Shown: positions 1 through 36,933 of the stretch, in pieces
How positions within the stretch are numbered: position 1 is the stretch's first letter
Layout: every line of letters starts with the position of its first letter
Source: a virus
IMG/VR virus record: IMGVR_UViG_3300035138_000142
Span: 1-36,933 of that record
Strand: one strand, 5' to 3'
Length of the DNA: 36,933 bases
Notes under the pieces: generated by a model
Database searches by the model: none
What the model was told of the DNA's origin: nothing
Seen by the model: only the letters and a program-made list of their open reading frames with translations
Program-made: the position numbers and the translations under genes

Positions 1-72
1 CCTCTATCTCCGCCGTACTCACGTTATCTATATCATCCTGCACTGCCGTCGACAACTTTGAAGGTGTAATAG
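1..72. repeat. Terminal overlap: identical to 36862..36933 (circular closure or direct terminal repeat)
   Basis: Base-by-base comparison of nt 1-72 with the last 72 nt shows identity. Confidence 0.95.
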
Positions 73-128
73 AACTATCCTCTATCTCCGCCGTACTCAC
101 GTTATCTATATCATCCTGCACTGCCGTA
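1..128 (-). repeat. 78-bp (26-aa) in-frame tandem repeat inside the junction-spanning gene
   Basis: Unit 1-78 recurs from 79 onward. It encodes STAVQDDIDNVSTAEIEDSSITPSKL. In the circle it is contiguous with 36808..36861. Confidence 0.85.
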
Positions 129-601
129 GCCAGTTTAACAGCAGTAATAAGCGAATCTTCCAGCCCTGCCGTCTCTATCAGGTTATCCCCGTCCGTATCA
201 ACCGTTTCAATAAAATTACGCTGCCGCTGAGCGCCAAAGTAAATCGTTTGAGGTTGCAGATCCGTATCAACATATATACGATAGGTTCCGTATGCCACGC
301 TGTCTCTTGAATAGACTCCCGCGTAATCTCCGGAGCCCTCGGTTAATTCAAGGCTGTCAAGTGTGGTCGTATGCACAATATAGACCGTTGAACCGGTTAA
401 CTTGGCGTCCGTGTCGGCATCGCGAAAAACCCGGGAAAATGTGCTCGTCTGACCATACCCCGCTGAAATTAACAATAGAACAAAAGTTAAACACCACAAC
501 AATCTCCCCCTTATTAAAGGCTTTATAGTCCCTTTTCCCGTAAGGGATGCACGGGAGGGATTAAGGGGGGTGTTAATAACAGGATTGTTTAATCTATACA
601 T
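1..601 (-). CDS. N-terminal part of a junction-spanning secreted tail-fibre-like protein (continues at 36861 down to 35798; 554 aa in total)
   Basis: ATG at 601-599, with GGAG 7 nt upstream overlapping the stop of the preceding gene. Open to the window edge and in frame with ORF 35798..36916 once the 72-nt overlap is removed. Hydrophobic signal-like segment LLWCLTFVLLLISAGYGQ. Confidence 0.75.
   Translation of the reverse strand, partial: MYRLNNPVINTPLNPSRASLTGKGTIKPLIRGRLLWCLTFVLLLISAGYGQTSTFSRVFRDADTDAKLTGSTVYIVHTTTLDSLELTEGSGDYAGVYSRDSVAYGTYRIYVDTDLQPQTIYFGAQRQRNFIETVDTDGDNLIETAGLEDSLITAVKLATAVQDDIDNVSTAEIEDSSITPSKLSTAVQDDIDNVSTAEIE
503..576 (-). repeat. A-type C-run/G-run palindromic element, expanded and degenerate copy
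   Basis: Plus strand reads tctccccc ttattaaagg ... gggagggattaaggggggtgtt. It lies in the 5' end of the CDS and is translated as NTPLNPS... Confidence 0.7.
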
Positions 602-610
602 AGCGCACTC

Positions 611-1228
611 CTAATGTCTTTTATAAGCGTTTATATACTCCACTCGAAACGCGATTATACCATAATTACCTGCAGTACCTAAAAATTTTAACGTCCAGTA
701 ATGTGATGGTCTTCTTTTTAATGTTGTGTTTTCCAGCGGCCAAAATGAAAAACTTAAGGTTCCGGAATCCCCCTGTGCCGTATCCATGGCAAAGAATGTT
801 TCAGCCTCATTAGCATTAGCCTCACCCAAACCTGTATTATTTGCCAGTGAAATATAAACCGTATCACAGCCGGAAAAAGTAGACGTATCCGTATAACTCT
901 TGCCAAGCGCAGCGCTGAATAAGGTATCATCGCAGGTTACCGTTCCATGTATCCATACCATCCCCTGGGATCTTAGTACGGGAATATAAATGAGCATACT
1001 GTCGCCTCTTGCAAGGTGCAGTTCCTCGTTATAAAAAAATGAAAAGCTATCGTTTGAAGCAGTGTAATTCAGCCCGTCAATATCGTTCATGTCAAGGTAT
1101 TCATTCTGCCCATACCCCATAGACAAAAATAATAATAGCAATATGAAAGCACACAATCTCCCCCCTGTCAAGGGGGGACTAAGGGGGGTGTTATTAACTT
1201 TAGCCTGAACCTTTAATATACTTTTCAT
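611..1228 (-). CDS. Secreted hypothetical protein with an A-type element translated in its N-terminal region
   Basis: ATG 1228 overlaps the upstream stop (ATGA). N-terminus reads MKSILKVQAKVN-NTPLSPPLTGGR-LCAFILLLLFLSMGYGQ, signal-peptide-like. Confidence 0.7.
   Translation of the reverse strand: MKSILKVQAKVNNTPLSPPLTGGRLCAFILLLLFLSMGYGQNEYLDMNDIDGLNYTASNDSFSFFYNEELHLARGDSMLIYIPVLRSQGMVWIHGTVTCDDTLFSAALGKSYTDTSTFSGCDTVYISLANNTGLGEANANEAETFFAMDTAQGDSGTLSFSFWPLENTTLKRRPSHYWTLKFLGTAGNYGIIAFRVEYINAYKRH
1158..1192 (-). repeat. A-type palindromic element
   Basis: ctcccccctgtcaaggggggactaaggggggtgtt: C6, 6-nt loop, G6, ACTAA, G6, TGTT. Confidence 0.9.
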
Positions 1229-1815
1229 CTCTTATTCCTCCTGATTAAAACAAAAAATCCGATAATTAATATGATAGCGCTAACCACCACGCCAATTCCG
1301 ATTGATTTCCAGTAATTAGATTTGTCAACCTCCACAGGCACCGTACTGGTAATCACTATTGTCTTTTGTGGATAAGTAAGCGAATCCAGGCGTACCCGTT
1401 GGATTAGCTGATTCTCCCTGATTTCATTCTTCAGCGTCAAATAAACAATCGTAGAATCCCGCTGCAAAGGCAAAACCATTTCCCGTTCATATATTAATTG
1501 CTGGGGTTTCCCCCCTGTAAAGGGGGGATCAAGGGGGGTGTCTTTAATCTCGCGCTGAGAATTAACCTCATACACCTCCACAACCTCCACCGGCGCCGCT
1601 TCCGCAATCGTCACCGGTTTTGAAATACGCACAACCTTTGTCTTCGCCTGCTGGCATTCCTTAAGTTTGTGCTCCATATCCACAAACCGCGCCTTCCAGT
1701 TCACACACCCGCTTATTGTAAAGACAATTAATAACAACAGTATTGCCAATCTCCCCCCTGTCAAGGGAGGACTAAGGGGGGTATCTTTACGTAGAAACAA
1801 TAATATCGTCTTCAA
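1225..1815 (-). CDS. Putative lipoprotein with a C-terminal TM anchor; contains two A-type elements in frame; start uncertain
   Basis: Lipobox-like LLLLIVFTISGC and C-terminal hydrophobic IGIGVVVSAIILIIGFFVLI. The listed start at 1815 is TTG and overlaps the upstream gene by 29 nt. An alternative TTG lies at 1749. Confidence 0.6.
   Translation of the reverse strand: MKTILLFLRKDTPLSPPLTGGRLAILLLLIVFTISGCVNWKARFVDMEHKLKECQQAKTKVVRISKPVTIAEAAPVEVVEVYEVNSQREIKDTPLDPPFTGGKPQQLIYEREMVLPLQRDSTIVYLTLKNEIRENQLIQRVRLDSLTYPQKTIVITSTVPVEVDKSNYWKSIGIGVVVSAIILIIGFFVLIRRNKR
1508..1542 (-). repeat. A-type palindromic element, mid-gene and in frame
   Basis: ttcccccctgtaaaggggggatcaaggggggtgtc, translated as DTPLDPPFTGGK. 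Confidence 0.9.
1751..1785 (-). repeat. A-type palindromic element
   Basis: ctcccccctgtcaagggaggactaaggggggtatc. It begins 2 nt after the stop codon at 1787-1789. Confidence 0.9.
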
Positions 1816-2239
1816 TAGTCACCACACTTCCTTTCTCGTGTTGATGAAACGTTAGTGTAATCGTATCACCTGCCTTGTATTCGGCCGAAAATAATGACTC
1901 CAGCGGGATTGTAGCAGGATCAATAATACATTTATAATAATTTGAAGGATCTTTATAAAATTTGGGATACACCCGTACAGTTCTCCCGCTGTAAATGAAA
2001 TTTTGCAGGCTGGTAAGTTTATTAATAGTCGAATTGCCATGCACGCGAATAGTTACAAATATATCATACCACAAATCACCGATTAACAGAAGAGTAGGTT
2101 TTCTGTTTTGCGCCCGTTGTACTTTATTCTTTTGAGCAGGCACAACACTACCCTCCATACATTCGTACCGCTCAAAATCGATATTCCCGATGGGAGTCCC
2201 GCTTGAATTAACTTTTGTTATTCTTACACCAGTTGCCAT
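1787..2239 (-). CDS. Hypothetical tail-region protein (150 aa)
   Basis: ATG 2239 abuts the upstream stop (TAAATG). Sits in the distal tail module. Confidence 0.65.
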   Translation of the reverse strand: MATGVRITKVNSSGTPIGNIDFERYECMEGSVVPAQKNKVQRAQNRKPTLLLIGDLWYDIFVTIRVHGNSTINKLTSLQNFIYSGRTVRVYPKFYKDPSNYYKCIIDPATIPLESLFSAEYKAGDTITLTFHQHEKGSVVTIEDDIIVST

Positions 2240-2680
2240 TTATACACCTATCGCAATCCATGAAATGCGCCGGATATCATTAGCGTCCGGATTGCCGTTT
2301 ATATTACTGTATATTTTGCATTCGGTCGACGTAATATCTCCCACATAAGGACAATCAATATTCCCCGCAGTAACACTTAATCCAGTTGGACTCACCATAT
2401 CACCAACCACAACTAAAGGTGCTGTAGTAAATCCCGGATCACCGAAATCACTATCCGTAGCAAATGTGACAGTTATACTCTGAAATCCCGTACCCCCAGG
2501 GTATGTTATATCCGCTATGCCATGCGCTATTTTATAATTATCAGAGCCAATATCCGGCCCGCCCTCTGGTTTATATTTATAATTATGCTCAGTATTATCC
2601 TTCATCTGGTTAAGTTTAGTATCGCTGACTAACTCATTATCCCAGTCCGATGGATTGCTGAACGCAGGATTATATACCAT
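2240..2680 (-). CDS. Hypothetical tail-region protein (146 aa)
   Basis: ATG 2680 preceded by AGAGGA. Located downstream of the large distal tail protein. Confidence 0.65.
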   Translation of the reverse strand: MVYNPAFSNPSDWDNELVSDTKLNQMKDNTEHNYKYKPEGGPDIGSDNYKIAHGIADITYPGGTGFQSITVTFATDSDFGDPGFTTAPLVVVGDMVSPTGLSVTAGNIDCPYVGDITSTECKIYSNINGNPDANDIRRISWIAIGV

Positions 2681-2713
2681 TATAATTTCCTCTTGTTATT
2701 AGTGTCCTAATAA

Positions 2714-2743
2714 TTCCCCCTTTGAAGGGGGATAGGGGGTTGT
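2714..2743 (-). repeat. A-type palindromic element (C5/G5 version), intergenic
   Basis: ttccccctttgaagggggatagggggttgt. Confidence 0.85.
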
Positions 2744-2753
2744 AAATTCTTAT

Positions 2754-4550
2754 TTACCATGTAACTTTACCCCTGTCAGTGTAATCAACATCAGTAAATG
2801 CGTAATTACCGAATGTAAAATCTTTATCATAAACATTAATTTTAATATCACCGTTGCTAATATTTTTACTCAATTGAAAAATTTCAGTCAGTTTTTCACC
2901 CAGTACAGGATGATCTGAACTGATCTTGTATTGTTCATTCAGATCAAAAGCGATTCCGGTACCCCATTTTTCTTTAATAGAATATTGATTTACCCCCCTG
3001 CTCCACATACGATAAATACGCGCTGTAGAGGATCGTCCCGGCGCTCTGTCTGATGTGTGATATGCCGGAAAATTTAAATTTAAGAATGCTCCGATCTGAT
3101 CAGCCCCCGGGGGAAGTAATATCTGGCTGGCATAATCCCCCTCATCATGAGCAAAGGCATATTTTGCCTTTATCCGCTGTATCCTGCCCTCGTCTGTGAT
3201 ATCCATAGTCATTATATCAGCGTCCGGAGATAATGTATACACCGTCCCCGGCTCTTGTTGAGGTCGGTAGGAGCTGATGGCAAATTCACCATCATTATTA
3301 TGAAATACACAAGCATTGATATGTGCCTGTAATAACTCAATCGCCTTTAATACGGAGATCTTTTTAGTAAACGTAATCGCCCCGTGACAACTCTCAAACT
3401 CATGCCGGATAGTAGTCCAGGACGTTGTATCCAGATCACCCGTGCTGAGGTCCGCTCCAAAATCTTCAATTAAAATTCTGTACAGTATTTCCGGAATATC
3501 CGTATAACTGTTTGCCCCCGCCCCCAGCGCGCATGTTGTTTTAAACTCAAAAAGATCACCCTTATCATAATCCGTACCGTCCCAGGCAGATGAATTAATA
3601 AGCAGTTGATGTGTGGGAGAACTACCAATATAGAAATTAGAAGAAACATCCCCCCCCGTATATTCAATACCGTCAGGGTCCGTAACCTTGTAATCCTGTG
3701 AATCACTCGTAAATTCCAGTGTCCAGTCGCCAATTTTGCAATGAGAATCATTAATTGTAATTTCATTCATATCCAGAAGCCCCCCAGAGGCCGGATCTTC
3801 CTCCCGTTTTATCTCCAGCGTGTTAGTATAATTACCCAGGGAGTCTGTCAGTATTTTGTAGGAGTTTGCCTTAAGGTCAATATCCAGTAACTTGCTGAAA
3901 TTGTCATACAATGTGATTTCAGCGCCATCTGCGGTTAGCCGTGGATGCTCTTTAAGCACACCCACAAATTGAGTGATCTTTTCACTTTCACCCGTCCAGC
4001 ATGTCTTAACCGTAATTTCCTTGCCAGGCAGGTAACGCGTTTCCACCATAGCCCCGGCGTCGTAACCCGTAAGCACATTGCCGGTTAAGTTAATCCGGTC
4101 ATAATAGCTATATGATGTTGTGTCAACGCTGCTGATTGTACGCTCTGAATAATTAGATCCGTCTCTTATAACAATCGTTGTTACATTTGCGTGATCAAAT
4201 TTGTCGCCATCGCCCTTTGGCACATCAATATAGGATTGATTCCAAACACACGAAGTATACAACCGTGATGAAGCAAAATAGAACGTCGAGCCTTTTGAAT
4301 TCCGGTTAAAAAAATCACCTGTATTCACACACTTGATTTTCACCTCACCAATACTGAAAGCGCCCAACCTGCCATATGGATAGATACTTTTCTTTTTATT
4401 TATAATAATATTACTGTCCGTATCAATGTAATCCGTAAGATCAATATTATACCCCGATGGGTCCAGTATTATCTCCGTATACCAGGCTTTGATAATATCC
4501 TTTTTTAAGATCGCCTGCAGATTGGCGTGTAGTTCGTCAACATGCGGCAT
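2754..4550 (-). CDS. Large distal tail / host-interaction protein (598 aa)
   Basis: Start overlaps the tape-measure stop (ATGA). The call rests on size and on its position directly after the tape measure protein. Contains a G8 coding-strand homopolymer at 3650-3657. Confidence 0.6.
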   Translation of the reverse strand: MPHVDELHANLQAILKKDIIKAWYTEIILDPSGYNIDLTDYIDTDSNIIINKKKSIYPYGRLGAFSIGEVKIKCVNTGDFFNRNSKGSTFYFASSRLYTSCVWNQSYIDVPKGDGDKFDHANVTTIVIRDGSNYSERTISSVDTTSYSYYDRINLTGNVLTGYDAGAMVETRYLPGKEITVKTCWTGESEKITQFVGVLKEHPRLTADGAEITLYDNFSKLLDIDLKANSYKILTDSLGNYTNTLEIKREEDPASGGLLDMNEITINDSHCKIGDWTLEFTSDSQDYKVTDPDGIEYTGGDVSSNFYIGSSPTHQLLINSSAWDGTDYDKGDLFEFKTTCALGAGANSYTDIPEILYRILIEDFGADLSTGDLDTTSWTTIRHEFESCHGAITFTKKISVLKAIELLQAHINACVFHNNDGEFAISSYRPQQEPGTVYTLSPDADIMTMDITDEGRIQRIKAKYAFAHDEGDYASQILLPPGADQIGAFLNLNFPAYHTSDRAPGRSSTARIYRMWSRGVNQYSIKEKWGTGIAFDLNEQYKISSDHPVLGEKLTEIFQLSKNISNGDIKINVYDKDFTFGNYAFTDVDYTDRGKVTW

Positions 4551-6499
4551 CAGTCAAACTCGCTTTTTTCATTAGTTGTGCTTAAAAATTCGTTATGATA
4601 ATTGGTATCAGGGATGTTCACGTCCCTGTTCACTTTTATGTGATAATCCTTTACCCGCAAAAGATCGGGCTCAACGGCTTCAATCGTAATCTTGCCCTGC
4701 AGCAGGTTGTTTTTATTAGTAACCCTTTCGCTGTATATGCTGGTTGATGAACCGGTATTCAGTGCCATAGCCGGTTGCGTAAGCGGGTTGAATTCCGCAG
4801 TTACCGTCGGAGTGGTATTGAGTACGCGCCCTGTACCGACTCCGCCGCCGGTACCTGATGAGAATAAAGAGCCAAATACATTGCCTGAGCCGGGTACTAT
4901 AATATTAGCCAGAATGTTTAGAAAGGTTTTTACCAGTTGAGAGGTAATAAATTCGAGAATTTGCCTTTTCAGGTCTTTAAAAAAATCATTCCATATTTCC
5001 TTGCCGGTTTTTGCGCCCTCTGCCATATCCGCCGCCCATTGCTGCATTGGTCCCTCAAATATAGAACCGATTTCCCAGGCAATACGCTTGGCATTTTCCA
5101 GTTCTTCCTCTGTAGCCCTATCTATGAGTTCCTGGCGATATTCCAGCAAATACGCGTATTCCTCTTCCCTGCCGCGCCAGATTTCCAGCAACTGATCGGT
5201 TGTGGCTATTGCCGTTTCAATATCCGTTTCGGCCATGGTCTCCAAACCGGCTACATTCCTGTCAAAAAGAGTGGAAAGGAATTCTTCATTCTGCTTGTCT
5301 ATATCTTCAATCTGCTGTTGATTTCTTTGATAGATATGCTGCATTGCCGTGTCGTACTGTTCAGCTATCTGCATTGCCGCTTTAAGGGCTTTTTTAGCCG
5401 CTGCGTCATCGTAAGTTATTTTTCCGCCTCCCCCGCCTGTTTTATTAACCTCTGTTTTTTTGTTTATCAATTGATCTAGCGCGGTAATCTCGGCGTTGAT
5501 GTTTTTAATTTCCTCTTCATAAAACTTTTTGTTATGCTCCGCCGCCTCATCCAGGTCAAATAGATTTTCGAACCAGCTTTTTCCTTCGCTGTTCATTTGT
5601 TGAATATCTTTATTGATCTTTGCCAGTTCTTCCTGCGCCTCAGTCAGTTCCTTTATTTTTTCTGCCTTTTGCTCCTCTGGTGTAGAACTGATCATGTCAT
5701 TGAAATTATGTAATGCTTTTGCCGCAGAATTAAAGAAATCATCGATTGGTGTTTCTATCAGTTTCCCCAGTGCTACTTTCAGGTTATCAAGAGAAGCCGA
5801 CATCTGCCCCTGCTTGACAATAGTGCCTTCGGTCACTTCTCCCAGCGTCTTATTTTTTATAGCCATCTGCTCCAGCGCCACCGCAACAAGTTTAGCCTTC
5901 TTCTCAATCGGGCCCAAACCCTTAAACATTTTATCATTCTGGTTGATCATTATTCCCACATCATCCAGAAATAACGTACTGCCACGCTGCAGACCGGTGA
6001 ATACCGTGCGCATCACCGTGTTAAAATCTTTACCGAATTTTACCGAATACCGGTAAAGGAATTCCATCGTCTTCTGAGTAGACTCAAACGCCTCAGCCGG
6101 CTTAATGCCCGACGCCGTAAACGCGTCCATTGCCTGTGCAGCCCGCTGCATCAGTTCCACATCACTGGCCGTGCCGTTAACCGCTTTACGAAGATTATTT
6201 AAGGCGTCAATGCTATCCTTACCCGCAAGCTGTACCAGGCGTTTAAAAGGTAGCTCCACCTGCCGCGCCGCGTCCGCCATCTTTGCCAGCTCAACCGTAT
6301 ACTCCGCGGCCTGCTTAAGAGCATATACACTCACAAAACCAGTGAGCGTTCTTCCTGCAGCACTAAATACCTTATTGACGTTCTTGCCGCTCTTGGCAAT
6401 ATCATCAATATTATTATCGAGTTTATTTAGTTTTTTTATCGAGTCCTTTAGTTGCGTTTCAACAACCAGTGGGACTTTCGCTTCTTTTCGGCGAGCCAA
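4550..6499 (-). CDS. Tail tape measure protein (649 aa)
   Basis: Long helical, coiled-coil-like sequence with a Gly-rich C-terminal part (GSGNVFGSLFSSGTGGGVGTG). TTG start preceded by GGAGGTG. Position follows the tube and chaperone genes. Confidence 0.8.
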   Translation of the reverse strand: MARRKEAKVPLVVETQLKDSIKKLNKLDNNIDDIAKSGKNVNKVFSAAGRTLTGFVSVYALKQAAEYTVELAKMADAARQVELPFKRLVQLAGKDSIDALNNLRKAVNGTASDVELMQRAAQAMDAFTASGIKPAEAFESTQKTMEFLYRYSVKFGKDFNTVMRTVFTGLQRGSTLFLDDVGIMINQNDKMFKGLGPIEKKAKLVAVALEQMAIKNKTLGEVTEGTIVKQGQMSASLDNLKVALGKLIETPIDDFFNSAAKALHNFNDMISSTPEEQKAEKIKELTEAQEELAKINKDIQQMNSEGKSWFENLFDLDEAAEHNKKFYEEEIKNINAEITALDQLINKKTEVNKTGGGGGKITYDDAAAKKALKAAMQIAEQYDTAMQHIYQRNQQQIEDIDKQNEEFLSTLFDRNVAGLETMAETDIETAIATTDQLLEIWRGREEEYAYLLEYRQELIDRATEEELENAKRIAWEIGSIFEGPMQQWAADMAEGAKTGKEIWNDFFKDLKRQILEFITSQLVKTFLNILANIIVPGSGNVFGSLFSSGTGGGVGTGRVLNTTPTVTAEFNPLTQPAMALNTGSSTSIYSERVTNKNNLLQGKITIEAVEPDLLRVKDYHIKVNRDVNIPDTNYHNEFLSTTNEKSEFD

Positions 6500-6550
6500 A
6501 TAACACCTCCATGTGTATGGCTACATCCCTGTTTATATTTCCCCGCTCTA

Positions 6551-6586
6551 TCTCCCTCTTAGCAAAGGGGGATTAAGGGGGTTGTT
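6551..6586 (-). repeat. A-type palindromic element, intergenic
   Basis: tctccctcttagcaaagggggattaagggggttgtt. It ends 1 nt from the stop codon at 6588-6590. Confidence 0.85.
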
Positions 6587-6587
6587 A

Positions 6588-6884
6588 TTACGGTCCTGTA
6601 CTTAACTTCAATCCAAAAAAAGTGCCTCCGCCGGCTAATGCTAATAATGCAGCCCATATCAGCCTAGATATCCAATTTTTCACTTTTTTCCGCTCCGGAT
6701 CAATAGTATTTTTCTTCCATTGCTCTAAATGATCCACCCGTTTCTCTATTTTTGTAAACAATCCAGTTTCCGGATCATATAACTTTTTATATTGGCTTCT
6801 CTGCTCAGCCAGTATTTCTTTAATATTCGTATTAATATCATTTATTACTGGATTGTCCTCGAACCTCGATTTTGTTGCTGCCAT
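6588..6884 (-). CDS. Hypothetical protein with a C-terminal TM segment (98 aa)
   Basis: ATG 6884 with a GAGGG upstream. C-terminus reads LIWAALLALAGGGTFFGL. Confidence 0.6.
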   Translation of the reverse strand: MAATKSRFEDNPVINDINTNIKEILAEQRSQYKKLYDPETGLFTKIEKRVDHLEQWKKNTIDPERKKVKNWISRLIWAALLALAGGGTFFGLKLSTGP

Positions 6885-7015
6885 GCCTGCGCCCTCATTT
6901 GTTCGTTTTGTTTATTTTGCGTTTCATTAAACAATTGCGTATAACCTTTTAAATTCAGCACATTTAAAGTCTTCGTAAAAAACGATAGCGGCATATGTGT
7001 GTGAATGCTCAGCAT
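6845..7015 (-). CDS. Possible -1-frame ORF (56 aa) following the chaperone-like gene
   Basis: ATG overlaps the TGA of ORF 7015..7503 (TGATG). It lies in the -1 frame and overlaps the start of 6588..6884. Q/N-rich. No canonical slippery heptamer was seen. Confidence 0.25.
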   Translation of the reverse strand: MLSIHTHMPLSFFTKTLNVLNLKGYTQLFNETQNKQNEQMRAQAWQQQNRGSRTIQ

Positions 7016-7497
7016 CAGTGCAATTTCCGGCCAAGTCCATGCTGCACCGTTGCCAGCGCTTCCTGCAGTATCGCTCTCTGCTGCGCAATCGAGTTTTTTT
7101 TTAACGCCGCATACATTTCATAAAGCGCCCTGCCGTAATTCGCTTTCTGTGCCGAAGGAATTATTTGCATTTTTTCACGTATTTTTTGCCCGTATTCCTC
7201 TTCCGTAAGATTCGGGATCACATCATTGTGCTGTTTTTCAAGAATAAAAAGCATCTCTGCAATATGCGCGGGATCGTCAAAATCAACATTCTGAACACCG
7301 CCGAAACGTTTCTGCACTTCCGCTTCCGCCCACAGGTTAGGATAAGGAATATTGATTTTATTATTAAAACTAAAGTGTTTCTCCATCATCAGAGACATCG
7401 CCTTTATCCGCTCAACAGAGCGCTTTCCCTTCCACTCTTCCTTTTTCTCGCGGATCTTCTTTATCTTATCCTGAAACTCCCAGAATTTTTTATGCAT
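7015..7497 (-). CDS. Putative tail assembly chaperone (assigned by position)
   Basis: Lies between the tube-like gene and the tape measure. ATG 7497 sits 6 nt after AAGGAAGG; the track start at 7503 is TTG. Confidence 0.5.
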   Translation of the reverse strand: MHKKFWEFQDKIKKIREKKEEWKGKRSVERIKAMSLMMEKHFSFNNKINIPYPNLWAEAEVQKRFGGVQNVDFDDPAHIAEMLFILEKQHNDVIPNLTEEEYGQKIREKMQIIPSAQKANYGRALYEMYAALKKNSIAQQRAILQEALATVQHGLGRKLH

Positions 7498-7527
7498 CTT
7501 CAACCTTCCTTATTTTCCCCGCATCTG

Positions 7528-7566
7528 CTCCCCCCCCTGGCAAGGGGGGATTGAGGGGGGTGTTTT
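7528..7566 (-). repeat. A-type palindromic element (C8 arm), intergenic
   Basis: ctcccccccctggcaaggggggattgaggggggtgtt. Confidence 0.9.
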
Positions 7567-7576
7567 TTGTAAGACT

Positions 7577-7609
7577 TTCCCTTGTTAAAAAGGGCTATAG
7601 GGTTGTTAA
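7577..7609 (-). repeat. Degenerate A-type element (C3/G3 arms), in tandem with 7528..7566
   Basis: tttcccttgttaaaaagggctatagggttgtt has the same architecture with shortened runs. It ends 4 nt from the stop codon at 7614. Confidence 0.6.
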
Positions 7610-7613
7610 CTTA

Positions 7614-8348
7614 TCACGGAAAAAACAACTGTAAATCACCGTCATTATCAATCCGGATGCTGAAATCAAAACCCGGAGTGCTTATATTCCCTACAGCGCC
7701 GCCAAGCCCAAATTCACCTGTACGCTCACATTTAGCCGCAAGAATAGCCAGATCTCCCTTAACATCTGTAAACAATTCCTTTGTTCTTAAGGCGCCCTGC
7801 AGTTCAAATGAACTTGGTAAATCCGTTGGATTAAATGAAAGTGTTTCCCCGTCTGCCGCATCCGCGTAAATATAAGAAACCTCAATCACCGTAGTATCCG
7901 CAAATGTTCCCGTATTAAATGTAATAGTAGTCCCACTCACCTGGTATTCATCGGCAGACGATGGCGCGCCCGAAACCTGTTTCAAAGGCTGCTTACTGGC
8001 GCCCTTTTCAATAACCCGCATACTGTTTGTTATCGGAGTCTCTGAAGCTGTCACCGTATTGCTCGAAACACTTAATTCCTCTGAACGCTTTCTCTTCCTG
8101 GTAGCGCCCGATGTAATACTGCCTCCCGTTAATGCCGCTATAACACTCGCGTTAGAGCCAAGAAAACCAGCCCTGCCCGTAACTGGTTGCGAAGTAGGAA
8201 TTACAATATTTCCACCTCCATCACCCTTAGGTGCGCTGATCGATTCTAATCCAAAATTAATTGCCAACTCCTGGATCTCAAACAGTTCCACGCCATCAAT
8301 AAAGGCAACACCTTCACCCCATAATATTTGATTTAAATTCTGTGGCAT
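7614..8348 (-). CDS. Putative major tail (tube) protein (244 aa)
   Basis: Assigned by position upstream of the chaperone and tape-measure genes. ATG preceded by GGAGG. Confidence 0.5.
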   Translation of the reverse strand: MPQNLNQILWGEGVAFIDGVELFEIQELAINFGLESISAPKGDGGGNIVIPTSQPVTGRAGFLGSNASVIAALTGGSITSGATRKRKRSEELSVSSNTVTASETPITNSMRVIEKGASKQPLKQVSGAPSSADEYQVSGTTITFNTGTFADTTVIEVSYIYADAADGETLSFNPTDLPSSFELQGALRTKELFTDVKGDLAILAAKCERTGEFGLGGAVGNISTPGFDFSIRIDNDGDLQLFFP

Positions 8349-8380
8349 TTTTATAAACCTCCATATTATTTATTTCCATT

Positions 8381-8431
8381 TCCCCTTTTCTGTAGGGGCA
8401 GTGCCTTGCGCCTGCCCTTAGGGGGTTGTTG
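8381..8431 (-). repeat. Composite element: a B-type GTAG hairpin occupying the first G-run position of an A-type element
   Basis: tccccttttc tgtaggggcagtgccttgcgcctgccc tta ggggg ttgtt. The stem GGGCAG/CTGCCC is perfect. Confidence 0.85.
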
Positions 8432-8445
8432 TACTTAACCTCAGC

Positions 8446-8703
8446 CTAAACCTTGACCTCAATTATTGAACAAACCCGGTGCTGTAAATCTTTCCTGGCC
8501 AGCGCTAGCTGTGTAGGTGTCGGCTTCTTGATAATATCATCCTTGAACATATCCTTGCCAAACATCCGTGTCTTTACAGCATTAATCCGTATCCACTTTT
8601 CTCCACCGCTTTTGTCTCCCTCCGGTAAGGGGGGATTAAGGGGTGTATTTTTACTTTTACGGTGGGACGACGCCCCCTGCCCCAACTCCTTTTTGTCTTC
8701 CAT
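8446..8703 (-). CDS. Hypothetical protein (85 aa) with an A-type element translated in frame
   Basis: ATG 8703 preceded by AAGGTGGA. Contains NTPLNPPLPEGD. Overlaps the upstream ORF by 47 nt. Confidence 0.55.
   Translation of the reverse strand: MEDKKELGQGASSHRKSKNTPLNPPLPEGDKSGGEKWIRINAVKTRMFGKDMFKDDIIKKPTPTQLALARKDLQHRVCSIIEVKV
8615..8648 (-). repeat. A-type palindromic element
   Basis: tctccctccggtaaggggggattaaggggtgta. It lies just downstream of the stop codon at 8657. Confidence 0.85.
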
Positions 8704-9154
8704 ATATTTCCACCTTTATATCTAAATGTGCTATTTCAAAAAATCCTTTTGTTCGCTGATATCCAGGGAACGGTGGTATGATTTCAGCATTATCAACATA
8801 AATTACATCCACCTTATTGCTTAAACCGGCACCGTAACCATCCTCCGGATTTTCATTTAATAGTTTTTGAATAATTAATGAAACAATCTGCTTCACCTCA
8901 TCATCAATAACAGAGATATCACCGCCATGGTGAACCACCTCAATAAGACCACGCAGTTCAATGAACTTGCCTTCCCCATTATCCGAATAACCGGTAAAAT
9001 GCGTTGCACACGCCGGCAACTCTGTTTTGCGGTACTTCTCAATATCACCTTTCAGTTTCACATGAAAATAATTAACCAAATCCGAAATATCCTCATCAGC
9101 AGATAACAGCGTATTAAGTTGAGATTCCACCTCATTAAACATATCATCAAGCAT
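8657..9154 (-). CDS. Hypothetical head-tail joining region protein (165 aa)
   Basis: ATG 9154 overlaps the upstream gene by 8 nt. Function is inferred from position only. Confidence 0.6.
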   Translation of the reverse strand: MLDDMFNEVESQLNTLLSADEDISDLVNYFHVKLKGDIEKYRKTELPACATHFTGYSDNGEGKFIELRGLIEVVHHGGDISVIDDEVKQIVSLIIQKLLNENPEDGYGAGLSNKVDVIYVDNAEIIPPFPGYQRTKGFFEIAHLDIKVEIYGRQKGVGAGGVVPP

Positions 9155-9656
9155 TGCCCAACCTCCTTATAGCCATATCACGTAAAACATCAATATCCTT
9201 AGGCTCCTCAAAAAACTGGTATGCTCGCATCCTGTGTTGATATCCCGCGTAATTCACCTTGGTATCCATCTCTATTTTAGATTTTGACATCCGCATAAAA
9301 GCCAGTGCAGCGCTTGAGAGCCGACCCGTATCCCTCATCAAATTAGATGAACGTGTCACTCGTTTGCCGGAATGACGTTTACGCCCTTTTACCAGGCCAT
9401 TGCCACGTACCTTGGGCACACCACCCTCAGCCGGCACAATAGTACCATCCTTGCGTGTGTACTGCCGTGCAAACCACATCCAGCCAACACCACGGAAACT
9501 GGTACCACCGCTTTTCAACCGTTCAAACATCAGTTGCACACGGCGCATCATGTACACGTGGAAATTGGTGAATACCGGCCGCATGTCCCGCAGCCTGCCC
9601 TTAGTATCTTTCAATGTCAGTTTTACCTGACTATCATCAACCTTAATCCTGATCAT
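9147..9656 (-). CDS. Putative virion morphogenesis / tail completion protein (Mu gpG-like)
   Basis: The N-terminal pattern (DSQVKLTLKDTKGRLRDMRPVFTNF..) and the position after the connector genes resemble the phage virion morphogenesis family. This is a by-eye call. Confidence 0.5.
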   Translation of the reverse strand: MIRIKVDDSQVKLTLKDTKGRLRDMRPVFTNFHVYMMRRVQLMFERLKSGGTSFRGVGWMWFARQYTRKDGTIVPAEGGVPKVRGNGLVKGRKRHSGKRVTRSSNLMRDTGRLSSAALAFMRMSKSKIEMDTKVNYAGYQHRMRAYQFFEEPKDIDVLRDMAIRRLGNA

Positions 9657-9723
9657 TTACCACTCCGCTATAAATTCAAAATTTGAAAGATCTATTAAAC
9701 ATGTCATTCCCCAGCGCATAGGT

Positions 9724-9775
9724 ACCCCCTTTATTGTAGGGGCTGGCCTTGTGCCTGCCCTTAGGGGATTGTTAT
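9724..9775 (-). repeat. Composite A/B element, intergenic
   Basis: accccctttat tgtaggggctggccttgtgcctgccc tta gggg attgtt. Confidence 0.85.
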
Positions 9776-9845
9776 TTTTCCCTTCTAAAATCGTTATTCC
9801 CTGTTCATTATTCGACATTCTTTTTTTCCTTCGCGTTTCTTCGCG

Positions 9846-10334
9846 TTAAGGACACAACGTATCCAATTCCTCATGATCAAACCTCGCTTTGGGATCCTCA
9901 TCATCCTCATAAGTTTCATCTTCATACGATTTCAAAGCAGTGCCTTTTATGTTGGATCCGGAAATCTCAACAGTTTTTTTACCGCTTTCAATGTCCTCCA
10001 AAATCTTCTCCGCCTTTTTTTCAAACAATACAGAATTCAGATCCTCATCCTCTTCCGAGCGGATCCCTTCCGCTACCTCGAGACGCAAGTATTGTAACGA
10101 CACTGCATAATAACGCGCAGCCTGTTCAATAATAGCCGGTGTAGCAGGATCACTGTCTATCTCCGGGAATTTCTGCGTACTGCTTTCATAGGAAAACGCA
10201 AAACGGGGACCTACACCGCTCTCCACCAAAGCACTGGCCGCGGCAATATCCGTGGTCGTGTTATTCGTAACCGCTTCCGGAAGATTTGACGGCAGATGCG
10301 CTAGTACTAATGATGATGTCGTATAAGTTGGCAT
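9846..10334 (-). CDS. Putative head-tail connector/adaptor protein (162 aa)
   Basis: TAATG overlap with the upstream gene. Position follows the capsid genes. Acidic C-terminus. Confidence 0.5.
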   Translation of the reverse strand: MPTYTTSSLVLAHLPSNLPEAVTNNTTTDIAAASALVESGVGPRFAFSYESSTQKFPEIDSDPATPAIIEQAARYYAVSLQYLRLEVAEGIRSEEDEDLNSVLFEKKAEKILEDIESGKKTVEISGSNIKGTALKSYEDETYEDDEDPKARFDHEELDTLCP

Positions 10335-10636
10335 TAAGCAATAACTCCCTCATTCCAGAGACGTTCCAGTTGTTTGTCATCCAGTTTCCCAAGGTTTACC
10401 CGCTTTTTACCGGCAGGAAGTCTCTCTCCCTGGTACTTCAGATCATGTACAATGTCGTATTCTTTTTTCTTTACAAAAGGACTTTGTACGGTTTGCGCCG
10501 GCTTTTTTGCTGATGCTGTTTCCAGTTGCATCACCCTTTTAGTTAATTCAGCTACTTCAGCCGCCAGTGTTGTAAAATTTTCAACCGTTACCTCAGCGTC
10601 CGCTTTTACATCCGGTTTATTTTTATCTTCCGACAT
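10334..10636 (-). CDS. Hypothetical protein (100 aa); start trimmed to the internal ATG
   Basis: ATG 10636 preceded by AATGGAGGAA. The longer track ORF (to 10726) merely reads through the repeat elements. Confidence 0.65.
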   Translation of the reverse strand: MSEDKNKPDVKADAEVTVENFTTLAAEVAELTKRVMQLETASAKKPAQTVQSPFVKKKEYDIVHDLKYQGERLPAGKKRVNLGKLDDKQLERLWNEGVIA

Positions 10637-10664
10637 TTTTTTCCTCCATTTTGCACCCCGATAA

Positions 10665-10696
10665 TTCCCCCTTAATAAAGGGGGATAGGGGTTGTT
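10665..10696 (-). repeat. A-type palindromic element (C5/G5), adjacent to a B-type copy
   Basis: ttcccccttaataaagggggataggggttgtt. Confidence 0.85.
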
Positions 10697-10698
10697 AT

Positions 10699-10724
10699 TG
10701 TAGGGGCTCGGCGTTGCCGCGCCC
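10699..10724 (-). repeat. B-type GTAG-headed GC-rich hairpin (REP-like)
   Basis: tgtaggggctcggcgttgccgcgccc: 9-bp stem with one mismatch and a GTT loop. Confidence 0.85.
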
Positions 10725-10731
10725 AATTAAT

Positions 10732-11097
10732 CTAATCCGTAGCGCTATACCCGTTACGAACAATCATATAATTATACTTATCCGTGCTGGCTGTGCATGT
10801 GTCCTCTGTAGTCACAAAAATTGTATCGCCCGCAGTGGCAATATCGTAGTAGAGTTCCCCTGTATTCGATGTCTTTCCGGTCAGAAAGACTAGACACAAA
10901 GTATCTACGTTTGAGATAACCAGTGTATCCAGCAAGCCCGTTGTGCCCCAGTCACGCTGCCCGACGAATTCCTCATCTTTACCGAATAGCCAACCCTTAA
11001 CCTTGAAATTATGTCCTTCGGTGTAAGATTTAACGGCGCCCACCGCTATGATCGCACAAAGCAGTATAAGTAATATTGTTGTTAATTTTTTACTCAT
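10732..11097 (-). CDS. Hypothetical signal-peptide or membrane-anchored protein (121 aa) inside the head module
   Basis: N-terminus reads MSKKLTTILLILLCAIIAVGAV. Confidence 0.65.
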   Translation of the reverse strand: MSKKLTTILLILLCAIIAVGAVKSYTEGHNFKVKGWLFGKDEEFVGQRDWGTTGLLDTLVISNVDTLCLVFLTGKTSNTGELYYDIATAGDTIFVTTEDTCTASTDKYNYMIVRNGYSATD

Positions 11098-11106
11098 AAT
11101 ATCCTC

Positions 11107-12051
11107 CTATGCTGCTACGTCACTGATCAGATAACCATTGGAAGTACTGATGTTTTTTACCTGGTAACTGCGTGTAACTTCATAACCAACCGTCTTTTCC
11201 CTGTCAAATGTTTCCACAACAGGATATCCCTTTTCTTCAATCACAACGGTATGCGGAGTAGTGCCTTCTACCAGTTCATCTTTCGACGGCGTATAGATCA
11301 ATGCAACCGAATCACCCCACAAGCGTGTAAAGACGCCTGCATCCGTAGAATAAATAGATCGACCTACAAAGATTTTTTCAAAATCAAGAAGATCAGCAAG
11401 AAGTTCAGGCGTTACTTTTGCTTTCATGGAATATTTTATTTTTTCAGTGATGGCCGGATGATTCTTTAATGTCCGGAATGCCTGGTATCCCATAACCAGT
11501 GTGTTCGGCTCTACGCCCATATCGGCCTGTGCCGCATCAATCCCCGTTTCAATATCTCCGATCGGGTCAGAATTGTCTACATCACTCCATTGATCGGTGC
11601 CGGTTAGTGTCGTCTTGTTTCCCGTAGCGTAGTAAGTTGCACCTAAAATTATATCTGCAATAGATTTTTCCAGTTCCCGCTCAATTAGATCCTGCACAAA
11701 TGTAACCGCCCGCTGTTCTAATTTTAGTACCTGTGCTGCGCCATATTTTTTTGCCTGTTCAATTTCTTTTTTCTTGTCAAGTTCAGTGCCGAGCGCATGT
11801 TCAGCGCAGGCGTAAGTGTCGCTGGAAATCGCAAAATCTACCTTGTTTGCATTGGTGCGTGGAGCGCGCTCCGTATTGTAAATCTTAAATCCCTCTTTGC
11901 CAAAACCAAAGATAGATCCTGTTTCAGTTAACGATTCAATGACCGGCGCTACCAGCCTGCCTATAAATCCTCTTTTGCCGCTATAACCCGTTGCAAACTG
12001 TGTTAAAATCGGGTTAGTAGAAGCAGCTATTGTTTTTGCTCTTGAAGCCAT
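11107..12051 (-). CDS. Major capsid protein (314 aa)
   Basis: Size and position after the protease/scaffold and decoration genes. GGAGGT upstream of ATG 12051. No search was run. Confidence 0.65.
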   Translation of the reverse strand: MASRAKTIAASTNPILTQFATGYSGKRGFIGRLVAPVIESLTETGSIFGFGKEGFKIYNTERAPRTNANKVDFAISSDTYACAEHALGTELDKKKEIEQAKKYGAAQVLKLEQRAVTFVQDLIERELEKSIADIILGATYYATGNKTTLTGTDQWSDVDNSDPIGDIETGIDAAQADMGVEPNTLVMGYQAFRTLKNHPAITEKIKYSMKAKVTPELLADLLDFEKIFVGRSIYSTDAGVFTRLWGDSVALIYTPSKDELVEGTTPHTVVIEEKGYPVVETFDREKTVGYEVTRSYQVKNISTSNGYLISDVAA

Positions 12052-12081
12052 AATTATTTAACCTCCATGTTATTTAATTCC

Positions 12082-12423
12082 CTATGTCAACATTACCCGC
12101 AAAAAGGTTCCATCCGTTGCAGCGTCCATAGCAACACCACAAATTTTAATCGCGTCATTGACATTGTCATAAGTCAGCGAAACCGCTTTTCCATCAGCGT
12201 CCATACTAACATAAGCGCCAGCCGCTATAGTACCGCCCGCCTCTACAACCGCAATACCAGAGCATTGCACAGTAATAGGGTCGCCGCTTGCAGTATCAAA
12301 AAGCGCAACACCTATTCCTCGGATATCTACAGTATGCGTACCATTTGCCGCGACAAAACGGTTTGCAGTAATTGCCTCAGCAGCAGTTACCGTGACCTTT
12401 GGTCCTAATTGATAAGATTTCAT
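12082..12423 (-). CDS. Head decoration-like protein (DUF2190-like, 113 aa)
   Basis: Small Gly/Ala/Val-rich beta-type sequence directly upstream of the capsid gene. Resemblance to the DUF2190 family was judged by eye. Confidence 0.55.
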   Translation of the reverse strand: MKSYQLGPKVTVTAAEAITANRFVAANGTHTVDIRGIGVALFDTASGDPITVQCSGIAVVEAGGTIAAGAYVSMDADGKAVSLTYDNVNDAIKICGVAMDAATDGTFLRVMLT

Positions 12424-12489
12424 TATTATTTCTCCTCAACTTTGTTTTTTATAAACTACAATTGAAATAACTTTCATTAATTAAGTCAC

Positions 12490-13779
12490 TCACTCTTTTT
12501 TATCTGCGAGTGCAAAGATATGTTTGGTGTACGCTTCCTGAAATTTCTCACCTTCTGTCTCTCCGGTTTCCTTAACAGCAAGTTTCACCGCCTGCTCATG
12601 AGATTTTTGTTTATCATCTGAATTACCAAAACTCTCCAGCGGATCTCCATTCTTGCCATCCTCAGATTCACCAAAAGAAACAAAAAGTTTACCTCCCTCA
12701 GCATACTCCACTATTTCCTCGATAAGCGACTGGAAAAACTCCATCTGTGATTTTTCCACCTCCTTACCCTCTTCCTGGAATTTTATGGTCTGTGTGCTGT
12801 CCACAGGGATACTTTCCATAAAAGGTACAACAAGCGAATCAACGATAGCCGGCACAACGCCCGACTTATCGCTGTATTTCTTTAATTTTTCAGCAAAGGA
12901 TGTAATGGCACTCTTGTGAGCGTTCTTTTTGGCTTTCTCCTGCTCTTCCTTATACTGCTTATTCTGAGCAATGGCCTCCTCCGGATACACCCCGTGCTCT
13001 TCCTTGAATTGTTCACGCTGTTCATCTTTAACAGCTTTCAATTCTTCCTCAGTGAATTTTTTTGACATTTTATTTTCCTCCTTGAAATTATTTGCCTCAT
13101 CACCAATTAGTTCTGTACTTTGAGTTAAAATCTCTTTTATTGCGGTTGATTTTTCATCATCCGATTTATCCGATTTCCCTAAAACGGCATAAACGAGATC
13201 AATTATTTTATATAATAGTTTTGTAGCCATGTTAACATTCTCATCCAGGTTTACGGCCGCTTCAACATTCACCTCTTGGAATTTTCCCTGTTCATCAACC
13301 GAAAATACAAACTGATCCACATCCTCATTTTGAGCAAACTCCATTGGTGGAAGTTTGTGGAAAGGTGCTGTCTTCCCTAATAATGCAAGCCCGCCGATCC
13401 GTGTATTATCATTTCGTGGAATCTCAACAGATCTATATGGATATTTCCTCTTTTTAAGACTCTGTTCAAAAAAATCAGGTTGCACTTTAATAATGTCTGT
13501 AATGAGATATTCACCCTCGAGTTTAAAATTATCCAAAAAACCTCTCGCAGCCTCATCCTCATCATTTAATACAACATCGTCACCACCATGCCTTACAAAT
13601 GCGGTAGGTAAATAGCCGGTATCATCTTTCATTTCTTGTTGTTTTGCAATAGTAGCCTGTGCCCATTCCTCATCATATTTTTTTCCACGGTGTTTACCTA
13701 AAACAAAGATCTCAACATCATGAATATTAATTGTTCCATCTTCATTTTCTGTAGTTTTATACTCTTTAAATAATTTCAT
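12490..13779 (-). CDS. Putative prohead protease / scaffolding protein
   Basis: Lies between the MuF-like and capsid genes. The C-terminal half is highly charged (E/K-rich) and scaffold-like. ATG 13779 follows AGAGGAA; the track start at 13806 is GTG. Confidence 0.5.
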   Translation of the reverse strand: MKLFKEYKTTENEDGTINIHDVEIFVLGKHRGKKYDEEWAQATIAKQQEMKDDTGYLPTAFVRHGGDDVVLNDEDEAARGFLDNFKLEGEYLITDIIKVQPDFFEQSLKKRKYPYRSVEIPRNDNTRIGGLALLGKTAPFHKLPPMEFAQNEDVDQFVFSVDEQGKFQEVNVEAAVNLDENVNMATKLLYKIIDLVYAVLGKSDKSDDEKSTAIKEILTQSTELIGDEANNFKEENKMSKKFTEEELKAVKDEQREQFKEEHGVYPEEAIAQNKQYKEEQEKAKKNAHKSAITSFAEKLKKYSDKSGVVPAIVDSLVVPFMESIPVDSTQTIKFQEEGKEVEKSQMEFFQSLIEEIVEYAEGGKLFVSFGESEDGKNGDPLESFGNSDDKQKSHEQAVKLAVKETGETEGEKFQEAYTKHIFALADKKE

Positions 13780-13812
13780 AACTAATTCCTCTATTTCATT
13801 AGGCACAAAACC

Positions 13813-13838
13813 TGTAGGGGCTGGCCTCGCGCCTGCCC
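13813..13838 (-). repeat. B-type GTAG-headed hairpin (REP-like)
   Basis: tgtaggggctggcctcgcgcctgccc. Confidence 0.85.
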
Positions 13839-13858
13839 GTTTCCAGGATATTTATTTC

Positions 13859-14146
13859 CTATAATATTGACATTATCCCTGTTATATAACCCAGCCCATT
13901 CATGACCATATCCTCAACACAACCGCGCAATGTCTGACCTTGCTTTTTGATTTGCCACCCTTCATAAATCAAGGCTATAATTAACAGCACCGCCGTATAA
14001 ACCTGCATCTGCCAGCACTCCATGGTCGTAACACCAATAAACTTGATATAATACACCGTACAGGTAACCACAATGAAGAAATGCCACGGTGCGCCCCAAT
14101 TCAGCCGCGTCCGGTACTCAAGCCATATATTAAATTCTTTCCACAT
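13859..14146 (-). CDS. Small multi-pass membrane protein (95 aa) flanked by two B-type elements
   Basis: About three hydrophobic segments. ATG 14146 preceded by GGGAG. Confidence 0.6.
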   Translation of the reverse strand: MWKEFNIWLEYRTRLNWGAPWHFFIVVTCTVYYIKFIGVTTMECWQMQVYTAVLLIIALIYEGWQIKKQGQTLRGCVEDMVMNGLGYITGIMSIL

Positions 14147-14157
14147 ATTTTTTCTCC

Positions 14158-14183
14158 CGTAGGGGCTCGGCGTTGCTGTGCCC
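14158..14183 (-). repeat. B-type GTAG-headed hairpin (REP-like)
   Basis: cgtaggggctcggcgttgctgtgccc. It starts 1 nt after the stop codon at 14185-14187. Confidence 0.85.
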
Positions 14184-14184
14184 T

Positions 14185-14961
14185 TTAATGAACAAACTCA
14201 AAATCCTTCCCTGTTAAACTCGGCCTCCAGCCGCTATCCTGTGCACCCTCATCCTTATGCACAGCCGATTTACTACAGCGGCAACCATGAGCCAGCGGGT
14301 AACGCATCCGGTTCCAGATAGGATCATTAACCGGAGCAGTAAAACCATTCAATTTTCCATGATCCTTCCGTTGCCTGCCATCCATAATCGTATGATGCTG
14401 CAAGAACGGAAACTCATTCGTATCCATTTCTCCGAATATCTTATCCTTACCCGCGTTCATAGCCTCCTGGGTGGCATTCCGGAAAACCGTATCCAGGTAA
14501 TAATCATTTGCCACAGTGATACCCTGTTTATCAAATAATAATTGTATATCTTTTTTCCAGTCATCCAGACTTATACCCTTTTCAATAGCGCTATCCAGTG
14601 ATTCCTTGACCTGTTTTATAATTGTTTCCTTTTCAGTAACCGCCAGGCTAAACGCCTGTTTCCTCATATCAGCAACCAGAGCCTTGAATTCATCCGATGT
14701 CACCACCTCTTTAGCCAGAAAAAAAGCCACCGCCTCATCATAAGCCGACGGGATACCCTCAGAAAAGACTTCTTTCCCCCCTGTAAAGGGGGGATTAAGA
14801 GGGGTGTTTTCTGCAAAATATTCCGCTCTTTTTCTGTTCAGGCTCTTTTGCGTCAAATACCTTCCTGTAAGATTGGCCAGCACCATAGCCTCCGCCAACG
14901 TCCTCGTTGGGGCGTGGTTTCCGCGCCCTCTGGCCAAATAATATTTCTTCATAACCTTCAT
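14185..14961 (-). CDS. Minor head protein, Mu F / SPP1 gp7-like, with an A-type element translated in frame
   Basis: C-terminal HHTIMDGRQRKDH...PLAHGCRCS motif. ATGA coupling to the portal stop. ENTPLNPPFTGGKE is inserted before the conserved domain. Confidence 0.8.
   Translation of the reverse strand: MKVMKKYYLARGRGNHAPTRTLAEAMVLANLTGRYLTQKSLNRKRAEYFAENTPLNPPFTGGKEVFSEGIPSAYDEAVAFFLAKEVVTSDEFKALVADMRKQAFSLAVTEKETIIKQVKESLDSAIEKGISLDDWKKDIQLLFDKQGITVANDYYLDTVFRNATQEAMNAGKDKIFGEMDTNEFPFLQHHTIMDGRQRKDHGKLNGFTAPVNDPIWNRMRYPLAHGCRCSKSAVHKDEGAQDSGWRPSLTGKDFEFVH
14774..14810 (-). repeat. A-type palindromic element inside the MuF-like CDS
   Basis: ttcccccctgtaaaggggggattaagaggggtgtt. Confidence 0.9.
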
Positions 14962-16409
14962 GATGCCGCGTTTAGACTTTTTTTTTTGATTATTGGTATT
15001 AATTTTTTAACCATATTTTCTCTATGATCAGCGACCACCTTAACCGACCGCTCCACAATAGCGTCCATTTCTTTTATTTCCTGCTGAATTTCAGGCGGGA
15101 ATTCCGCAAATTGTTCGCTGAACATTTCTTCATACGATCGATTAGACTTATTGTCAACACCTGTTTGCGTTGCAGGTTGATTTGTTTGTGCTACACGTTT
15201 TAAAACAGCCTCACCCTCTTTAGGCGCCGGAATGCCTGATTTTTCCCTCACCCAGGATTGTGGTATTTCCATTCCACCATCCATTAGAATACCAACCGCC
15301 TGAGCAAGCGATATTAAACCGGGGATATCAATCCCCAGCCATTCAAATTCCGGGTAAATATCCGTTACATAATTAATATCAATGAGTCTGCGTATTAACT
15401 GCTCGTTAATTGCCTCCGCAGTTACTAAAGCGTCAAAAACAATATAATCCTCAAGCACGCCCACATGTCCCTGCCCAAGCGCGTAAGAACCCTGCCCGCG
15501 TTTGCCTTCCTCTGAAATCAGCGTAGCGCCTAATATCAGTTTGCTTATTTCCTTGTTACAGCGCTCGATAAAATTATCATAAGTCACATCTCCCCGGCGC
15601 ATCGCCTCAAGAAAACTGACCTTAAATCCTTCGGGGATGCGAATTCCTGCTTCTGTCTGTATATCCTGGATTATATCATCCATTTTTGTGAGTTCTTCGG
15701 GTGTTGCCTTGCGCGGCACTTCACCCACTACCAGGGGCATTCCAAACCGTTCGTTAAAGATCGCCCAGAATTTTGCGCCGTTCTTTTTTAGCCATACCCA
15801 AAAAGCGCACTTAGCTGAAAGGCTGTCTCCATAAGGATTTTCATCATCAGGACCGTTAATAATATGTATGAATTTATCTGAAGGTAGTTCAACGCCGGTG
15901 ATATCCGGGTCTATTTGATTAATCGTATAATGACCGTATTGATCAAACTTGAACGAAAAATTTTTAGCCTTTTTAAAACGCAATGATTTTAAACCGACCT
16001 TGCCCTTCCATTTGCCGCGCCTGATCAGTTTGTAATTGATTTCTGTTAAGGAAAACCCCTGCCCTATAGCATTAAGCATCGCTTCTATATCTTTCAGAAA
16101 ACTTCCGGTCATATCCTTCAATTGATCCTGCACAAATTCAGCCATAAGCCTGCTTGCCGCTGTGGGCTTCCCGTTCTTTTCCCCCGGCCGGATGCGGTAT
16201 CCCTTTTTAATCAGTTTATTGCGTCGCGTACCCAGTTGTGAAGCAAGATGCGTATCCCTTTCAATATCATAGATGTAAGACATGCCTTTTGTGGCAATGA
16301 GATTATCCGGATTCTCATTTGATAATCCATACTTAAGAAGAATATTGCGCTCTGCTTTTGACAGTTCGGAATATTTCAATTTTGGTTTATTTTTCTGTGT
16401 CTCAGGCAT
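14958..16409 (-). CDS. Portal protein (Mu gp29 / DUF935-like, 483 aa)
   Basis: Size and position between the terminase and the MuF-like gene. AGGTG upstream of ATG 16409. Confidence 0.75.
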   Translation of the reverse strand: MPETQKNKPKLKYSELSKAERNILLKYGLSNENPDNLIATKGMSYIYDIERDTHLASQLGTRRNKLIKKGYRIRPGEKNGKPTAASRLMAEFVQDQLKDMTGSFLKDIEAMLNAIGQGFSLTEINYKLIRRGKWKGKVGLKSLRFKKAKNFSFKFDQYGHYTINQIDPDITGVELPSDKFIHIINGPDDENPYGDSLSAKCAFWVWLKKNGAKFWAIFNERFGMPLVVGEVPRKATPEELTKMDDIIQDIQTEAGIRIPEGFKVSFLEAMRRGDVTYDNFIERCNKEISKLILGATLISEEGKRGQGSYALGQGHVGVLEDYIVFDALVTAEAINEQLIRRLIDINYVTDIYPEFEWLGIDIPGLISLAQAVGILMDGGMEIPQSWVREKSGIPAPKEGEAVLKRVAQTNQPATQTGVDNKSNRSYEEMFSEQFAEFPPEIQQEIKEMDAIVERSVKVVADHRENMVKKLIPIIKKKSLNAAS

Positions 16410-16416
16410 TTAGCAC

Positions 16417-16833
16417 CTATAAAAAAGGATCAACATATTTTGCAATTCCCGGACGAGTAAACATCGGACGTATTTTTATATACGCGTTCTGGTTTATAGC
16501 GTCGTTCAGGCTGTTTGTTTTGCTCCCGCCGCCCGATGCGCCAATAGCCAGTTCCTCGTTCAGGCAATATTCCACATGAATGATTTTGTTATTGTTTTGC
16601 CAGAATACCAGGCATCCCTCTACGGGATTATCCACCTGCATAAACTTGTTTGATAACTGCTCCGCCGTCCAGTCGCCTGTGCGCGGCAGAATACCAACGC
16701 TTTTTAGCAACTCAATCACAAATCCGGAGCAATCAAACCCGCGCAGAAAATCATCGCCTCCCCACTGATAAGGGACGCCAACCGAAGCCCAGGCAATACG
16801 AGTAGCTATTTTGCGTTTCTCTTCATTCAGCAT
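16417..16833 (-). CDS. NlpC/P60-family cell-wall peptidase (endolysin)
   Basis: GVPYQWGGDD...GFDCSGFV catalytic-Cys motif and a downstream IHVEY His. Confidence 0.8.
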   Translation of the reverse strand: MLNEEKRKIATRIAWASVGVPYQWGGDDFLRGFDCSGFVIELLKSVGILPRTGDWTAEQLSNKFMQVDNPVEGCLVFWQNNNKIIHVEYCLNEELAIGASGGGSKTNSLNDAINQNAYIKIRPMFTRPGIAKYVDPFL

Positions 16834-17100
16834 CTATTTTTCTTCCACCTTGTTAAAGAATGAATCCGCCAGGTATCCCACGCCAAACGCCGATAAATAA
16901 TTCAGTTCCCCCATCTGCAGAGCCACAAAAAAACCGCCCGATGCGCCGATCAGGGATAAAAGCGTATATTTAAAATGGGACGAAAAATAATTCGCTATGT
17001 GGCTTAAGGTCTGGCCTCGCACCTTTTTTTTAAGAAAATGAGACAGCACACCAAGCGCGGATAACCCAATACAGATATAAATATTGAACTCACTTTCCAT
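16834..17100 (-). CDS. Putative holin (88 aa, multi-TM)
   Basis: Several hydrophobic segments. Immediately precedes the endolysin. AGAGGAG upstream. Confidence 0.65.
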   Translation of the reverse strand: MESEFNIYICIGLSALGVLSHFLKKKVRGQTLSHIANYFSSHFKYTLLSLIGASGGFFVALQMGELNYLSAFGVGYLADSFFNKVEEK

Positions 17101-17118
17101 AACAAAACTCCTCTATTT

Positions 17119-17156
17119 TCCCCATTCCCCTTAATAAAGGGGGTTAGGGGGTTGTT
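17119..17156 (-). repeat. A-type palindromic element; its 5' flank overlaps the TerL stop codon
   Basis: tccccattccccttaataaagggggttagggggttgtt(ca). Confidence 0.85.
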
Positions 17157-18757
17157 CAGTTAAAATCCCCAAAACTCATCCCTGTGCCAACACGCTGCAA
17201 TTCAGAGATAACGCTCGTCCGCAGCCCGCTTGTAACCGTACTCTGCCCGGATAATCTCACTTTGCTGAAATCAATCGGCATCTCGTTACGGTCATTCGCG
17301 CAGGCCATAGCCATGTTTATTGAATCAAACGGATCATCCCCTATTTCAGGCTTGATAGCCTCCAGCGTAGGATAACTGGAATTATTAGTAACAATGCGCA
17401 CATTAAGCAGACTTCGCCTTAACCGCAAAGCCATCTTTGCAATCTCCCGGTCATCCTTACGGTCAAAATAAGGGATGACAAATTTCCTGTTTTCAATCTT
17501 TCCTTTAGTGATAGATCCCGCAAGATGTTTAAATTTCCCCGTATTCCAGACAGGAGCAAAAGACCATTTATTCCAGTCACTAGGTTTATTCTCCGGATTC
17601 TTCGACCGATCGATCGAAATTAAACCATTGTCATACAAAGCATCATTAATCTCCGCAATATCATTCGCCTTCAGCGCGTCACCATAACCACTGGTTACAC
17701 CGTAATAGCGCCAGTAATCAACCACATCCCTGCGAATTAATGACGGATCCGTAGTAGATTCCCATTCCCTGGCATTCAGCCATAAAACCGTATCACCAAG
17801 AACCTCAATAATATCCATCCGGTAAACCGAATGCTGTTTTTTCTGCCCCGAATGCCCCATATCAAAACCCGCGTACACCACACCACGAGGCATATAGGAA
17901 CCTGTGTTGTTGTATTCTATTCCTTCCCAGCCGATCTCCATAGCACATTTCAGGCACTCGCGCAAATAAAATTCCCAGATAAAATTTTTAGCCTCCGTAT
18001 AAATCAGGCAGTAAATTCTTAGCCATTCATCATCGGTCATTTCTTTCCTGGCTAAATCGATGGTGTGTTTGTCATAAATACCAGCCGCAAGGCAGTAATA
18101 AACATCAAATTTTGTTAATACTTTATAATTGCCACTGTTTTCCGTTTGGAATATATTACCCTGCCCCTCCTGGATAGTACCCGACAAACGGAATTTTGTA
18201 GGAATGCCCGAAACATTCTTGCGCCCCCCACGGCCAATAACACGGTTTACCCAGCGGGCAGAATTAATATCATCATATTCCTCTCCGCGGATAATAGTCG
18301 CATTCTCCGAATCAAAATTACTCTTCAGCCCGAAAGTTTTGGCCCGCGAACCATTCCAAAGTTCATACTTGGTTTCCGCCAACTGTTTCTTGCCCCTGCG
18401 GAAAGCAATAAAACTATTTAAAATCTCACTCGGTTCAATCCAGTCAAGATGATATTTAAGAGCATTATTCGCCTGATCCTGTTTAGGCGCGAACATCATA
18501 AGATCAGATCGGGGCACAGTAAACATCTCCTCCATGTCCACCGCCTCCATAGCAACCGTTTTACCAGCCCGTGGCGGAGCAATAGCCAGACAATTATTAT
18601 TAGCCTTAATCTCATCAACATAAATCAATTGATGCGGATCCAGATCCCAGCCCGTCTTATCCTTTAACCACAGCGCCGTACTACCACCCTGGTTGGAAGC
18701 ATAACGCATAACCGCCTTTTCAGCCCTGTTTGCCGTCTTTATCTGTTCGCTTCTCAT
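17156..18757 (-). CDS. terL: Terminase large subunit
   Basis: Walker A-like AIAPPRAGKT and Walker B-like IIRGEEYDD. Size and position fit. Start ambiguous: ATG 18757, 18709 or 18802. Confidence 0.85.
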   Translation of the reverse strand: MRSEQIKTANRAEKAVMRYASNQGGSTALWLKDKTGWDLDPHQLIYVDEIKANNNCLAIAPPRAGKTVAMEAVDMEEMFTVPRSDLMMFAPKQDQANNALKYHLDWIEPSEILNSFIAFRRGKKQLAETKYELWNGSRAKTFGLKSNFDSENATIIRGEEYDDINSARWVNRVIGRGGRKNVSGIPTKFRLSGTIQEGQGNIFQTENSGNYKVLTKFDVYYCLAAGIYDKHTIDLARKEMTDDEWLRIYCLIYTEAKNFIWEFYLRECLKCAMEIGWEGIEYNNTGSYMPRGVVYAGFDMGHSGQKKQHSVYRMDIIEVLGDTVLWLNAREWESTTDPSLIRRDVVDYWRYYGVTSGYGDALKANDIAEINDALYDNGLISIDRSKNPENKPSDWNKWSFAPVWNTGKFKHLAGSITKGKIENRKFVIPYFDRKDDREIAKMALRLRRSLLNVRIVTNNSSYPTLEAIKPEIGDDPFDSINMAMACANDRNEMPIDFSKVRLSGQSTVTSGLRTSVISELQRVGTGMSFGDFN

Positions 18758-19610
18758 CTTCCAGTTCTTTTTTATAACTCTGCATAGCAGGATCATTATC
18801 ACGATCCGCCGCAGCCTTCTTTATTGTTTCCTGCAGGTCCTTAATTCCCTGCTCCTGTTTTTTCAGAGATTCCTCCAAAGAAACCGTCTTACTGTTTTCC
18901 GCGTCAATCAGCCCCTTCATATTCGCATCATCTTTCTCATTTTTCGGAGTCATCATTTGCTGCTCAGCCAGCTGACCCAGTGCATTCATGAATTCAGGAA
19001 TTCTTTTTAACAAAGGATTCGATTGTAATTCTTTTACAGTTTCTATCTCAACTTTTTCCCCGTCCTCATCCTTATCTATAACCTTATTAATAACTTTTTC
19101 TGATTGCACGCCGCGCATAAAGACATCAGCAAACATCATTTGCAATGTCTGAAAAGCCATTCCCTGAGAGATGCCTGCAAATTCTTTTAAATCTTTAACA
19201 TTGCCTTCCTCATAAGCCCGTAGAAATTTGAGCATTAAAGAGAGATTTACAGGGCAATACTTGTAATCAGCGCTGCATTCTTCAAAGTAATCACAATGTT
19301 TGCATTGCGCATACCTTCCCGGCAAAGCAGGCGCTAACACCGTGCACTGTTTCGTATATAAGCCATGCTTAAATCCGTTCAGAGAAGAGCGTTTTTTACC
19401 TTGCGGAGTTTTAGGACCCGTATGTGTCCCCGGGGCATTATCCCACATTTTAGAAAGATTAGCATAATAATGAGGAACCTCATCCGTAGGTTCGCTACAC
19501 ATCGGGCAAACGGCATATACAACGCCGTCCTCATTTTCCAGCCATTCATCAGACTTGAAATAAAAACGATGCGCACGACAAAAAAAATGTTTTGCCACTT
19601 TCCCGGACAT
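18720..19610 (-). CDS. Putative terminase small subunit / packaging DNA-binding protein
   Basis: Overlaps the TerL start. ATG 19610 preceded by GGGGAG. Has CxxC pairs (CPMC, CKHC) and an acidic coiled C-terminus. Function is assigned by position only. Confidence 0.4.
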   Translation of the reverse strand: MSGKVAKHFFCRAHRFYFKSDEWLENEDGVVYAVCPMCSEPTDEVPHYYANLSKMWDNAPGTHTGPKTPQGKKRSSLNGFKHGLYTKQCTVLAPALPGRYAQCKHCDYFEECSADYKYCPVNLSLMLKFLRAYEEGNVKDLKEFAGISQGMAFQTLQMMFADVFMRGVQSEKVINKVIDKDEDGEKVEIETVKELQSNPLLKRIPEFMNALGQLAEQQMMTPKNEKDDANMKGLIDAENSKTVSLEESLKKQEQGIKDLQETIKKAAADRDNDPAMQSYKKELEDEKRTDKDGKQG

Positions 19611-19668
19611 AATACTCCCCTGCTGATACGCACTATACCGAACCAGCAAAGCAATATCAAGAAAGGAC

Positions 19669-19702
19669 GGCGTTTAACGCCCCTTAACGCCCCTTAACGC
19701 CC
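19669..19702 (-). repeat. Three tandem 10-bp repeats (TTAACGCCCC) overlapping a GGCGT-TTA-ACGCC hairpin, upstream of the packaging genes
   Basis: ggcgtttaacgccccttaacgccccttaacgccc, read directly. Confidence 0.85.
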
Positions 19703-19926
19703 ATTTTATGTTGTGAATTTGTGTTGTAGAAGTGAAAATTAATATGATAAATAAATAAAATAACCTTTATCTTTTTCCATTAAATCTAATAAATGTAAAT
19801 ACCTATCCTTGTTATTCCATTTGGTTTGCTCTATTTTTTTCTTAATTCATTAAAATTTGTAGGTCTGAAATGTCGATTATAAATATCCAAATCAGGATCA
19901 GGATCATATTCTATTTTTTTTCACTC

Positions 19927-20169
19927 TCAGCCCGCCACTTCTAAGAAATTAGGAGATTTTTTAATATTTCCCACTATAGGATATTTTTTATCTTTCTTGA
20001 TTATCATGGGCATACCAAATGTAATATCAGAAAACATTAATTTATTTTTTATTCTTTCCACTTTAAAAACCAGACAATCAGATTTATAATATATATGCGT
20101 TAATATCATAATATCACCTTCCCTCAACTCAGATAGCGACTTTAATTGTGGCTTTATTTTATTTTTCAT
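19927..20169 (-). CDS. Hypothetical protein (80 aa)
   Basis: ATG 20169 preceded by AGAGG. Confidence 0.55.
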   Translation of the reverse strand: MKNKIKPQLKSLSELREGDIMILTHIYYKSDCLVFKVERIKNKLMFSDITFGMPMIIKKDKKYPIVGNIKKSPNFLEVAG

Positions 20170-20183
20170 TATTAGCCTCTATT

Positions 20184-20360
20184 TTATTGATGATACTTAT
20201 ATTTTTTTATATATGCAAGAATTTCTTTCCCCGCCACTCTCAGTCGCCCGTCCTTTATGGCATTCATTTCTTTCATTTTTTTTTGCGCCGTTTTTTTAGT
20301 ACACCGGAAAATTTCCGCAACTTCACCGGAAAAATAAAATTTTTCGAGTTCAATTTTCAT
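20184..20360 (-). CDS. Small HTH DNA-binding protein, excisionase-like (58 aa)
   Basis: ATG 20360 preceded by GAGGAAAAA. The sequence FSGEVAEIFRCTKKTAQKKMKEM..RVAGKEILAYI resembles Xis/MerR-type HTH proteins. It is below the 60-aa cutoff of the ORF track. Confidence 0.55.
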   Translation of the reverse strand: MKIELEKFYFSGEVAEIFRCTKKTAQKKMKEMNAIKDGRLRVAGKEILAYIKKYKYHQ

Positions 20361-20401
20361 TTTTTCCTCATTTATATTTTATATTCTACCTCCAGTTGTC
20401 T

Positions 20402-20447
20402 GTAGGGGAGTTAGTAAGAGGGTATGCTCAAGACTCAAAGCCCCTAC
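20402..20447. repeat. GTAGGGG(N32)CCCCTAC inverted repeat with the same TGTAGGGG head as the B-type elements
   Basis: tgtaggggagttagtaagagggtatgctcaagactcaaagcccctac followed by ccgtctatttttt. Confidence 0.6.
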
Positions 20448-20742
20448 CCGTCTATTTTTTACCTAACATCATTTTTCCCTATTTTTACCACTTAGTTTAC
20501 ATAATGGCTATTCCATAACATCCGTGTTTATTGTTTTTATTAGACTTACAACCATCATCTATATTATTTATAACAACTCTCATGTTTGTACACCATTCCT
20601 CACATACTCACTTTATTTACCTATCGCCTTCGTTTCGATTTTCAGTCCAACCCTGTTTTATCCAAATCTCTCTCCCCACTAGCCGCAGCGGTGTTTTATG
20701 TCATTTAATATAGTTACCTAATAATCGTTTTCTCCCTTAAAA

Positions 20743-21723
20743 TTAACCAGGTGTCCGTGTCTTTCTCATCATTTCTACAAATCCAGTATGAGAGTCAGGA
20801 GCCTTTAATCCGGATGTACCACGCTTACTAACACTCTCAGCAGTGAGCATTTGTTTAATATGTACATAACGCATTGTAGTTTCAATGCGTGCATGACCCA
20901 TTAACGGTTTTAAATCTTGTAGTGTGGTACCATTAATAATACTATACGTCCCAAAGAAATGTCTCATACTATGTGGTGTGATGTTCTTATCAACTTCAGC
21001 TAATGCTGTATACTTCGCTATGATTCTCCGGATCCCTCTGGCTGATAATCTACCACCCTTAATAATAGGACCATCTTGTTTAAATAATGGATCATGAGGA
21101 TTATATTGTTTAATATAAACGATATCATTGTAATAGGCGCTAAAAAACTCTGCAATTAATTTACCTTTAATAAGCGCGCCAAATGGCACCAATCGTTCCC
21201 AGCTCTTTATCCTGGGCACTACTAATAAATAGTTGTTTTCATGTACCTGTATACTGGAGAGATTGAGCGCCACTATTTCACTGAGGCGGATCCCGGTATC
21301 AGCTAACAGACATATAATTGCAGCATCACGCCGGCCTATATCAGTAGTAACATCACATGAATAAACCATGCGTGTAAGTTCATCAGGTGTGGGCATAATA
21401 GGTATTTTCACCTCTTCCTGGATAGGATGCAACCATTCGCACGGATTCTGGTATTGATATTTTCTGCAGAACCAGGCATAAAAGATCCGGAGTGCTGTCT
21501 GTTTTATTTTCTGTGTGTTAATAGCGTTTTTTAATTCCACCTTAAGATGAATAATGTAGTTTTCCACATCTTCACCGGTGATTTCTCCCGGGTTTTTACC
21601 TATGTAATTGAAGAACATCCGGAGATATTTTAAATAATTATTAACTGAGCGCTCTTTATTCCCCTTAGTACCCAGTTGATAGCGCCTGAATTCTTCTATT
21701 ATTTGTTTAGTCTCATCAGTCAT
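20743..21723 (-). CDS. int: Tyrosine recombinase / phage integrase
   Basis: DTGIRLSE (Arg), HSMRHFF (H-x-x-R) and GHARIETTMRYVH (His and Tyr) motifs. Confidence 0.9.
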   Translation of the reverse strand: MTDETKQIIEEFRRYQLGTKGNKERSVNNYLKYLRMFFNYIGKNPGEITGEDVENYIIHLKVELKNAINTQKIKQTALRIFYAWFCRKYQYQNPCEWLHPIQEEVKIPIMPTPDELTRMVYSCDVTTDIGRRDAAIICLLADTGIRLSEIVALNLSSIQVHENNYLLVVPRIKSWERLVPFGALIKGKLIAEFFSAYYNDIVYIKQYNPHDPLFKQDGPIIKGGRLSARGIRRIIAKYTALAEVDKNITPHSMRHFFGTYSIINGTTLQDLKPLMGHARIETTMRYVHIKQMLTAESVSKRGTSGLKAPDSHTGFVEMMRKTRTPG

Positions 21724-21963
21724 TTACAGATCCAGAGTTTGTTGGCCGGTGTTAATGTGTTTTTTTAAGATACGATCGTAAGTATCCCTGTAGTCATTAT
21801 GTATCTCCCATTCATTTGTATCACGATAGTAGTTGCGTGAAGAGGCGGGAATTAATAATTTTATATCCTCAACAATATTGGTAATAGCTTTAACTCCATA
21901 TTTATCATAATCCCTGGGAGTGAAAGATATTGTGAAGAATAACATACCTAATTTTAATTGCAT
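21724..21963 (-). CDS. Hypothetical protein (79 aa) abutting the integrase start
   Basis: Stop at 21724-21726 is directly followed by the integrase ATG at 21723. Confidence 0.55.
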   Translation of the reverse strand: MQLKLGMLFFTISFTPRDYDKYGVKAITNIVEDIKLLIPASSRNYYRDTNEWEIHNDYRDTYDRILKKHINTGQQTLDL

Positions 21964-21994
21964 TAATTACCTCATTTTATACATAACTCCCATT

Positions 21995-22032
21995 ACACCC
22001 GACATCGCTACGCTTGCGGGTGAATCGGGTGT
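21995..22032. repeat. Hairpin with a duplicated arm: ACACCCGA ... CGGGTG AAT CGGGTGT
   Basis: One CACCCG arm can pair with either of two CGGGTG copies, at 22017-22022 or 22026-22031. Confidence 0.6.
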
Positions 22033-22069
22033 TATAAAATACAACATATAAATATATAACCTAAAAATG

Positions 22070-22265
22070 GTGTCTTAAGTGTCTCACAGTACATAAACCA
22101 TTAAATAACATTAGGTTAACAACAAGACACCAACAAGACAGACAAGACACTTGTTAATTTTCTGTCTTAAGTGTCTTAAGTGTCTTGTATAATGTCTTAT
22201 TGATAAATATTTGTTTATTATAATGTTAAGTATAGTATATTTATTAAAAGACATATAAGACACCT
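22070..22265. repeat. Array of about 11 GTGTCTT/AAGACAC heptamer motifs in both orientations (iterons or arm-type binding sites)
   Basis: Examples: gtgtcttaagtgtctc, aagacaccaacaagacagacaagacac, tctgtcttaagtgtcttaagtgtcttgtataatgtctt and aaagacatataagacac. Confidence 0.85.
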
Positions 22266-22395
22266 GTTTTAATTGCCAATGAACATCACTTTATTAGATA
22301 GCCTGTAAATTCTTTTTAACATGATTGTGTTTTGTTTAACAGCCGCTGGCCATTGAATATGACTTTCTGTTTAATTTTGATCTTGATTTTTAGTT

Positions 22396-22716
22396 TCATG
22401 GTTTGATTTCTTTAAATTCAGGACTAATTTCATTTATATTATTGGTACACACTTCGACCTCTCTGCCCAACAGGGAAAATAAAAAATCATCTAAATTATC
22501 AATTAAAATCTTAGTTTTACTGCCCATTAAAAGTTTATTGCAATTACTCCATGTGATTACTCTATTCGCATCATCCAATGTTAATTCATATTCTCGAATT
22601 ATGCGTTCCCTCTCAGTATTGTTTAATACTAATAAAATTGAATCACGACCTAAAAAATGATTATGAATTAATTCGTAAGTTTTGCCACACCTATGTGCTT
22701 TACTTATTAGTTTCAT
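22396..22716 (-). CDS. Hypothetical protein (106 aa)
   Basis: ATGA coupling with the upstream small ORF. Confidence 0.6.
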   Translation of the reverse strand: MKLISKAHRCGKTYELIHNHFLGRDSILLVLNNTERERIIREYELTLDDANRVITWSNCNKLLMGSKTKILIDNLDDFLFSLLGREVEVCTNNINEISPEFKEIKP

Positions 22717-22856
22717 CGTGCCATTCTCCGCAGAAAATTGCCAAATAAATTCATTTTAACGGATAAATATTTAAACAGATCTGCCAGCTTATACACAGCA
22801 AATACCAGGAGAGTATGCGGCAGTGAAATGATTATTATGATTATATTTTTAGCCAT
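22713..22856 (-). CDS. Small hydrophobic protein (47 aa)
   Basis: ATG 22856 lies 3 nt after the upstream stop, and its own stop overlaps the next ATG. N-terminus reads MAKNIIIIIISLPHTLLVFAVY. Confidence 0.4.
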   Translation of the reverse strand: MAKNIIIIIISLPHTLLVFAVYKLADLFKYLSVKMNLFGNFLRRMAR

Positions 22857-22858
22857 GG

Positions 22859-23248
22859 TTATTCTTTATTCTTTAATTTAAGATAACTCAATTCCAGCCT
22901 GGCCAGGCTAATAATAGTGTTCACTGATTTATTTATAGCCAGTGCTTGGGGAATGTAATCTTTACTTTTTTCTGCATTCTTAATATTATTCATGAGTGTG
23001 GTTTTAAGATCTATCATTTCTTTGTTTTTAGGTATAGTCTGTAATGCAATTTGTTTTTCATCCTCCACTAATAGAAACTCTTTCACCTTTTTAGGCATGG
23101 AAGCCTCGGAAAATTCAAGCCATATACTATCTGTTACTATCGTTACCACTCCATCCTGGATCCGGTAACTCTGTAATTTATACGTCCTTGTGTTATACAT
23201 GATGGTTTTGCCCATCAATGCATCGAGTCTATTCTCGAGACGTGTCAC
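22859..23248 (-). CDS. Hypothetical protein (129 aa)
   Basis: ORF overlapping the end of the upstream HNH-like gene. Confidence 0.6.
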   Translation of the reverse strand: MTRLENRLDALMGKTIMYNTRTYKLQSYRIQDGVVTIVTDSIWLEFSEASMPKKVKEFLLVEDEKQIALQTIPKNKEMIDLKTTLMNNIKNAEKSKDYIPQALAINKSVNTIISLARLELSYLKLKNKE

Positions 23249-24005
23249 GGATTGCCCTCCTTAATTTTAATTCTTGTCTTTTTAATTCAAGTAATCCCGG
23301 ACACTTTTCAACCATTTTTCTAAGTTCCGGATCTTTTTTTACTAGTGTCGAAGCAATAAATTTATCAGTGTTACGATTGATATTTTTTAATAAATTTTGT
23401 TTTCTTTGAATACATTCCAGATTATCAATTCTTACATCAAGTTGGTTGCCGTTTTTAAATCTAATTATATGATTTTCCGGAATTGGTCCATTTTCCTGCT
23501 CCCATATATAACGATGATATTCTTTCCAGTTTGCCTTGGATATCCGGATCCATTTATATTTAATTCCCCTACTATCACGTCGAACAGTAATGCAACCATC
23601 ATATTTTGTATTAATCGGTAAATGACCCTTTTTAAATTCAGTAGCCGGGCTGTTACGTATGCCTTTTTTCCCGGTATTCCAGGGGATGAGTCCTTTTTTA
23701 AATTCAGTTCCCGGGCTATATCTTACCCCTTTTTTAAAACCTCCACCTTTTACTAACTCTAAATTATCAATTCGTACGTCTAATGAATCACCATTGATAA
23801 ATCGGATAGTATGCCTCTCCGGAATTGGTCCATTTTCCTGCTCCCATACATAGCGATGGAGTTGTTGCCATTTACCTGGAGAAATCCGGACCCACTTATA
23901 CTGACGATCTTTGGCTTTACGTATCACAATACACCCGTCATATTTAGCACATGCTGGTCGATTACCTTTCTTAAAACTTCCCTTATTTGGTTTGTAATTA
24001 GCCAT
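23229..24005 (-). CDS. Tandemly duplicated HNH_3-like DNA-binding protein, apparently lacking the catalytic His
   Basis: Two copies of KYDGC..YKW(V/I)RIS..HRY(V/I)WEQENGPIPE.H.IRF.NG..LDVRIDNLE. Phe sits where the HNH His is expected. Confidence 0.6.
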   Translation of the reverse strand: MANYKPNKGSFKKGNRPACAKYDGCIVIRKAKDRQYKWVRISPGKWQQLHRYVWEQENGPIPERHTIRFINGDSLDVRIDNLELVKGGGFKKGVRYSPGTEFKKGLIPWNTGKKGIRNSPATEFKKGHLPINTKYDGCITVRRDSRGIKYKWIRISKANWKEYHRYIWEQENGPIPENHIIRFKNGNQLDVRIDNLECIQRKQNLLKNINRNTDKFIASTLVKKDPELRKMVEKCPGLLELKRQELKLRRAIRDTSRE

Positions 24006-24013
24006 AAACCTTC

Positions 24014-24385
24014 CTATTCAAAAAGTGTAGCCTGTTTGCCAATAGTATCTTTACCTCTCTCTAATCTGATCCGGTTACCTGTAAAAACATATTGCTGGCC
24101 TTTACATGATATCAGAATACCCTTATATGAACCTCTTCTTTCATCAGATAATTGAGCATACCAATCACCATAAGATAGTATTTTACCGGTAAATTTCCCT
24201 GGAGAAACAACTTGCTCTAATTCAACGTGTAGACAGCCGCCCTTAAAAGATCCGCTCGTAGCAACATAATTTTTTCCCTGAAATCTGATTATTCCCCGGG
24301 CTCGTGCTGAATCTGCAATCAAAGAACATGAGATTAAATCACCATATTTTTCAAGTATTAAAGGATCTATATTATAAGTAATCAT
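24014..24385 (-). CDS. Hypothetical protein (123 aa)
   Basis: ATGA coupling to the primase-helicase stop. Confidence 0.6.
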   Translation of the reverse strand: MITYNIDPLILEKYGDLISCSLIADSARARGIIRFQGKNYVATSGSFKGGCLHVELEQVVSPGKFTGKILSYGDWYAQLSDERRGSYKGILISCKGQQYVFTGNRIRLERGKDTIGKQATLFE

Positions 24386-27381
24386 TCCCCACCCTCATAT
24401 GGCACAATATCATCGATCGATTCTTTTATATTTTCCGGAAGATGTTTATAACTGAATACCATGCAGCGCTTTTGCTGGTTTTCACTTCCAATAGTAAAAT
24501 ATTTCCGCTGGTTGCCCATGTACCCGTCCATATCTTTCAAATAATCCTCAATACTGCCCGGCTTTATTTTTAACTCGGATCCCCGTTTACGCAGTTCTCC
24601 CTGGATAATCTTAATAACCGCGTTAAAACGGATGAGTAACTCGTTATTCATCTCATCAAACTCCACTAAACCATTGATCATCTTTTGCATATACAGGTGA
24701 TTCACTTCACTAAAAAAGTGATTGCGCGGGTTTTCCTCTTCTTTATACTGTGTGGATGCGGACACATGCTTGAGCAGGTACTCATCAAAGCCGTCCGGAA
24801 TATCAATATCAAGCGCCTGCAGAGCGGCTGCGGGAATAGCGTGATTACGCGCAGACCTGGGGTCAACTTGTCTTTTTTCAAGAATGTAATCCGTGTAGGT
24901 GTCAATCTGCCGGATCATTTGCCGTGCTTTCTCTTCGGTTTTTTCCAATAAAAGATTGCGCAGGATGCAGGATAAACGGTTTCGGTTATCAACTAAAAAA
25001 TTATATGATTTGGTTTTATGCTTATTTATAGGGGTGAAACGGAATAATACAGACCGTGACAGTACAGCCTCATTGGCAGGATTATCCTCTCCGGAAAGCC
25101 ACAACACACCCTTAACCTGGCGCACGGTGCGCCGTTCTTTTAACCCGCCTTTGCCGGCACCGGTGCGGTTGTAAATATTTTTAATAGTGCCCAGCAATGA
25201 TTTAAACGTTTTATCATTCAAAAATTCATCATACCAGCAGGGCATGGATGATAATTGCTGGATAAACTGGTATGTGCCCGGTTCTGTAGCGCTCGACCAG
25301 CTTTCAGGATGCCCGGGAAAACCAAAGAATGAAAACAGTAATCCCGTGGCCGCTGTCTTGCCTGTATTGGGTGGACCATAACTAAAAAGAAACGGGAAAA
25401 ATCCATATGCTTTATAAATCTCATCGCTATATACAATAGCCGGCATAAATCCCAGTAATAAATAACCGGCAAAACTGGAACGTTTACCCTCCAGCCTCGA
25501 GTCCATCATATAATGAAACGCCTGCCCTACATTCTGGGCAAACTCAGTGGAGTACGGTGTCTCTATGTTAATTTTTGGTTTAGCTCCGGAATACACATTA
25601 ACATCATAAGGCAGATAATGTTTTTTACCGATGCAGATAAAATCATTTTCCTTTGAGCGCAGGTGTATTTCACCATCCTGGATAGCGCAATTATCAAACA
25701 ACCACATATCATTTTCTGTCTGAATCCTGCCATAATGCTGGATATAACGGATCTGTTTGGCAGTCATCTTGCTTTCTTCGTACTGCCAGATCCCGCTGAG
25801 ATCAGCATCCTTGCCTGTAAAATGAAACGCTCCGGAAGCTACACAGCGAGTGCGGAATTTCTTCACATCCACCCGCTCCACAGGAATAAACTGGATACTG
25901 CGTGCAATCTCACCGGCAACGCTCTTAATATCACATCTGTAGGTGATCTCATCATCATAGATCACAATATCCTTGATAGTCAGGCGGAAGTTTGACAGGT
26001 TGGTTGGTCCTTTACCTGCCTTTTTATAATAACACCCGTTCTTTTCATAGTAAGGCAGGCTCTCCAGGTAATCCGTGTTGGCCAGCGCCTCTAGCTGCTC
26101 TTTCTCAAATTGTTTTTGCAGGATATTGGCAATTACTTTACCCTTTTTAAAATGATCACCGATATGTTCCAGGGCAATGGCAAATAATATACTGTCATTG
26201 ATCTTAAGCGCGCGCTCTTTTAATGGTGATAATAAATTTACATTCTTACTGATATCATCCGAGTCCTCAAACCGGCTGATCAGCCATGAGAGCCCGTCCG
26301 AAGCCTTTTGAATTAACTCGTCTGCAATTTCTTTCGGTTTCCCTTTAGTCGTGCGCAGATACTCGTCCAGATCCTTTGCCTTGGCATCCCACCCCAGGTT
26401 GGATATTTGCTGAGCGGCGCCCCATAGCCGGTAAAATATTTCCCTGCGGTATTTATCACCTGCAGGATCCTGATCAAAAGCTAGGTACACAATTTTATTC
26501 TGGCAGTGCTGTACAATTTGTTTGATGGATGCCTCGGAAGGATTACCCGTATAAGCCAGCACGTTTTTGTTACCAGTATAACGCATAAGTTGTATCGCAT
26601 CATGCTGTCCCTCTGTTAAAATTATTTCATTAAAATATAATGCGTCCGGGTTGTAGAAAGAATGCTTGCACAGCCGTTTTTCCGCTTCTAGCCGGTAATC
26701 AATCACTTTATCCGTTTTCTTTTCATGTTTGAACGCGTCCTTTATGGTAAAATCACAGACTTGTTTGCCAGCAAAATGAGGAAATACAAACAGTTTCGGC
26801 ACAAAGTAATCATGTATTTTATTCTTACGCAGTTTAAAAAGCCCGCTCTGCAATAATTGATCATCTGTGAAATCATTCTTTAAATATTCAAGGAGTTCAT
26901 CCCCCTTATCCCCTGTATAACCAAGTTTAAATTCTTTGACTGTTTTTGTCGTGTACTTGCGAGTAGATGACAGTACTTTTAATATATCTTCATTATCCAG
27001 CAGTTTATTGTTATAGAATTCGGCAGCCAGGTTAAATATTTTCTCCCGGGTGGCAATCTCATTACTCTGTTTTTTTACAGGTTTAGAATTCGTCAGTTCA
27101 TGATTGAGAATGCCGGCAACTTTTTTCAATAGTTCATATTTCTCCTGTATCCCCAAGAAATCACTAGCAAAACTAAACAAGTCCCCGCTGGATCCACAGG
27201 AGAAACATTTAAACGTGCGCGTCCCCGGGAAGATCCGGAAACAATCCTTGTGCCGGCAGCCAGGGATGGGGCATTCATCCAACGTGAGCGCGGATCCTGC
27301 TTTCTTAAGTTCCTTATGCGTTACCGTCTGTATAAATGATTCAATGCTGTATTGTGCTTTAATCTCTTTGAAATTGTCCAT
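24382..27381 (-). CDS. Primase-helicase fusion: CHC2 zinc finger, TOPRIM and a C-terminal P-loop NTPase
   Basis: CPIPGCRHKDCF...FKCFSCGSSGD zinc finger. LTEGQHDAIQL and AFDQDPAGDKY are TOPRIM-like. YGPPNTGKT is a Walker A and WYDEF is Walker B-like. Confidence 0.85.
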   Translation of the reverse strand: MDNFKEIKAQYSIESFIQTVTHKELKKAGSALTLDECPIPGCRHKDCFRIFPGTRTFKCFSCGSSGDLFSFASDFLGIQEKYELLKKVAGILNHELTNSKPVKKQSNEIATREKIFNLAAEFYNNKLLDNEDILKVLSSTRKYTTKTVKEFKLGYTGDKGDELLEYLKNDFTDDQLLQSGLFKLRKNKIHDYFVPKLFVFPHFAGKQVCDFTIKDAFKHEKKTDKVIDYRLEAEKRLCKHSFYNPDALYFNEIILTEGQHDAIQLMRYTGNKNVLAYTGNPSEASIKQIVQHCQNKIVYLAFDQDPAGDKYRREIFYRLWGAAQQISNLGWDAKAKDLDEYLRTTKGKPKEIADELIQKASDGLSWLISRFEDSDDISKNVNLLSPLKERALKINDSILFAIALEHIGDHFKKGKVIANILQKQFEKEQLEALANTDYLESLPYYEKNGCYYKKAGKGPTNLSNFRLTIKDIVIYDDEITYRCDIKSVAGEIARSIQFIPVERVDVKKFRTRCVASGAFHFTGKDADLSGIWQYEESKMTAKQIRYIQHYGRIQTENDMWLFDNCAIQDGEIHLRSKENDFICIGKKHYLPYDVNVYSGAKPKINIETPYSTEFAQNVGQAFHYMMDSRLEGKRSSFAGYLLLGFMPAIVYSDEIYKAYGFFPFLFSYGPPNTGKTAATGLLFSFFGFPGHPESWSSATEPGTYQFIQQLSSMPCWYDEFLNDKTFKSLLGTIKNIYNRTGAGKGGLKERRTVRQVKGVLWLSGEDNPANEAVLSRSVLFRFTPINKHKTKSYNFLVDNRNRLSCILRNLLLEKTEEKARQMIRQIDTYTDYILEKRQVDPRSARNHAIPAAALQALDIDIPDGFDEYLLKHVSASTQYKEEENPRNHFFSEVNHLYMQKMINGLVEFDEMNNELLIRFNAVIKIIQGELRKRGSELKIKPGSIEDYLKDMDGYMGNQRKYFTIGSENQQKRCMVFSYKHLPENIKESIDDIVPYEGGE

Positions 27382-27463
27382 AAAGTTCTTAGTTTAAGTA
27401 GAAATGTCATTACATATATGATGTATAAAATTAGAATTGGCGATGGTTTAAGGATAGTCATTC

Positions 27464-27787
27464 CTATATCTCATTTATAATCTGCTGAACACCATCGACA
27501 ATGGCCGCGCTCTCAAATAGCAAAAAAGTTTGACGATTTTTTTCTGCAAGCCGTTTTAATTCCCCGAGTGCCTCGGATTTTGATAGATGTATAATAGTAG
27601 GCGCATGATGTTGCTCTAATTTGACAGAATATCCCTGTGTTTTTTTTGTCTGTGATATCAATACAATCATATAACATTTTTCATTACTAGCATCAAAGGC
27701 AAGTTTGCTCACATCTTCCAAGAGAGCAGGTAGCTTATCCTCTGGAATATCATTAATTTTCTTACATATTTCTTCTTTTATACTCAT
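27464..27787 (-). CDS. Hypothetical protein (107 aa); start trimmed
   Basis: ATG 27787 preceded by TTTGGAGGAT. Confidence 0.6.
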   Translation of the reverse strand: MSIKEEICKKINDIPEDKLPALLEDVSKLAFDASNEKCYMIVLISQTKKTQGYSVKLEQHHAPTIIHLSKSEALGELKRLAEKNRQTFLLFESAAIVDGVQQIINEI

Positions 27788-28009
27788 ATCATCCTCCAAA
27801 TTAAAGAGGGGCTCCCGGGCGTCGGGGCTTAGGTGTACACCCGGGAAAATTACCAACCCTCAAAATATTCATAGGTTGCTAAAGAAGATTCAAGCACGTA
27901 CCCAACACACTTATGCGAAATATTACGGGAATTTTTCAGGCTAATTACATTTTGTAATCTTATTGGGTGCCACCCTATTTTTGTGCTAACCTTCATGCTC
28001 ATCCGTATC

Positions 28010-28042
28010 AAAAAAAATAGACCTTCATTTTATGCAAGGTCT
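28010..28042 (-). terminator. Rho-independent terminator (minus strand)
   Basis: Minus strand reads AGACCTT-gcataaaatg-AAGGTCT followed by T8, 34 nt downstream of the stop at 28076. Confidence 0.7.
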
Positions 28043-28075
28043 GCTATTTCAGACAATGGCTGTCATAGCAACCCT

Positions 28076-28351
28076 TTATATCTTCTGTTTAGCCAAATAA
28101 TCAATATTATCCTCGTTTTGCCGGCATATAAATACGGCACAGTTATTGCAAGTCCATTTATCCCCAAACCTGCTGTGTACTTTCCGGTATGCCAGGCCGT
28201 TACATCGCTTATTATCTATACGATGTCCTATCTCACATACCCGTACCGTATCGGTATTAATTTTTATTCGTTTGGCATTCACGGGAAAATAGTCTCTTTT
28301 ATAAGTTATACCTTTGGTTTCTGCCGCATAATTCGATTGTTGCGCAGCCAT
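28076..28351 (-). CDS. Cys-rich hypothetical protein (91 aa)
   Basis: ATG 28351 overlaps the upstream stop (TAATG). Several Cys/His residues (VCEIGHRIDNKRCNG...WTCNNCAVFIC). Confidence 0.6.
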   Translation of the reverse strand: MAAQQSNYAAETKGITYKRDYFPVNAKRIKINTDTVRVCEIGHRIDNKRCNGLAYRKVHSRFGDKWTCNNCAVFICRQNEDNIDYLAKQKI

Positions 28352-28686
28352 TAGAATACACCCGCTATATGAAGTAATGTCACTGTACAACCGAATATCA
28401 AAGAAAACCCGATAGAATTAAAGATCTCTTTGCTTTTTTTATTCTTTGCCGGCCACCGCAGAAAGCCCACTCCTGTGGTAAATAAAGTCAATAATATTAT
28501 AATCGAGCCTGTATTCTGCCCTCGTTCAGTTATATAAAAAATCCAGGACAACCCGATCATTGATATCCACATAATAACCGTAGCCAGCGGTTTGTTTTGC
28601 CCCTTATCCCGAAATAAATGCGCAAAACAGTTGGCAAATAAAAAACATAAGATTGACATTATTAATAGATTAGGTATATTATCCAT
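28351..28686 (-). CDS. Multi-pass membrane protein (111 aa)
   Basis: Three to four hydrophobic segments. GGGAGAG upstream of ATG 28686. Confidence 0.65.
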   Translation of the reverse strand: MDNIPNLLIMSILCFLFANCFAHLFRDKGQNKPLATVIMWISMIGLSWIFYITERGQNTGSIIILLTLFTTGVGFLRWPAKNKKSKEIFNSIGFSLIFGCTVTLLHIAGVF

Positions 28687-28700
28687 AATATACTCTCCCT

Positions 28701-28853
28701 TTAATTAATATATTTTTTCTGTATTTTTTTTAATTGATCAAGTCTTATGGCGCATTTTCTGTACTTCTGTTTTGTATTGATGGAAACCTTCTCTAAAGTG
28801 ACAAGTTCGCATCTTAGACGTTGTATTTCCCTGCTTATCTCTTGAATACACAT
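28701..28853 (-). CDS. Small coiled-coil protein (50 aa)
   Basis: ATG 28853 lies 6 nt after GGAGG. Below the ORF-track size cutoff. Confidence 0.5.
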   Translation of the reverse strand: MCIQEISREIQRLRCELVTLEKVSINTKQKYRKCAIRLDQLKKIQKKYIN

Positions 28854-28866
28854 GACAAACCTCCGT

Positions 28867-29097
28867 TTAAATTATCTTATATTGACCGTTTTGTTTTAAA
28901 ATGGGATGAAAATTTGTTTTGAACATATGTTTCGCATGTGGAATGTTATTTGCTTCGATAAACACAACACCGTTATGGATGATTGGCTCGATGTACTCAG
29001 GAATTTTGTTTATCGTATTTTCAATTTTTTTACTGGCTTCATCCTTATTTGCCGCTTTCAGGATAAACTTGCCCTCAGCGCTTAATACAATGGTCAT
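28867..29097 (-). CDS. Hypothetical protein (76 aa)
   Basis: ATGA coupling to the upstream DUF5131-like gene. Confidence 0.6.
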   Translation of the reverse strand: MTIVLSAEGKFILKAANKDEASKKIENTINKIPEYIEPIIHNGVVFIEANNIPHAKHMFKTNFHPILKQNGQYKII

Positions 29098-29846
29098 TTA
29101 AGCCCCTCCGGATATTGTCTTATTCGCAGATTTTTCGGAAATTTGCGAAGATCTTTTTCACATTTACCGTTTATGTCCAGTTGTTTCACCCACACCGGCA
29201 CCCGTGCCTCTTTACACTCGTTTACAATATCCCGCACCCATTCAATCTTGCATGGCCGGCGCTTTGGTCCCGATTCACAGCCTACGATAACCCAGTTTAT
29301 TTTTGCTTGTCCATTTCCATATACATAATCATCTACTGCTCTTAATGAGATTGGTCCTAATAATGGCTCAAAACTGGCAAAGCGATTTATAACAGGTACA
29401 CCGAGCAAATCATTGATACGTTGATTAGCCATTTCCTGTTTTTCAGCCGATACACCAAAATAAGTGTTATGTAATGAATCCAATATTTCCAGTGGTGCAG
29501 AACGGATATTTTTAGGTCTTTTAGTCAGAATAAAATATGTATGATTATTTTGACAATATTGCAGTTGTTCAAAAATCCTTTCAAACCATATTTTATTATA
29601 ATCTTCAAAGCAAATATCATCATGAAATAGATCACTCATATTACAGACAAATATATTTTTATGTTGTTTCCATCTATCAATAGGCTCTCTAAGTCTTGCA
29701 CCATAGAATAATACCTGGTCAAAACTATGACTTTTTTCAAATCGGTTATGTATTGACTTAGCCCAGCAATTAATACAACCCTCAGACACCGGTGTGCAGC
29801 CTATAAATGGATTCCATGCCGCATCCCACCACTCACCATTTATCAT
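29094..29846 (-). CDS. Phage Gp37/Gp68 (DUF5131)-family protein
   Basis: The N-terminus W.AAWNPFIGCTPVSEGCINCWA matches the family hallmark (WNP..GC....GC..C). Confidence 0.75.
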   Translation of the reverse strand: MINGEWWDAAWNPFIGCTPVSEGCINCWAKSIHNRFEKSHSFDQVLFYGARLREPIDRWKQHKNIFVCNMSDLFHDDICFEDYNKIWFERIFEQLQYCQNNHTYFILTKRPKNIRSAPLEILDSLHNTYFGVSAEKQEMANQRINDLLGVPVINRFASFEPLLGPISLRAVDDYVYGNGQAKINWVIVGCESGPKRRPCKIEWVRDIVNECKEARVPVWVKQLDINGKCEKDLRKFPKNLRIRQYPEGLK

Positions 29847-29971
29847 GCAACCTCCTGAATACGATGTACTTTTTTGAATTCCTTTTTAACCTGGTTGCCT
29901 ATCTTAACTACCTTATACCAGGTATAAATAGCCAACGCCACGCCAATAATAAATAATATTTCCGCACTCAT
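29843..29971 (-). CDS. Tiny single-TM protein (42 aa)
   Basis: ATGA overlaps at both ends. Sequence begins MSAEILFIIGVALAIYTWYKVV. Confidence 0.45.
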   Translation of the reverse strand: MSAEILFIIGVALAIYTWYKVVKIGNQVKKEFKKVHRIQEVA

Positions 29972-30201
29972 GATGCCATCCTCACCACTTCATTAAATGT
30001 AAAATCGAGACATTCTTTAAGCTGTCGCACACCCATGCCACCCTTATTAAAATCTCTGAGCAGAAAATTAAACTTGTCAATCTGCTCATTTTTCAGTTTG
30101 ATGCCTTTTTGGTTGATCTGCTCCCAGGTATTCAGGAAAGCGCGTTTTGCCTCTTCTGCACCAAAGCGGCTCATATCAATAGTGCCTTGAATAATGTCCA
30201 T
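29968..30201 (-). CDS. Hypothetical protein (77 aa)
   Basis: ORF with ATG 30201, downstream of a palindrome-bearing non-coding region. Confidence 0.6.
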   Translation of the reverse strand: MDIIQGTIDMSRFGAEEAKRAFLNTWEQINQKGIKLKNEQIDKFNFLLRDFNKGGMGVRQLKECLDFTFNEVVRMAS

Positions 30202-30223
30202 AAAGTATACTCCTCTCGTTACA

Positions 30224-30242
30224 ACATACTTTGAAAGTATGT
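30224..30242. promoter_or_regulatory. Perfect 9-1-9 palindrome ACATACTTT-G-AAAGTATGT, a candidate operator
   Basis: Lies 23-41 nt upstream of ATG 30201. Related half-sites occur at 30202-30210, 30284-30292, 30447-30455 and 30480-30488. Confidence 0.5.
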
Positions 30243-30561
30243 TCTTGCTGTTTTAAAATGCTATTCGAGAGAAAATACGTTCGATATACTGTTGTGTATA
30301 AAGAGGTTAACTATAGAGCTTTTAAAGGAAATGTATTATATGTTATGTAACAAAAGTTTCCGCCTCTCAAAGGCGCTATTTTAATGATATCTAACACAAA
30401 TACAACCACTTAAACCTCTTTCGTGAAATTACACTCTCTTTGAACAATATACTTTTAATTGAGACAACAACATACCGAAACATACTTTCATTTAATTATT
30501 AAATCATCAGGCAATTTAAATATTCCAAGTTGCCCTCTTAAAGCATAGTATTTTTCCTGTT

Positions 30562-31200
30562 TCATATTTCGTGTTCCTTCATCCGTGGTATAAACTCACC
30601 CTTCCTTTTACGTTCATCAAGATAAACAGCGTAGTTAAACCCGGATCGTAACTGCTCGAATTGCTGCAAAGGCGTCTGCCACTTCCCTTTTATTTTATGC
30701 CAGATAAGATCCTTATAATAGTCGATGTTTAAACGCATCATTTGACCTTTATCGTCAATAATTTGAACATTATTGCGGAAAGTCTGAGGTTTGTAGCCAG
30801 TAATCTCGCTGAAATACTTATTATCAATCATAATCTCACGACGGTCTAGCTGTGCACGTAACTCATTGAAATTGTAATTAAGGCTTTCGATTTTCGATAG
30901 AATAATGTTAAAGTTATGATTGAAATTTGATGTAATTTCATTTAAACGGCTGTTTAGCATGTGATAAAAAGTTAAATGTTTATCCTTGGCAAGATTAATG
31001 ATCGTATTAAACCGTTCAACCTCATCAATTATCCAGGTGCAAAAGGCAAAATTTTCCTTTATCAATTTTTGTTGTTGAAGATGATTAGACAATTCCCATT
31101 TTTCCGGCAAAAGGATTCCCTGTTCAATAAATCTTTCAATATCGTTTACAGACAGCTCAAACCGTTCCTGCAGTGAAGCAAGGTTATAACGATAGATCAC
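30562..31200 (-). CDS. Hypothetical protein (212 aa), possibly with an N-terminal HTH
   Basis: GTG start overlapping the upstream stop (GTGA). LASLQERFELSVNDIERFIEQGIL is HTH-like by eye. Confidence 0.55.
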   Translation of the reverse strand: MIYRYNLASLQERFELSVNDIERFIEQGILLPEKWELSNHLQQQKLIKENFAFCTWIIDEVERFNTIINLAKDKHLTFYHMLNSRLNEITSNFNHNFNIILSKIESLNYNFNELRAQLDRREIMIDNKYFSEITGYKPQTFRNNVQIIDDKGQMMRLNIDYYKDLIWHKIKGKWQTPLQQFEQLRSGFNYAVYLDERKRKGEFIPRMKEHEI

Positions 31201-31361
31201 AATTTTACCTCGTAAAATTTTGATTTGAGCAGTAATTTTAGCCGTTCTTTCAAAGAAAGATTATCAAGAAATTCAATAATGTTTTTACGGATAAATTTCC
31301 TGTTTTTGCTGTACATCCGTTCACGTAATCTGCGTAATACCTTCTTCTTATAATTTTTCAT
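31197..31361 (-). CDS. Small basic protein (54 aa)
   Basis: ATG 31361 overlaps the stop of the preceding small ORF (ATGA). This start is preferred over the track start at 31403. Confidence 0.45.
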   Translation of the reverse strand: MKNYKKKVLRRLRERMYSKNRKFIRKNIIEFLDNLSLKERLKLLLKSKFYEVKL

Positions 31362-31525
31362 GACATCAATATCCAAAAGATAAGCAGCGCTCCGCTGAAA
31401 CATAAGAATATGAGCGCATTGTCACGAATGGACCTGAAGCGCTCCGCCCTAAGCAGCCACTCCTCATCGTACAGGATCGGCTTACGCTGCCTGTTTTTAT
31501 AATCCTTAATGATTTTATTTATCAC
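31358..31525 (-). CDS. Small protein with a C-terminal TM segment (55 aa)
   Basis: GTG 31525 lies 7 nt after GGAGG. C-terminus reads ALIFLCFSGALLIFWIL. Below the track cutoff. Confidence 0.4.
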   Translation of the reverse strand: MINKIIKDYKNRQRKPILYDEEWLLRAERFRSIRDNALIFLCFSGALLIFWILMS

Positions 31526-31922
31526 AGGAGTACCTCCATTCCTTTAATAAAGTTTCAAATTCCCGCCGCATCCTGGCAGCGGTTGATTCGCGGTATATAT
31601 GCTCGCGGCGCAGCTGCCGGGCATAGCCAAAGAGTTCGGACATTGCCGCCCAGTTATCATCAATTTGACCATCAGTTTTTAACGGTTTGCGATTATACAA
31701 ATGTGTAAAAAGAAGTTCGATTATTTCAGCCAGGTAAGGAGAAACAATCGCTCTGAAAAGCGGGTAATCCATATTTTTTTTAGGGCTCAGAAAATTATAA
31801 ACAGAGTCAACCGTAACCTCCTGGGCAATAGCCTCAGCCTTCGGGTTGTCTATAATACGGTTAAGATCAAGTTTGGCCTGGTCGGCAACCAGCTGAATTC
31901 TAGGACTGCGGTGATTAGACAT
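31515..31922 (-). CDS. Hypothetical early protein (135 aa)
   Basis: ORF in the early operon. Confidence 0.6.
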   Translation of the reverse strand: MSNHRSPRIQLVADQAKLDLNRIIDNPKAEAIAQEVTVDSVYNFLSPKKNMDYPLFRAIVSPYLAEIIELLFTHLYNRKPLKTDGQIDDNWAAMSELFGYARQLRREHIYRESTAARMRREFETLLKEWRYSCDK

Positions 31923-31925
31923 ACA

Positions 31926-32117
31926 TTATCCCTTATTTAAAATAAAACGATTGTTTTTATTATAAACAAACTTGCGGCATGGTTTGCACGATAAAAGAAT
32001 GTTACCGTCCTGCAGCCGGCAACGCGGATAAGGATCGCAAAAGAAGTAAGCGCAGAGTTTACAACTCTTCTTTTTAGATACCAGTGAAGCCGGGAATAAT
32101 TCCTCCTGGACTACCAT
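31926..32117 (-). CDS. Small Cys-rich protein (63 aa)
   Basis: CKLC...C....C....CKPC pattern. The ATG overlaps the upstream stop. Confidence 0.55.
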   Translation of the reverse strand: MVVQEELFPASLVSKKKSCKLCAYFFCDPYPRCRLQDGNILLSCKPCRKFVYNKNNRFILNKG

Positions 32118-32281
32118 ACCATTCTCCCGCAGGAGCGGTTAACGCAGACATACCCATATTCCCTGCAGTCAAAGAAAATGACGTCGTATTGCACCATAAC
32201 GCCCCGGCAGTCAGGGCAGTGTTCTACAATTAAAGTGGGCTTATTGTAGTGATTTTGTGAATGATTGTTATTATATTTCAT
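32111..32281 (-). CDS. Small zinc-ribbon-like protein (56 aa)
   Basis: ATG 32281. Sequence HCPDCRG...DCREYGYVCVNRSCG. Its stop overlaps the next ATG. Below the track cutoff. Confidence 0.45.
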   Translation of the reverse strand: MKYNNNHSQNHYNKPTLIVEHCPDCRGVMVQYDVIFFDCREYGYVCVNRSCGRMVW

Positions 32282-32305
32282 ATACAATGCCTTTTCTCAG
32301 GGCAT

Positions 32306-32346
32306 GGGCGGGGGCTGTTTCCCTGCAAAAGTCGCAGCCTCCGCCC
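32306..32346. other. Strong GC-rich hairpin (12-bp stem with one G-T pair) between the cro-like gene and the early genes
   Basis: GGGCGGGGGCTG-N17-CAGCCTCCGCCC. A T-rich run follows on the plus strand only. Confidence 0.7.
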
Positions 32347-32434
32347 TTATTATTCGTATTAATTATTTTAAAAAAAATGGCATAATATTTGATATTTGCT
32401 TACACGGCGTAAGTATGTTAAATTACCAGTCATG

Positions 32435-32650
32435 TTAATTAAGAATTATACTATTAAAAAACTTACGTAATTCAGGAATTTCTCTTTTAGTATACTGTAG
32501 AATTGCAAACTCAACACGGGGAGCCTTTAATTTACCGTTAGCCACCTGAGAGACACACTGCCCGGTAACATTAAGCAGTTTCCCGAATTGTTTATAATCA
32601 AGATCGTTAAACAGGAGTGCAAGTTTGAAAAGTTTTATATTGATATTCAT
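32435..32650 (-). CDS. Cro-like HTH regulator (71 aa)
   Basis: HTH segment YKQFGKLLNVTGQCVSQVANGK. Divergent from the cI-like gene. Confidence 0.7.
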   Translation of the reverse strand: MNINIKLFKLALLFNDLDYKQFGKLLNVTGQCVSQVANGKLKAPRVEFAILQYTKREIPELRKFFNSIILN

Positions 32651-32778
32651 TTTTATTTCCAGTTACTTTAGTTAATTACTTGGAGTAATATAATCCGAAA
32701 CGGTTAATAAGTCAAGTATTTTATAATCATAAACGGTTAATTTACTATATAATATTATTATAATGTATTGAAAATATT
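32651..32778. promoter_or_regulatory. Divergent promoter/operator region of the lysogeny switch
   Basis: 128-bp AT-rich spacer between the divergent HTH genes. The 11-bp direct repeat AAACGGTTAAT occurs at 32698-32708 and 32731-32741, 33 bp apart. TATAAT-like hexamers at 32748-32753 and 32759-32764. Confidence 0.6.
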
Positions 32779-33165
32779 ATGGATATAAGGCTAAAAAAAA
32801 TATTAAAAATAATAGGAATATCTCAAAAAAAATTTGCTCAAGACATCGGAATTCATCTTAATACTATCTCTAGGTATATTAGAGGTCTACAAGTACCGGA
32901 TTCTCATGTTTTAACAAAAATAGTACAGGTTTATAAAATAAATATTAATTGGCTTCTTACCGGCGAAGGTGATATGTTTATCCGGGAGGTATCACTCGAT
33001 GAAATAAAAAACATCGTCAACCTTTATGAAATAGCCGACGAGCGCGACCGTAAAATTGTCAATACCGTACTTGAAAAATATAAAAAAGAACCCGATATTA
33101 AATTATCAAAAGTAGCAGAGGAGAAATCAGACTATGAAACGAATAATAAAAATAATACTGATTAG
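32779..33165 (+). CDS. XRE/cI-like repressor (128 aa)
   Basis: N-terminal HTH: ISQKKFAQDIGIHLNTISRYIRG...NWLLTGEG. Confidence 0.8.
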   Translation: MDIRLKKILKIIGISQKKFAQDIGIHLNTISRYIRGLQVPDSHVLTKIVQVYKININWLLTGEGDMFIREVSLDEIKNIVNLYEIADERDRKIVNTVLEKYKKEPDIKLSKVAEEKSDYETNNKNNTD

Positions 33166-33595
33166 TTTTTGCATAATTCTCCTTTCCTGTGCCTCCCGTG
33201 AAGTATTTAAAATTGATAAGGAATTAACTCATCTTGAGGTAGATTTTAATAAATATATACAAAAAAATTTTATTTTTACTCCAAACGAATATAAAGGCAC
33301 TTACACACCGCTGGGAATTGTCCATTATAAATTGCGTGGAGGTGCTGAGTTGATTGAAATAGAAAAAAGACGAAGTACGCCTCTTGTATGGGTAAATGAA
33401 AATATACATCCCAATGATATATTTGTAACTGCCTATCAAAGAGCCTTGGAAATGGGTGCAGATGCTGTTATGCAACTAAAAATTCAATATGATATGGAAA
33501 AATATGCCACTGGGCATGGATTGGAAACAATCTATTTACCGGTAATAGAAATCTCCGGAGTGGCCATCAAACGCCAAAACCTCCTAAAACAATAA
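33134..33595 (+). CDS. Lipoprotein co-transcribed with the repressor (153 aa)
   Basis: Signal plus lipobox: MKRIIKIILISFCIILLSC. Overlaps the repressor gene by 32 nt. Confidence 0.7.
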   Translation: MKRIIKIILISFCIILLSCASREVFKIDKELTHLEVDFNKYIQKNFIFTPNEYKGTYTPLGIVHYKLRGGAELIEIEKRRSTPLVWVNENIHPNDIFVTAYQRALEMGADAVMQLKIQYDMEKYATGHGLETIYLPVIEISGVAIKRQNLLKQ

Positions 33596-33650
33596 ACCTG
33601 CCTAATCGATCATTACTAAATTTCCCACCTTATTTTCTCTCCAGAAAACG

Positions 33651-33671
33651 AATATTTGAATATCAAATATT
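33651..33671. terminator. AT-rich 9-bp inverted repeat between convergent genes, a possible bidirectional terminator
   Basis: AATATTTGA-ATA-TCAAATATT. Confidence 0.35.
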
Positions 33672-33736
33672 AAATCCCAAAATCGTACAAATTTGTTCTT
33701 TTGCTCGTCCATTATTTTCTCCTTTTGTTTTTTTGA

Positions 33737-34126
33737 TTAATTTTTAGCAATTCTTATTAAACGTGGTTGTTTAGGTGAAAAAAATTCAAAATAATTAACA
33801 AAATTAGTTAAGGCCATTTCAGATTTTCCGTTAATATTTACAGCAATTGCTCCTGCTCTAATATAGTTACTATAAAAACTGTAATTTGGCGAAAATAATG
33901 TATCGGTTTGAACATGAATTACGGTATCAATTAGCGTCATGTCAGATTGTATGAAAGTTGTAGTGTCATCATCTTGCCACCAATAAATTTCATAGTGCGT
34001 AACGTATTCTTGCGGCGAATTAGGTAAAAAACATACCTTAACATCTTTTGCTTCATTATCTGCAAACGATGAACATTGAACTAAAATAGCTGAAAGTAAA
34101 ACGAAAATTATCAATATTTTATACAT
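33737..34126 (-). CDS. Secreted or lipoprotein hypothetical protein (129 aa)
   Basis: N-terminus reads MYKILIIFVLLSAILVQCSS. Confidence 0.65.
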   Translation of the reverse strand: MYKILIIFVLLSAILVQCSSFADNEAKDVKVCFLPNSPQEYVTHYEIYWWQDDDTTTFIQSDMTLIDTVIHVQTDTLFSPNYSFYSNYIRAGAIAVNINGKSEMALTNFVNYFEFFSPKQPRLIRIAKN

Positions 34127-34133
34127 ACAAATC

Positions 34134-34535
34134 CTAATTTTTATGATCTAATATTTCATTACGAAATACTCTTATTATCGAAGGTTTCTTTTTTGTAAAG
34201 ATAATAAGAAAAGAATATTCCCCCAATGGTGCTTTCCAGATTTTCAATCTACTTACACAATTAGCTATACTATTTACGAATTTAATATTATCAATAGCAA
34301 TGACAGATTTTTTCAAATTGCTTAATCCAATTCGCCCTCCTGAACCTGTTCTGTATTTTGTTTCTTCATAATTAATTTCTATTGCTGACTTTCCTTCTAC
34401 AGATATTTCCAGCGAATCTTGTTCTATCTTCAAATGAACATAAATTGCATTATTATCGTTCGGTATAAGGTTTAAAGAATCTTGTGCATAGCAATTAAAT
34501 ATTAATGTTATAAAAAATACTATTATAAATTTCAT
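34134..34535 (-). CDS. Secreted hypothetical protein (133 aa); start trimmed
   Basis: ATG 34535 gives MKFIIVFFITLIFNCYAQ. GAGGGG upstream. Confidence 0.65.
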   Translation of the reverse strand: MKFIIVFFITLIFNCYAQDSLNLIPNDNNAIYVHLKIEQDSLEISVEGKSAIEINYEETKYRTGSGGRIGLSNLKKSVIAIDNIKFVNSIANCVSRLKIWKAPLGEYSFLIIFTKKKPSIIRVFRNEILDHKN

Positions 34536-34545
34536 ATTCCCCTCA

Positions 34546-35571
34546 TTAATTTCGTGTGACTGTAACTCCAACAGCAGCTAAACTATCGCATTCTGAAATA
34601 CCTTGTGCTGAAGGTGTGGAATTCGTACCGCCATCCATATATAACTGAGTTAAGCTGAAGCTAGGATCATGACGAATTACATAAAAATTATTAATTAATG
34701 AATCGATATCAGCCTGAGTCGTTATCGCATTATCGTTAATATAATAATGTACAATTGAAACAGATTGATTAACCGGTTCATAGTCAGTTAATGAGTTGTT
34801 ATGTAAATATAATCGAGTCAAATTTGTCAAATTACCTATTTCGCTAGGAATTGAACCGCTTAATGAGTTGTTATGTAAATATAAATATGCGAGACTAGTT
34901 AAATTGCCTAGTTCACTAGGAATTGAACCGCTTAATAAGTTGTCATGTAAATATAATCGAGTCAAATTTGTCAAATTACCTATTTCGCTAAGGATTGAAC
35001 CGCTTAATGAGTTGTCATATAAATATAAGTATGTAAGATTAATTAAATTGCCTATTTCGCTAGGAATTGAACCGCTTAATTGATTATATCTTAAACATAA
35101 GTATGTAAGATTAATTAAATTGCCTATTTCGCTAGGGATTGAACCGCTTAATTGATTGTTAGATAAATATAAGCATGTAAGATTAATTAAATTGCCTATT
35201 TCGCTAGGGATTGAACCAGTTAAATTACAATTAGATATGTTTAAACAACTTAATTTTTTATAATCTTTTGTAAATTTTAATTTATATGTTCCTGAAGTGC
35301 TATAAGTATGAGACAATGTCTGATTAGAACCTATCGTAGTTATAGTTGTATCTGCTCCATCACCCCATTCTAATCTGATAACATTTCCTGCGGCTGCATT
35401 TACTATAATTGATTCTGCCCCAGGAGTCGATTGATCTGTTTCAAATATTAATGTAGTATCGGTTGCGATTTCTTCTTGGACATAATTATTATATTTATTA
35501 AAACCGCTATAACCAGTTTGCCCAAAAAGTAAAATCGGAATAAATAATAAAATTAAAGCAATATATTTCAT
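34546..35571 (-). CDS. Secreted leucine-rich-repeat protein (seven 24-residue LRRs); start trimmed
   Basis: ATG 35571 gives MKYIALILLFIPILLFGQ. Repeats follow L..L..L.L..N.LSGSIPSEIGNL. Confidence 0.8.
   Translation of the reverse strand: MKYIALILLFIPILLFGQTGYSGFNKYNNYVQEEIATDTTLIFETDQSTPGAESIIVNAAAGNVIRLEWGDGADTTITTIGSNQTLSHTYSTSGTYKLKFTKDYKKLSCLNISNCNLTGSIPSEIGNLINLTCLYLSNNQLSGSIPSEIGNLINLTYLCLRYNQLSGSIPSEIGNLINLTYLYLYDNSLSGSILSEIGNLTNLTRLYLHDNLLSGSIPSELGNLTSLAYLYLHNNSLSGSIPSEIGNLTNLTRLYLHNNSLTDYEPVNQSVSIVHYYINDNAITTQADIDSLINNFYVIRHDPSFSLTQLYMDGGTNSTPSAQGISECDSLAAVGVTVTRN
34786..35253 (-). repeat. 72-bp in-frame tandem repeats (LRR units) with long near-identical DNA stretches
   Basis: gtaagattaattaaattgcctatttcgctagg recurs at 35033, 35105 and 35177, exactly 72 bp apart. 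Confidence 0.9.
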
Positions 35572-35720
35572 AGTATTTCCTTTTAATGTAATCCTATCCA
35601 ATCAGAAGTATTTTCAACGGTTGTCTACGGCCGGTTAACAAAATCCGGCCAGACCGGAAAACCTTTCCACCCCTCCTTACCAAAACAAATCGTACAAAAC
35701 AACAGTATAAAAAATATTAA

Positions 35721-35766
35721 TGTAGGGGCGCGACGCTGCCGTGCCCTATGGGGGGGGGTGTTTTTT
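35721..35766 (-). repeat. Composite element: B-type GTAG hairpin, then a G9 run, then TGTT
   Basis: tgtaggggcgcgacgctgccgtgccc tat ggggggggg tgtttttt. Confidence 0.85.
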
Positions 35767-35797
35767 CGTAATTTATAATTCATAATTAATTACTCCC

Positions 35798-36933
35798 CTA
35801 ATCCTCAAACCGGATAGCCTTGATTTCATTTAAAATTCTCACCTTGACAATATAATCAGCCTCAAGTTGATCCGTTCTTTGTAAATAATTATCCCAGCAA
35901 ATGCCTCCAAAATTTGAATCAGGCAGATCTAAACTATCTAAAACGCCTATTGGTACTTCGCCTTCGGATTTATAAATCTTAATCGACTCTGATATCCAAT
36001 CCTTCCATATTACATTATAACCAACAGAAATTATATTTAATCCGGTATATTCTACGTAATACGCTACATTACAAAATCCTTCACTCCAACAATCTCCCCA
36101 TGCACCTCCAGAACGAGCATAATGGCCTATTCCCGAATCAGGAGGATCGGTGTATAATCCTCCTTCTGCCATAATTGGCGATGTAGAATGCGGAGCCGAA
36201 AATAACCAAAACAAACTATCTGGTCTTCCCCCTGCATCATCATCACATGCTATTTTTGTATCTAAACTATCTCCATAATTGCCACCAACATATCCTAAAT
36301 CATAAATACCTATTCTCAAAGAATCGTTATAAACAATATATATTTTATCTTGAACGCATGTTGTTCCCCACGCTGTTCCCCATAACAAATAATCCGTGTC
36401 AAACGAATCCAATACCGTTGAACTAAAACCATCAAATTTATATACATGATGCTCCACATCATCAACAATATGCAAATTGCCCAGCGTATCAACCGTACAT
36501 CCCCTTGGAGATGTATAAGGATAATCAAATGAATCTATTTTTGTAGACGAAAATCCCTGCAATTTATATACCCGGGGTACGGTTCGACCTATATAAATAA
36601 GATTTCCCGTAGTATCCTGCTCCAGCCACATCTCGCCCAGTTCTGTCTCGCCCAGCGTCCGGATATTATTGTAAACTTGAAGTTTCACTGTCTGAACCGA
36701 ATCCTGTACATCATTTGACAGTTTGGACCAAGTCACATCCCCGTCATCAAGGCTACCCACCCGAATCGAATCCTGAACAGCGGACTCAAGTTCACTCCAG
36801 ACGACATTATCTATATCATCCTGCACTGCCGTCGACAACTTTGAAGGTGTAATAGAACTATCCTCTATCTCCGCCGTACTCACGTTATCTATATCATCCT
36901 GCACTGCCGTCGACAACTTTGAAGGTGTAATAG
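35798..36933 (-). CDS. C-terminal part of the junction-spanning secreted tail-fibre-like protein (repeat-rich, possibly beta-propeller)
   Basis: Open to the right window edge, with stop at 35798. Recurring VYKLQGFSSTKIDSF and VYKFDGFSSTVLDSF blocks resemble NHL/propeller blades by eye. Confidence 0.75.
   Translation of the reverse strand, partial: ITPSKLSTAVQDDIDNVSTAEIEDSSITPSKLSTAVQDDIDNVVWSELESAVQDSIRVGSLDDGDVTWSKLSNDVQDSVQTVKLQVYNNIRTLGETELGEMWLEQDTTGNLIYIGRTVPRVYKLQGFSSTKIDSFDYPYTSPRGCTVDTLGNLHIVDDVEHHVYKFDGFSSTVLDSFDTDYLLWGTAWGTTCVQDKIYIVYNDSLRIGIYDLGYVGGNYGDSLDTKIACDDDAGGRPDSLFWLFSAPHSTSPIMAEGGLYTDPPDSGIGHYARSGGAWGDCWSEGFCNVAYYVEYTGLNIISVGYNVIWKDWISESIKIYKSEGEVPIGVLDSLDLPDSNFGGICWDNYLQRTDQLEADYIVKVRILNEIKAIRFED
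36808..36933 (-). repeat. 78-bp tandem repeat, continuation of 1..128 across the junction
   Basis: Same unit as at 1-78. Confidence 0.85.
36862..36933. repeat. Terminal overlap: identical to 1..72
   Basis: Same 72-nt string as the window start. Confidence 0.95.

Follow-up and report, generated by a model that had tools for sequence, protein, structure and literature searches.

A short palindromic repeat, probably of REP/RPE-like type, at gene boundaries and in frame within coding genes of a phage late operon

Palindromic repeats of the REP and RPE types have been documented within genes (PMC3733652). The REP, BIME and REPIN sequences, 20–40 nt GC-rich imperfect palindromes that are transcribed and lie in multiple copies mostly just downstream of ORFs in operons, are mobilized by RAYT (Y1) transposases and are sometimes found within a gene (PMC3733652, PMC12306157, PMC3116915). 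Rickettsia palindromic elements (RPEs) are multi-copy palindromes found both between genes and in frame in functional genes, to which they add a short protein segment (PMC3733652); they measure about 100–150 bp, carry a CGTC tag and occur in Rickettsia only. The element described here, E1, is similar to both groups in these general features, but lacks the GTAG and CGTC tags that define the known REP and RPE superfamilies. Its size of about 30–45 nt, its C6/G6 arms and its occurrence in many phyla and, here, in a phage further distinguish it from RPEs, and its phage copies, unlike REPs, all share one orientation and hence form no inverted doublets. A second family in the same phage, E2, does share with REPs the defining GTAG tetranucleotide beside a palindrome. 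In Nostocales, Elhai and colleagues (2008, Genome Res 18:1484) reportedly described small dispersed repeats (SDRs), hairpin repeats of 21–27 nt that are nested in each other or in other repeats and were argued to be mobile. By this description E1 is alike in that it nests and is abundant in Nostoc and Microcystis, but its range extends far beyond heterocystous cyanobacteria. Intergenic hairpin repeats are also known from phages, for example as promoter-early stem-loops (PeSL) in T4-type phages and as stoperators in cluster A mycobacteriophages. Like E1, these are short, co-oriented, multi-copy motifs at phage gene boundaries; however, they are phage-specific regulatory or recombination sites, and we know of none that is common to bacterial chromosomes or translated inside structural proteins.

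The window, i.e., the whole stretch of 36,933 nt analyzed here (virus record IMGVR_UViG_3300035138_000142), belongs to a temperate phage with integrase and CI-like repressor genes. It contains at least 11 copies of E1, a GC-rich repeat, and 6 copies of E2 (Table 1). On the coding strand, the E1 consensus is AACA-C6-TTAAT-C6-TTnACA-G6, and the archetype is a hairpin with a perfect 17-bp stem, CCCCCCTTAGTCCCCCC-loop-GGGGGGACTAAGGGGGG. A search with the strict pattern CCCC-N3-7-CCCCC-N4-10-GGGG returned 7 distinct sites versus 0.01 expected from shuffled sequence, with the C-arms on the minus strand in all seven, and a repeat finder clustered 6 to 8 copies. Hairpins were restricted to positions 1–17200 plus 35717 and to the late operon, with every copy on the coding strand, and the 18.5-kb early region contained none. 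The majority of copies are intercistronic, just 3' of stop codons, most of them starting 0 to 10 nt past the stop. Nesting was observed as well: E2 occurs in the spacer of E1, and the loop of the copy at 503 holds an insert of 39 nt. Predicted hairpin stabilities ranged from −16 to −35 kcal/mol, with modest fold z-scores of −0.8 to −3.2. Since the elements are without a U-tract, they are not intrinsic terminators, and an Rfam search with them gave no family match. An independent assembly (Logan SRR11698124) was 100% identical across 19.3 kb, and the copies are therefore not assembly artefacts. ORF 10334-10726, which had been extended over its element, was rejected as coding there; the gene truly begins at ATG10636, behind a GGAGGA Shine–Dalgarno sequence (SD), and a codon signal is absent upstream.

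Table 1. Palindromic elements of the window and the genes that host them (L008, a related phage).
Position	Strand	Feature	Location	Sequence and remarks
503..576	-	E1 copy with 39-nt nested loop insert	n-region of ORF starting ATG601	INTPLNPS...
1158..1192	-	E1 copy	signal-peptide n-region of ORF 611-1228	NTPLSPPLTGGR; NTPLSPPLTGG(R); open frame
1225..1815	-	ORF 1225-1815		lipobox signal LAILLLLIVFTISGC, C-terminal membrane helix; two E1 copies
1508..1542	-	E1 copy	mid ORF 1225-1815, within 197-codon open frame	DTPLDPPFTGGK; DTPLDPPFTGG(K)
1751..1785	-	E1 copy	begins 2 nt past TAA of ORF 1787-2239	DTPLSPPLTGG(R)
2716..2743	-	E1 short variant	intercistronic, between ORF 2754-4550 and ORF 2240-2680	strict pattern
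6553..6586	-	E1 copy	intercistronic, directly past TAA of ORF 6588-6884, before tape-measure gene	element also at orthologous site in L008
7531..7564	-	E1 copy	intercistronic, between tail tube gene (7614-8348) and ORF 7015-7503	
8382..8430	-	composite E1/E2	intercistronic	E1 outer arms AACAACCCCC ... AAAAGGGG; GTAG-type E2 palindrome in spacer
8616..8649	-	E1 copy	small ORF 8446-8703; about 10 nt past TAA of ORF 8657-9154	NTPLNPPLPEGD; NTPLNPPLPEG(D)
9725..9773	-	second composite E1/E2	intergenic	orthologous L008 site is a plain E1
10666..10699	-	E1 short variant	intercistronic	abuts E2 copy; next gene's true start ATG10636
10695..10727	-	E2 copy		+ strand reads GTAG plus imperfect palindrome GGGCTCGGCGTTGCCGCGCCC
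13813..13838	-	E2 copy	intercistronic	repeat finder
14154..14186	-	E2 copy	directly 3' of MuF stop codon	
14185..14961	-	MuF-like minor head protein gene		Pfam Phage_Mu_F residues 116-230; phrog_220 from residue 73
14775..14808	-	E1 copy	MuF-like protein, residues 52-63	NTPLNPPFTGGK; NTPLNPPFTGG(K)
17123..17155	-	E1 short variant	intercistronic, directly 3' of terminase TGA	
35717..35760	-	E2 copy	downstream of ORF starting ATG601	AACA plus C9 run precedes

A first-pass annotation of the window had listed six copies as read in one frame inside at least five proteins. All six are present where it placed them on the minus strand and, read in frame with the ORF that spans them, translate as stated, and the common reading NTPL.PP..GG is far above chance according to the strict-pattern search. 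Its frame argument holds likewise: of the alternative frames, one always runs into TAA or TAG in the spacer and another into TGA in copies with a TTGACA loop, so that the shared frame adds little information. The start codon of the MuF-like protein (ATG 14961) indeed overlaps the portal stop (ATGA), and the first in-frame start 3' of the element is GTG 14730, already within IPSAYDEAV. Its homologues conserve both flanks, i.e., the N-terminal helix region (LAEAMVLANLTGRYL..KRAEYF) and the IPSAYDEAVAFF block, and the homologue alignment proposed as a check showed that the 12 E1 residues are missing from them, with a 19-residue gap in P0002 and P0003 and an unrelated short linker in P0004 and P0005. 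As the homology extends to either side of the element and no start codon separates it from the conserved block, this copy can firmly be regarded as translated, judged from sequence. In the structure prediction likewise proposed, a low-confidence AF2 model, residues 51–72 form a coil between two helices. The copy at 1508 within ORF 1225-1815 is very probably translated too, as codon usage in this frame gives a positive log-likelihood for either flank (+12.8/+31.8 and +10.8/+32.7), and the JGI gene call spans it. No homologues of this ORF were found for an indel comparison; its architecture, as read from the sequence, suggests that the product may resemble a unimolecular spanin.

For the copies at 503, 1158 and 8616, translation is likely in view of the good SD/ATG starts upstream. 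ATG1228 follows an AGGAGG SD at 8 nt and shares an ATGA overlap with the stop of the ORF before it; ATG601 is preceded by AGGAG at 6 nt, and the coding frame is the only open one in its element; ATG8703 has the SD AAGGTGGA at 6 nt and opens an 85-aa ORF predicted by a gene caller, and in L008 the small gene that occupies this map position contains an in-frame hairpin (IPLKKGG). Translation of the copy at 1751 is uncertain. It is in frame with ORF 1225-1815 solely if TTG1815 or TTG1800 is used, the SD of TTG1815 is weak and distant, and the JGI caller places the start downstream of the copy. The well-supported starts claimed for the listed copies are thus confirmed for MuF and the three ATGs, with SDs at 6–8 nt, but not for TTG1815, and the count of at least five proteins comes down to two firm and three likely cases plus a doubtful one, so that five are not provable.

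The same repeat family was found widely outside this phage. Its core, C6-TTAGT-C6-loop-G6, occurs abundantly in Cyanobacteria, Nitrospirae, Poribacteria, Chloroflexi and Bacteroidetes, and the matches listed comprise at least 120 genome loci from many phyla, 14 metagenome contigs and 15 viral contigs. Clean in-frame inserts recur: an Anaerolineae xylulokinase carries a 14-aa insert relative to E. coli XylB (2itm), and further bacterial in-frame inserts lie in kinases, a urease, an RPE65-family protein and a histidine kinase. The bacterial copies are read from either strand, giving PPLxPP..GG or SPLxKGGLRGV in unrelated proteins. Among viruses, the small terminase of another phage has two clean in-frame inserts, and other viral contigs show them in a MuF-like protein and a replication initiator. 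The earlier remark that such insertions are not known for phage structural genes therefore holds for the literature searched, but the same is seen in further contigs from uncultivated phages. In the phage L164, the element is reversed relative to the gene. The elements are patchy among relatives of the phage. L008 (portal 63% identical) has five element sites, of which three intergenic ones and one in a small gene are orthologous to sites in the window; one of its sites falls at a junction empty in the window, and three window sites at junctions empty in L008. L010 carries its own variant, AACACACCCC-[hairpin]-CCCCTC-TTATTA-GAGGGG, and no elements were found in L009, L012, L015 and L017.

On balance, E1 is probably a non-autonomous palindromic element of REP/RPE-like type that linkers and signal-peptide n-regions tolerate, and not a dedicated functional leader, and the comparison with RPEs drawn in the first-pass annotation is apt. 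It is present in multiple copies, most of which occupy short spacers between cistrons just past stops, the copies having probably been acquired and amplified during residence in a host carrying the E1 family and the E2 REP family. C-runs and G-runs encode Pro and Gly in every frame, with two of three frames free of stops, or only one in TTGACA-loop copies, and a copy with a length that is a multiple of three (36 nt, or 75 nt with the nested insert) can thus persist in a gene wherever a flexible loop is tolerated. In this phage, such places are the linker that joins the N-terminal helix to the MuF domain, the spanin-like protein in its periplasmic part, and signal-peptide n-regions, where the terminal AGA supplies the Arg preceding the hydrophobic core. 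Mobility, host origin and neutrality of the encoded peptide are inferred in this picture. For this phage, mobility is a tentative inference, since the analysis revealed neither a target-site duplication nor an empty-site polymorphism and the single other assembly does not differ. It is unlikely, in our estimation, that most of the listed copies are untranslated, with downstream TTG codons as true starts, the G-run as SD, and only the MuF and 1508 copies coding. A GGGGGGAGA-TTG does lie 3' of the hairpin in the copies at 503, 1158 and 1751 (TTG499, TTG1156, TTG1749), the G-run lies 5 nt from TTG499 and its predicted duplex there has −10.2 kcal/mol, gene boundaries are the usual element position, the 10666 case exemplifies an ORF spuriously extended over an element, and the JGI start of ORF 1225-1815 would agree. 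However, ATG601, ATG1228 and ATG8703 have canonical SDs and spacing like the confirmed genes of the phage and are in frame without a stop, so any initiation there translates the element; the G-run is only 2–3 nt from TTG1156 and TTG1749, and the resulting signal peptides would be without a charged n-region. Highly improbable is a functional Pro/Gly-rich module, NTPL.PP..GG(R/K), selected at the protein level as a secretion leader or linker and spread by duplication. Three adjacent genes do bear the segment right before the hydrophobic signal core, with ..GGR-L.. conserved and the AGA-encoded Arg providing n-region charge. The leaders at 1158 and 1751 are alike beyond the element, from xTGAAxAxxATATTA upstream to ATAyTGyTrTTATTA downstream; the suggested duplicated leader module fits these two, and at least two E1 copies may stem from one duplication. 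Nevertheless, the same DNA lies outside coding sequence in at least seven copies, the conservation is that of nucleotide palindromy (perfect C6/G6 stems) and not of the peptide, homologous MuF proteins work without the segment, and the bacterial copies, read from one strand or the other, yield differing peptides in unrelated proteins. The suggestion of a coding feature or functional leader was not supported, with most copies being intercistronic and the bacterial ones lying in both orientations in unrelated enzymes.

A selected role in RNA deserves more weight, though it too seems doubtful as the general explanation. E1 and E2 would then be punctuation of the late polycistronic transcript, shielding upstream segments from 3' exonucleases, setting processing sites or bringing an upstream stop to the downstream SD and start, with the coding copies as by-products or internal processing or pausing sites. 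REPs downstream of ORFs have been reported as RNA elements (PMC3733652). Co-orientation on the transcribed strand, confinement to the late operon, the placement just past stops and the four orthologous positions in L008, at about 60% protein identity, would also fit such a function, as would the stable hairpins, the predicted outer helix of the 17123 copy, which pairs the terminase stop region with sequence just 5' of the next ATG, the two-tier hairpin architecture retained by the composites despite a different inner hairpin, and the architecturally similar L010 variant. On the other hand, the elements are missing from four relatives that share the gene order, and are thus dispensable for this operon design; the U-tract and an Rfam match are lacking, the fold z-scores are modest, the L164 element is opposite in orientation to its gene, and identical sequence occurs inside unrelated bacterial enzymes. 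Within the REP/RPE-like interpretation, the intercistronic copies may still have an RNA-level role, e.g., 3' hairpin stabilization or stop-start bridging.

Neither a Y1 transposase nor a DUF559 gene was found among the window ORFs, and no RAYT gene in the phage or beside E1 in the bacterial loci. In a further difference from REPs, E1 in bacterial loci is abutted by DUF559 nuclease genes and not by RAYT, an association that we note as a lead.

On the minus strand, E1, the short GC-rich hairpin repeat of the window phage, reads (T)AAnAACA-C6-TTAAT-C6-TTnACA-G6-A. The strict pattern matches 7 distinct sites, where 0.01 would be expected; their C-arms are all on the minus strand. In total, 11 copies were counted. 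The element is 30-45 nt long, or 75 nt where it holds a nested insert. The second, REP-like family, E2, consists on the plus strand of GTAG followed by an imperfect palindrome; of its six copies, two are nested in composites, and its motif GCCCCTAC was counted 7 times, compared with an expectation of 0.47. In both composites, E2 lies within the E1 spacer, and the 503 copy (copies are named by their start coordinate) carries a 39-nt insert in its loop that keeps the frame. Stable folds were predicted for the hairpins of both families.

The window of approximately 36.8 kb represents the genome of a temperate tailed phage, the minus strand of which carries nearly all genes. All C-run/G-run hairpins are located within 1-17200 or at 35717, which corresponds to the late operon, and the early half (18.5 kb) contains none. 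Every copy in the window points the same way. Nine of the 15 distinct E1/E2 sites are clearly intercistronic, mostly within 10 nt of a stop codon, and most E1 copies lie between cistrons, starting 0-10 nt past a stop. A second, independent assembly matches the window over 19.3 kb with 100% identity and contains the same gene for MuF, the Mu F-like minor head protein, so that no empty-site polymorphism for E1 was seen between the two. Among cultured phages, no close relative was found (MuF identities below 30% by tblastn), and a tRNA search of the window returned nothing relevant. The positions of the features are collected in the table.

Coordinates of phage genes, repeats and compared loci (window positions unless another locus is named)
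Feature	Position	Remark
Large terminase	17156-18802	late gene
Mu-type portal	14958-16409	late gene
MuF	14185-14961 (-)	late gene
Capsid	11107-12051	late gene
Tube	7614-8348	late gene
Tape measure	4550-6499	late gene
Holin-like ORF, NlpC/P60 protein		late genes
Integrase, primase, HNH protein, CI-like repressor		remaining genes
E1 copies	503, 1158, 1508, 1751, 2716, 6553, 7531, 8616, 10666, 14775, 17123	n=11
Composite E1/E2 elements	8382, 9725	n=2, beside the 11 E1
CGCCCCTTAA triplet	19675-19702	tandem
Inverted repeat	20402-20447 (+)	loop 30 nt
HNH protein	23229-24005 (-)	duplication at 23416-23558 and 23758-23900
Leucine-rich-repeat protein	34546-35601 (-)	six 72-nt tandem repeats, 34716-35291
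Segment common to both window ends	21-149, 36804-36932	129 nt
Repeats of related phage L010	3336-3391, 12994-13049, 13862-13917; also 5861, 10953, 11007, 12923	
DUF559 genes abutted by E1-type palindromes	L054, L066, L075, L142, L147, L149, L166-L170	both sides: L075, L167, L168

The first-pass annotation had named six E1 copies as translated in frame, the 1751 copy as probable only, and all six were recovered at their positions, encoding the peptides it had listed. Translation is firmly established for the copy in MuF, as conserved sequence stands on either side of it and the next in-frame start already lies inside the conserved block. Homologues with 43-46% identity, like the orthologue in the related phage L008, can be aligned over both the N-terminal LAEAMVLANLTGRYL..KRAEYF and the block IPSAYDEAVAFF. 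When the MuF proteins were aligned, as had been proposed, the 12 E1 residues came to lie within a variable linker, with a gap of 19 residues in the homologues P0002 and P0003 and an unrelated short linker in P0004 and P0005. In an AF2 model, residues 51-72 form a coil between two helices; the model is shallow and of low confidence (pLDDT 47) and serves for secondary-structure context alone. The predicted peptides across E1 are ..YFAENTPLNPPFTGGKEVFSEG.. for MuF and ..EIKDTPLDPPFTGGKPQQ... Translational bypass or frameshifting across the hairpin is unnecessary, since reading through its 36 nt keeps the frame and meets no stop.

Translation of the 1508 copy is very probable, judging from an open frame of 197 codons around it and from a positive in-frame codon-usage likelihood on either flank. 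This frame, ORF 1225-1815 (minus strand), starts with a lipoprotein signal (..FTISGC) and ends with a transmembrane helix and a basic tail; lipobox and membrane helix make sense only within one polypeptide. Its predicted layout is that of a unimolecular spanin, which would imply a Gram-negative host. No homologue was found in IMG/VR for this ORF or for ORF 611-1228, and when ORF 1225-1815 was compared with a set of 5.8 billion proteins, it matched only itself.

For the 503, 1158 and 8616 copies, translation is likely, with an in-frame ATG upstream and a canonical SD at 6-8 nt, as in confirmed genes of the phage; the TTG codons directly after the G-run are possible alternative starts. ORF 8446-8703 gave no significant BLASTP match to its positional counterpart in L008, and the likeness of the two is confined to position and hairpin. 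Whether the 1751 copy is translated is uncertain: its SD is weak, and it begins 2 nt past the TAA of the upstream gene. The similarity between its leader and the leader of the 1158 copy extends past E1 on both sides, which supports the TTG1815 start and a duplicated leader module. The 10666 copy is not coding, and ATG10636 is the true start of its ORF. The common reading frame of the copies had been attributed partly to stop codons in the other frames, and these do largely force it. Gene starts near such repeats need care: one ORF here was wrongly extended over E1, while others are truly read through.

E1-type elements are distributed patchily among the related phages. L008, with a portal identity of 63%, has five sites: three in intergenic positions with orthologous counterparts in the window, one as an in-frame hairpin within the small gene located upstream of that for the tube, and one at a junction that lacks the element in the window. 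Conversely, the junctions matching three window sites are empty in L008. The more distant L010 (portal 45% identical) contains a variant of similar architecture as its own intergenic repeat, AACACACCCC-GTGGCTAAAGCCAC-A-CCCCTC-TTATTA-GAGGGG, and in addition a second palindrome family, TTCCCAAGCCCCTGCTTGGGAA. No elements were found in the related phages L009, L012, L015 and L017.

Beyond these phages, the core C6-TTAGT-C6-loop-G6 was found in the genome collection at more than 120 loci among the matches listed, which cover Cyanobacteria, Nitrospirae, Poribacteria, Planctomycetes, Chloroflexi, Bacteroidetes, Desulfobacterota and Calditrichaceae. With E1 in so many phyla, no host could be assigned to the phage from its distribution. 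Some bacterial copies are complete palindromes with a 17-bp stem, and palindromes of the GTAGGGGC type accompany the core in many bacterial loci. In Microcystis (the Microcystis ichthyoblabe chromosome L025, as well as L059 and L107), 13 or more units follow each other head to tail, with a period of 37 nt and without spacers, and a Nostoc kinase gene (L122) has several tandem copies translated as repeated ESPLTKGGLNPP.

Among the matches listed, 43 of 136 are enclosed by a stop-to-stop frame of 150 codons or more. Host proteins with E1 that were confirmed by Pfam comprise a Ser/Thr kinase with AAA_16, an FGGY kinase, a histidine kinase, urease alpha and an RPE65-family protein, and, compared with E. 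coli XylB (2itm), an Anaerolineae xylulokinase carries 14 additional residues as a clean insert. Translation from either strand yields PPLxPP..GG or SPLxKGGLRGV. The strict pattern was also present in 15 IMG/VR contigs; uncultivated viruses among them encode a small terminase (L164:7009-7554, minus strand) with two clean in-frame inserts relative to the cultured Terrisporobacter phage TVCOM_ph1, a MuF-like protein (L163:740-2419, plus strand) with two E1 copies in its C-terminal part, and a replication initiator (L157:1990-2958, plus strand) with one in-frame copy. These inserts in bacterial and viral proteins make in-frame residence a trait of the family rather than a peculiarity of the window phage.

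With regards to known element classes, E1 and E2 resemble the RAYT-associated REP/REPIN elements in being short (about 20-40 nt in that class), GC-rich imperfect palindromes in many dispersed copies, mainly extragenic and just downstream of ORFs in operons. However, REPs have GTAG at one palindrome end, whereas E1 ends in AACA/TGTT and only E2 carries this tag; REPINs further form inverted doublets with a linked RAYT gene, unlike the co-oriented copies of the window, and no Y1 transposase was detected among the phage proteins scanned. With the Rickettsia palindromic elements, E1 shares in-frame insertion into genes that remain functional (MuF, ORF 1225-1815 and the clean indels throughout the family), but those elements measure about 100-150 bp, carry a CGTC tag and belong to Rickettsia, while E1 is much shorter, has no CGTC end and occurs in other organisms. 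Intragenic REPs and RPEs are on record for bacteria (PMC3733652). MITEs have terminal inverted repeats and target-site duplications and derive from an IS. E1 is a palindrome in itself; a consistent direct duplication was not apparent when the flanks of every window copy were inspected, and no parent IS was identified. The nesting of E1 and E2 recalls the nested insertions of cyanobacterial SDR elements (SDR1-8), a comparison that covered nesting. The searchable literature contained no description of the E1 family, of the element or peptide strings, or of their occurrence in phage proteins.

We favour the reading of E1 as a REP/RPE-like non-autonomous repeat that was acquired and amplified while the phage was a lysogen; its mobility in the window phage is what we infer. 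The repeat would be kept where it is harmless, namely in intercistronic spacers, linkers and signal-peptide n-regions, and coding copies would be tolerable because Pro/Gly is encoded in every frame. Selection of E1 for an RNA role is a rival that does not exclude this origin; the copies share one orientation, are restricted to the late operon and in part have orthologous positions in L008, all of which would fit such a role. An intrinsic (Rho-independent) terminator is ruled out by the missing U-tract: the 3' flanks read AGATTG, AAAGAAG, AATTAT and AATGGGG, with no T-run on either strand. Rfam 15 covariance models gave no relevant match over the whole window at E<=1, and inspection by eye found no -10 box at 17 nt for a promoter reading of the TTGACA loop.

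If E1 is such a repeat, REP-like elements reach beyond chromosomes, populating a prophage late operon and adding non-lethal loops to virion proteins. Its inserts amount to a natural map of insertion-tolerant sites (MuF, small terminase, signal peptides), and in proteins of phages and bacteria, odd or extended N-termini and segments of the type 'PPL..GG' or 'SPL.KGGLRG' become recognisable as repeat-derived.

A candidate for the enzyme behind the family emerged from ORF clustering over 134 loci selected solely for carrying E1, in which DUF559 (PF04480) was the one recurring small nuclease. All six DUF559 ORFs have an E1-type palindrome upstream or just past the stop, the Prevotella gene on both sides, and in five of these six cases a strict E1 either overlaps the stop-to-stop frame or is no more than 150 nt away, compared with a background of 17% (binomial P = 8e-4). 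The upstream DNA was inspected because protein N-termini are uninformative, with gene callers starting downstream. Further homologues chosen only for long contigs had a palindrome about 100 nt or less upstream in 5/5 cases; in L167 and L168 another follows the stop, the segments on either side of the L168 gene being near-identical composite repeats. The arrangement, for which we propose the term DUF559-linked cassette and which is no established family, is restricted to bacterial loci; it resembles REPtrons and RAYT genes flanked by REPs, and DUF559 may be the responsible enzyme. A DUF559 ORF is absent from the window and from every viral locus, and the DUF559 papers searched make no mention of repeats.

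It is conceivable, though we consider it rather unlikely, that E1 belongs to an undescribed pan-bacterial mobile system, in which small C6/G6 palindromes are recognised or spread by DUF559 (Vsr-like PD-(D/E)XK) nucleases, in the way that RAYTs act on REPs, and colonise chromosomes and resident prophages alike. Since every frame encodes Pro/Gly, such a system would routinely add in-frame loops to enzymes as well as to proteins of phage virions and packaging (MuF, small terminase), and in the window phage its repeats would also have been recruited to form RNA hairpins between the cistrons of the late operon. If true, the link would provide a very common family of nucleases without known function with a role and explain a repeat family common to several phyla.

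Several other repeats were noted in the window. The inverted repeat TGTAGGGG ... CCCCTAC lies between the integrase gene and the small early ORFs; it shares its termini with E2 and holds the sole plus-strand copy of GCCCCTAC. Three tandem units of CGCCCCTTAA just upstream of the ORF preceding the large terminase could be a packaging or regulatory site. The segments at the two window ends are 92% identical, contain an 81-nt internal repeat and form part of the ORF starting at ATG601; the window is probably a circular genome broken in a repetitive gene. The leucine-rich-repeat protein (Pfam LRR_1/LRR_4/LRR_8) adjoins the secreted proteins with which the late region ends, and the two HNH_3 domains of the HNH protein are encoded by a diverged 143-nt internal duplication.

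Follow-up and report, generated by a model that had tools for sequence, protein, structure and literature searches.

GTAG-headed REP-like hairpins between the late genes of a temperate phage

The window analyzed here, a 36,933-nt stretch of viral DNA (IMG/VR record IMGVR_UViG_3300035138_000142, positions 1 to 36,933), carries short GC-rich hairpins between the late genes of a temperate phage, which raises the question of what these elements are and how they came to be there. The six elements belong to the GTAG-tagged REP superfamily, bacterial repeats whose spread is attributed to a tyrosine transposase, and within it to a clade whose members have GTAGGGGC as head and GCCC as tail. Several REP copies within one phage are unusual, yet they are not a new kind of element.

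Six hairpins between late genes

The pattern GTAGGGGC-N12-15-GCCC has six matches in the window, all on the plus strand, whereas 100 dinucleotide-preserving shuffles gave 0.02 matches on average and never more than 1. These B elements are GC-rich, 25-27 nt long and headed by GTAG:

8391..8417, plus strand: B1, TGTAGGGGCAGTGCCTTGCGCCTGCCC, a 27-nt variant
9735..9760, plus strand: B2, TGTAGGGGCTGGCCTTGTGCCTGCCC, whose fifth pair is a T.T mismatch
10699..10724, plus strand: B3, TGTAGGGGCTCGGCGTTGCCGCGCCC, with a T.C mismatch
13813..13838, plus strand: B4, TGTAGGGGCTGGCCTCGCGCCTGCCC, with a T.T mismatch
14158..14183, plus strand: B5, CGTAGGGGCTCGGCGTTGCTGTGCCC, with a T.T mismatch and G.T wobble pairing on the plus strand only
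35721..35746, plus strand: B6, TGTAGGGGCGCGACGCTGCCGTGCCC

Every copy is intergenic and flanked by co-directional late genes on the minus strand, with the upstream stop codon 1-28 nt away in four of the six. B1 lies in a 97-nt spacer bounded by an 85-aa gene (8446-8703) and the tube gene (7614-8348), B3 lies 7 nt past the stop codon of a 121-aa gene (10732-11097), and B4 occupies a 79-nt spacer with a 95-aa gene on one side and the protease/scaffold gene on the other. B5, which has CGTAG in place of TGTAG, makes up 26 of the 38 nt separating the MuF stop codon from the next start codon and is directly followed, on the sense strand, by the ribosome-binding site GGGAG. B6 is found at the far end of the late operon, between a 372-aa repeat-containing gene and an LRR gene. 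All copies are singletons on one strand, and inverted dimers and alternating clusters are absent from the whole window.

Each stem consists of a 4-bp base (GGGC/GCCC), a fixed mismatch (T.T, T.C or G.T) and an inner stem of 3-4 bp, with an unpaired GTAG directly 5' of the stem in all six copies. Folded as plus-strand ssDNA, the elements reach -5.9 to -8.4 kcal/mol, with z-scores of -1.1 to -3.5. The initial annotation had reported six copies at these positions, each with a 6-9 bp stem and with compensatory changes in the interior. All six are confirmed, the 7-8 pairs that we find per hairpin, interrupted by one mismatch, closely match its range, and the inner stems do differ by compensatory swaps, with GGC/GCC in copies 2 and 4 and CGGC/GCCG in copies 3 and 5. 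Covariance models from Rfam 15 gave no match to the window at gathering thresholds, and no match with E up to 5 overlapped the body of any B element; a weak sub-threshold match to RF02706 at 8313-8401 (22.8 bits against a gathering threshold of 86, E 0.059) covers only the first 11 nt of B1.

A-type palindromes, other sites and related phages

The phage also carries a second repeat family, here called A-type, with the layout C-run, loop, G-run, TA, G-run and TTGTT. All A-type and B elements are confined to the late region. Four further sites were examined:

10664..10696, plus strand: complete A-type element directly beside B3
14772..14812, plus strand: A-type element, in frame within the MuF ORF, beginning NTPLNPPFTGGKE
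14910..14932, plus strand: possible degenerate seventh B copy, GTTGGGGCGTGGTTTCCGCGCCC, in the 5' portion of the MuF ORF
20402..20447, unstranded: inverted ends GTAGGGG-N32-CCCCTAC, separating the integrase gene from the next gene

B1 and B2 are each nested in a full A-type frame of C-run, T-rich stretch, B element, TTA, G-run and TTGTT, marked by a C-run at 8382-8385 and TTAGGGGGTTGTT at 8418-8430 around B1, and by CCCCC at 9725-9729 and TTAGGGGATTGTT at 9761-9773 around B2. B6 has the downstream half-frame only (TAT, G9, TGTT), and no A-type context was found around B4 (13813) or B5 (14158). Three nestings had been described originally; those at 8391 and 9735 are complete, and the one at 35721 is reduced to a half-frame. 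The A-type mini-palindromes, an unrelated family, may have colonized the same late operon, with B elements inserted into A copies. The A-type element in MuF amounts to an insertion of 15 aa relative to the longest homologue and up to 18 relative to others, and its absence from five homologues shows that the A family, too, behaves as inserted DNA.

The site at 14910-14932 is translated as RGRGNHAP and falls where the protein has an insertion of 4 residues when compared with homologues. It may be a degenerate B copy within the MuF gene and is kept as a candidate only, because chance alone could supply one such headless hairpin (0.45 expected per strand). The sequence at 20402-20447, previously counted as a seventh element, was rejected as a B member: it shares only the GTAGGGG/CCCCTAC ends, has a 32-nt AT-rich interior in place of the GC-rich hairpin, and folds about as well as its shuffles (z -1.1).

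B elements are absent from all ten related contigs, representing nine relatives that keep the same gene order, several of them with tightly packed genes. Relative to the syntenic A-type element of one of these phages (L002), B2 appears as an 18-nt insertion. No Y1/RAYT transposase gene is encoded in the window, as the initial annotation had stated, and this, together with the relatives lacking the element and the 18-nt insertion, indicates that the copies are non-autonomous acquisitions, also in keeping with that annotation. Separately, a related prophage was found in a Calditrichota-like genome.

The family in bacteria and in other phages

The GTAGGGGC head and GCCC tail, enclosing varied self-complementary interiors, were found in more than 300 places. 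Viral contigs account for 84 matches over 70 loci, genomes for 29 loci (Chloroflexi, Planctomycetota, Nitrospirales, Acidobacteriota, Deltaproteobacteria and Streptomyces), and metagenomes for at least 120 loci with a GC content of 32-72%; the genome scan with the window's variants matched higher-GC organisms only (51-73% GC). Copies recur within single MAGs, being present on 10 contigs of one Chloroflexi MAG and on several contigs of Roseiflexus and of a Planctomycetota MAG. Most of the window's six copies fall in a subfamily whose fifth stem pair is a fixed T.T mismatch. Outside the window, the family often forms dimers and clusters (L057, L077, L088, L248, L264-L267 and L308): some copies are paired in inverted orientation, others are clustered in tandem or with orientations that alternate, and inverted doublets are seen in L057, L248 and L264-L267. 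On other contigs some copies sit within genes, and other phages carry copies in both orientations; on other low-GC viral contigs, 15 of 23 cases have the GTAG strand antisense to the genes on either side.

The GTAG is invariant across the family alignment. Among 46 interiors unconstrained by the search patterns, Watson-Crick pairing holds at 85% of positions versus 32% after shuffling, and in alignment A2 95.7% of cells pair, with 31 double-sided changes against 12.9 expected, a level reached in none of 500 shuffles. There is a weak indication that it is the GTAG strand that folds: G.T pairs outnumber A.C pairs by 9 to 2 in the unconstrained interiors, and a stricter set has 3 of the former and 0 of the latter. 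No target-site duplication was detected in 345 instances, flanking identity over 2-6 nt not rising above permuted controls; a classical MITE was rejected, as the unit is a single 25-nt hairpin that lacks such a duplication. The initial annotation had called the layout REP-like and had proposed a covariation test and a search of bacterial genomes. The GTAG head with its GC-rich imperfect palindrome does recur, with dimers and clusters elsewhere, the same 8-nt head and 4-nt tail are present in many genomes and metagenome contigs, and covariation is strong across the family.

The closest described elements are those of the GTAG-tagged REP superfamily, which includes a Chloroflexi family, GTAG-23, hosted by Thermomicrobium roseum and Roseiflexus castenholzii (Di Nocera, De Gregorio and Rocco 2013, PMC3733652). 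The clade shares with this superfamily a GC-rich stem-loop of 20-40 nt that has 6-9 pairs, a short loop and an unpaired GTAG at one end, stems that vary in complementary fashion from one subfamily to the next, G.T pairing on the GTAG strand, a location downstream of coding regions and between unidirectional genes with occasional intragenic copies, and, outside the window, clusters and dimers. It differs in the lone, same-orientation, phage-borne copies seen here, in a genome of 40% GC and on a replicon with no RAYT; some GTAG families have also been described as singletons (PMC3733652). The genome scan also has matches in Roseiflexus MAGs, and GTAG-23 peptides inside Roseiflexus genes (e.g., AGLRPAP) back-translate to GCCCCGCCCCT..., the head found in the window (PMC3733652). 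Identity of the window's family with GTAG-23 is putative.

A comparison with the E. coli REP/BIME system, whose TnpAREP belongs to RAYT group 2 (Ton-Hoang 2012, PMC3333891; Messing 2012, PMC3479197; Corneloup 2021, PMC8266576), shows as common features an imperfect palindrome preceded on its 5' side by GTAG, one strand of the two as the substrate (putatively so in the present clade), the lack of a target-site duplication, and a RAYT gene with REPs of its own on either side (here on metagenome contig L272). A conserved irregularity of the stem is also shared: in E. coli it is a bulge needed for cleavage, and the E. coli enzyme requires stem mismatches (PMC8266576); in the window the fifth pair is a fixed mismatch, either T.T, T.C or G.T. 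The present clade has other stem and loop sequences, a shorter unit (25 nt) and a distribution over several phyla rather than one genus. Like the REPINs of Pseudomonas fluorescens (Bertels and Rainey 2011, PMC3116915), the elements are short palindromes with putative mobilization in trans by a single-copy RAYT; the inverted doublets typical of REPINs are absent from the window and present in the family members L057, L248 and L264-L267. Sub-terminal hairpins of IS200/IS605 elements also fold as single strands with a 5' guide tetranucleotide and produce no target duplication. Recognition by a Y1 HUH enzyme applies to those hairpins and is putative for the window's elements, which differ in being isolated 25-nt hairpins with no transposase or tnpB between paired ends.

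Origin of the phage copies

On contig L272, a RAYT-like gene has copies of the window's own T.T subfamily on both flanks. Its product matches Pfam Y1_Tnp at 27.6 bits (cut-off 23), and its best NCBIfam match is REP-associated tyrosine transposase (REP_Tyr_transpos, E 2.4e-16, below the equivalog cut-off). This arrangement supports the initial suggestion that the elements are of the RAYT-mobilized kind, and the six hairpins are probably GTAG-tagged REP copies that a RAYT of the host inserted into the phage genome. Such an enzyme would put copies into phage DNA by acting on the folded, single-stranded GTAG strand, as shown in vitro for the TnpAREP proteins of E. coli, Stenotrophomonas and Marinomonas (PMC8266576). 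Insertion probably took place during lysogeny or replication in a REP-rich host, and copies would survive only in the spacers of the co-directional late operon, where they are expected to be harmless. The late transcripts would then carry GGGC...GCCCCUAC stem-loops just past stop codons, and by analogy with bacterial REPs these may secondarily alter the stability of the upstream mRNA segment.

Several observations weigh against placement by a RAYT. The window's copies are lone and one-way, whereas inverted dimers (REPINs/BIMEs) are thought to be the mobile unit. Both A-type and B elements are confined to the late operon, which could be explained by selection for late expression or by import of a module. 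The RAYT link comes from a single locus in about 2.5 Mb examined, the genome scan with the window's variants matched only organisms of higher GC content, and prophages are normally REP deserts (PMC3390384).

Import of the late module, with its A-type and B elements, by recombination from a phage of a higher-GC, REP-rich host is fairly unlikely, and would make the elements uninformative about the present host. The late region has a GC content of 43-45% against 31-37% in the early region, and every A-type and B element is late. However, relatives with the same late module lack B elements at any GC content, and identical elements are also present in contigs of 32-40% GC. As module import would alter the place of insertion and not the identity of the element, it is compatible with placement by a host RAYT.

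It is distinctly unlikely that the hairpins are cis-acting RNA elements kept for the phage late operon, their likeness to REPs being secondary or the elements having been co-opted after insertion, in which case they might act as 3' stem-loops against exonucleases, as RNase processing sites, or in tuning translation of the next gene. This reading is consistent with all six lying in the long late transcript in one orientation, mostly near an upstream stop codon, with none in the early/lysogeny region, with B5 fitting exactly into the gap that separates a stop codon from the ribosome-binding site of the following gene, with the antisense bias of the GTAG strand on other low-GC viral contigs, and with the stabilization of upstream mRNA by bacterial REPs (PMC3733652). 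Against it, the nine relatives manage without the elements, even where genes are tightly packed, and the sense RNA of B5 folds like its shuffles (z -0.13), the wobble becoming an A.C mismatch. The mixed orientations and intragenic copies seen elsewhere, and the identical 25-mers in unrelated organisms, also argue against a dedicated role in this operon.

That the hairpins are DNA sites recognized by a phage-encoded enzyme (for example the integrase, the packaging machinery or the HNH endonuclease), or else recombination hot spots at which late-gene modules are shuffled, is very improbable. The window does encode an HNH_3 endonuclease and a tyrosine integrase, the head-like inverted pair at 20402-20447 adjoins the integrase gene, and the elements mark gene boundaries, but the elements also occur in bacterial chromosomes and in unrelated phages without such proteins, and relatives with the same integrase and HNH genes (L227) have no such elements. 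Least probable is a role as intrinsic (factor-independent) terminators or attenuators in the late operon: the hairpins are GC-rich and intergenic, and B6 has a T-rich stretch on the sense strand about 10 nt beyond, but the stems are short and mismatch-interrupted, the sense strand continues as CUAC and mixed sequence with no U-tract, and a terminator scan called no B hairpin itself, its sole nearby call (8414-8426, plus strand) pairing the last bases of B1 with the adjacent A-type G-run.

A broader proposal, that GTAGGGGC...GCCC marks a single REP clade carried between distant bacterial phyla by temperate and Mu-like phages, is doubtful at present. If it were true, the six or seven copies in one phage could be delivered to a new host and there be amplified by a compatible RAYT. 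REPIN-RAYT systems have been described as vertical within lineages, and the identical 25-mers of this family, which occur in unrelated organisms, in several unrelated phage genomes and on contigs of 32-72% GC, are hard to square with such lineage-specific inheritance. The commonest 25-mer in the metagenome scan, found 39 times among the matches listed, is GTAGGGGCTGGCCTTGTGCCTGCCC, the variant carried by B2.

The B hairpins and the phage that carries them

The window, 36.9 kb long, is the genome of a temperate phage in which the minus strand carries nearly all genes. Its two ends have 78-nt repeats in common (21-149 and 36804-36932; 92% identity over 129 nt). Circular permutation of the genome is therefore probable, and the gene at 35798-36916 probably runs on across the junction of the circular genome. 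A contig identical to the window is present in SRR11698124; a megablast of 24 kb of the window found no match among GenBank phages, none of which is thus similar at the DNA level, and a tRNA search of the window found none. The features used here are as follows.

Features of the window
8391-8417, plus strand: hairpin B1
9735-9760, plus strand: hairpin B2
10699-10724, plus strand: hairpin B3
13813-13838, plus strand: hairpin B4
14158-14183, plus strand: hairpin B5
35721-35746, plus strand: hairpin B6
14910-14932, plus strand: candidate decayed seventh copy, a GTTG-headed hairpin inside the MuF ORF
7614-8348: tube protein
11107-12051: E-type capsid protein
14185-14961: MuF-like head protein
14958-16409: Mu-type portal
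20743-21723: tyrosine integrase
24382-27381: primase
Further gene products: protease/scaffold, cement protein, LRR protein, HNH endonuclease, CI-like repressor

The LRR gene contains six 72-nt tandem repeats (34716-35291). The GC content of the late region (1-18800) is 43-45%, versus 31-37% in the early/lysogeny region (19000-34000), and the late part of the window holds all of the B hairpins and all members of a second repeat family, the C-run/G-run elements termed A-type, as would fit a genome of mosaic origin.

The six GTAG-headed copies described in the initial annotation are present, each position carrying TGTAGGGGC or CGTAGGGGC. The pattern GTAGGGGC-N12-15-GCCC has six matches in the window, on the plus strand every time, whereas shuffled windows averaged 0.02 matches and never had more than 1. 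Every one of the six copies occupies a spacer whose flanking genes both run on the minus strand, and the genes called on the identical Logan contig confirm this placement; the long ORFs overlapping B3 and B4 arise artefactually from alternative starts further upstream, and it is the REP-bearing intergenic spacers that lead gene callers to such spurious extended ORFs in the window. On the plus strand each copy folds into a GTAG head, a GGGC/GCCC stem, one mismatch (T.T in B2, B4 and B5; T.C in B3; G.T in B6), an inner stem of 3-4 bp and a loop of 3-5 nt, and the inner stems are changed on both sides (GGC/GCC versus CGGC/GCCG). Rfam returned nothing for the window at gathering thresholds and, at relaxed thresholds, nothing on any B body, while a blastn search of B2 against 50,697 phage records gave chance-level matches only (E >= 0.6).

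The hairpin at 14910-14932 coincides with four extra residues (RGRGNHAP) in the window MuF protein and may be a decayed seventh copy, although one such hairpin is within chance. A different seventh sequence had been proposed at 20402-20447, which the fold test rejects as a family member. It lies in the intergenic region next to the integrase gene and consists of 7-nt inverted ends, GTAGGGG and CCCCTAC, with 32 AT-rich nt between them; it may be related to attP or represent a decayed head-to-head pair.

A structured, GTAG-tagged REP family

The compensatory interiors from which selection on structure had been proposed were examined in all other GTAGGGGC...GCCC elements of the matched loci, whose interiors were unconstrained by the search patterns. 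Among 46 distinct interiors in the first set, 85% of stem positions are Watson-Crick paired versus 32% after shuffling, and the same stem positions take GC, CG, AT and TA. An alignment of 26 sequences is paired in 95.7% of cells and has 31 double-sided changes against 12.9 expected; its covariation was reached in none of 500 shuffles, and pairing falls to 35-55% when the partner column is slid. The head GTAGGGGC and tail GCCC are invariant across the family. Stem pairing and covariation together indicate that the hairpin is under selection. A neutral scan of viral contigs with GTAGGGGCT-N11-TGCCC returned mostly chance matches (63 of the 117 listed have no inner pair) and was excluded from the covariation analysis. 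In family members with unconstrained interiors, G.T pairs exceed A.C pairs 9 to 2 (3 to 0 when a stricter set is used), an excess from few informative pairs that would weakly favor the GTAG strand as the folded strand.

The family is widespread. A first degenerate pattern, built from the window copies, matched 70 loci in viral contigs of 46-71% GC, where by our own estimate from pattern information content fewer than about one would be expected. The search of bacterial genomes suggested in the initial annotation, made with a second pattern, matched 29 loci in species-representative genomes. These belong to Chloroflexi (Roseiflexus, Oscillochloris, Anaerolineaceae, SAR202 and a groundwater MAG with matches on ten contigs), Planctomycetota, Nitrospirales, Acidobacteriota, a deltaproteobacterium and a Streptomyces. 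When a third pattern admitted only the T-class of the window, it found at least 120 loci in a metagenome scan; among the matches listed, GC spans 32-72% and the exact 25-mer of B2 is the commonest variant, occurring at least 39 times. The low-GC viral contigs with matches are phage-like in gene content, with MuA and MuB of Mu type in L030, portal and MuF in L015, and tail and neck proteins in L066. In the Mu-like contig L030 (IMGVR_UViG_3300014204_007107; 47% GC), nine GTAGGGGC elements from three subfamilies are spread over both strands within 10.9 kb, some inside predicted ORFs. In the 62% GC phage contig L067, a GTAGGGGCGGGGCTCTGCTCCGCCC copy at 8703-8727 lies inside an endolysin-like ORF, where it encodes the linker GGAEPRPYEKDGE ahead of a Cpl-7-like motif, and an inverted copy stands about 5 kb away (3589-3613), upstream of a holin-like gene. 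This pair recurs in contig L040, and single copies occur in some twenty more contigs.

Elsewhere the family forms inverted pairs (L057, L077, L088, L248 and L264-L267) and tandem clusters (L084, L096 and L099). In the 39% GC contig L308, four elements of alternating orientation are spaced about 52-68 nt apart (9819-10015) and belong to two subfamilies, an A-T type, GTAGGGGCAACCCTTGTGGTTGCCC, and a type identical to B2 with its T.T mismatch at the fifth stem pair. This layout matches that of BIMEs, and intragenic copies such as the L067 endolysin linker also exist. The flanks have a pyrimidine at position -1 and otherwise no conserved sequence, and no target-site duplication was found in the family instances.

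In agreement with the initial annotation, neither a motif search of the window nor a Pfam scan of 71 ORFs found a gene for a Y1 or REP-associated tyrosine transposase (RAYT). A RAYT-like Y1 transposase gene does accompany the family in L272 (8786-9700 of WNGP01001194.1; gene at about 8919-9395). It scores 27.6 bits against Pfam Y1_Tnp (threshold 23), and E 2.4e-16 against the NCBIfam model "REP-associated tyrosine transposase", below the equivalog cut-off, versus 4.9e-4 for the IS200 model; no sequence-level match was found in the PDB. Two copies of GTAGGGGCTGGGCTTGCCCCTGCCC, a variant of the T.T subfamily, precede the gene and several follow it, some degenerate with a GTAC head. Judged by this gene order, the locus is a putative REPtron. 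Two other candidates were rejected: in Roseiflexus L101 the element does not flank the RAYT-like ORF, and the RAYT-like gene of L233 (1-830; Y1_Tnp E 3e-11) carries an unrelated palindrome, CCTGCAGGGCCAGGCCCTGCAGG, on both flanks, the contig also having a GTAGGGGC element at a distance of 10 kb.

The features of the window family match those of the GTAG-tagged REP superfamily (Di Nocera et al., PMC3733652), which that study reports from Chloroflexi, Cyanobacteria and the PVC group and describes as having G.T pairs, some copies inside genes, and dimer or cluster arrangements. One of its families, GTAG-23, occurs in Thermomicrobium and Roseiflexus (PMC3733652), and peptides of intragenic GTAG-23 copies (e.g., AGLRPAP) back-translate to GCCCCGCCCCT..., consistent with the head in the window. 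In vitro, TnpAREP uses only the single-stranded GTAG strand as substrate and requires GTAG, and the E. coli enzyme also requires a stem irregularity (PMC8266576). The fixed mismatch of the window copies fits these requirements. The family organization, the L272 locus and the relatives devoid of B elements leave the earlier REP-like, non-autonomous reading essentially right, and the B copies are best classed among the GTAG-tagged REPs, as non-autonomous elements.

A-type elements and acquisition by this phage

The plus-strand order of parts in an A-type element is C-run, loop, G-run, TAA, G-run, TGTT, and about ten copies occur, in the late operon only. Three hairpins had been described as nested in such elements; this holds for B1 and B2, which full A-type frames enclose, and in part for B6, which has the downstream half of the frame only. 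B3 adjoins a complete A-type element, and B4 and B5 have no A-type context. Among 349 family instances elsewhere, an upstream C-run or downstream G-run is found in 5-7%, no commoner than the opposite arrangement, which argues that the A frame is not part of the B unit; a composite A+B pattern found a single, unrelated locus in viral contigs.

The A-type copy at 14772-14812 lies in frame within the MuF ORF, encoding a 15-18 residue insertion that starts NTPLNPPFTGGKE and is missing from five homologues, and therefore the A family behaves as inserted, probably mobile, DNA and not only as an intergenic signal. Similar elements occur in the relative L002 and in three contigs of one sample. A related prophage, L227/L228 (55% portal and primase identity), has a separate repeat family, GCACACACCCCTAA-CCCCTCTCAAGAGGGG, with copies behind many of its late genes (L227 10615-10975 and 13988; L228 12336-19634), with an architecture like that of the A-type but a different hairpin sequence. 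Three of its copies lie inside the primase gene, whose product is 1054 aa versus 999 aa in the window. A C6-TG-C6-GCA-G10 hairpin beside the RAYT-like ORF of the Roseiflexus MAG contig L101 (453-481) resembles the A-type sense strand in architecture.

No B element was found in nine relatives (ten contigs; L002-L005, L105, L106, L227/L228 and L349-L351) that have the same late-gene order and portals 45-65% identical to that of the window. Several have almost no intergenic space at the matching junctions. In L002, the closest informative relative, the B2 junction is occupied by a plain A-type element, relative to which B2 is an insertion of 18 nt, placed by the alignment after the first C-run plus TAA and before the second C-run, and the B3 junction has an A-type element only. 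The B elements are acquisitions in this phage.

Role, spread and host

The sense-strand sequence of the elements is GGGC...GCCCCUAC, located just past stop codons, and no U-tract follows them; a terminator reading was rejected, as the terminator scan does not call the B hairpins themselves. The fold of B5 is poor in sense RNA, where the G.T pair turns into A.C, and in other low-GC phage contigs 15 elements are antisense and 8 sense. The B copies resemble passengers that the phage tolerates, perhaps with mild effects at the RNA level. That they are confined to the late operon could be due to such tolerance, to import of the module from another phage or to a role in late expression.

REPs are usually taken to mark old, stable chromosomal DNA; a phage with six or seven REP copies identical to those of very different genomes indicates that REPs can ride mobile DNA. 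Prophages have been reported as REP deserts (PMC3390384). What is new here is the setting, a phage with several REP copies nested within another repeat family. It bears on how REPs and their transposases spread and on how 25-nt identity is kept across phyla; 25-mer identity across very different genomes hints at horizontal spread. The T.T subfamily and its RAYT could act as a host-linking marker for uncultured phages.

For the present phage, portal-homologue clusters are labelled only "[bacterium]", and scans of species-representative genomes with the window variants returned only organisms of 51-73% GC. The prophage L227 (37% GC), in which no B element was found, is the only relative found within a long bacterial contig. 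It is flanked by a LeuRS gene whose named relatives are all Calditrichota (60-66% identity), which suggests a Calditrichota-like host for the lineage.

Follow-up and report, generated by a model that had tools for sequence, protein, structure and literature searches.

Envelope genes of the moron and lysogenic-conversion type lie at the ends of tail operons in several phages, among them lom and bor of lambda, cor of phi80 and N15, and llp of T5. Spanins are usually encoded in the lysis cassette, although this location is not strictly defining. The tailspikes of P22 and the fibres of T4 can join particles in vitro, and known virion fibres do not, to our knowledge, bear a cleavable Sec/signal peptidase I (SPI) signal peptide. 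Among short DNA repeats, Rickettsia palindromic elements (RPEs) are inserted in-frame in protein genes, and palindromes of the REP/BIME type are intergenic. Unimolecular spanins (u-spanins), of which gp11 of phage T1 is the prototype, are defined by a lipidation-site Cys together with a C-terminal transmembrane domain (Kongari et al. 2018, PMC6139136). Cleavage by SPI ahead of a Gln residue, the 'Q-rule', is a property of Bacteroidetes and Ignavibacterium (PMC5837995). The 'Nixviridae' prophages of Porphyromonas gingivalis encode several Q-rule proteins of unknown function, as well as spanins with lipoprotein signals (Matrishin et al. 2023, PMC10367356).

The window, by which we mean the whole 36,933 nt stretch of DNA analysed here, represents a circular temperate phage genome of 36,861 bp. 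Its two ends overlap exactly by 72 nt, positions 36862-36933 being a duplicate of bases 1-72. The host of the phage is an FCB-group bacterium, and one relative was located in a Caldithrix MAG. Joining the ends reproduced a 554-aa ORF across the junction (w554), as a sequence-only reading of the same DNA had proposed. The junction lies inside a perfect tandem repeat (78 nt, 2.3 copies), so 554 aa is a minimum length. Together with w554, five neighbouring minus-strand ORFs form a block of six consecutive genes (Table 1). We lean towards reading this block as a mosaic in which phage genes of three kinds, each directed to the envelope, lie side by side, rather than as a single cargo island.

Table 1. 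Features of the block, its repeat-element copies and the adjacent lipoprotein gene
Feature	Coordinates	Strand	Description
w196	1225..1815	-	Unimolecular-spanin-like protein, 196 aa
Element copy	1746..1801	-	Begins directly behind the TAA stop codon of gene 1787..2239; read as KDTPLSPPLTGGR, the w196 N-terminus
Element copy	1503..1558	-	Inside w196, aa 92-102, DTPLDPPFTGG, translated in-frame
w205	611..1228	-	Predicted exported-type protein, 205 aa; encoded just upstream of the fibre gene
Element copy	1153..1208	-	Read as NNTPLSPPLTGGR, aa 13-23 of w205; 8-bp GC hairpin
w554, N-terminal part	1..601	-	Element-encoded extension, signal peptide, beta-sandwich N-domain, fibre-type repeats
Composite (nested) element copy	506..574	-	5' end of w554, aa 10-32
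w554, C-terminal part	35798..36933	-	Repeat region and orphan C-terminal domain
52-aa ORF	35625..35783	-	Two repeat-element copies and the terminator-like hairpin; probably not a gene
Terminator-like hairpin	35635..35658	-	TCCGGTCTGGCCGGA then TTTTGTT; between the w554 and LRR genes; consensus match only
LRR protein	34546..35571	-	341 aa from ATG 35571, predicted exported-type
133-aa protein	34134..34535	-	Predicted exported-type orphan, MKFIIVFFITLIFNCYA↓Q18, GC 0.27
129-aa protein	33737..34126	-	Predicted exported-type orphan, MYKILIIFVLLSAILVQCSSFA↓D, GC 0.29
153-aa lipoprotein	33134..33595	+	MKRIIKIILISFCIILLS↓C; seventh signal-bearing gene, adjacent to the block

Signal peptides were called by heuristics (a Kyte-Doolittle scan and cleavage motifs) in combination with conservation, and export and cleavage are to be read as predictions throughout. 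By these means, signal-type N-termini were found in all six ORFs, as the sequence-only reading had claimed. We judge the signals to be genuine, and agree that signals of the Sec type are unexpected on tail-module proteins. In the scan of approximately 50 ORFs, all six fell within the top 11 N-terminal hydrophobic segments, a group that also held the doubtful 52-aa ORF of the block and the plus-strand lipoprotein. A basic n-region, a hydrophobic core of 7-15 residues, small residues at -3 and -1 and Gln at +1, scored heuristically as the marks of a Q-rule SPI site, were found in w205 (GYG↓Q), w554 (GYG↓Q), the LRR protein (LFG↓Q) and the 133-aa protein (CYA↓Q), each with K/R ahead of the core. 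Four of the six proteins therefore carry a site of the (A/G)↓Q type, which is the Q-rule of Bacteroidetes-like hosts. A lipobox ([LVI][ASTVI][GAS]C behind a hydrophobic core) was assigned to w196 (I-S-G-C37) and to the 153-aa lipoprotein (L-L-S-C). The 129-aa protein has an SPI-type site, SSFA↓D, with no Gln at +1; its 'LVQC' (L-V-Q-C) was considered as a lipoprotein signal and rejected, as it does not fit the canonical lipobox. In other contigs the signal peptide is retained by the orthologues of all three proteins w196, w205 and w554. Where 15 family members were aligned, Gln at +1 is kept in at least 90%, and most signal-peptide proteins of related prophages also have Gln at +1. This pattern, shared by the block and its relatives, agrees with the Q-rule described for Bacteroidetes and Ignavibacterium (PMC5837995).

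The start assigned to w205, ATG 1228, has the Shine-Dalgarno (SD) sequence AGGAGGA 7 nt upstream, and the N-terminus, RLCAFILLLLFLSMGYG↓Q41, has a predicted cleavage site at GYG↓Q41. A 181-aa homologue in the related phage context L026 (45.5% identity) has a short signal peptide, MKLINIILFLFLFSLLSG↓Q, that aligns at the cleavage site, and a 175-aa homologue is found in L028 (30% identity); w205 had no match in Pfam, PHROG, NCBIfam or PADLOC. The N-terminus of w554, RLLWCLTFVLLLISAGYG↓Q51, is predicted to be cleaved at G50↓Q51, the signal peptide being encoded at 452-601. An AF2 model of aa 50-125 is a beta-sandwich with pLDDT 90-97, for which Foldseek returned only weak, generic Ig-like matches (E values of at least 5e-3 in PDB and at least 2e-3 in BFVD), the top viral ones, also weak, being minor tail or tailspike proteins. 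Residues 283-366 form an NHL/SGL-like repeat region of beta-propeller type, the mature protein contains 6 Cys, and the sole close match to the C-terminal part was the contig's own gene call, P0001. Along with w196, both genes are packed closely against the tail genes, two overlaps of 29 nt and 4 nt being followed by a spacer of 9 nt, and have a GC content of 0.40-0.46, the level of the late operon. On sequence comparison, w205 and w554 are a conserved core late gene pair.

A phmmer search with w554 gave 652 matches, approximately 28 of which share the N-domain (query aa 35-250, aligned to their N-termini). The C-domains of these proteins are unrelated, Pect-lyase and Cap_depo being among them, and are of beta-helix/pectate-lyase, capsule depolymerase, hydrolase-like and NHL-like types. 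Such a conserved N-terminal module with exchangeable C-domains, the fibre-type 'AVTxxKLA' repeats and the position of the gene directly after the tape-measure and tail-tip genes liken the family to modular tailspikes and fibres. The family gene always follows the tape-measure protein (TMP) and proteins of ~590 aa, ~130-147 aa and ~150 aa, and the tail-module synteny of the window recurs in all seven of the related phage contexts in which tail-tip genes are present (L017, L019, L022, L023, L025, L026 and L028). No w554-related protein was found among 50,697 GenBank phage records. Its N-domain and gene context make w554 a member of this modular tailspike/fibre-like family. Because the family occupies the tail-fibre slot in every relative, the earlier proposal that the block encodes cargo 'rather than tail fibres' was unwarranted. 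The family departs from known modular fibres, which are expected to have no secretion signal, in the predicted cleavable Sec/SPI signal peptide carried by w554 and by 26 of the 28 family members. Export of proteins that resemble host-recognition fibres thus appears to precede cell lysis. Two members, P0060 and P0143, truly lack the signal peptide: an in-frame stop stands 1-3 codons ahead of their start, which falls exactly on the cleavage position.

P0060 and P0143 occupy the same tail slot as their signal-bearing orthologues, and this speaks for an alternative in which w554 is a true virion fibre or tailspike, joined by w205 and perhaps by the exported proteins encoded downstream. It would be exported, cleaved and folded in the periplasm, and would dock onto tails built in the cytoplasm only once the holin has merged the compartments, or after release. 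We regard such periplasmic maturation as unlikely, yet as a serious competitor. Late attachment is physically possible, as the in vitro addition of P22 tailspikes and T4 fibres to particles shows. Assembly once the compartments have mixed would be inefficient, and a literature search found no precedent for Sec-exported tail fibres. Conservation of the N-domain alongside the tail-tip genes w598, w146 and w150 would be expected of a virion component, although the fold match of this domain to tail proteins is weak. The C-domains vary as those of receptor-binding proteins do (Cap_depo, Pect-lyase), the family gene of L017 lies between the w146 and w150 homologues, and in L028 four more large signal-peptide proteins follow, one possibly beta-helical by eye, in what resembles a multi-tailspike array. 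However, the w146 family is itself a small candidate receptor-binding protein with no signal peptide (a weak H_lectin match was seen in L028), so that w554 is not strictly needed on the virion.

The w196 gene product had been described as a lipoprotein with a transmembrane (TM) anchor and assigned to the cargo; the lipobox and TM helix were confirmed, whereas the architecture is that of a u-spanin rather than of cargo. The N-terminus, RLAILLLLIVFTISG↓C37, ends in the canonical lipobox ISG↓C37, whose Cys is encoded at 1705-1707. Residues 172-191 (1243-1302) form a TM helix at the C-terminal end, followed by RRNKR. Lipidation-site Cys37 and the C-terminal helix are the two features that define u-spanins. 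Homologues were found in L017 (170 aa; E 2e-17 over aa 22-162), in L026 (189 aa; 35% identity) and, as a fragment of the C-terminal part only that retains the TM helix, in L021 (49% identity); the two full-length homologues keep both lipobox and TM helix. In L017 the gene comes after two small TM proteins, with an Amidase_2 gene just beyond the tape-measure gene. Other points of likeness to u-spanins are the positive residues on the cytoplasmic side of the helix, a periplasmic linker of ~135 aa and a diderm host. On the other hand, the sequence of w196 resembles none of the known u-spanin families, a repeat element is inserted in-frame in it, and it has a conserved periplasmic Cys, which occurs in none of the 58 catalogued u-spanins (PMC6139136). 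It also lies outside the lysis cassette, 15 kb away from the genes for an 88-aa TM (holin-like) protein and an NlpC/P60 protein (16417..17100), beside which no other spanin candidate was found. The periplasmic domain of a u-spanin is predicted to consist mainly of beta-strands; for w196, a single-sequence AF2 model placed strands at aa 110-145 with low confidence (mean pLDDT 50). From the architecture we infer that w196 is a putative lysis protein of the unimolecular-spanin type, for which an export signal is expected.

The other three genes differ in composition. The AT-richness of the 33.7-35.6 kb part, noted by the sequence-only reading, is real (GC 0.27-0.30 in the profile), and the fall from ~0.40-0.46 to 0.30 coincides with the terminator-like hairpin. 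Low GC is also seen in the adjacent repressor region (0.31-0.34) and at 19.5-23 kb. With its real start at ATG 35571, the LRR protein has the N-terminus MKYIALILLFIPILLFG↓Q18 (LFG↓Q18), a PKD-like segment and six 24-residue plant-type LRRs. It matched Pfam LRR_1 (6e-27) and phrog_6688 (4e-36), and its gene contains 72-nt DNA repeats. Over the LRR module, identity to LRR proteins of cells reaches 50-70%. Many of these cellular proteins bear PF18962, a T9SS sorting domain; the phage protein lacks such a domain. The 133-aa and 129-aa proteins had no family matches in Pfam, PHROG, NCBIfam or PADLOC. Last of the block is the 129-aa gene, convergent with the repressor operon. The 153-aa lipoprotein gene lies downstream of a CI-like repressor gene (32779..33165). 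A signal-peptide or lipoprotein gene stands at the same place beside the repressor in L017, L021 and L026, and different signal-peptide genes occupy the cassette position in related phages.

Deviant GC, a terminator-like hairpin and variable presence, the marks of a moron, were found for the LRR, 133-aa and 129-aa genes only, and not for w196, w205 and w554. The three low-GC genes look like a moron cassette, and their separate acquisition, suggested earlier, is supported by GC, the upstream hairpin, variability and the cellular LRR relatives. The cassette may also be transcribed separately; FCB-host promoters lie outside the coverage of the promoter scan. Like lom, bor, cor and llp, the cassette genes and the repressor-side lipoprotein gene are small exported or lipoprotein genes, and the cassette shares deviant GC, variability and a place flanked by tail genes on one side and the lysogeny module on the other, but there is no homology between its proteins and those of these morons.

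The main proposal of the sequence-only reading, that all six genes are prophage-expressed cargo for lysogenic conversion or surface remodelling, unrelated to tail or lysis, is, in our judgement, improbable for the block as a whole; the cassette alone does look like exported cargo. The block does lie at the late-operon end beside the repressor, a classical moron position, part of it is low in GC, and the adjacent lipoprotein gene is co-oriented with the repressor gene. However, w196, w205 and w554 have the GC of the late operon, overlap or abut tail genes, are conserved as core genes across relatives and have spanin and tailspike-family architectures; a PADLOC search gave no defence matches. 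The unexplained Q-rule signal-peptide genes of the P. gingivalis prophages, which are also FCB-group prophages with predicted SPI cleavage exposing Gln, lend the cargo proposal some weight (PMC10367356). These belong to another phage lineage with other hosts, and neither a tail-fibre family assignment nor a conserved run at the tail-operon end was reported for them (PMC10367356).

The long N-terminal extensions, "NTPLSPPLTGGR", arise where translation runs through a palindromic DNA repeat that is rich in GC. In w196, w205 and w554, 20-35 residues ahead of the hydrophobic core derive from this element and are not a normal part of a signal peptide. The element is ~35-55 nt in size, with a C6/G6 stem and one open frame, and at least 12 copies occur in the late operon, all co-oriented with it and mostly arranged as stop, element, SD and start. 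Candidate starts of the three genes are an upstream ATG/TTG or a TTG directly behind the hairpin. The element is translated in-frame inside w196, which holds two copies, and inside the Mu F protein; homology of w196 to single-protein relatives spans both sides of its internal copy. It was missing from all orthologues compared in related contigs, and no associated transposase was identified. Like RPEs and REP/BIME palindromes, it is a short palindromic repeat, here both intergenic and translated within genes. It differs from them in being much shorter with a C6/G6 stem, and in residing in a phage genome with every copy co-oriented with the late operon. We interpret the extensions as a by-product of a repeat that colonised the late operon, and not as a special feature of the signal peptides. 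An artefact, whereby the hydrophobic N-termini would arise from AT-richness, mis-called starts or element read-through, or would be uncleaved membrane anchors, is very improbable: AT-rich genes abound in I, L and F, the element contributes non-canonical stretches to three of the N-termini and the start of w196 differs between gene callers, but the window's other AT-rich early genes have no such N-termini, in element-free orthologues a short, textbook signal peptide lines up with the same core and cleavage site, Gln at +1 is conserved, and the orthologues with no signal peptide start exactly at that site.

The explanation that we favour, with some reserve, combines a spanin (w196), an envelope-side fibre pair (w205 and w554) and a low-GC moron cassette, all of which would be exported through Sec of the host by way of cleavage sites adapted to that host. 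w196 would be exported and lipidated at Cys37 for the outer membrane, with its C-terminal helix in the inner membrane, and would disrupt the outer membrane at lysis alongside the holin-like and NlpC/P60 proteins encoded at 16.4-17.1 kb. w205 and w554 would be exported and cut by SPI to leave an N-terminal Gln, w554 combining its beta-sandwich N-domain and fibre repeats with a swappable C-terminal binding or depolymerase domain. In this phage group, the pair may fold and act late in infection on the periplasmic or envelope side, where it would bind or degrade glycans of the envelope, instead of being assembled onto tails in the cytoplasm. The LRR, 133-aa and 129-aa genes would form a separately acquired, exported moron-type cassette beside the lysogeny switch.

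A purely envelope-side role for the fibre pair is in conflict with the orthologues that have no signal peptide and with the conservation of both the N-domain and the tail-tip genes, because these argue for a virion component and so favour periplasmic maturation. We offer as a tentative and rather doubtful extension that, in this uncultured group of phages of FCB-superphylum bacteria, the whole host-recognition apparatus, comprising the fibre or tailspike, its partner and accessory binding proteins, passes through Sec, is trimmed by SPI to a pyroglutamyl N-terminus, folds in the periplasm and attaches to the tail only after the holin merges the compartments. If true, a Sec-routed host-recognition apparatus would represent an undescribed extracytoplasmic step in tailed-phage assembly.

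The sequence-only reading had held that six consecutive minus-strand genes at the end of the tail module, from w196 down to the gene for a 129-aa protein, all begin with signal-type N-termini. This was borne out by the N-terminal sequences, and conservation amongst orthologues strengthens signal-peptide calls that are in themselves heuristic; the remark that Sec signals are unexpected within a tail module was also right. The w196 N-terminus contains a canonical lipobox (...RLAILLLLIVFTISG|C37). Cleavage is predicted at ...RLCAFILLLLFLSMGYG|Q41 in w205, ...RLLWCLTFVLLLISAGYG|Q51 in the junction-spanning protein w554, MKYIALILLFIPILLFG|Q in the LRR protein (from the ATG at 35571), MKFIIVFFITLIFNCYA|Q in the 133-aa protein and MYKILIIFVLLSAILVQCSSFA|D in the 129-aa protein. 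As a control, approximately 50 ORFs were ranked by their best N-terminal 10-residue hydrophobicity. All six block proteins fell within the top 11, which also included a doubtful 52-aa ORF within the block and the plus-strand lipoprotein gene beside the repressor (MKRIIKIILISFCIILLS|C). A composition artefact is rejected, as the other AT-rich early genes in the ranking lacked such hydrophobic N-termini, and orthologues without a signal peptide begin at the cleavage position.

Four of the six proteins have Gln at +1 after the predicted cleavage, the 'Q-rule' that signal peptidase I substrates follow in Bacteroidetes and also in Ignavibacterium (PMC5837995). The nearest published parallel is found in P. 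gingivalis prophages, which carry unexplained Q-rule signal-peptide genes (PMC10367356). Searches of Pfam, PHROGs, NCBIfam and PADLOC with the six proteins returned nothing beyond generic LRR matches. From their N-termini, we infer that all six would be exported and cleaved. The Q-rule pattern, one Caldithrix MAG and the LRR relatives point indirectly to a host in the FCB group.

The window phage is temperate and siphovirus-like, with almost all genes on the minus strand and putative transcription units. An exact 72-nt direct repeat joins the end of the 36,933 bases to their start, so the genome is circularly permuted and 36,861 bp in length; joining the ends recovered the 554-aa ORF. The overlap sits within a perfect 78-nt (26-aa) tandem repeat of w554, present in 2.3 copies once joined. 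The repeat is also where an independent Logan assembly of this phage ends, at window position 98; that assembly and the window are 100% identical over 11,131 nt. The repeat copy number, and with it the protein length, is therefore uncertain and may be under-assembled. Elsewhere, the HNH endonuclease gene contains two HNH_3 stretches, and a 143-nt segment is directly repeated within it (73% identity). The head module includes two small proteins with strong hydrophobic segments, a 121-aa protein (MSKKLTTILLILLCAIIAVGA...) with an N-terminal TM or signal-like segment, whose gene adjoins the capsid gene, and a 95-aa protein with a TM segment at approximately aa 51.

Features of the window phage genome discussed in the text
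Feature	Position	Strand	Basis or remark
w554, 554-aa junction ORF	1..601 + 35798..36933	-
Tandem repeat of w554	1-150 and 36804-36933
w205	611..1228	-
w196	1225..1815	-
w150, tail-tip gene	1787..2239		conserved
w146, tail-tip gene	2240..2680		conserved
w598, tail-tip gene	2754..4550		conserved
Tape-measure-like protein	4550..6499		Pfam
YomU-type tail tube			Pfam
121-aa head-module protein	10732-11097	-
95-aa head-module protein	13859-14146	-
Mu-type portal, Mu F protein, cement protein, gpE-type capsid protein			Pfam
NlpC/P60 peptidase, 138 aa	16417..16833	-	Pfam 9e-14
Holin-like 88-aa TM protein	16834..17100	-	Pfam
Large terminase	17156..18802		Pfam
Integrase, HNH endonuclease, primase, DUF5131			Pfam
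HNH endonuclease gene	23229-24005	-	two HNH_3 stretches
Internal repeat of HNH gene	23416-23558 / 23758-23900
CI-like repressor	32779..33165	+	Pfam
153-aa lipoprotein	33134-33595	+	LLS|C
129-aa protein	33737..34126	-
133-aa protein	34134..34535	-
LRR protein	34546..35571	-
DNA repeats of LRR gene	34716-35291	-	six copies
Terminator-like hairpin	35658..35635
First element, copies	554-580, 1153-1208, 1503-1558, 1746-1801, 2715-2738, 6553-6592, 7525-7580, 8610-8665, 10666-10699, 14769-14824, 17127-17150, 35748-35766	-	co-oriented with late operon
Second repeat family, copies	8392-8416, 9736-9760, 10700-10724, 13814-13838, 14159-14183, 35722-35746	+	late region and block

The block had been read as possible exported cargo throughout, and this description fits its last three genes only: w196 appears to be a lysis protein, and w205 and w554 are conserved late genes of a tailspike-type module. 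On balance we lean towards the block being a mosaic of a lysis protein, a conserved late pair from a tailspike-type module and a moron-like last three. Acquisition of the block as one horizontal island was rejected, since GC content breaks at 35.6 kb and the first three genes are conserved.

The predicted architecture of w196 is that of a unimolecular spanin. A C-terminal TM helix (aa 172-191) is followed by RRNKR, and u-spanins such as T1 gp11 are defined by the combination of an N-terminal lipobox and a C-terminal TM helix (PMC6139136). Homologues were found in three related phages. L017, a prophage in a Caldithrix MAG, encodes one of 170 aa (E 2e-17) and L026 one of 189 aa (35% identity), and L021 contains a fragment (49% identity). 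Both full-length proteins have the two features, and the fragment keeps the TM helix. The L017 homologue comes after two small TM proteins, with an Amidase_2 gene just beyond the tape-measure gene. No other spanin candidate was seen beside the holin-like and endolysin genes of the window. Unlike known u-spanins, with which it shares no sequence similarity, w196 is encoded 15 kb from the lysis genes and has a conserved periplasmic Cys (K-x-C-Q-[QK]-A), a residue present in none of the 58 catalogued u-spanins (PMC6139136). The single-sequence structure model of w196 was of low confidence and unreliable, and word-indexed protein searches with w196 and w554 each returned only the contig's own gene calls. 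We consider w196 a putative lysis protein with predicted spanin activity, a type of role for which a lipoprotein signal is ordinary. The lysis genes occupy an unusual site, apart from the spanin candidate, between the large terminase and portal genes.

Relatives of w554 emerged only from a full HMMER scan, in which 1.84 billion representatives yielded 652 matches. One class matched the NHL/SGL-like repeats at aa 283-366, and a second, of approximately 28 proteins, aligned with aa 35-250 from their own residues 4-13. Members of this family have a short signal peptide ending (A/G)|Q, then a conserved 'QTSRFEKTFR...YKIYVNG' domain, 'AVTxxKLA' fibre-type repeats and unrelated C-terminal domains, including pectate-lyase and capsule-depolymerase domains. 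Judged by these sequences, the family is of tailspike/fibre type, usually with a signal peptide. Every recovered context belonged to the same phage group, with the gene order tape measure, ~590-aa protein (26-53% identical to w598), ~130-147-aa protein, ~150-aa protein and fibre gene; in L017 the fibre gene lies between the w146 and w150 homologues. The block of the window phage also lies after its tail-tip genes. AF2 modelled the w554 N-domain as a confident beta-sandwich (pLDDT 90-97); fold searches gave generic Ig/CnaB-like matches only, and the viral list was topped weakly by minor tail and tailspike proteins. The fibre N-domain and w598 were found in no GenBank or cultured phage, pattern scans of IMG/VR based on w554, on w598 and on the family alignment recovered no relatives, and a scan of species genomes matched one, a Caldithrix MAG.

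The signal peptide is present in 26 of the 28 family members. In the two without it, P0060 and P0143, an in-frame stop lies 1-3 codons upstream of the start, and the proteins begin exactly where cleavage would expose the others (M|DTFEITPKQ versus ...AQ|SDRFEITPRQ), which supports the predicted cleavage site. These members imply that the protein is functional in either state, exported or not, in sister phages. Multi-TM proteins were also observed near fibre genes, 91-100 aa in length directly upstream of the signal-peptide fibre gene in L019 (9688-9990) and L022 (3457-3732), and 116 aa in length two genes downstream in L017 (11993-12343). They may be a holin-like or export-related partner; the block of the window phage has no such gene.

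In L026 and L028, the gene directly preceding the fibre gene encodes a homologue of w205 (45.5% and 30% identity, respectively). Both homologues have short signal peptides, and their cleavage sites align with G40|Q41 of w205. The w205 gene is a predicted conserved partner of the fibre gene. Signal-peptide proteins of similar size occupy this position in L021 and L027. The trio of spanin-like, w205-like and signal-peptide fibre genes occurs in the window and L026, and L021 has the same order, its middle protein lacking detectable w205 similarity. The phages with signal-less fibres, L023 (fibre gene 8001-11048) and L025 (8001-9884), have no w205-like gene, and no signal peptide was found amongst the inspected genes around the fibre gene. 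Export therefore looks like a whole-module property, and seems, on these sequence comparisons, to be switched on or off between lineages for the whole distal tail module.

We suggest that, late in infection, the w205/w554 pair would bind or degrade glycans on the envelope side. The chief alternative, that both are true virion fibres matured in the periplasm and attached after the holin step, is favoured by the signal-less orthologues and the co-conserved tail-tip genes. We regard it as less likely. We found no precedent in the literature for Sec-exported tail fibres, which counts against it, and so does the small lectin-like w146 family, which lacks a signal peptide (weak H_lectin match in L028) and offers a candidate receptor-binding protein. 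Virions of tailed phages are thought to be built wholly in the cytoplasm, and the absence of a signal peptide has even been used to argue that a protein is phage-structural (PMC6199706). The virion composition considered here is itself predicted from the genes.

Turning to the moron-like part of the mosaic, GC content drops from 0.40-0.46 in w196, w205 and w554 to 0.30 in the LRR gene, 0.27 in the 133-aa gene and 0.29 in the 129-aa gene, and the break coincides with a terminator-like hairpin. Low GC is not unique to the block, since it extends across the repressor and lipoprotein genes (0.31-0.34) and recurs at 19.5-23 kb. The exported proteins encoded at the distal site are different in relatives; for example, L021 has a LamG protein, and L017 and L028 have three to six unrelated signal-peptide proteins, which reach 1087 aa in length. 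The last three genes look like a moron cassette; they gave no defence-system match, and no family match besides LRR. The LRR gene has six 72-nt DNA repeats (61-85% identical), which encode 24-residue units of the plant-specific LRR type ('LxxLxxLxLxxNxLSGSIPSEIGNL'), and the protein has a PKD-like segment at aa 64-108 (phrog_14220 match). Thousands of cellular proteins match its repeats at 50-70% identity. Many of them have the T9SS sorting domain PF18962, which is absent from the phage protein; the few named cellular relatives are from Marinimicrobia/Neomarinimicrobiota. The 153-aa lipoprotein gene starts within the end of the CI-like repressor gene, and the two are probably co-transcribed; a signal-peptide or lipoprotein gene likewise lies beside a repressor-like gene in L017, L021 and L026. 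Superinfection exclusion or lysogenic conversion is a candidate role for the lipoprotein.

The sequence 'NTPLSPPLTGGR', which directly precedes the hydrophobic core, is common to three of the six proteins (w196, w205 and w554). It represents the sole open frame (TPLxPPxTGG[KR]) of a GC-rich DNA repeat, read on the minus strand as AACACCCCCC-TTAGT-CCCCCC-TTGACA-GGGGGG-A with a C6/G6 hairpin, and in general form as AACACCCCCC-TTAnT-CCCCCC-loop-GGGGGG. At least 12 copies are present, only at 0.5-17.2 kb and 35.7 kb. Runs of at least five C are five-fold over-represented (21 observed, 3.9 in shuffles), stem lengths covary (6/6, 5/5, 4/4), and the hairpins are stable 8-bp GC stems. The element usually lies in spacers, in the order stop, element, Shine-Dalgarno (SD), start (for example, 17127-17150, 2715-2738 and 7525-7580); in w196, w205 and w554 the order is SD, start, short peptide, element, 'GAGATTG' and hydrophobic core.

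The element is read through in at least six called ORFs, and three arguments indicate that it can be translated, including in w196 and the Mu F protein. An internal copy in w196 (aa 92-102) is flanked on both sides by homology to single-polypeptide relatives. The Mu F start must precede its copy (aa 52-62), as no in-frame start codon follows the element; Mu F homologues align from approximately aa 54-75, and alignment across the element is too weak for direct proof of insertion. Lastly, in the AF2 model of w554 the element-encoded residues 1-28 are disordered and residues 29-48 form an isolated helix. Every orthologue of w196, w205 and w554 found lacks the element and has a short textbook signal peptide aligned to the same core and cleavage site, so the extensions are secondary and specific to the window phage. 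Gene callers disagree on the w196 start, and the exact start codons of all three are uncertain, leaving the mature proteins unaffected. A true start at the conserved 'GGGGGAGATTG', a TTG after the hairpin, is disfavoured: SD spacing would be just 1-3 nt, the G-run is locked within the 8-bp stem, and w205 and w554 have good SD and ATG pairs upstream.

The same element occurs in 13 stretches from approximately 11 unrelated viral contigs, whose GC content is 44-61%, mostly between genes and without fixed orientation. Rfam has no family in the window and none for the element, for which an mRNA hairpin, a processing site or a selfish repeat are candidate roles. A second repeat family, often nested with the first element within an outer CCCC/GGGG stem, consists of GTAG then a GC-rich palindrome (GTAGGGGC...GCCC), with one further isolated minus-strand match at 20447. 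Its layout is reminiscent of REP elements. The window showed no RAYT-type transposase. Gene callers that read through GC-rich palindromic repeats produce distorted N-termini, in which start-site and signal-peptide calls can be confused.

The w554 family has every hallmark of a tailspike or fibre, yet most members have a conserved, host-adapted Sec signal. The occurrence of signal-peptide fibres alongside signal-less versions in sister phages amounts to a clean natural experiment with two possible outcomes. Tail fibres may be able to mature outside the cytoplasm, or fibre-type proteins may repeatedly have been converted by phages into exported factors that act on the envelope. Either outcome bears on host-range prediction, on prophage remodelling of FCB-group cell surfaces and on annotation practice.
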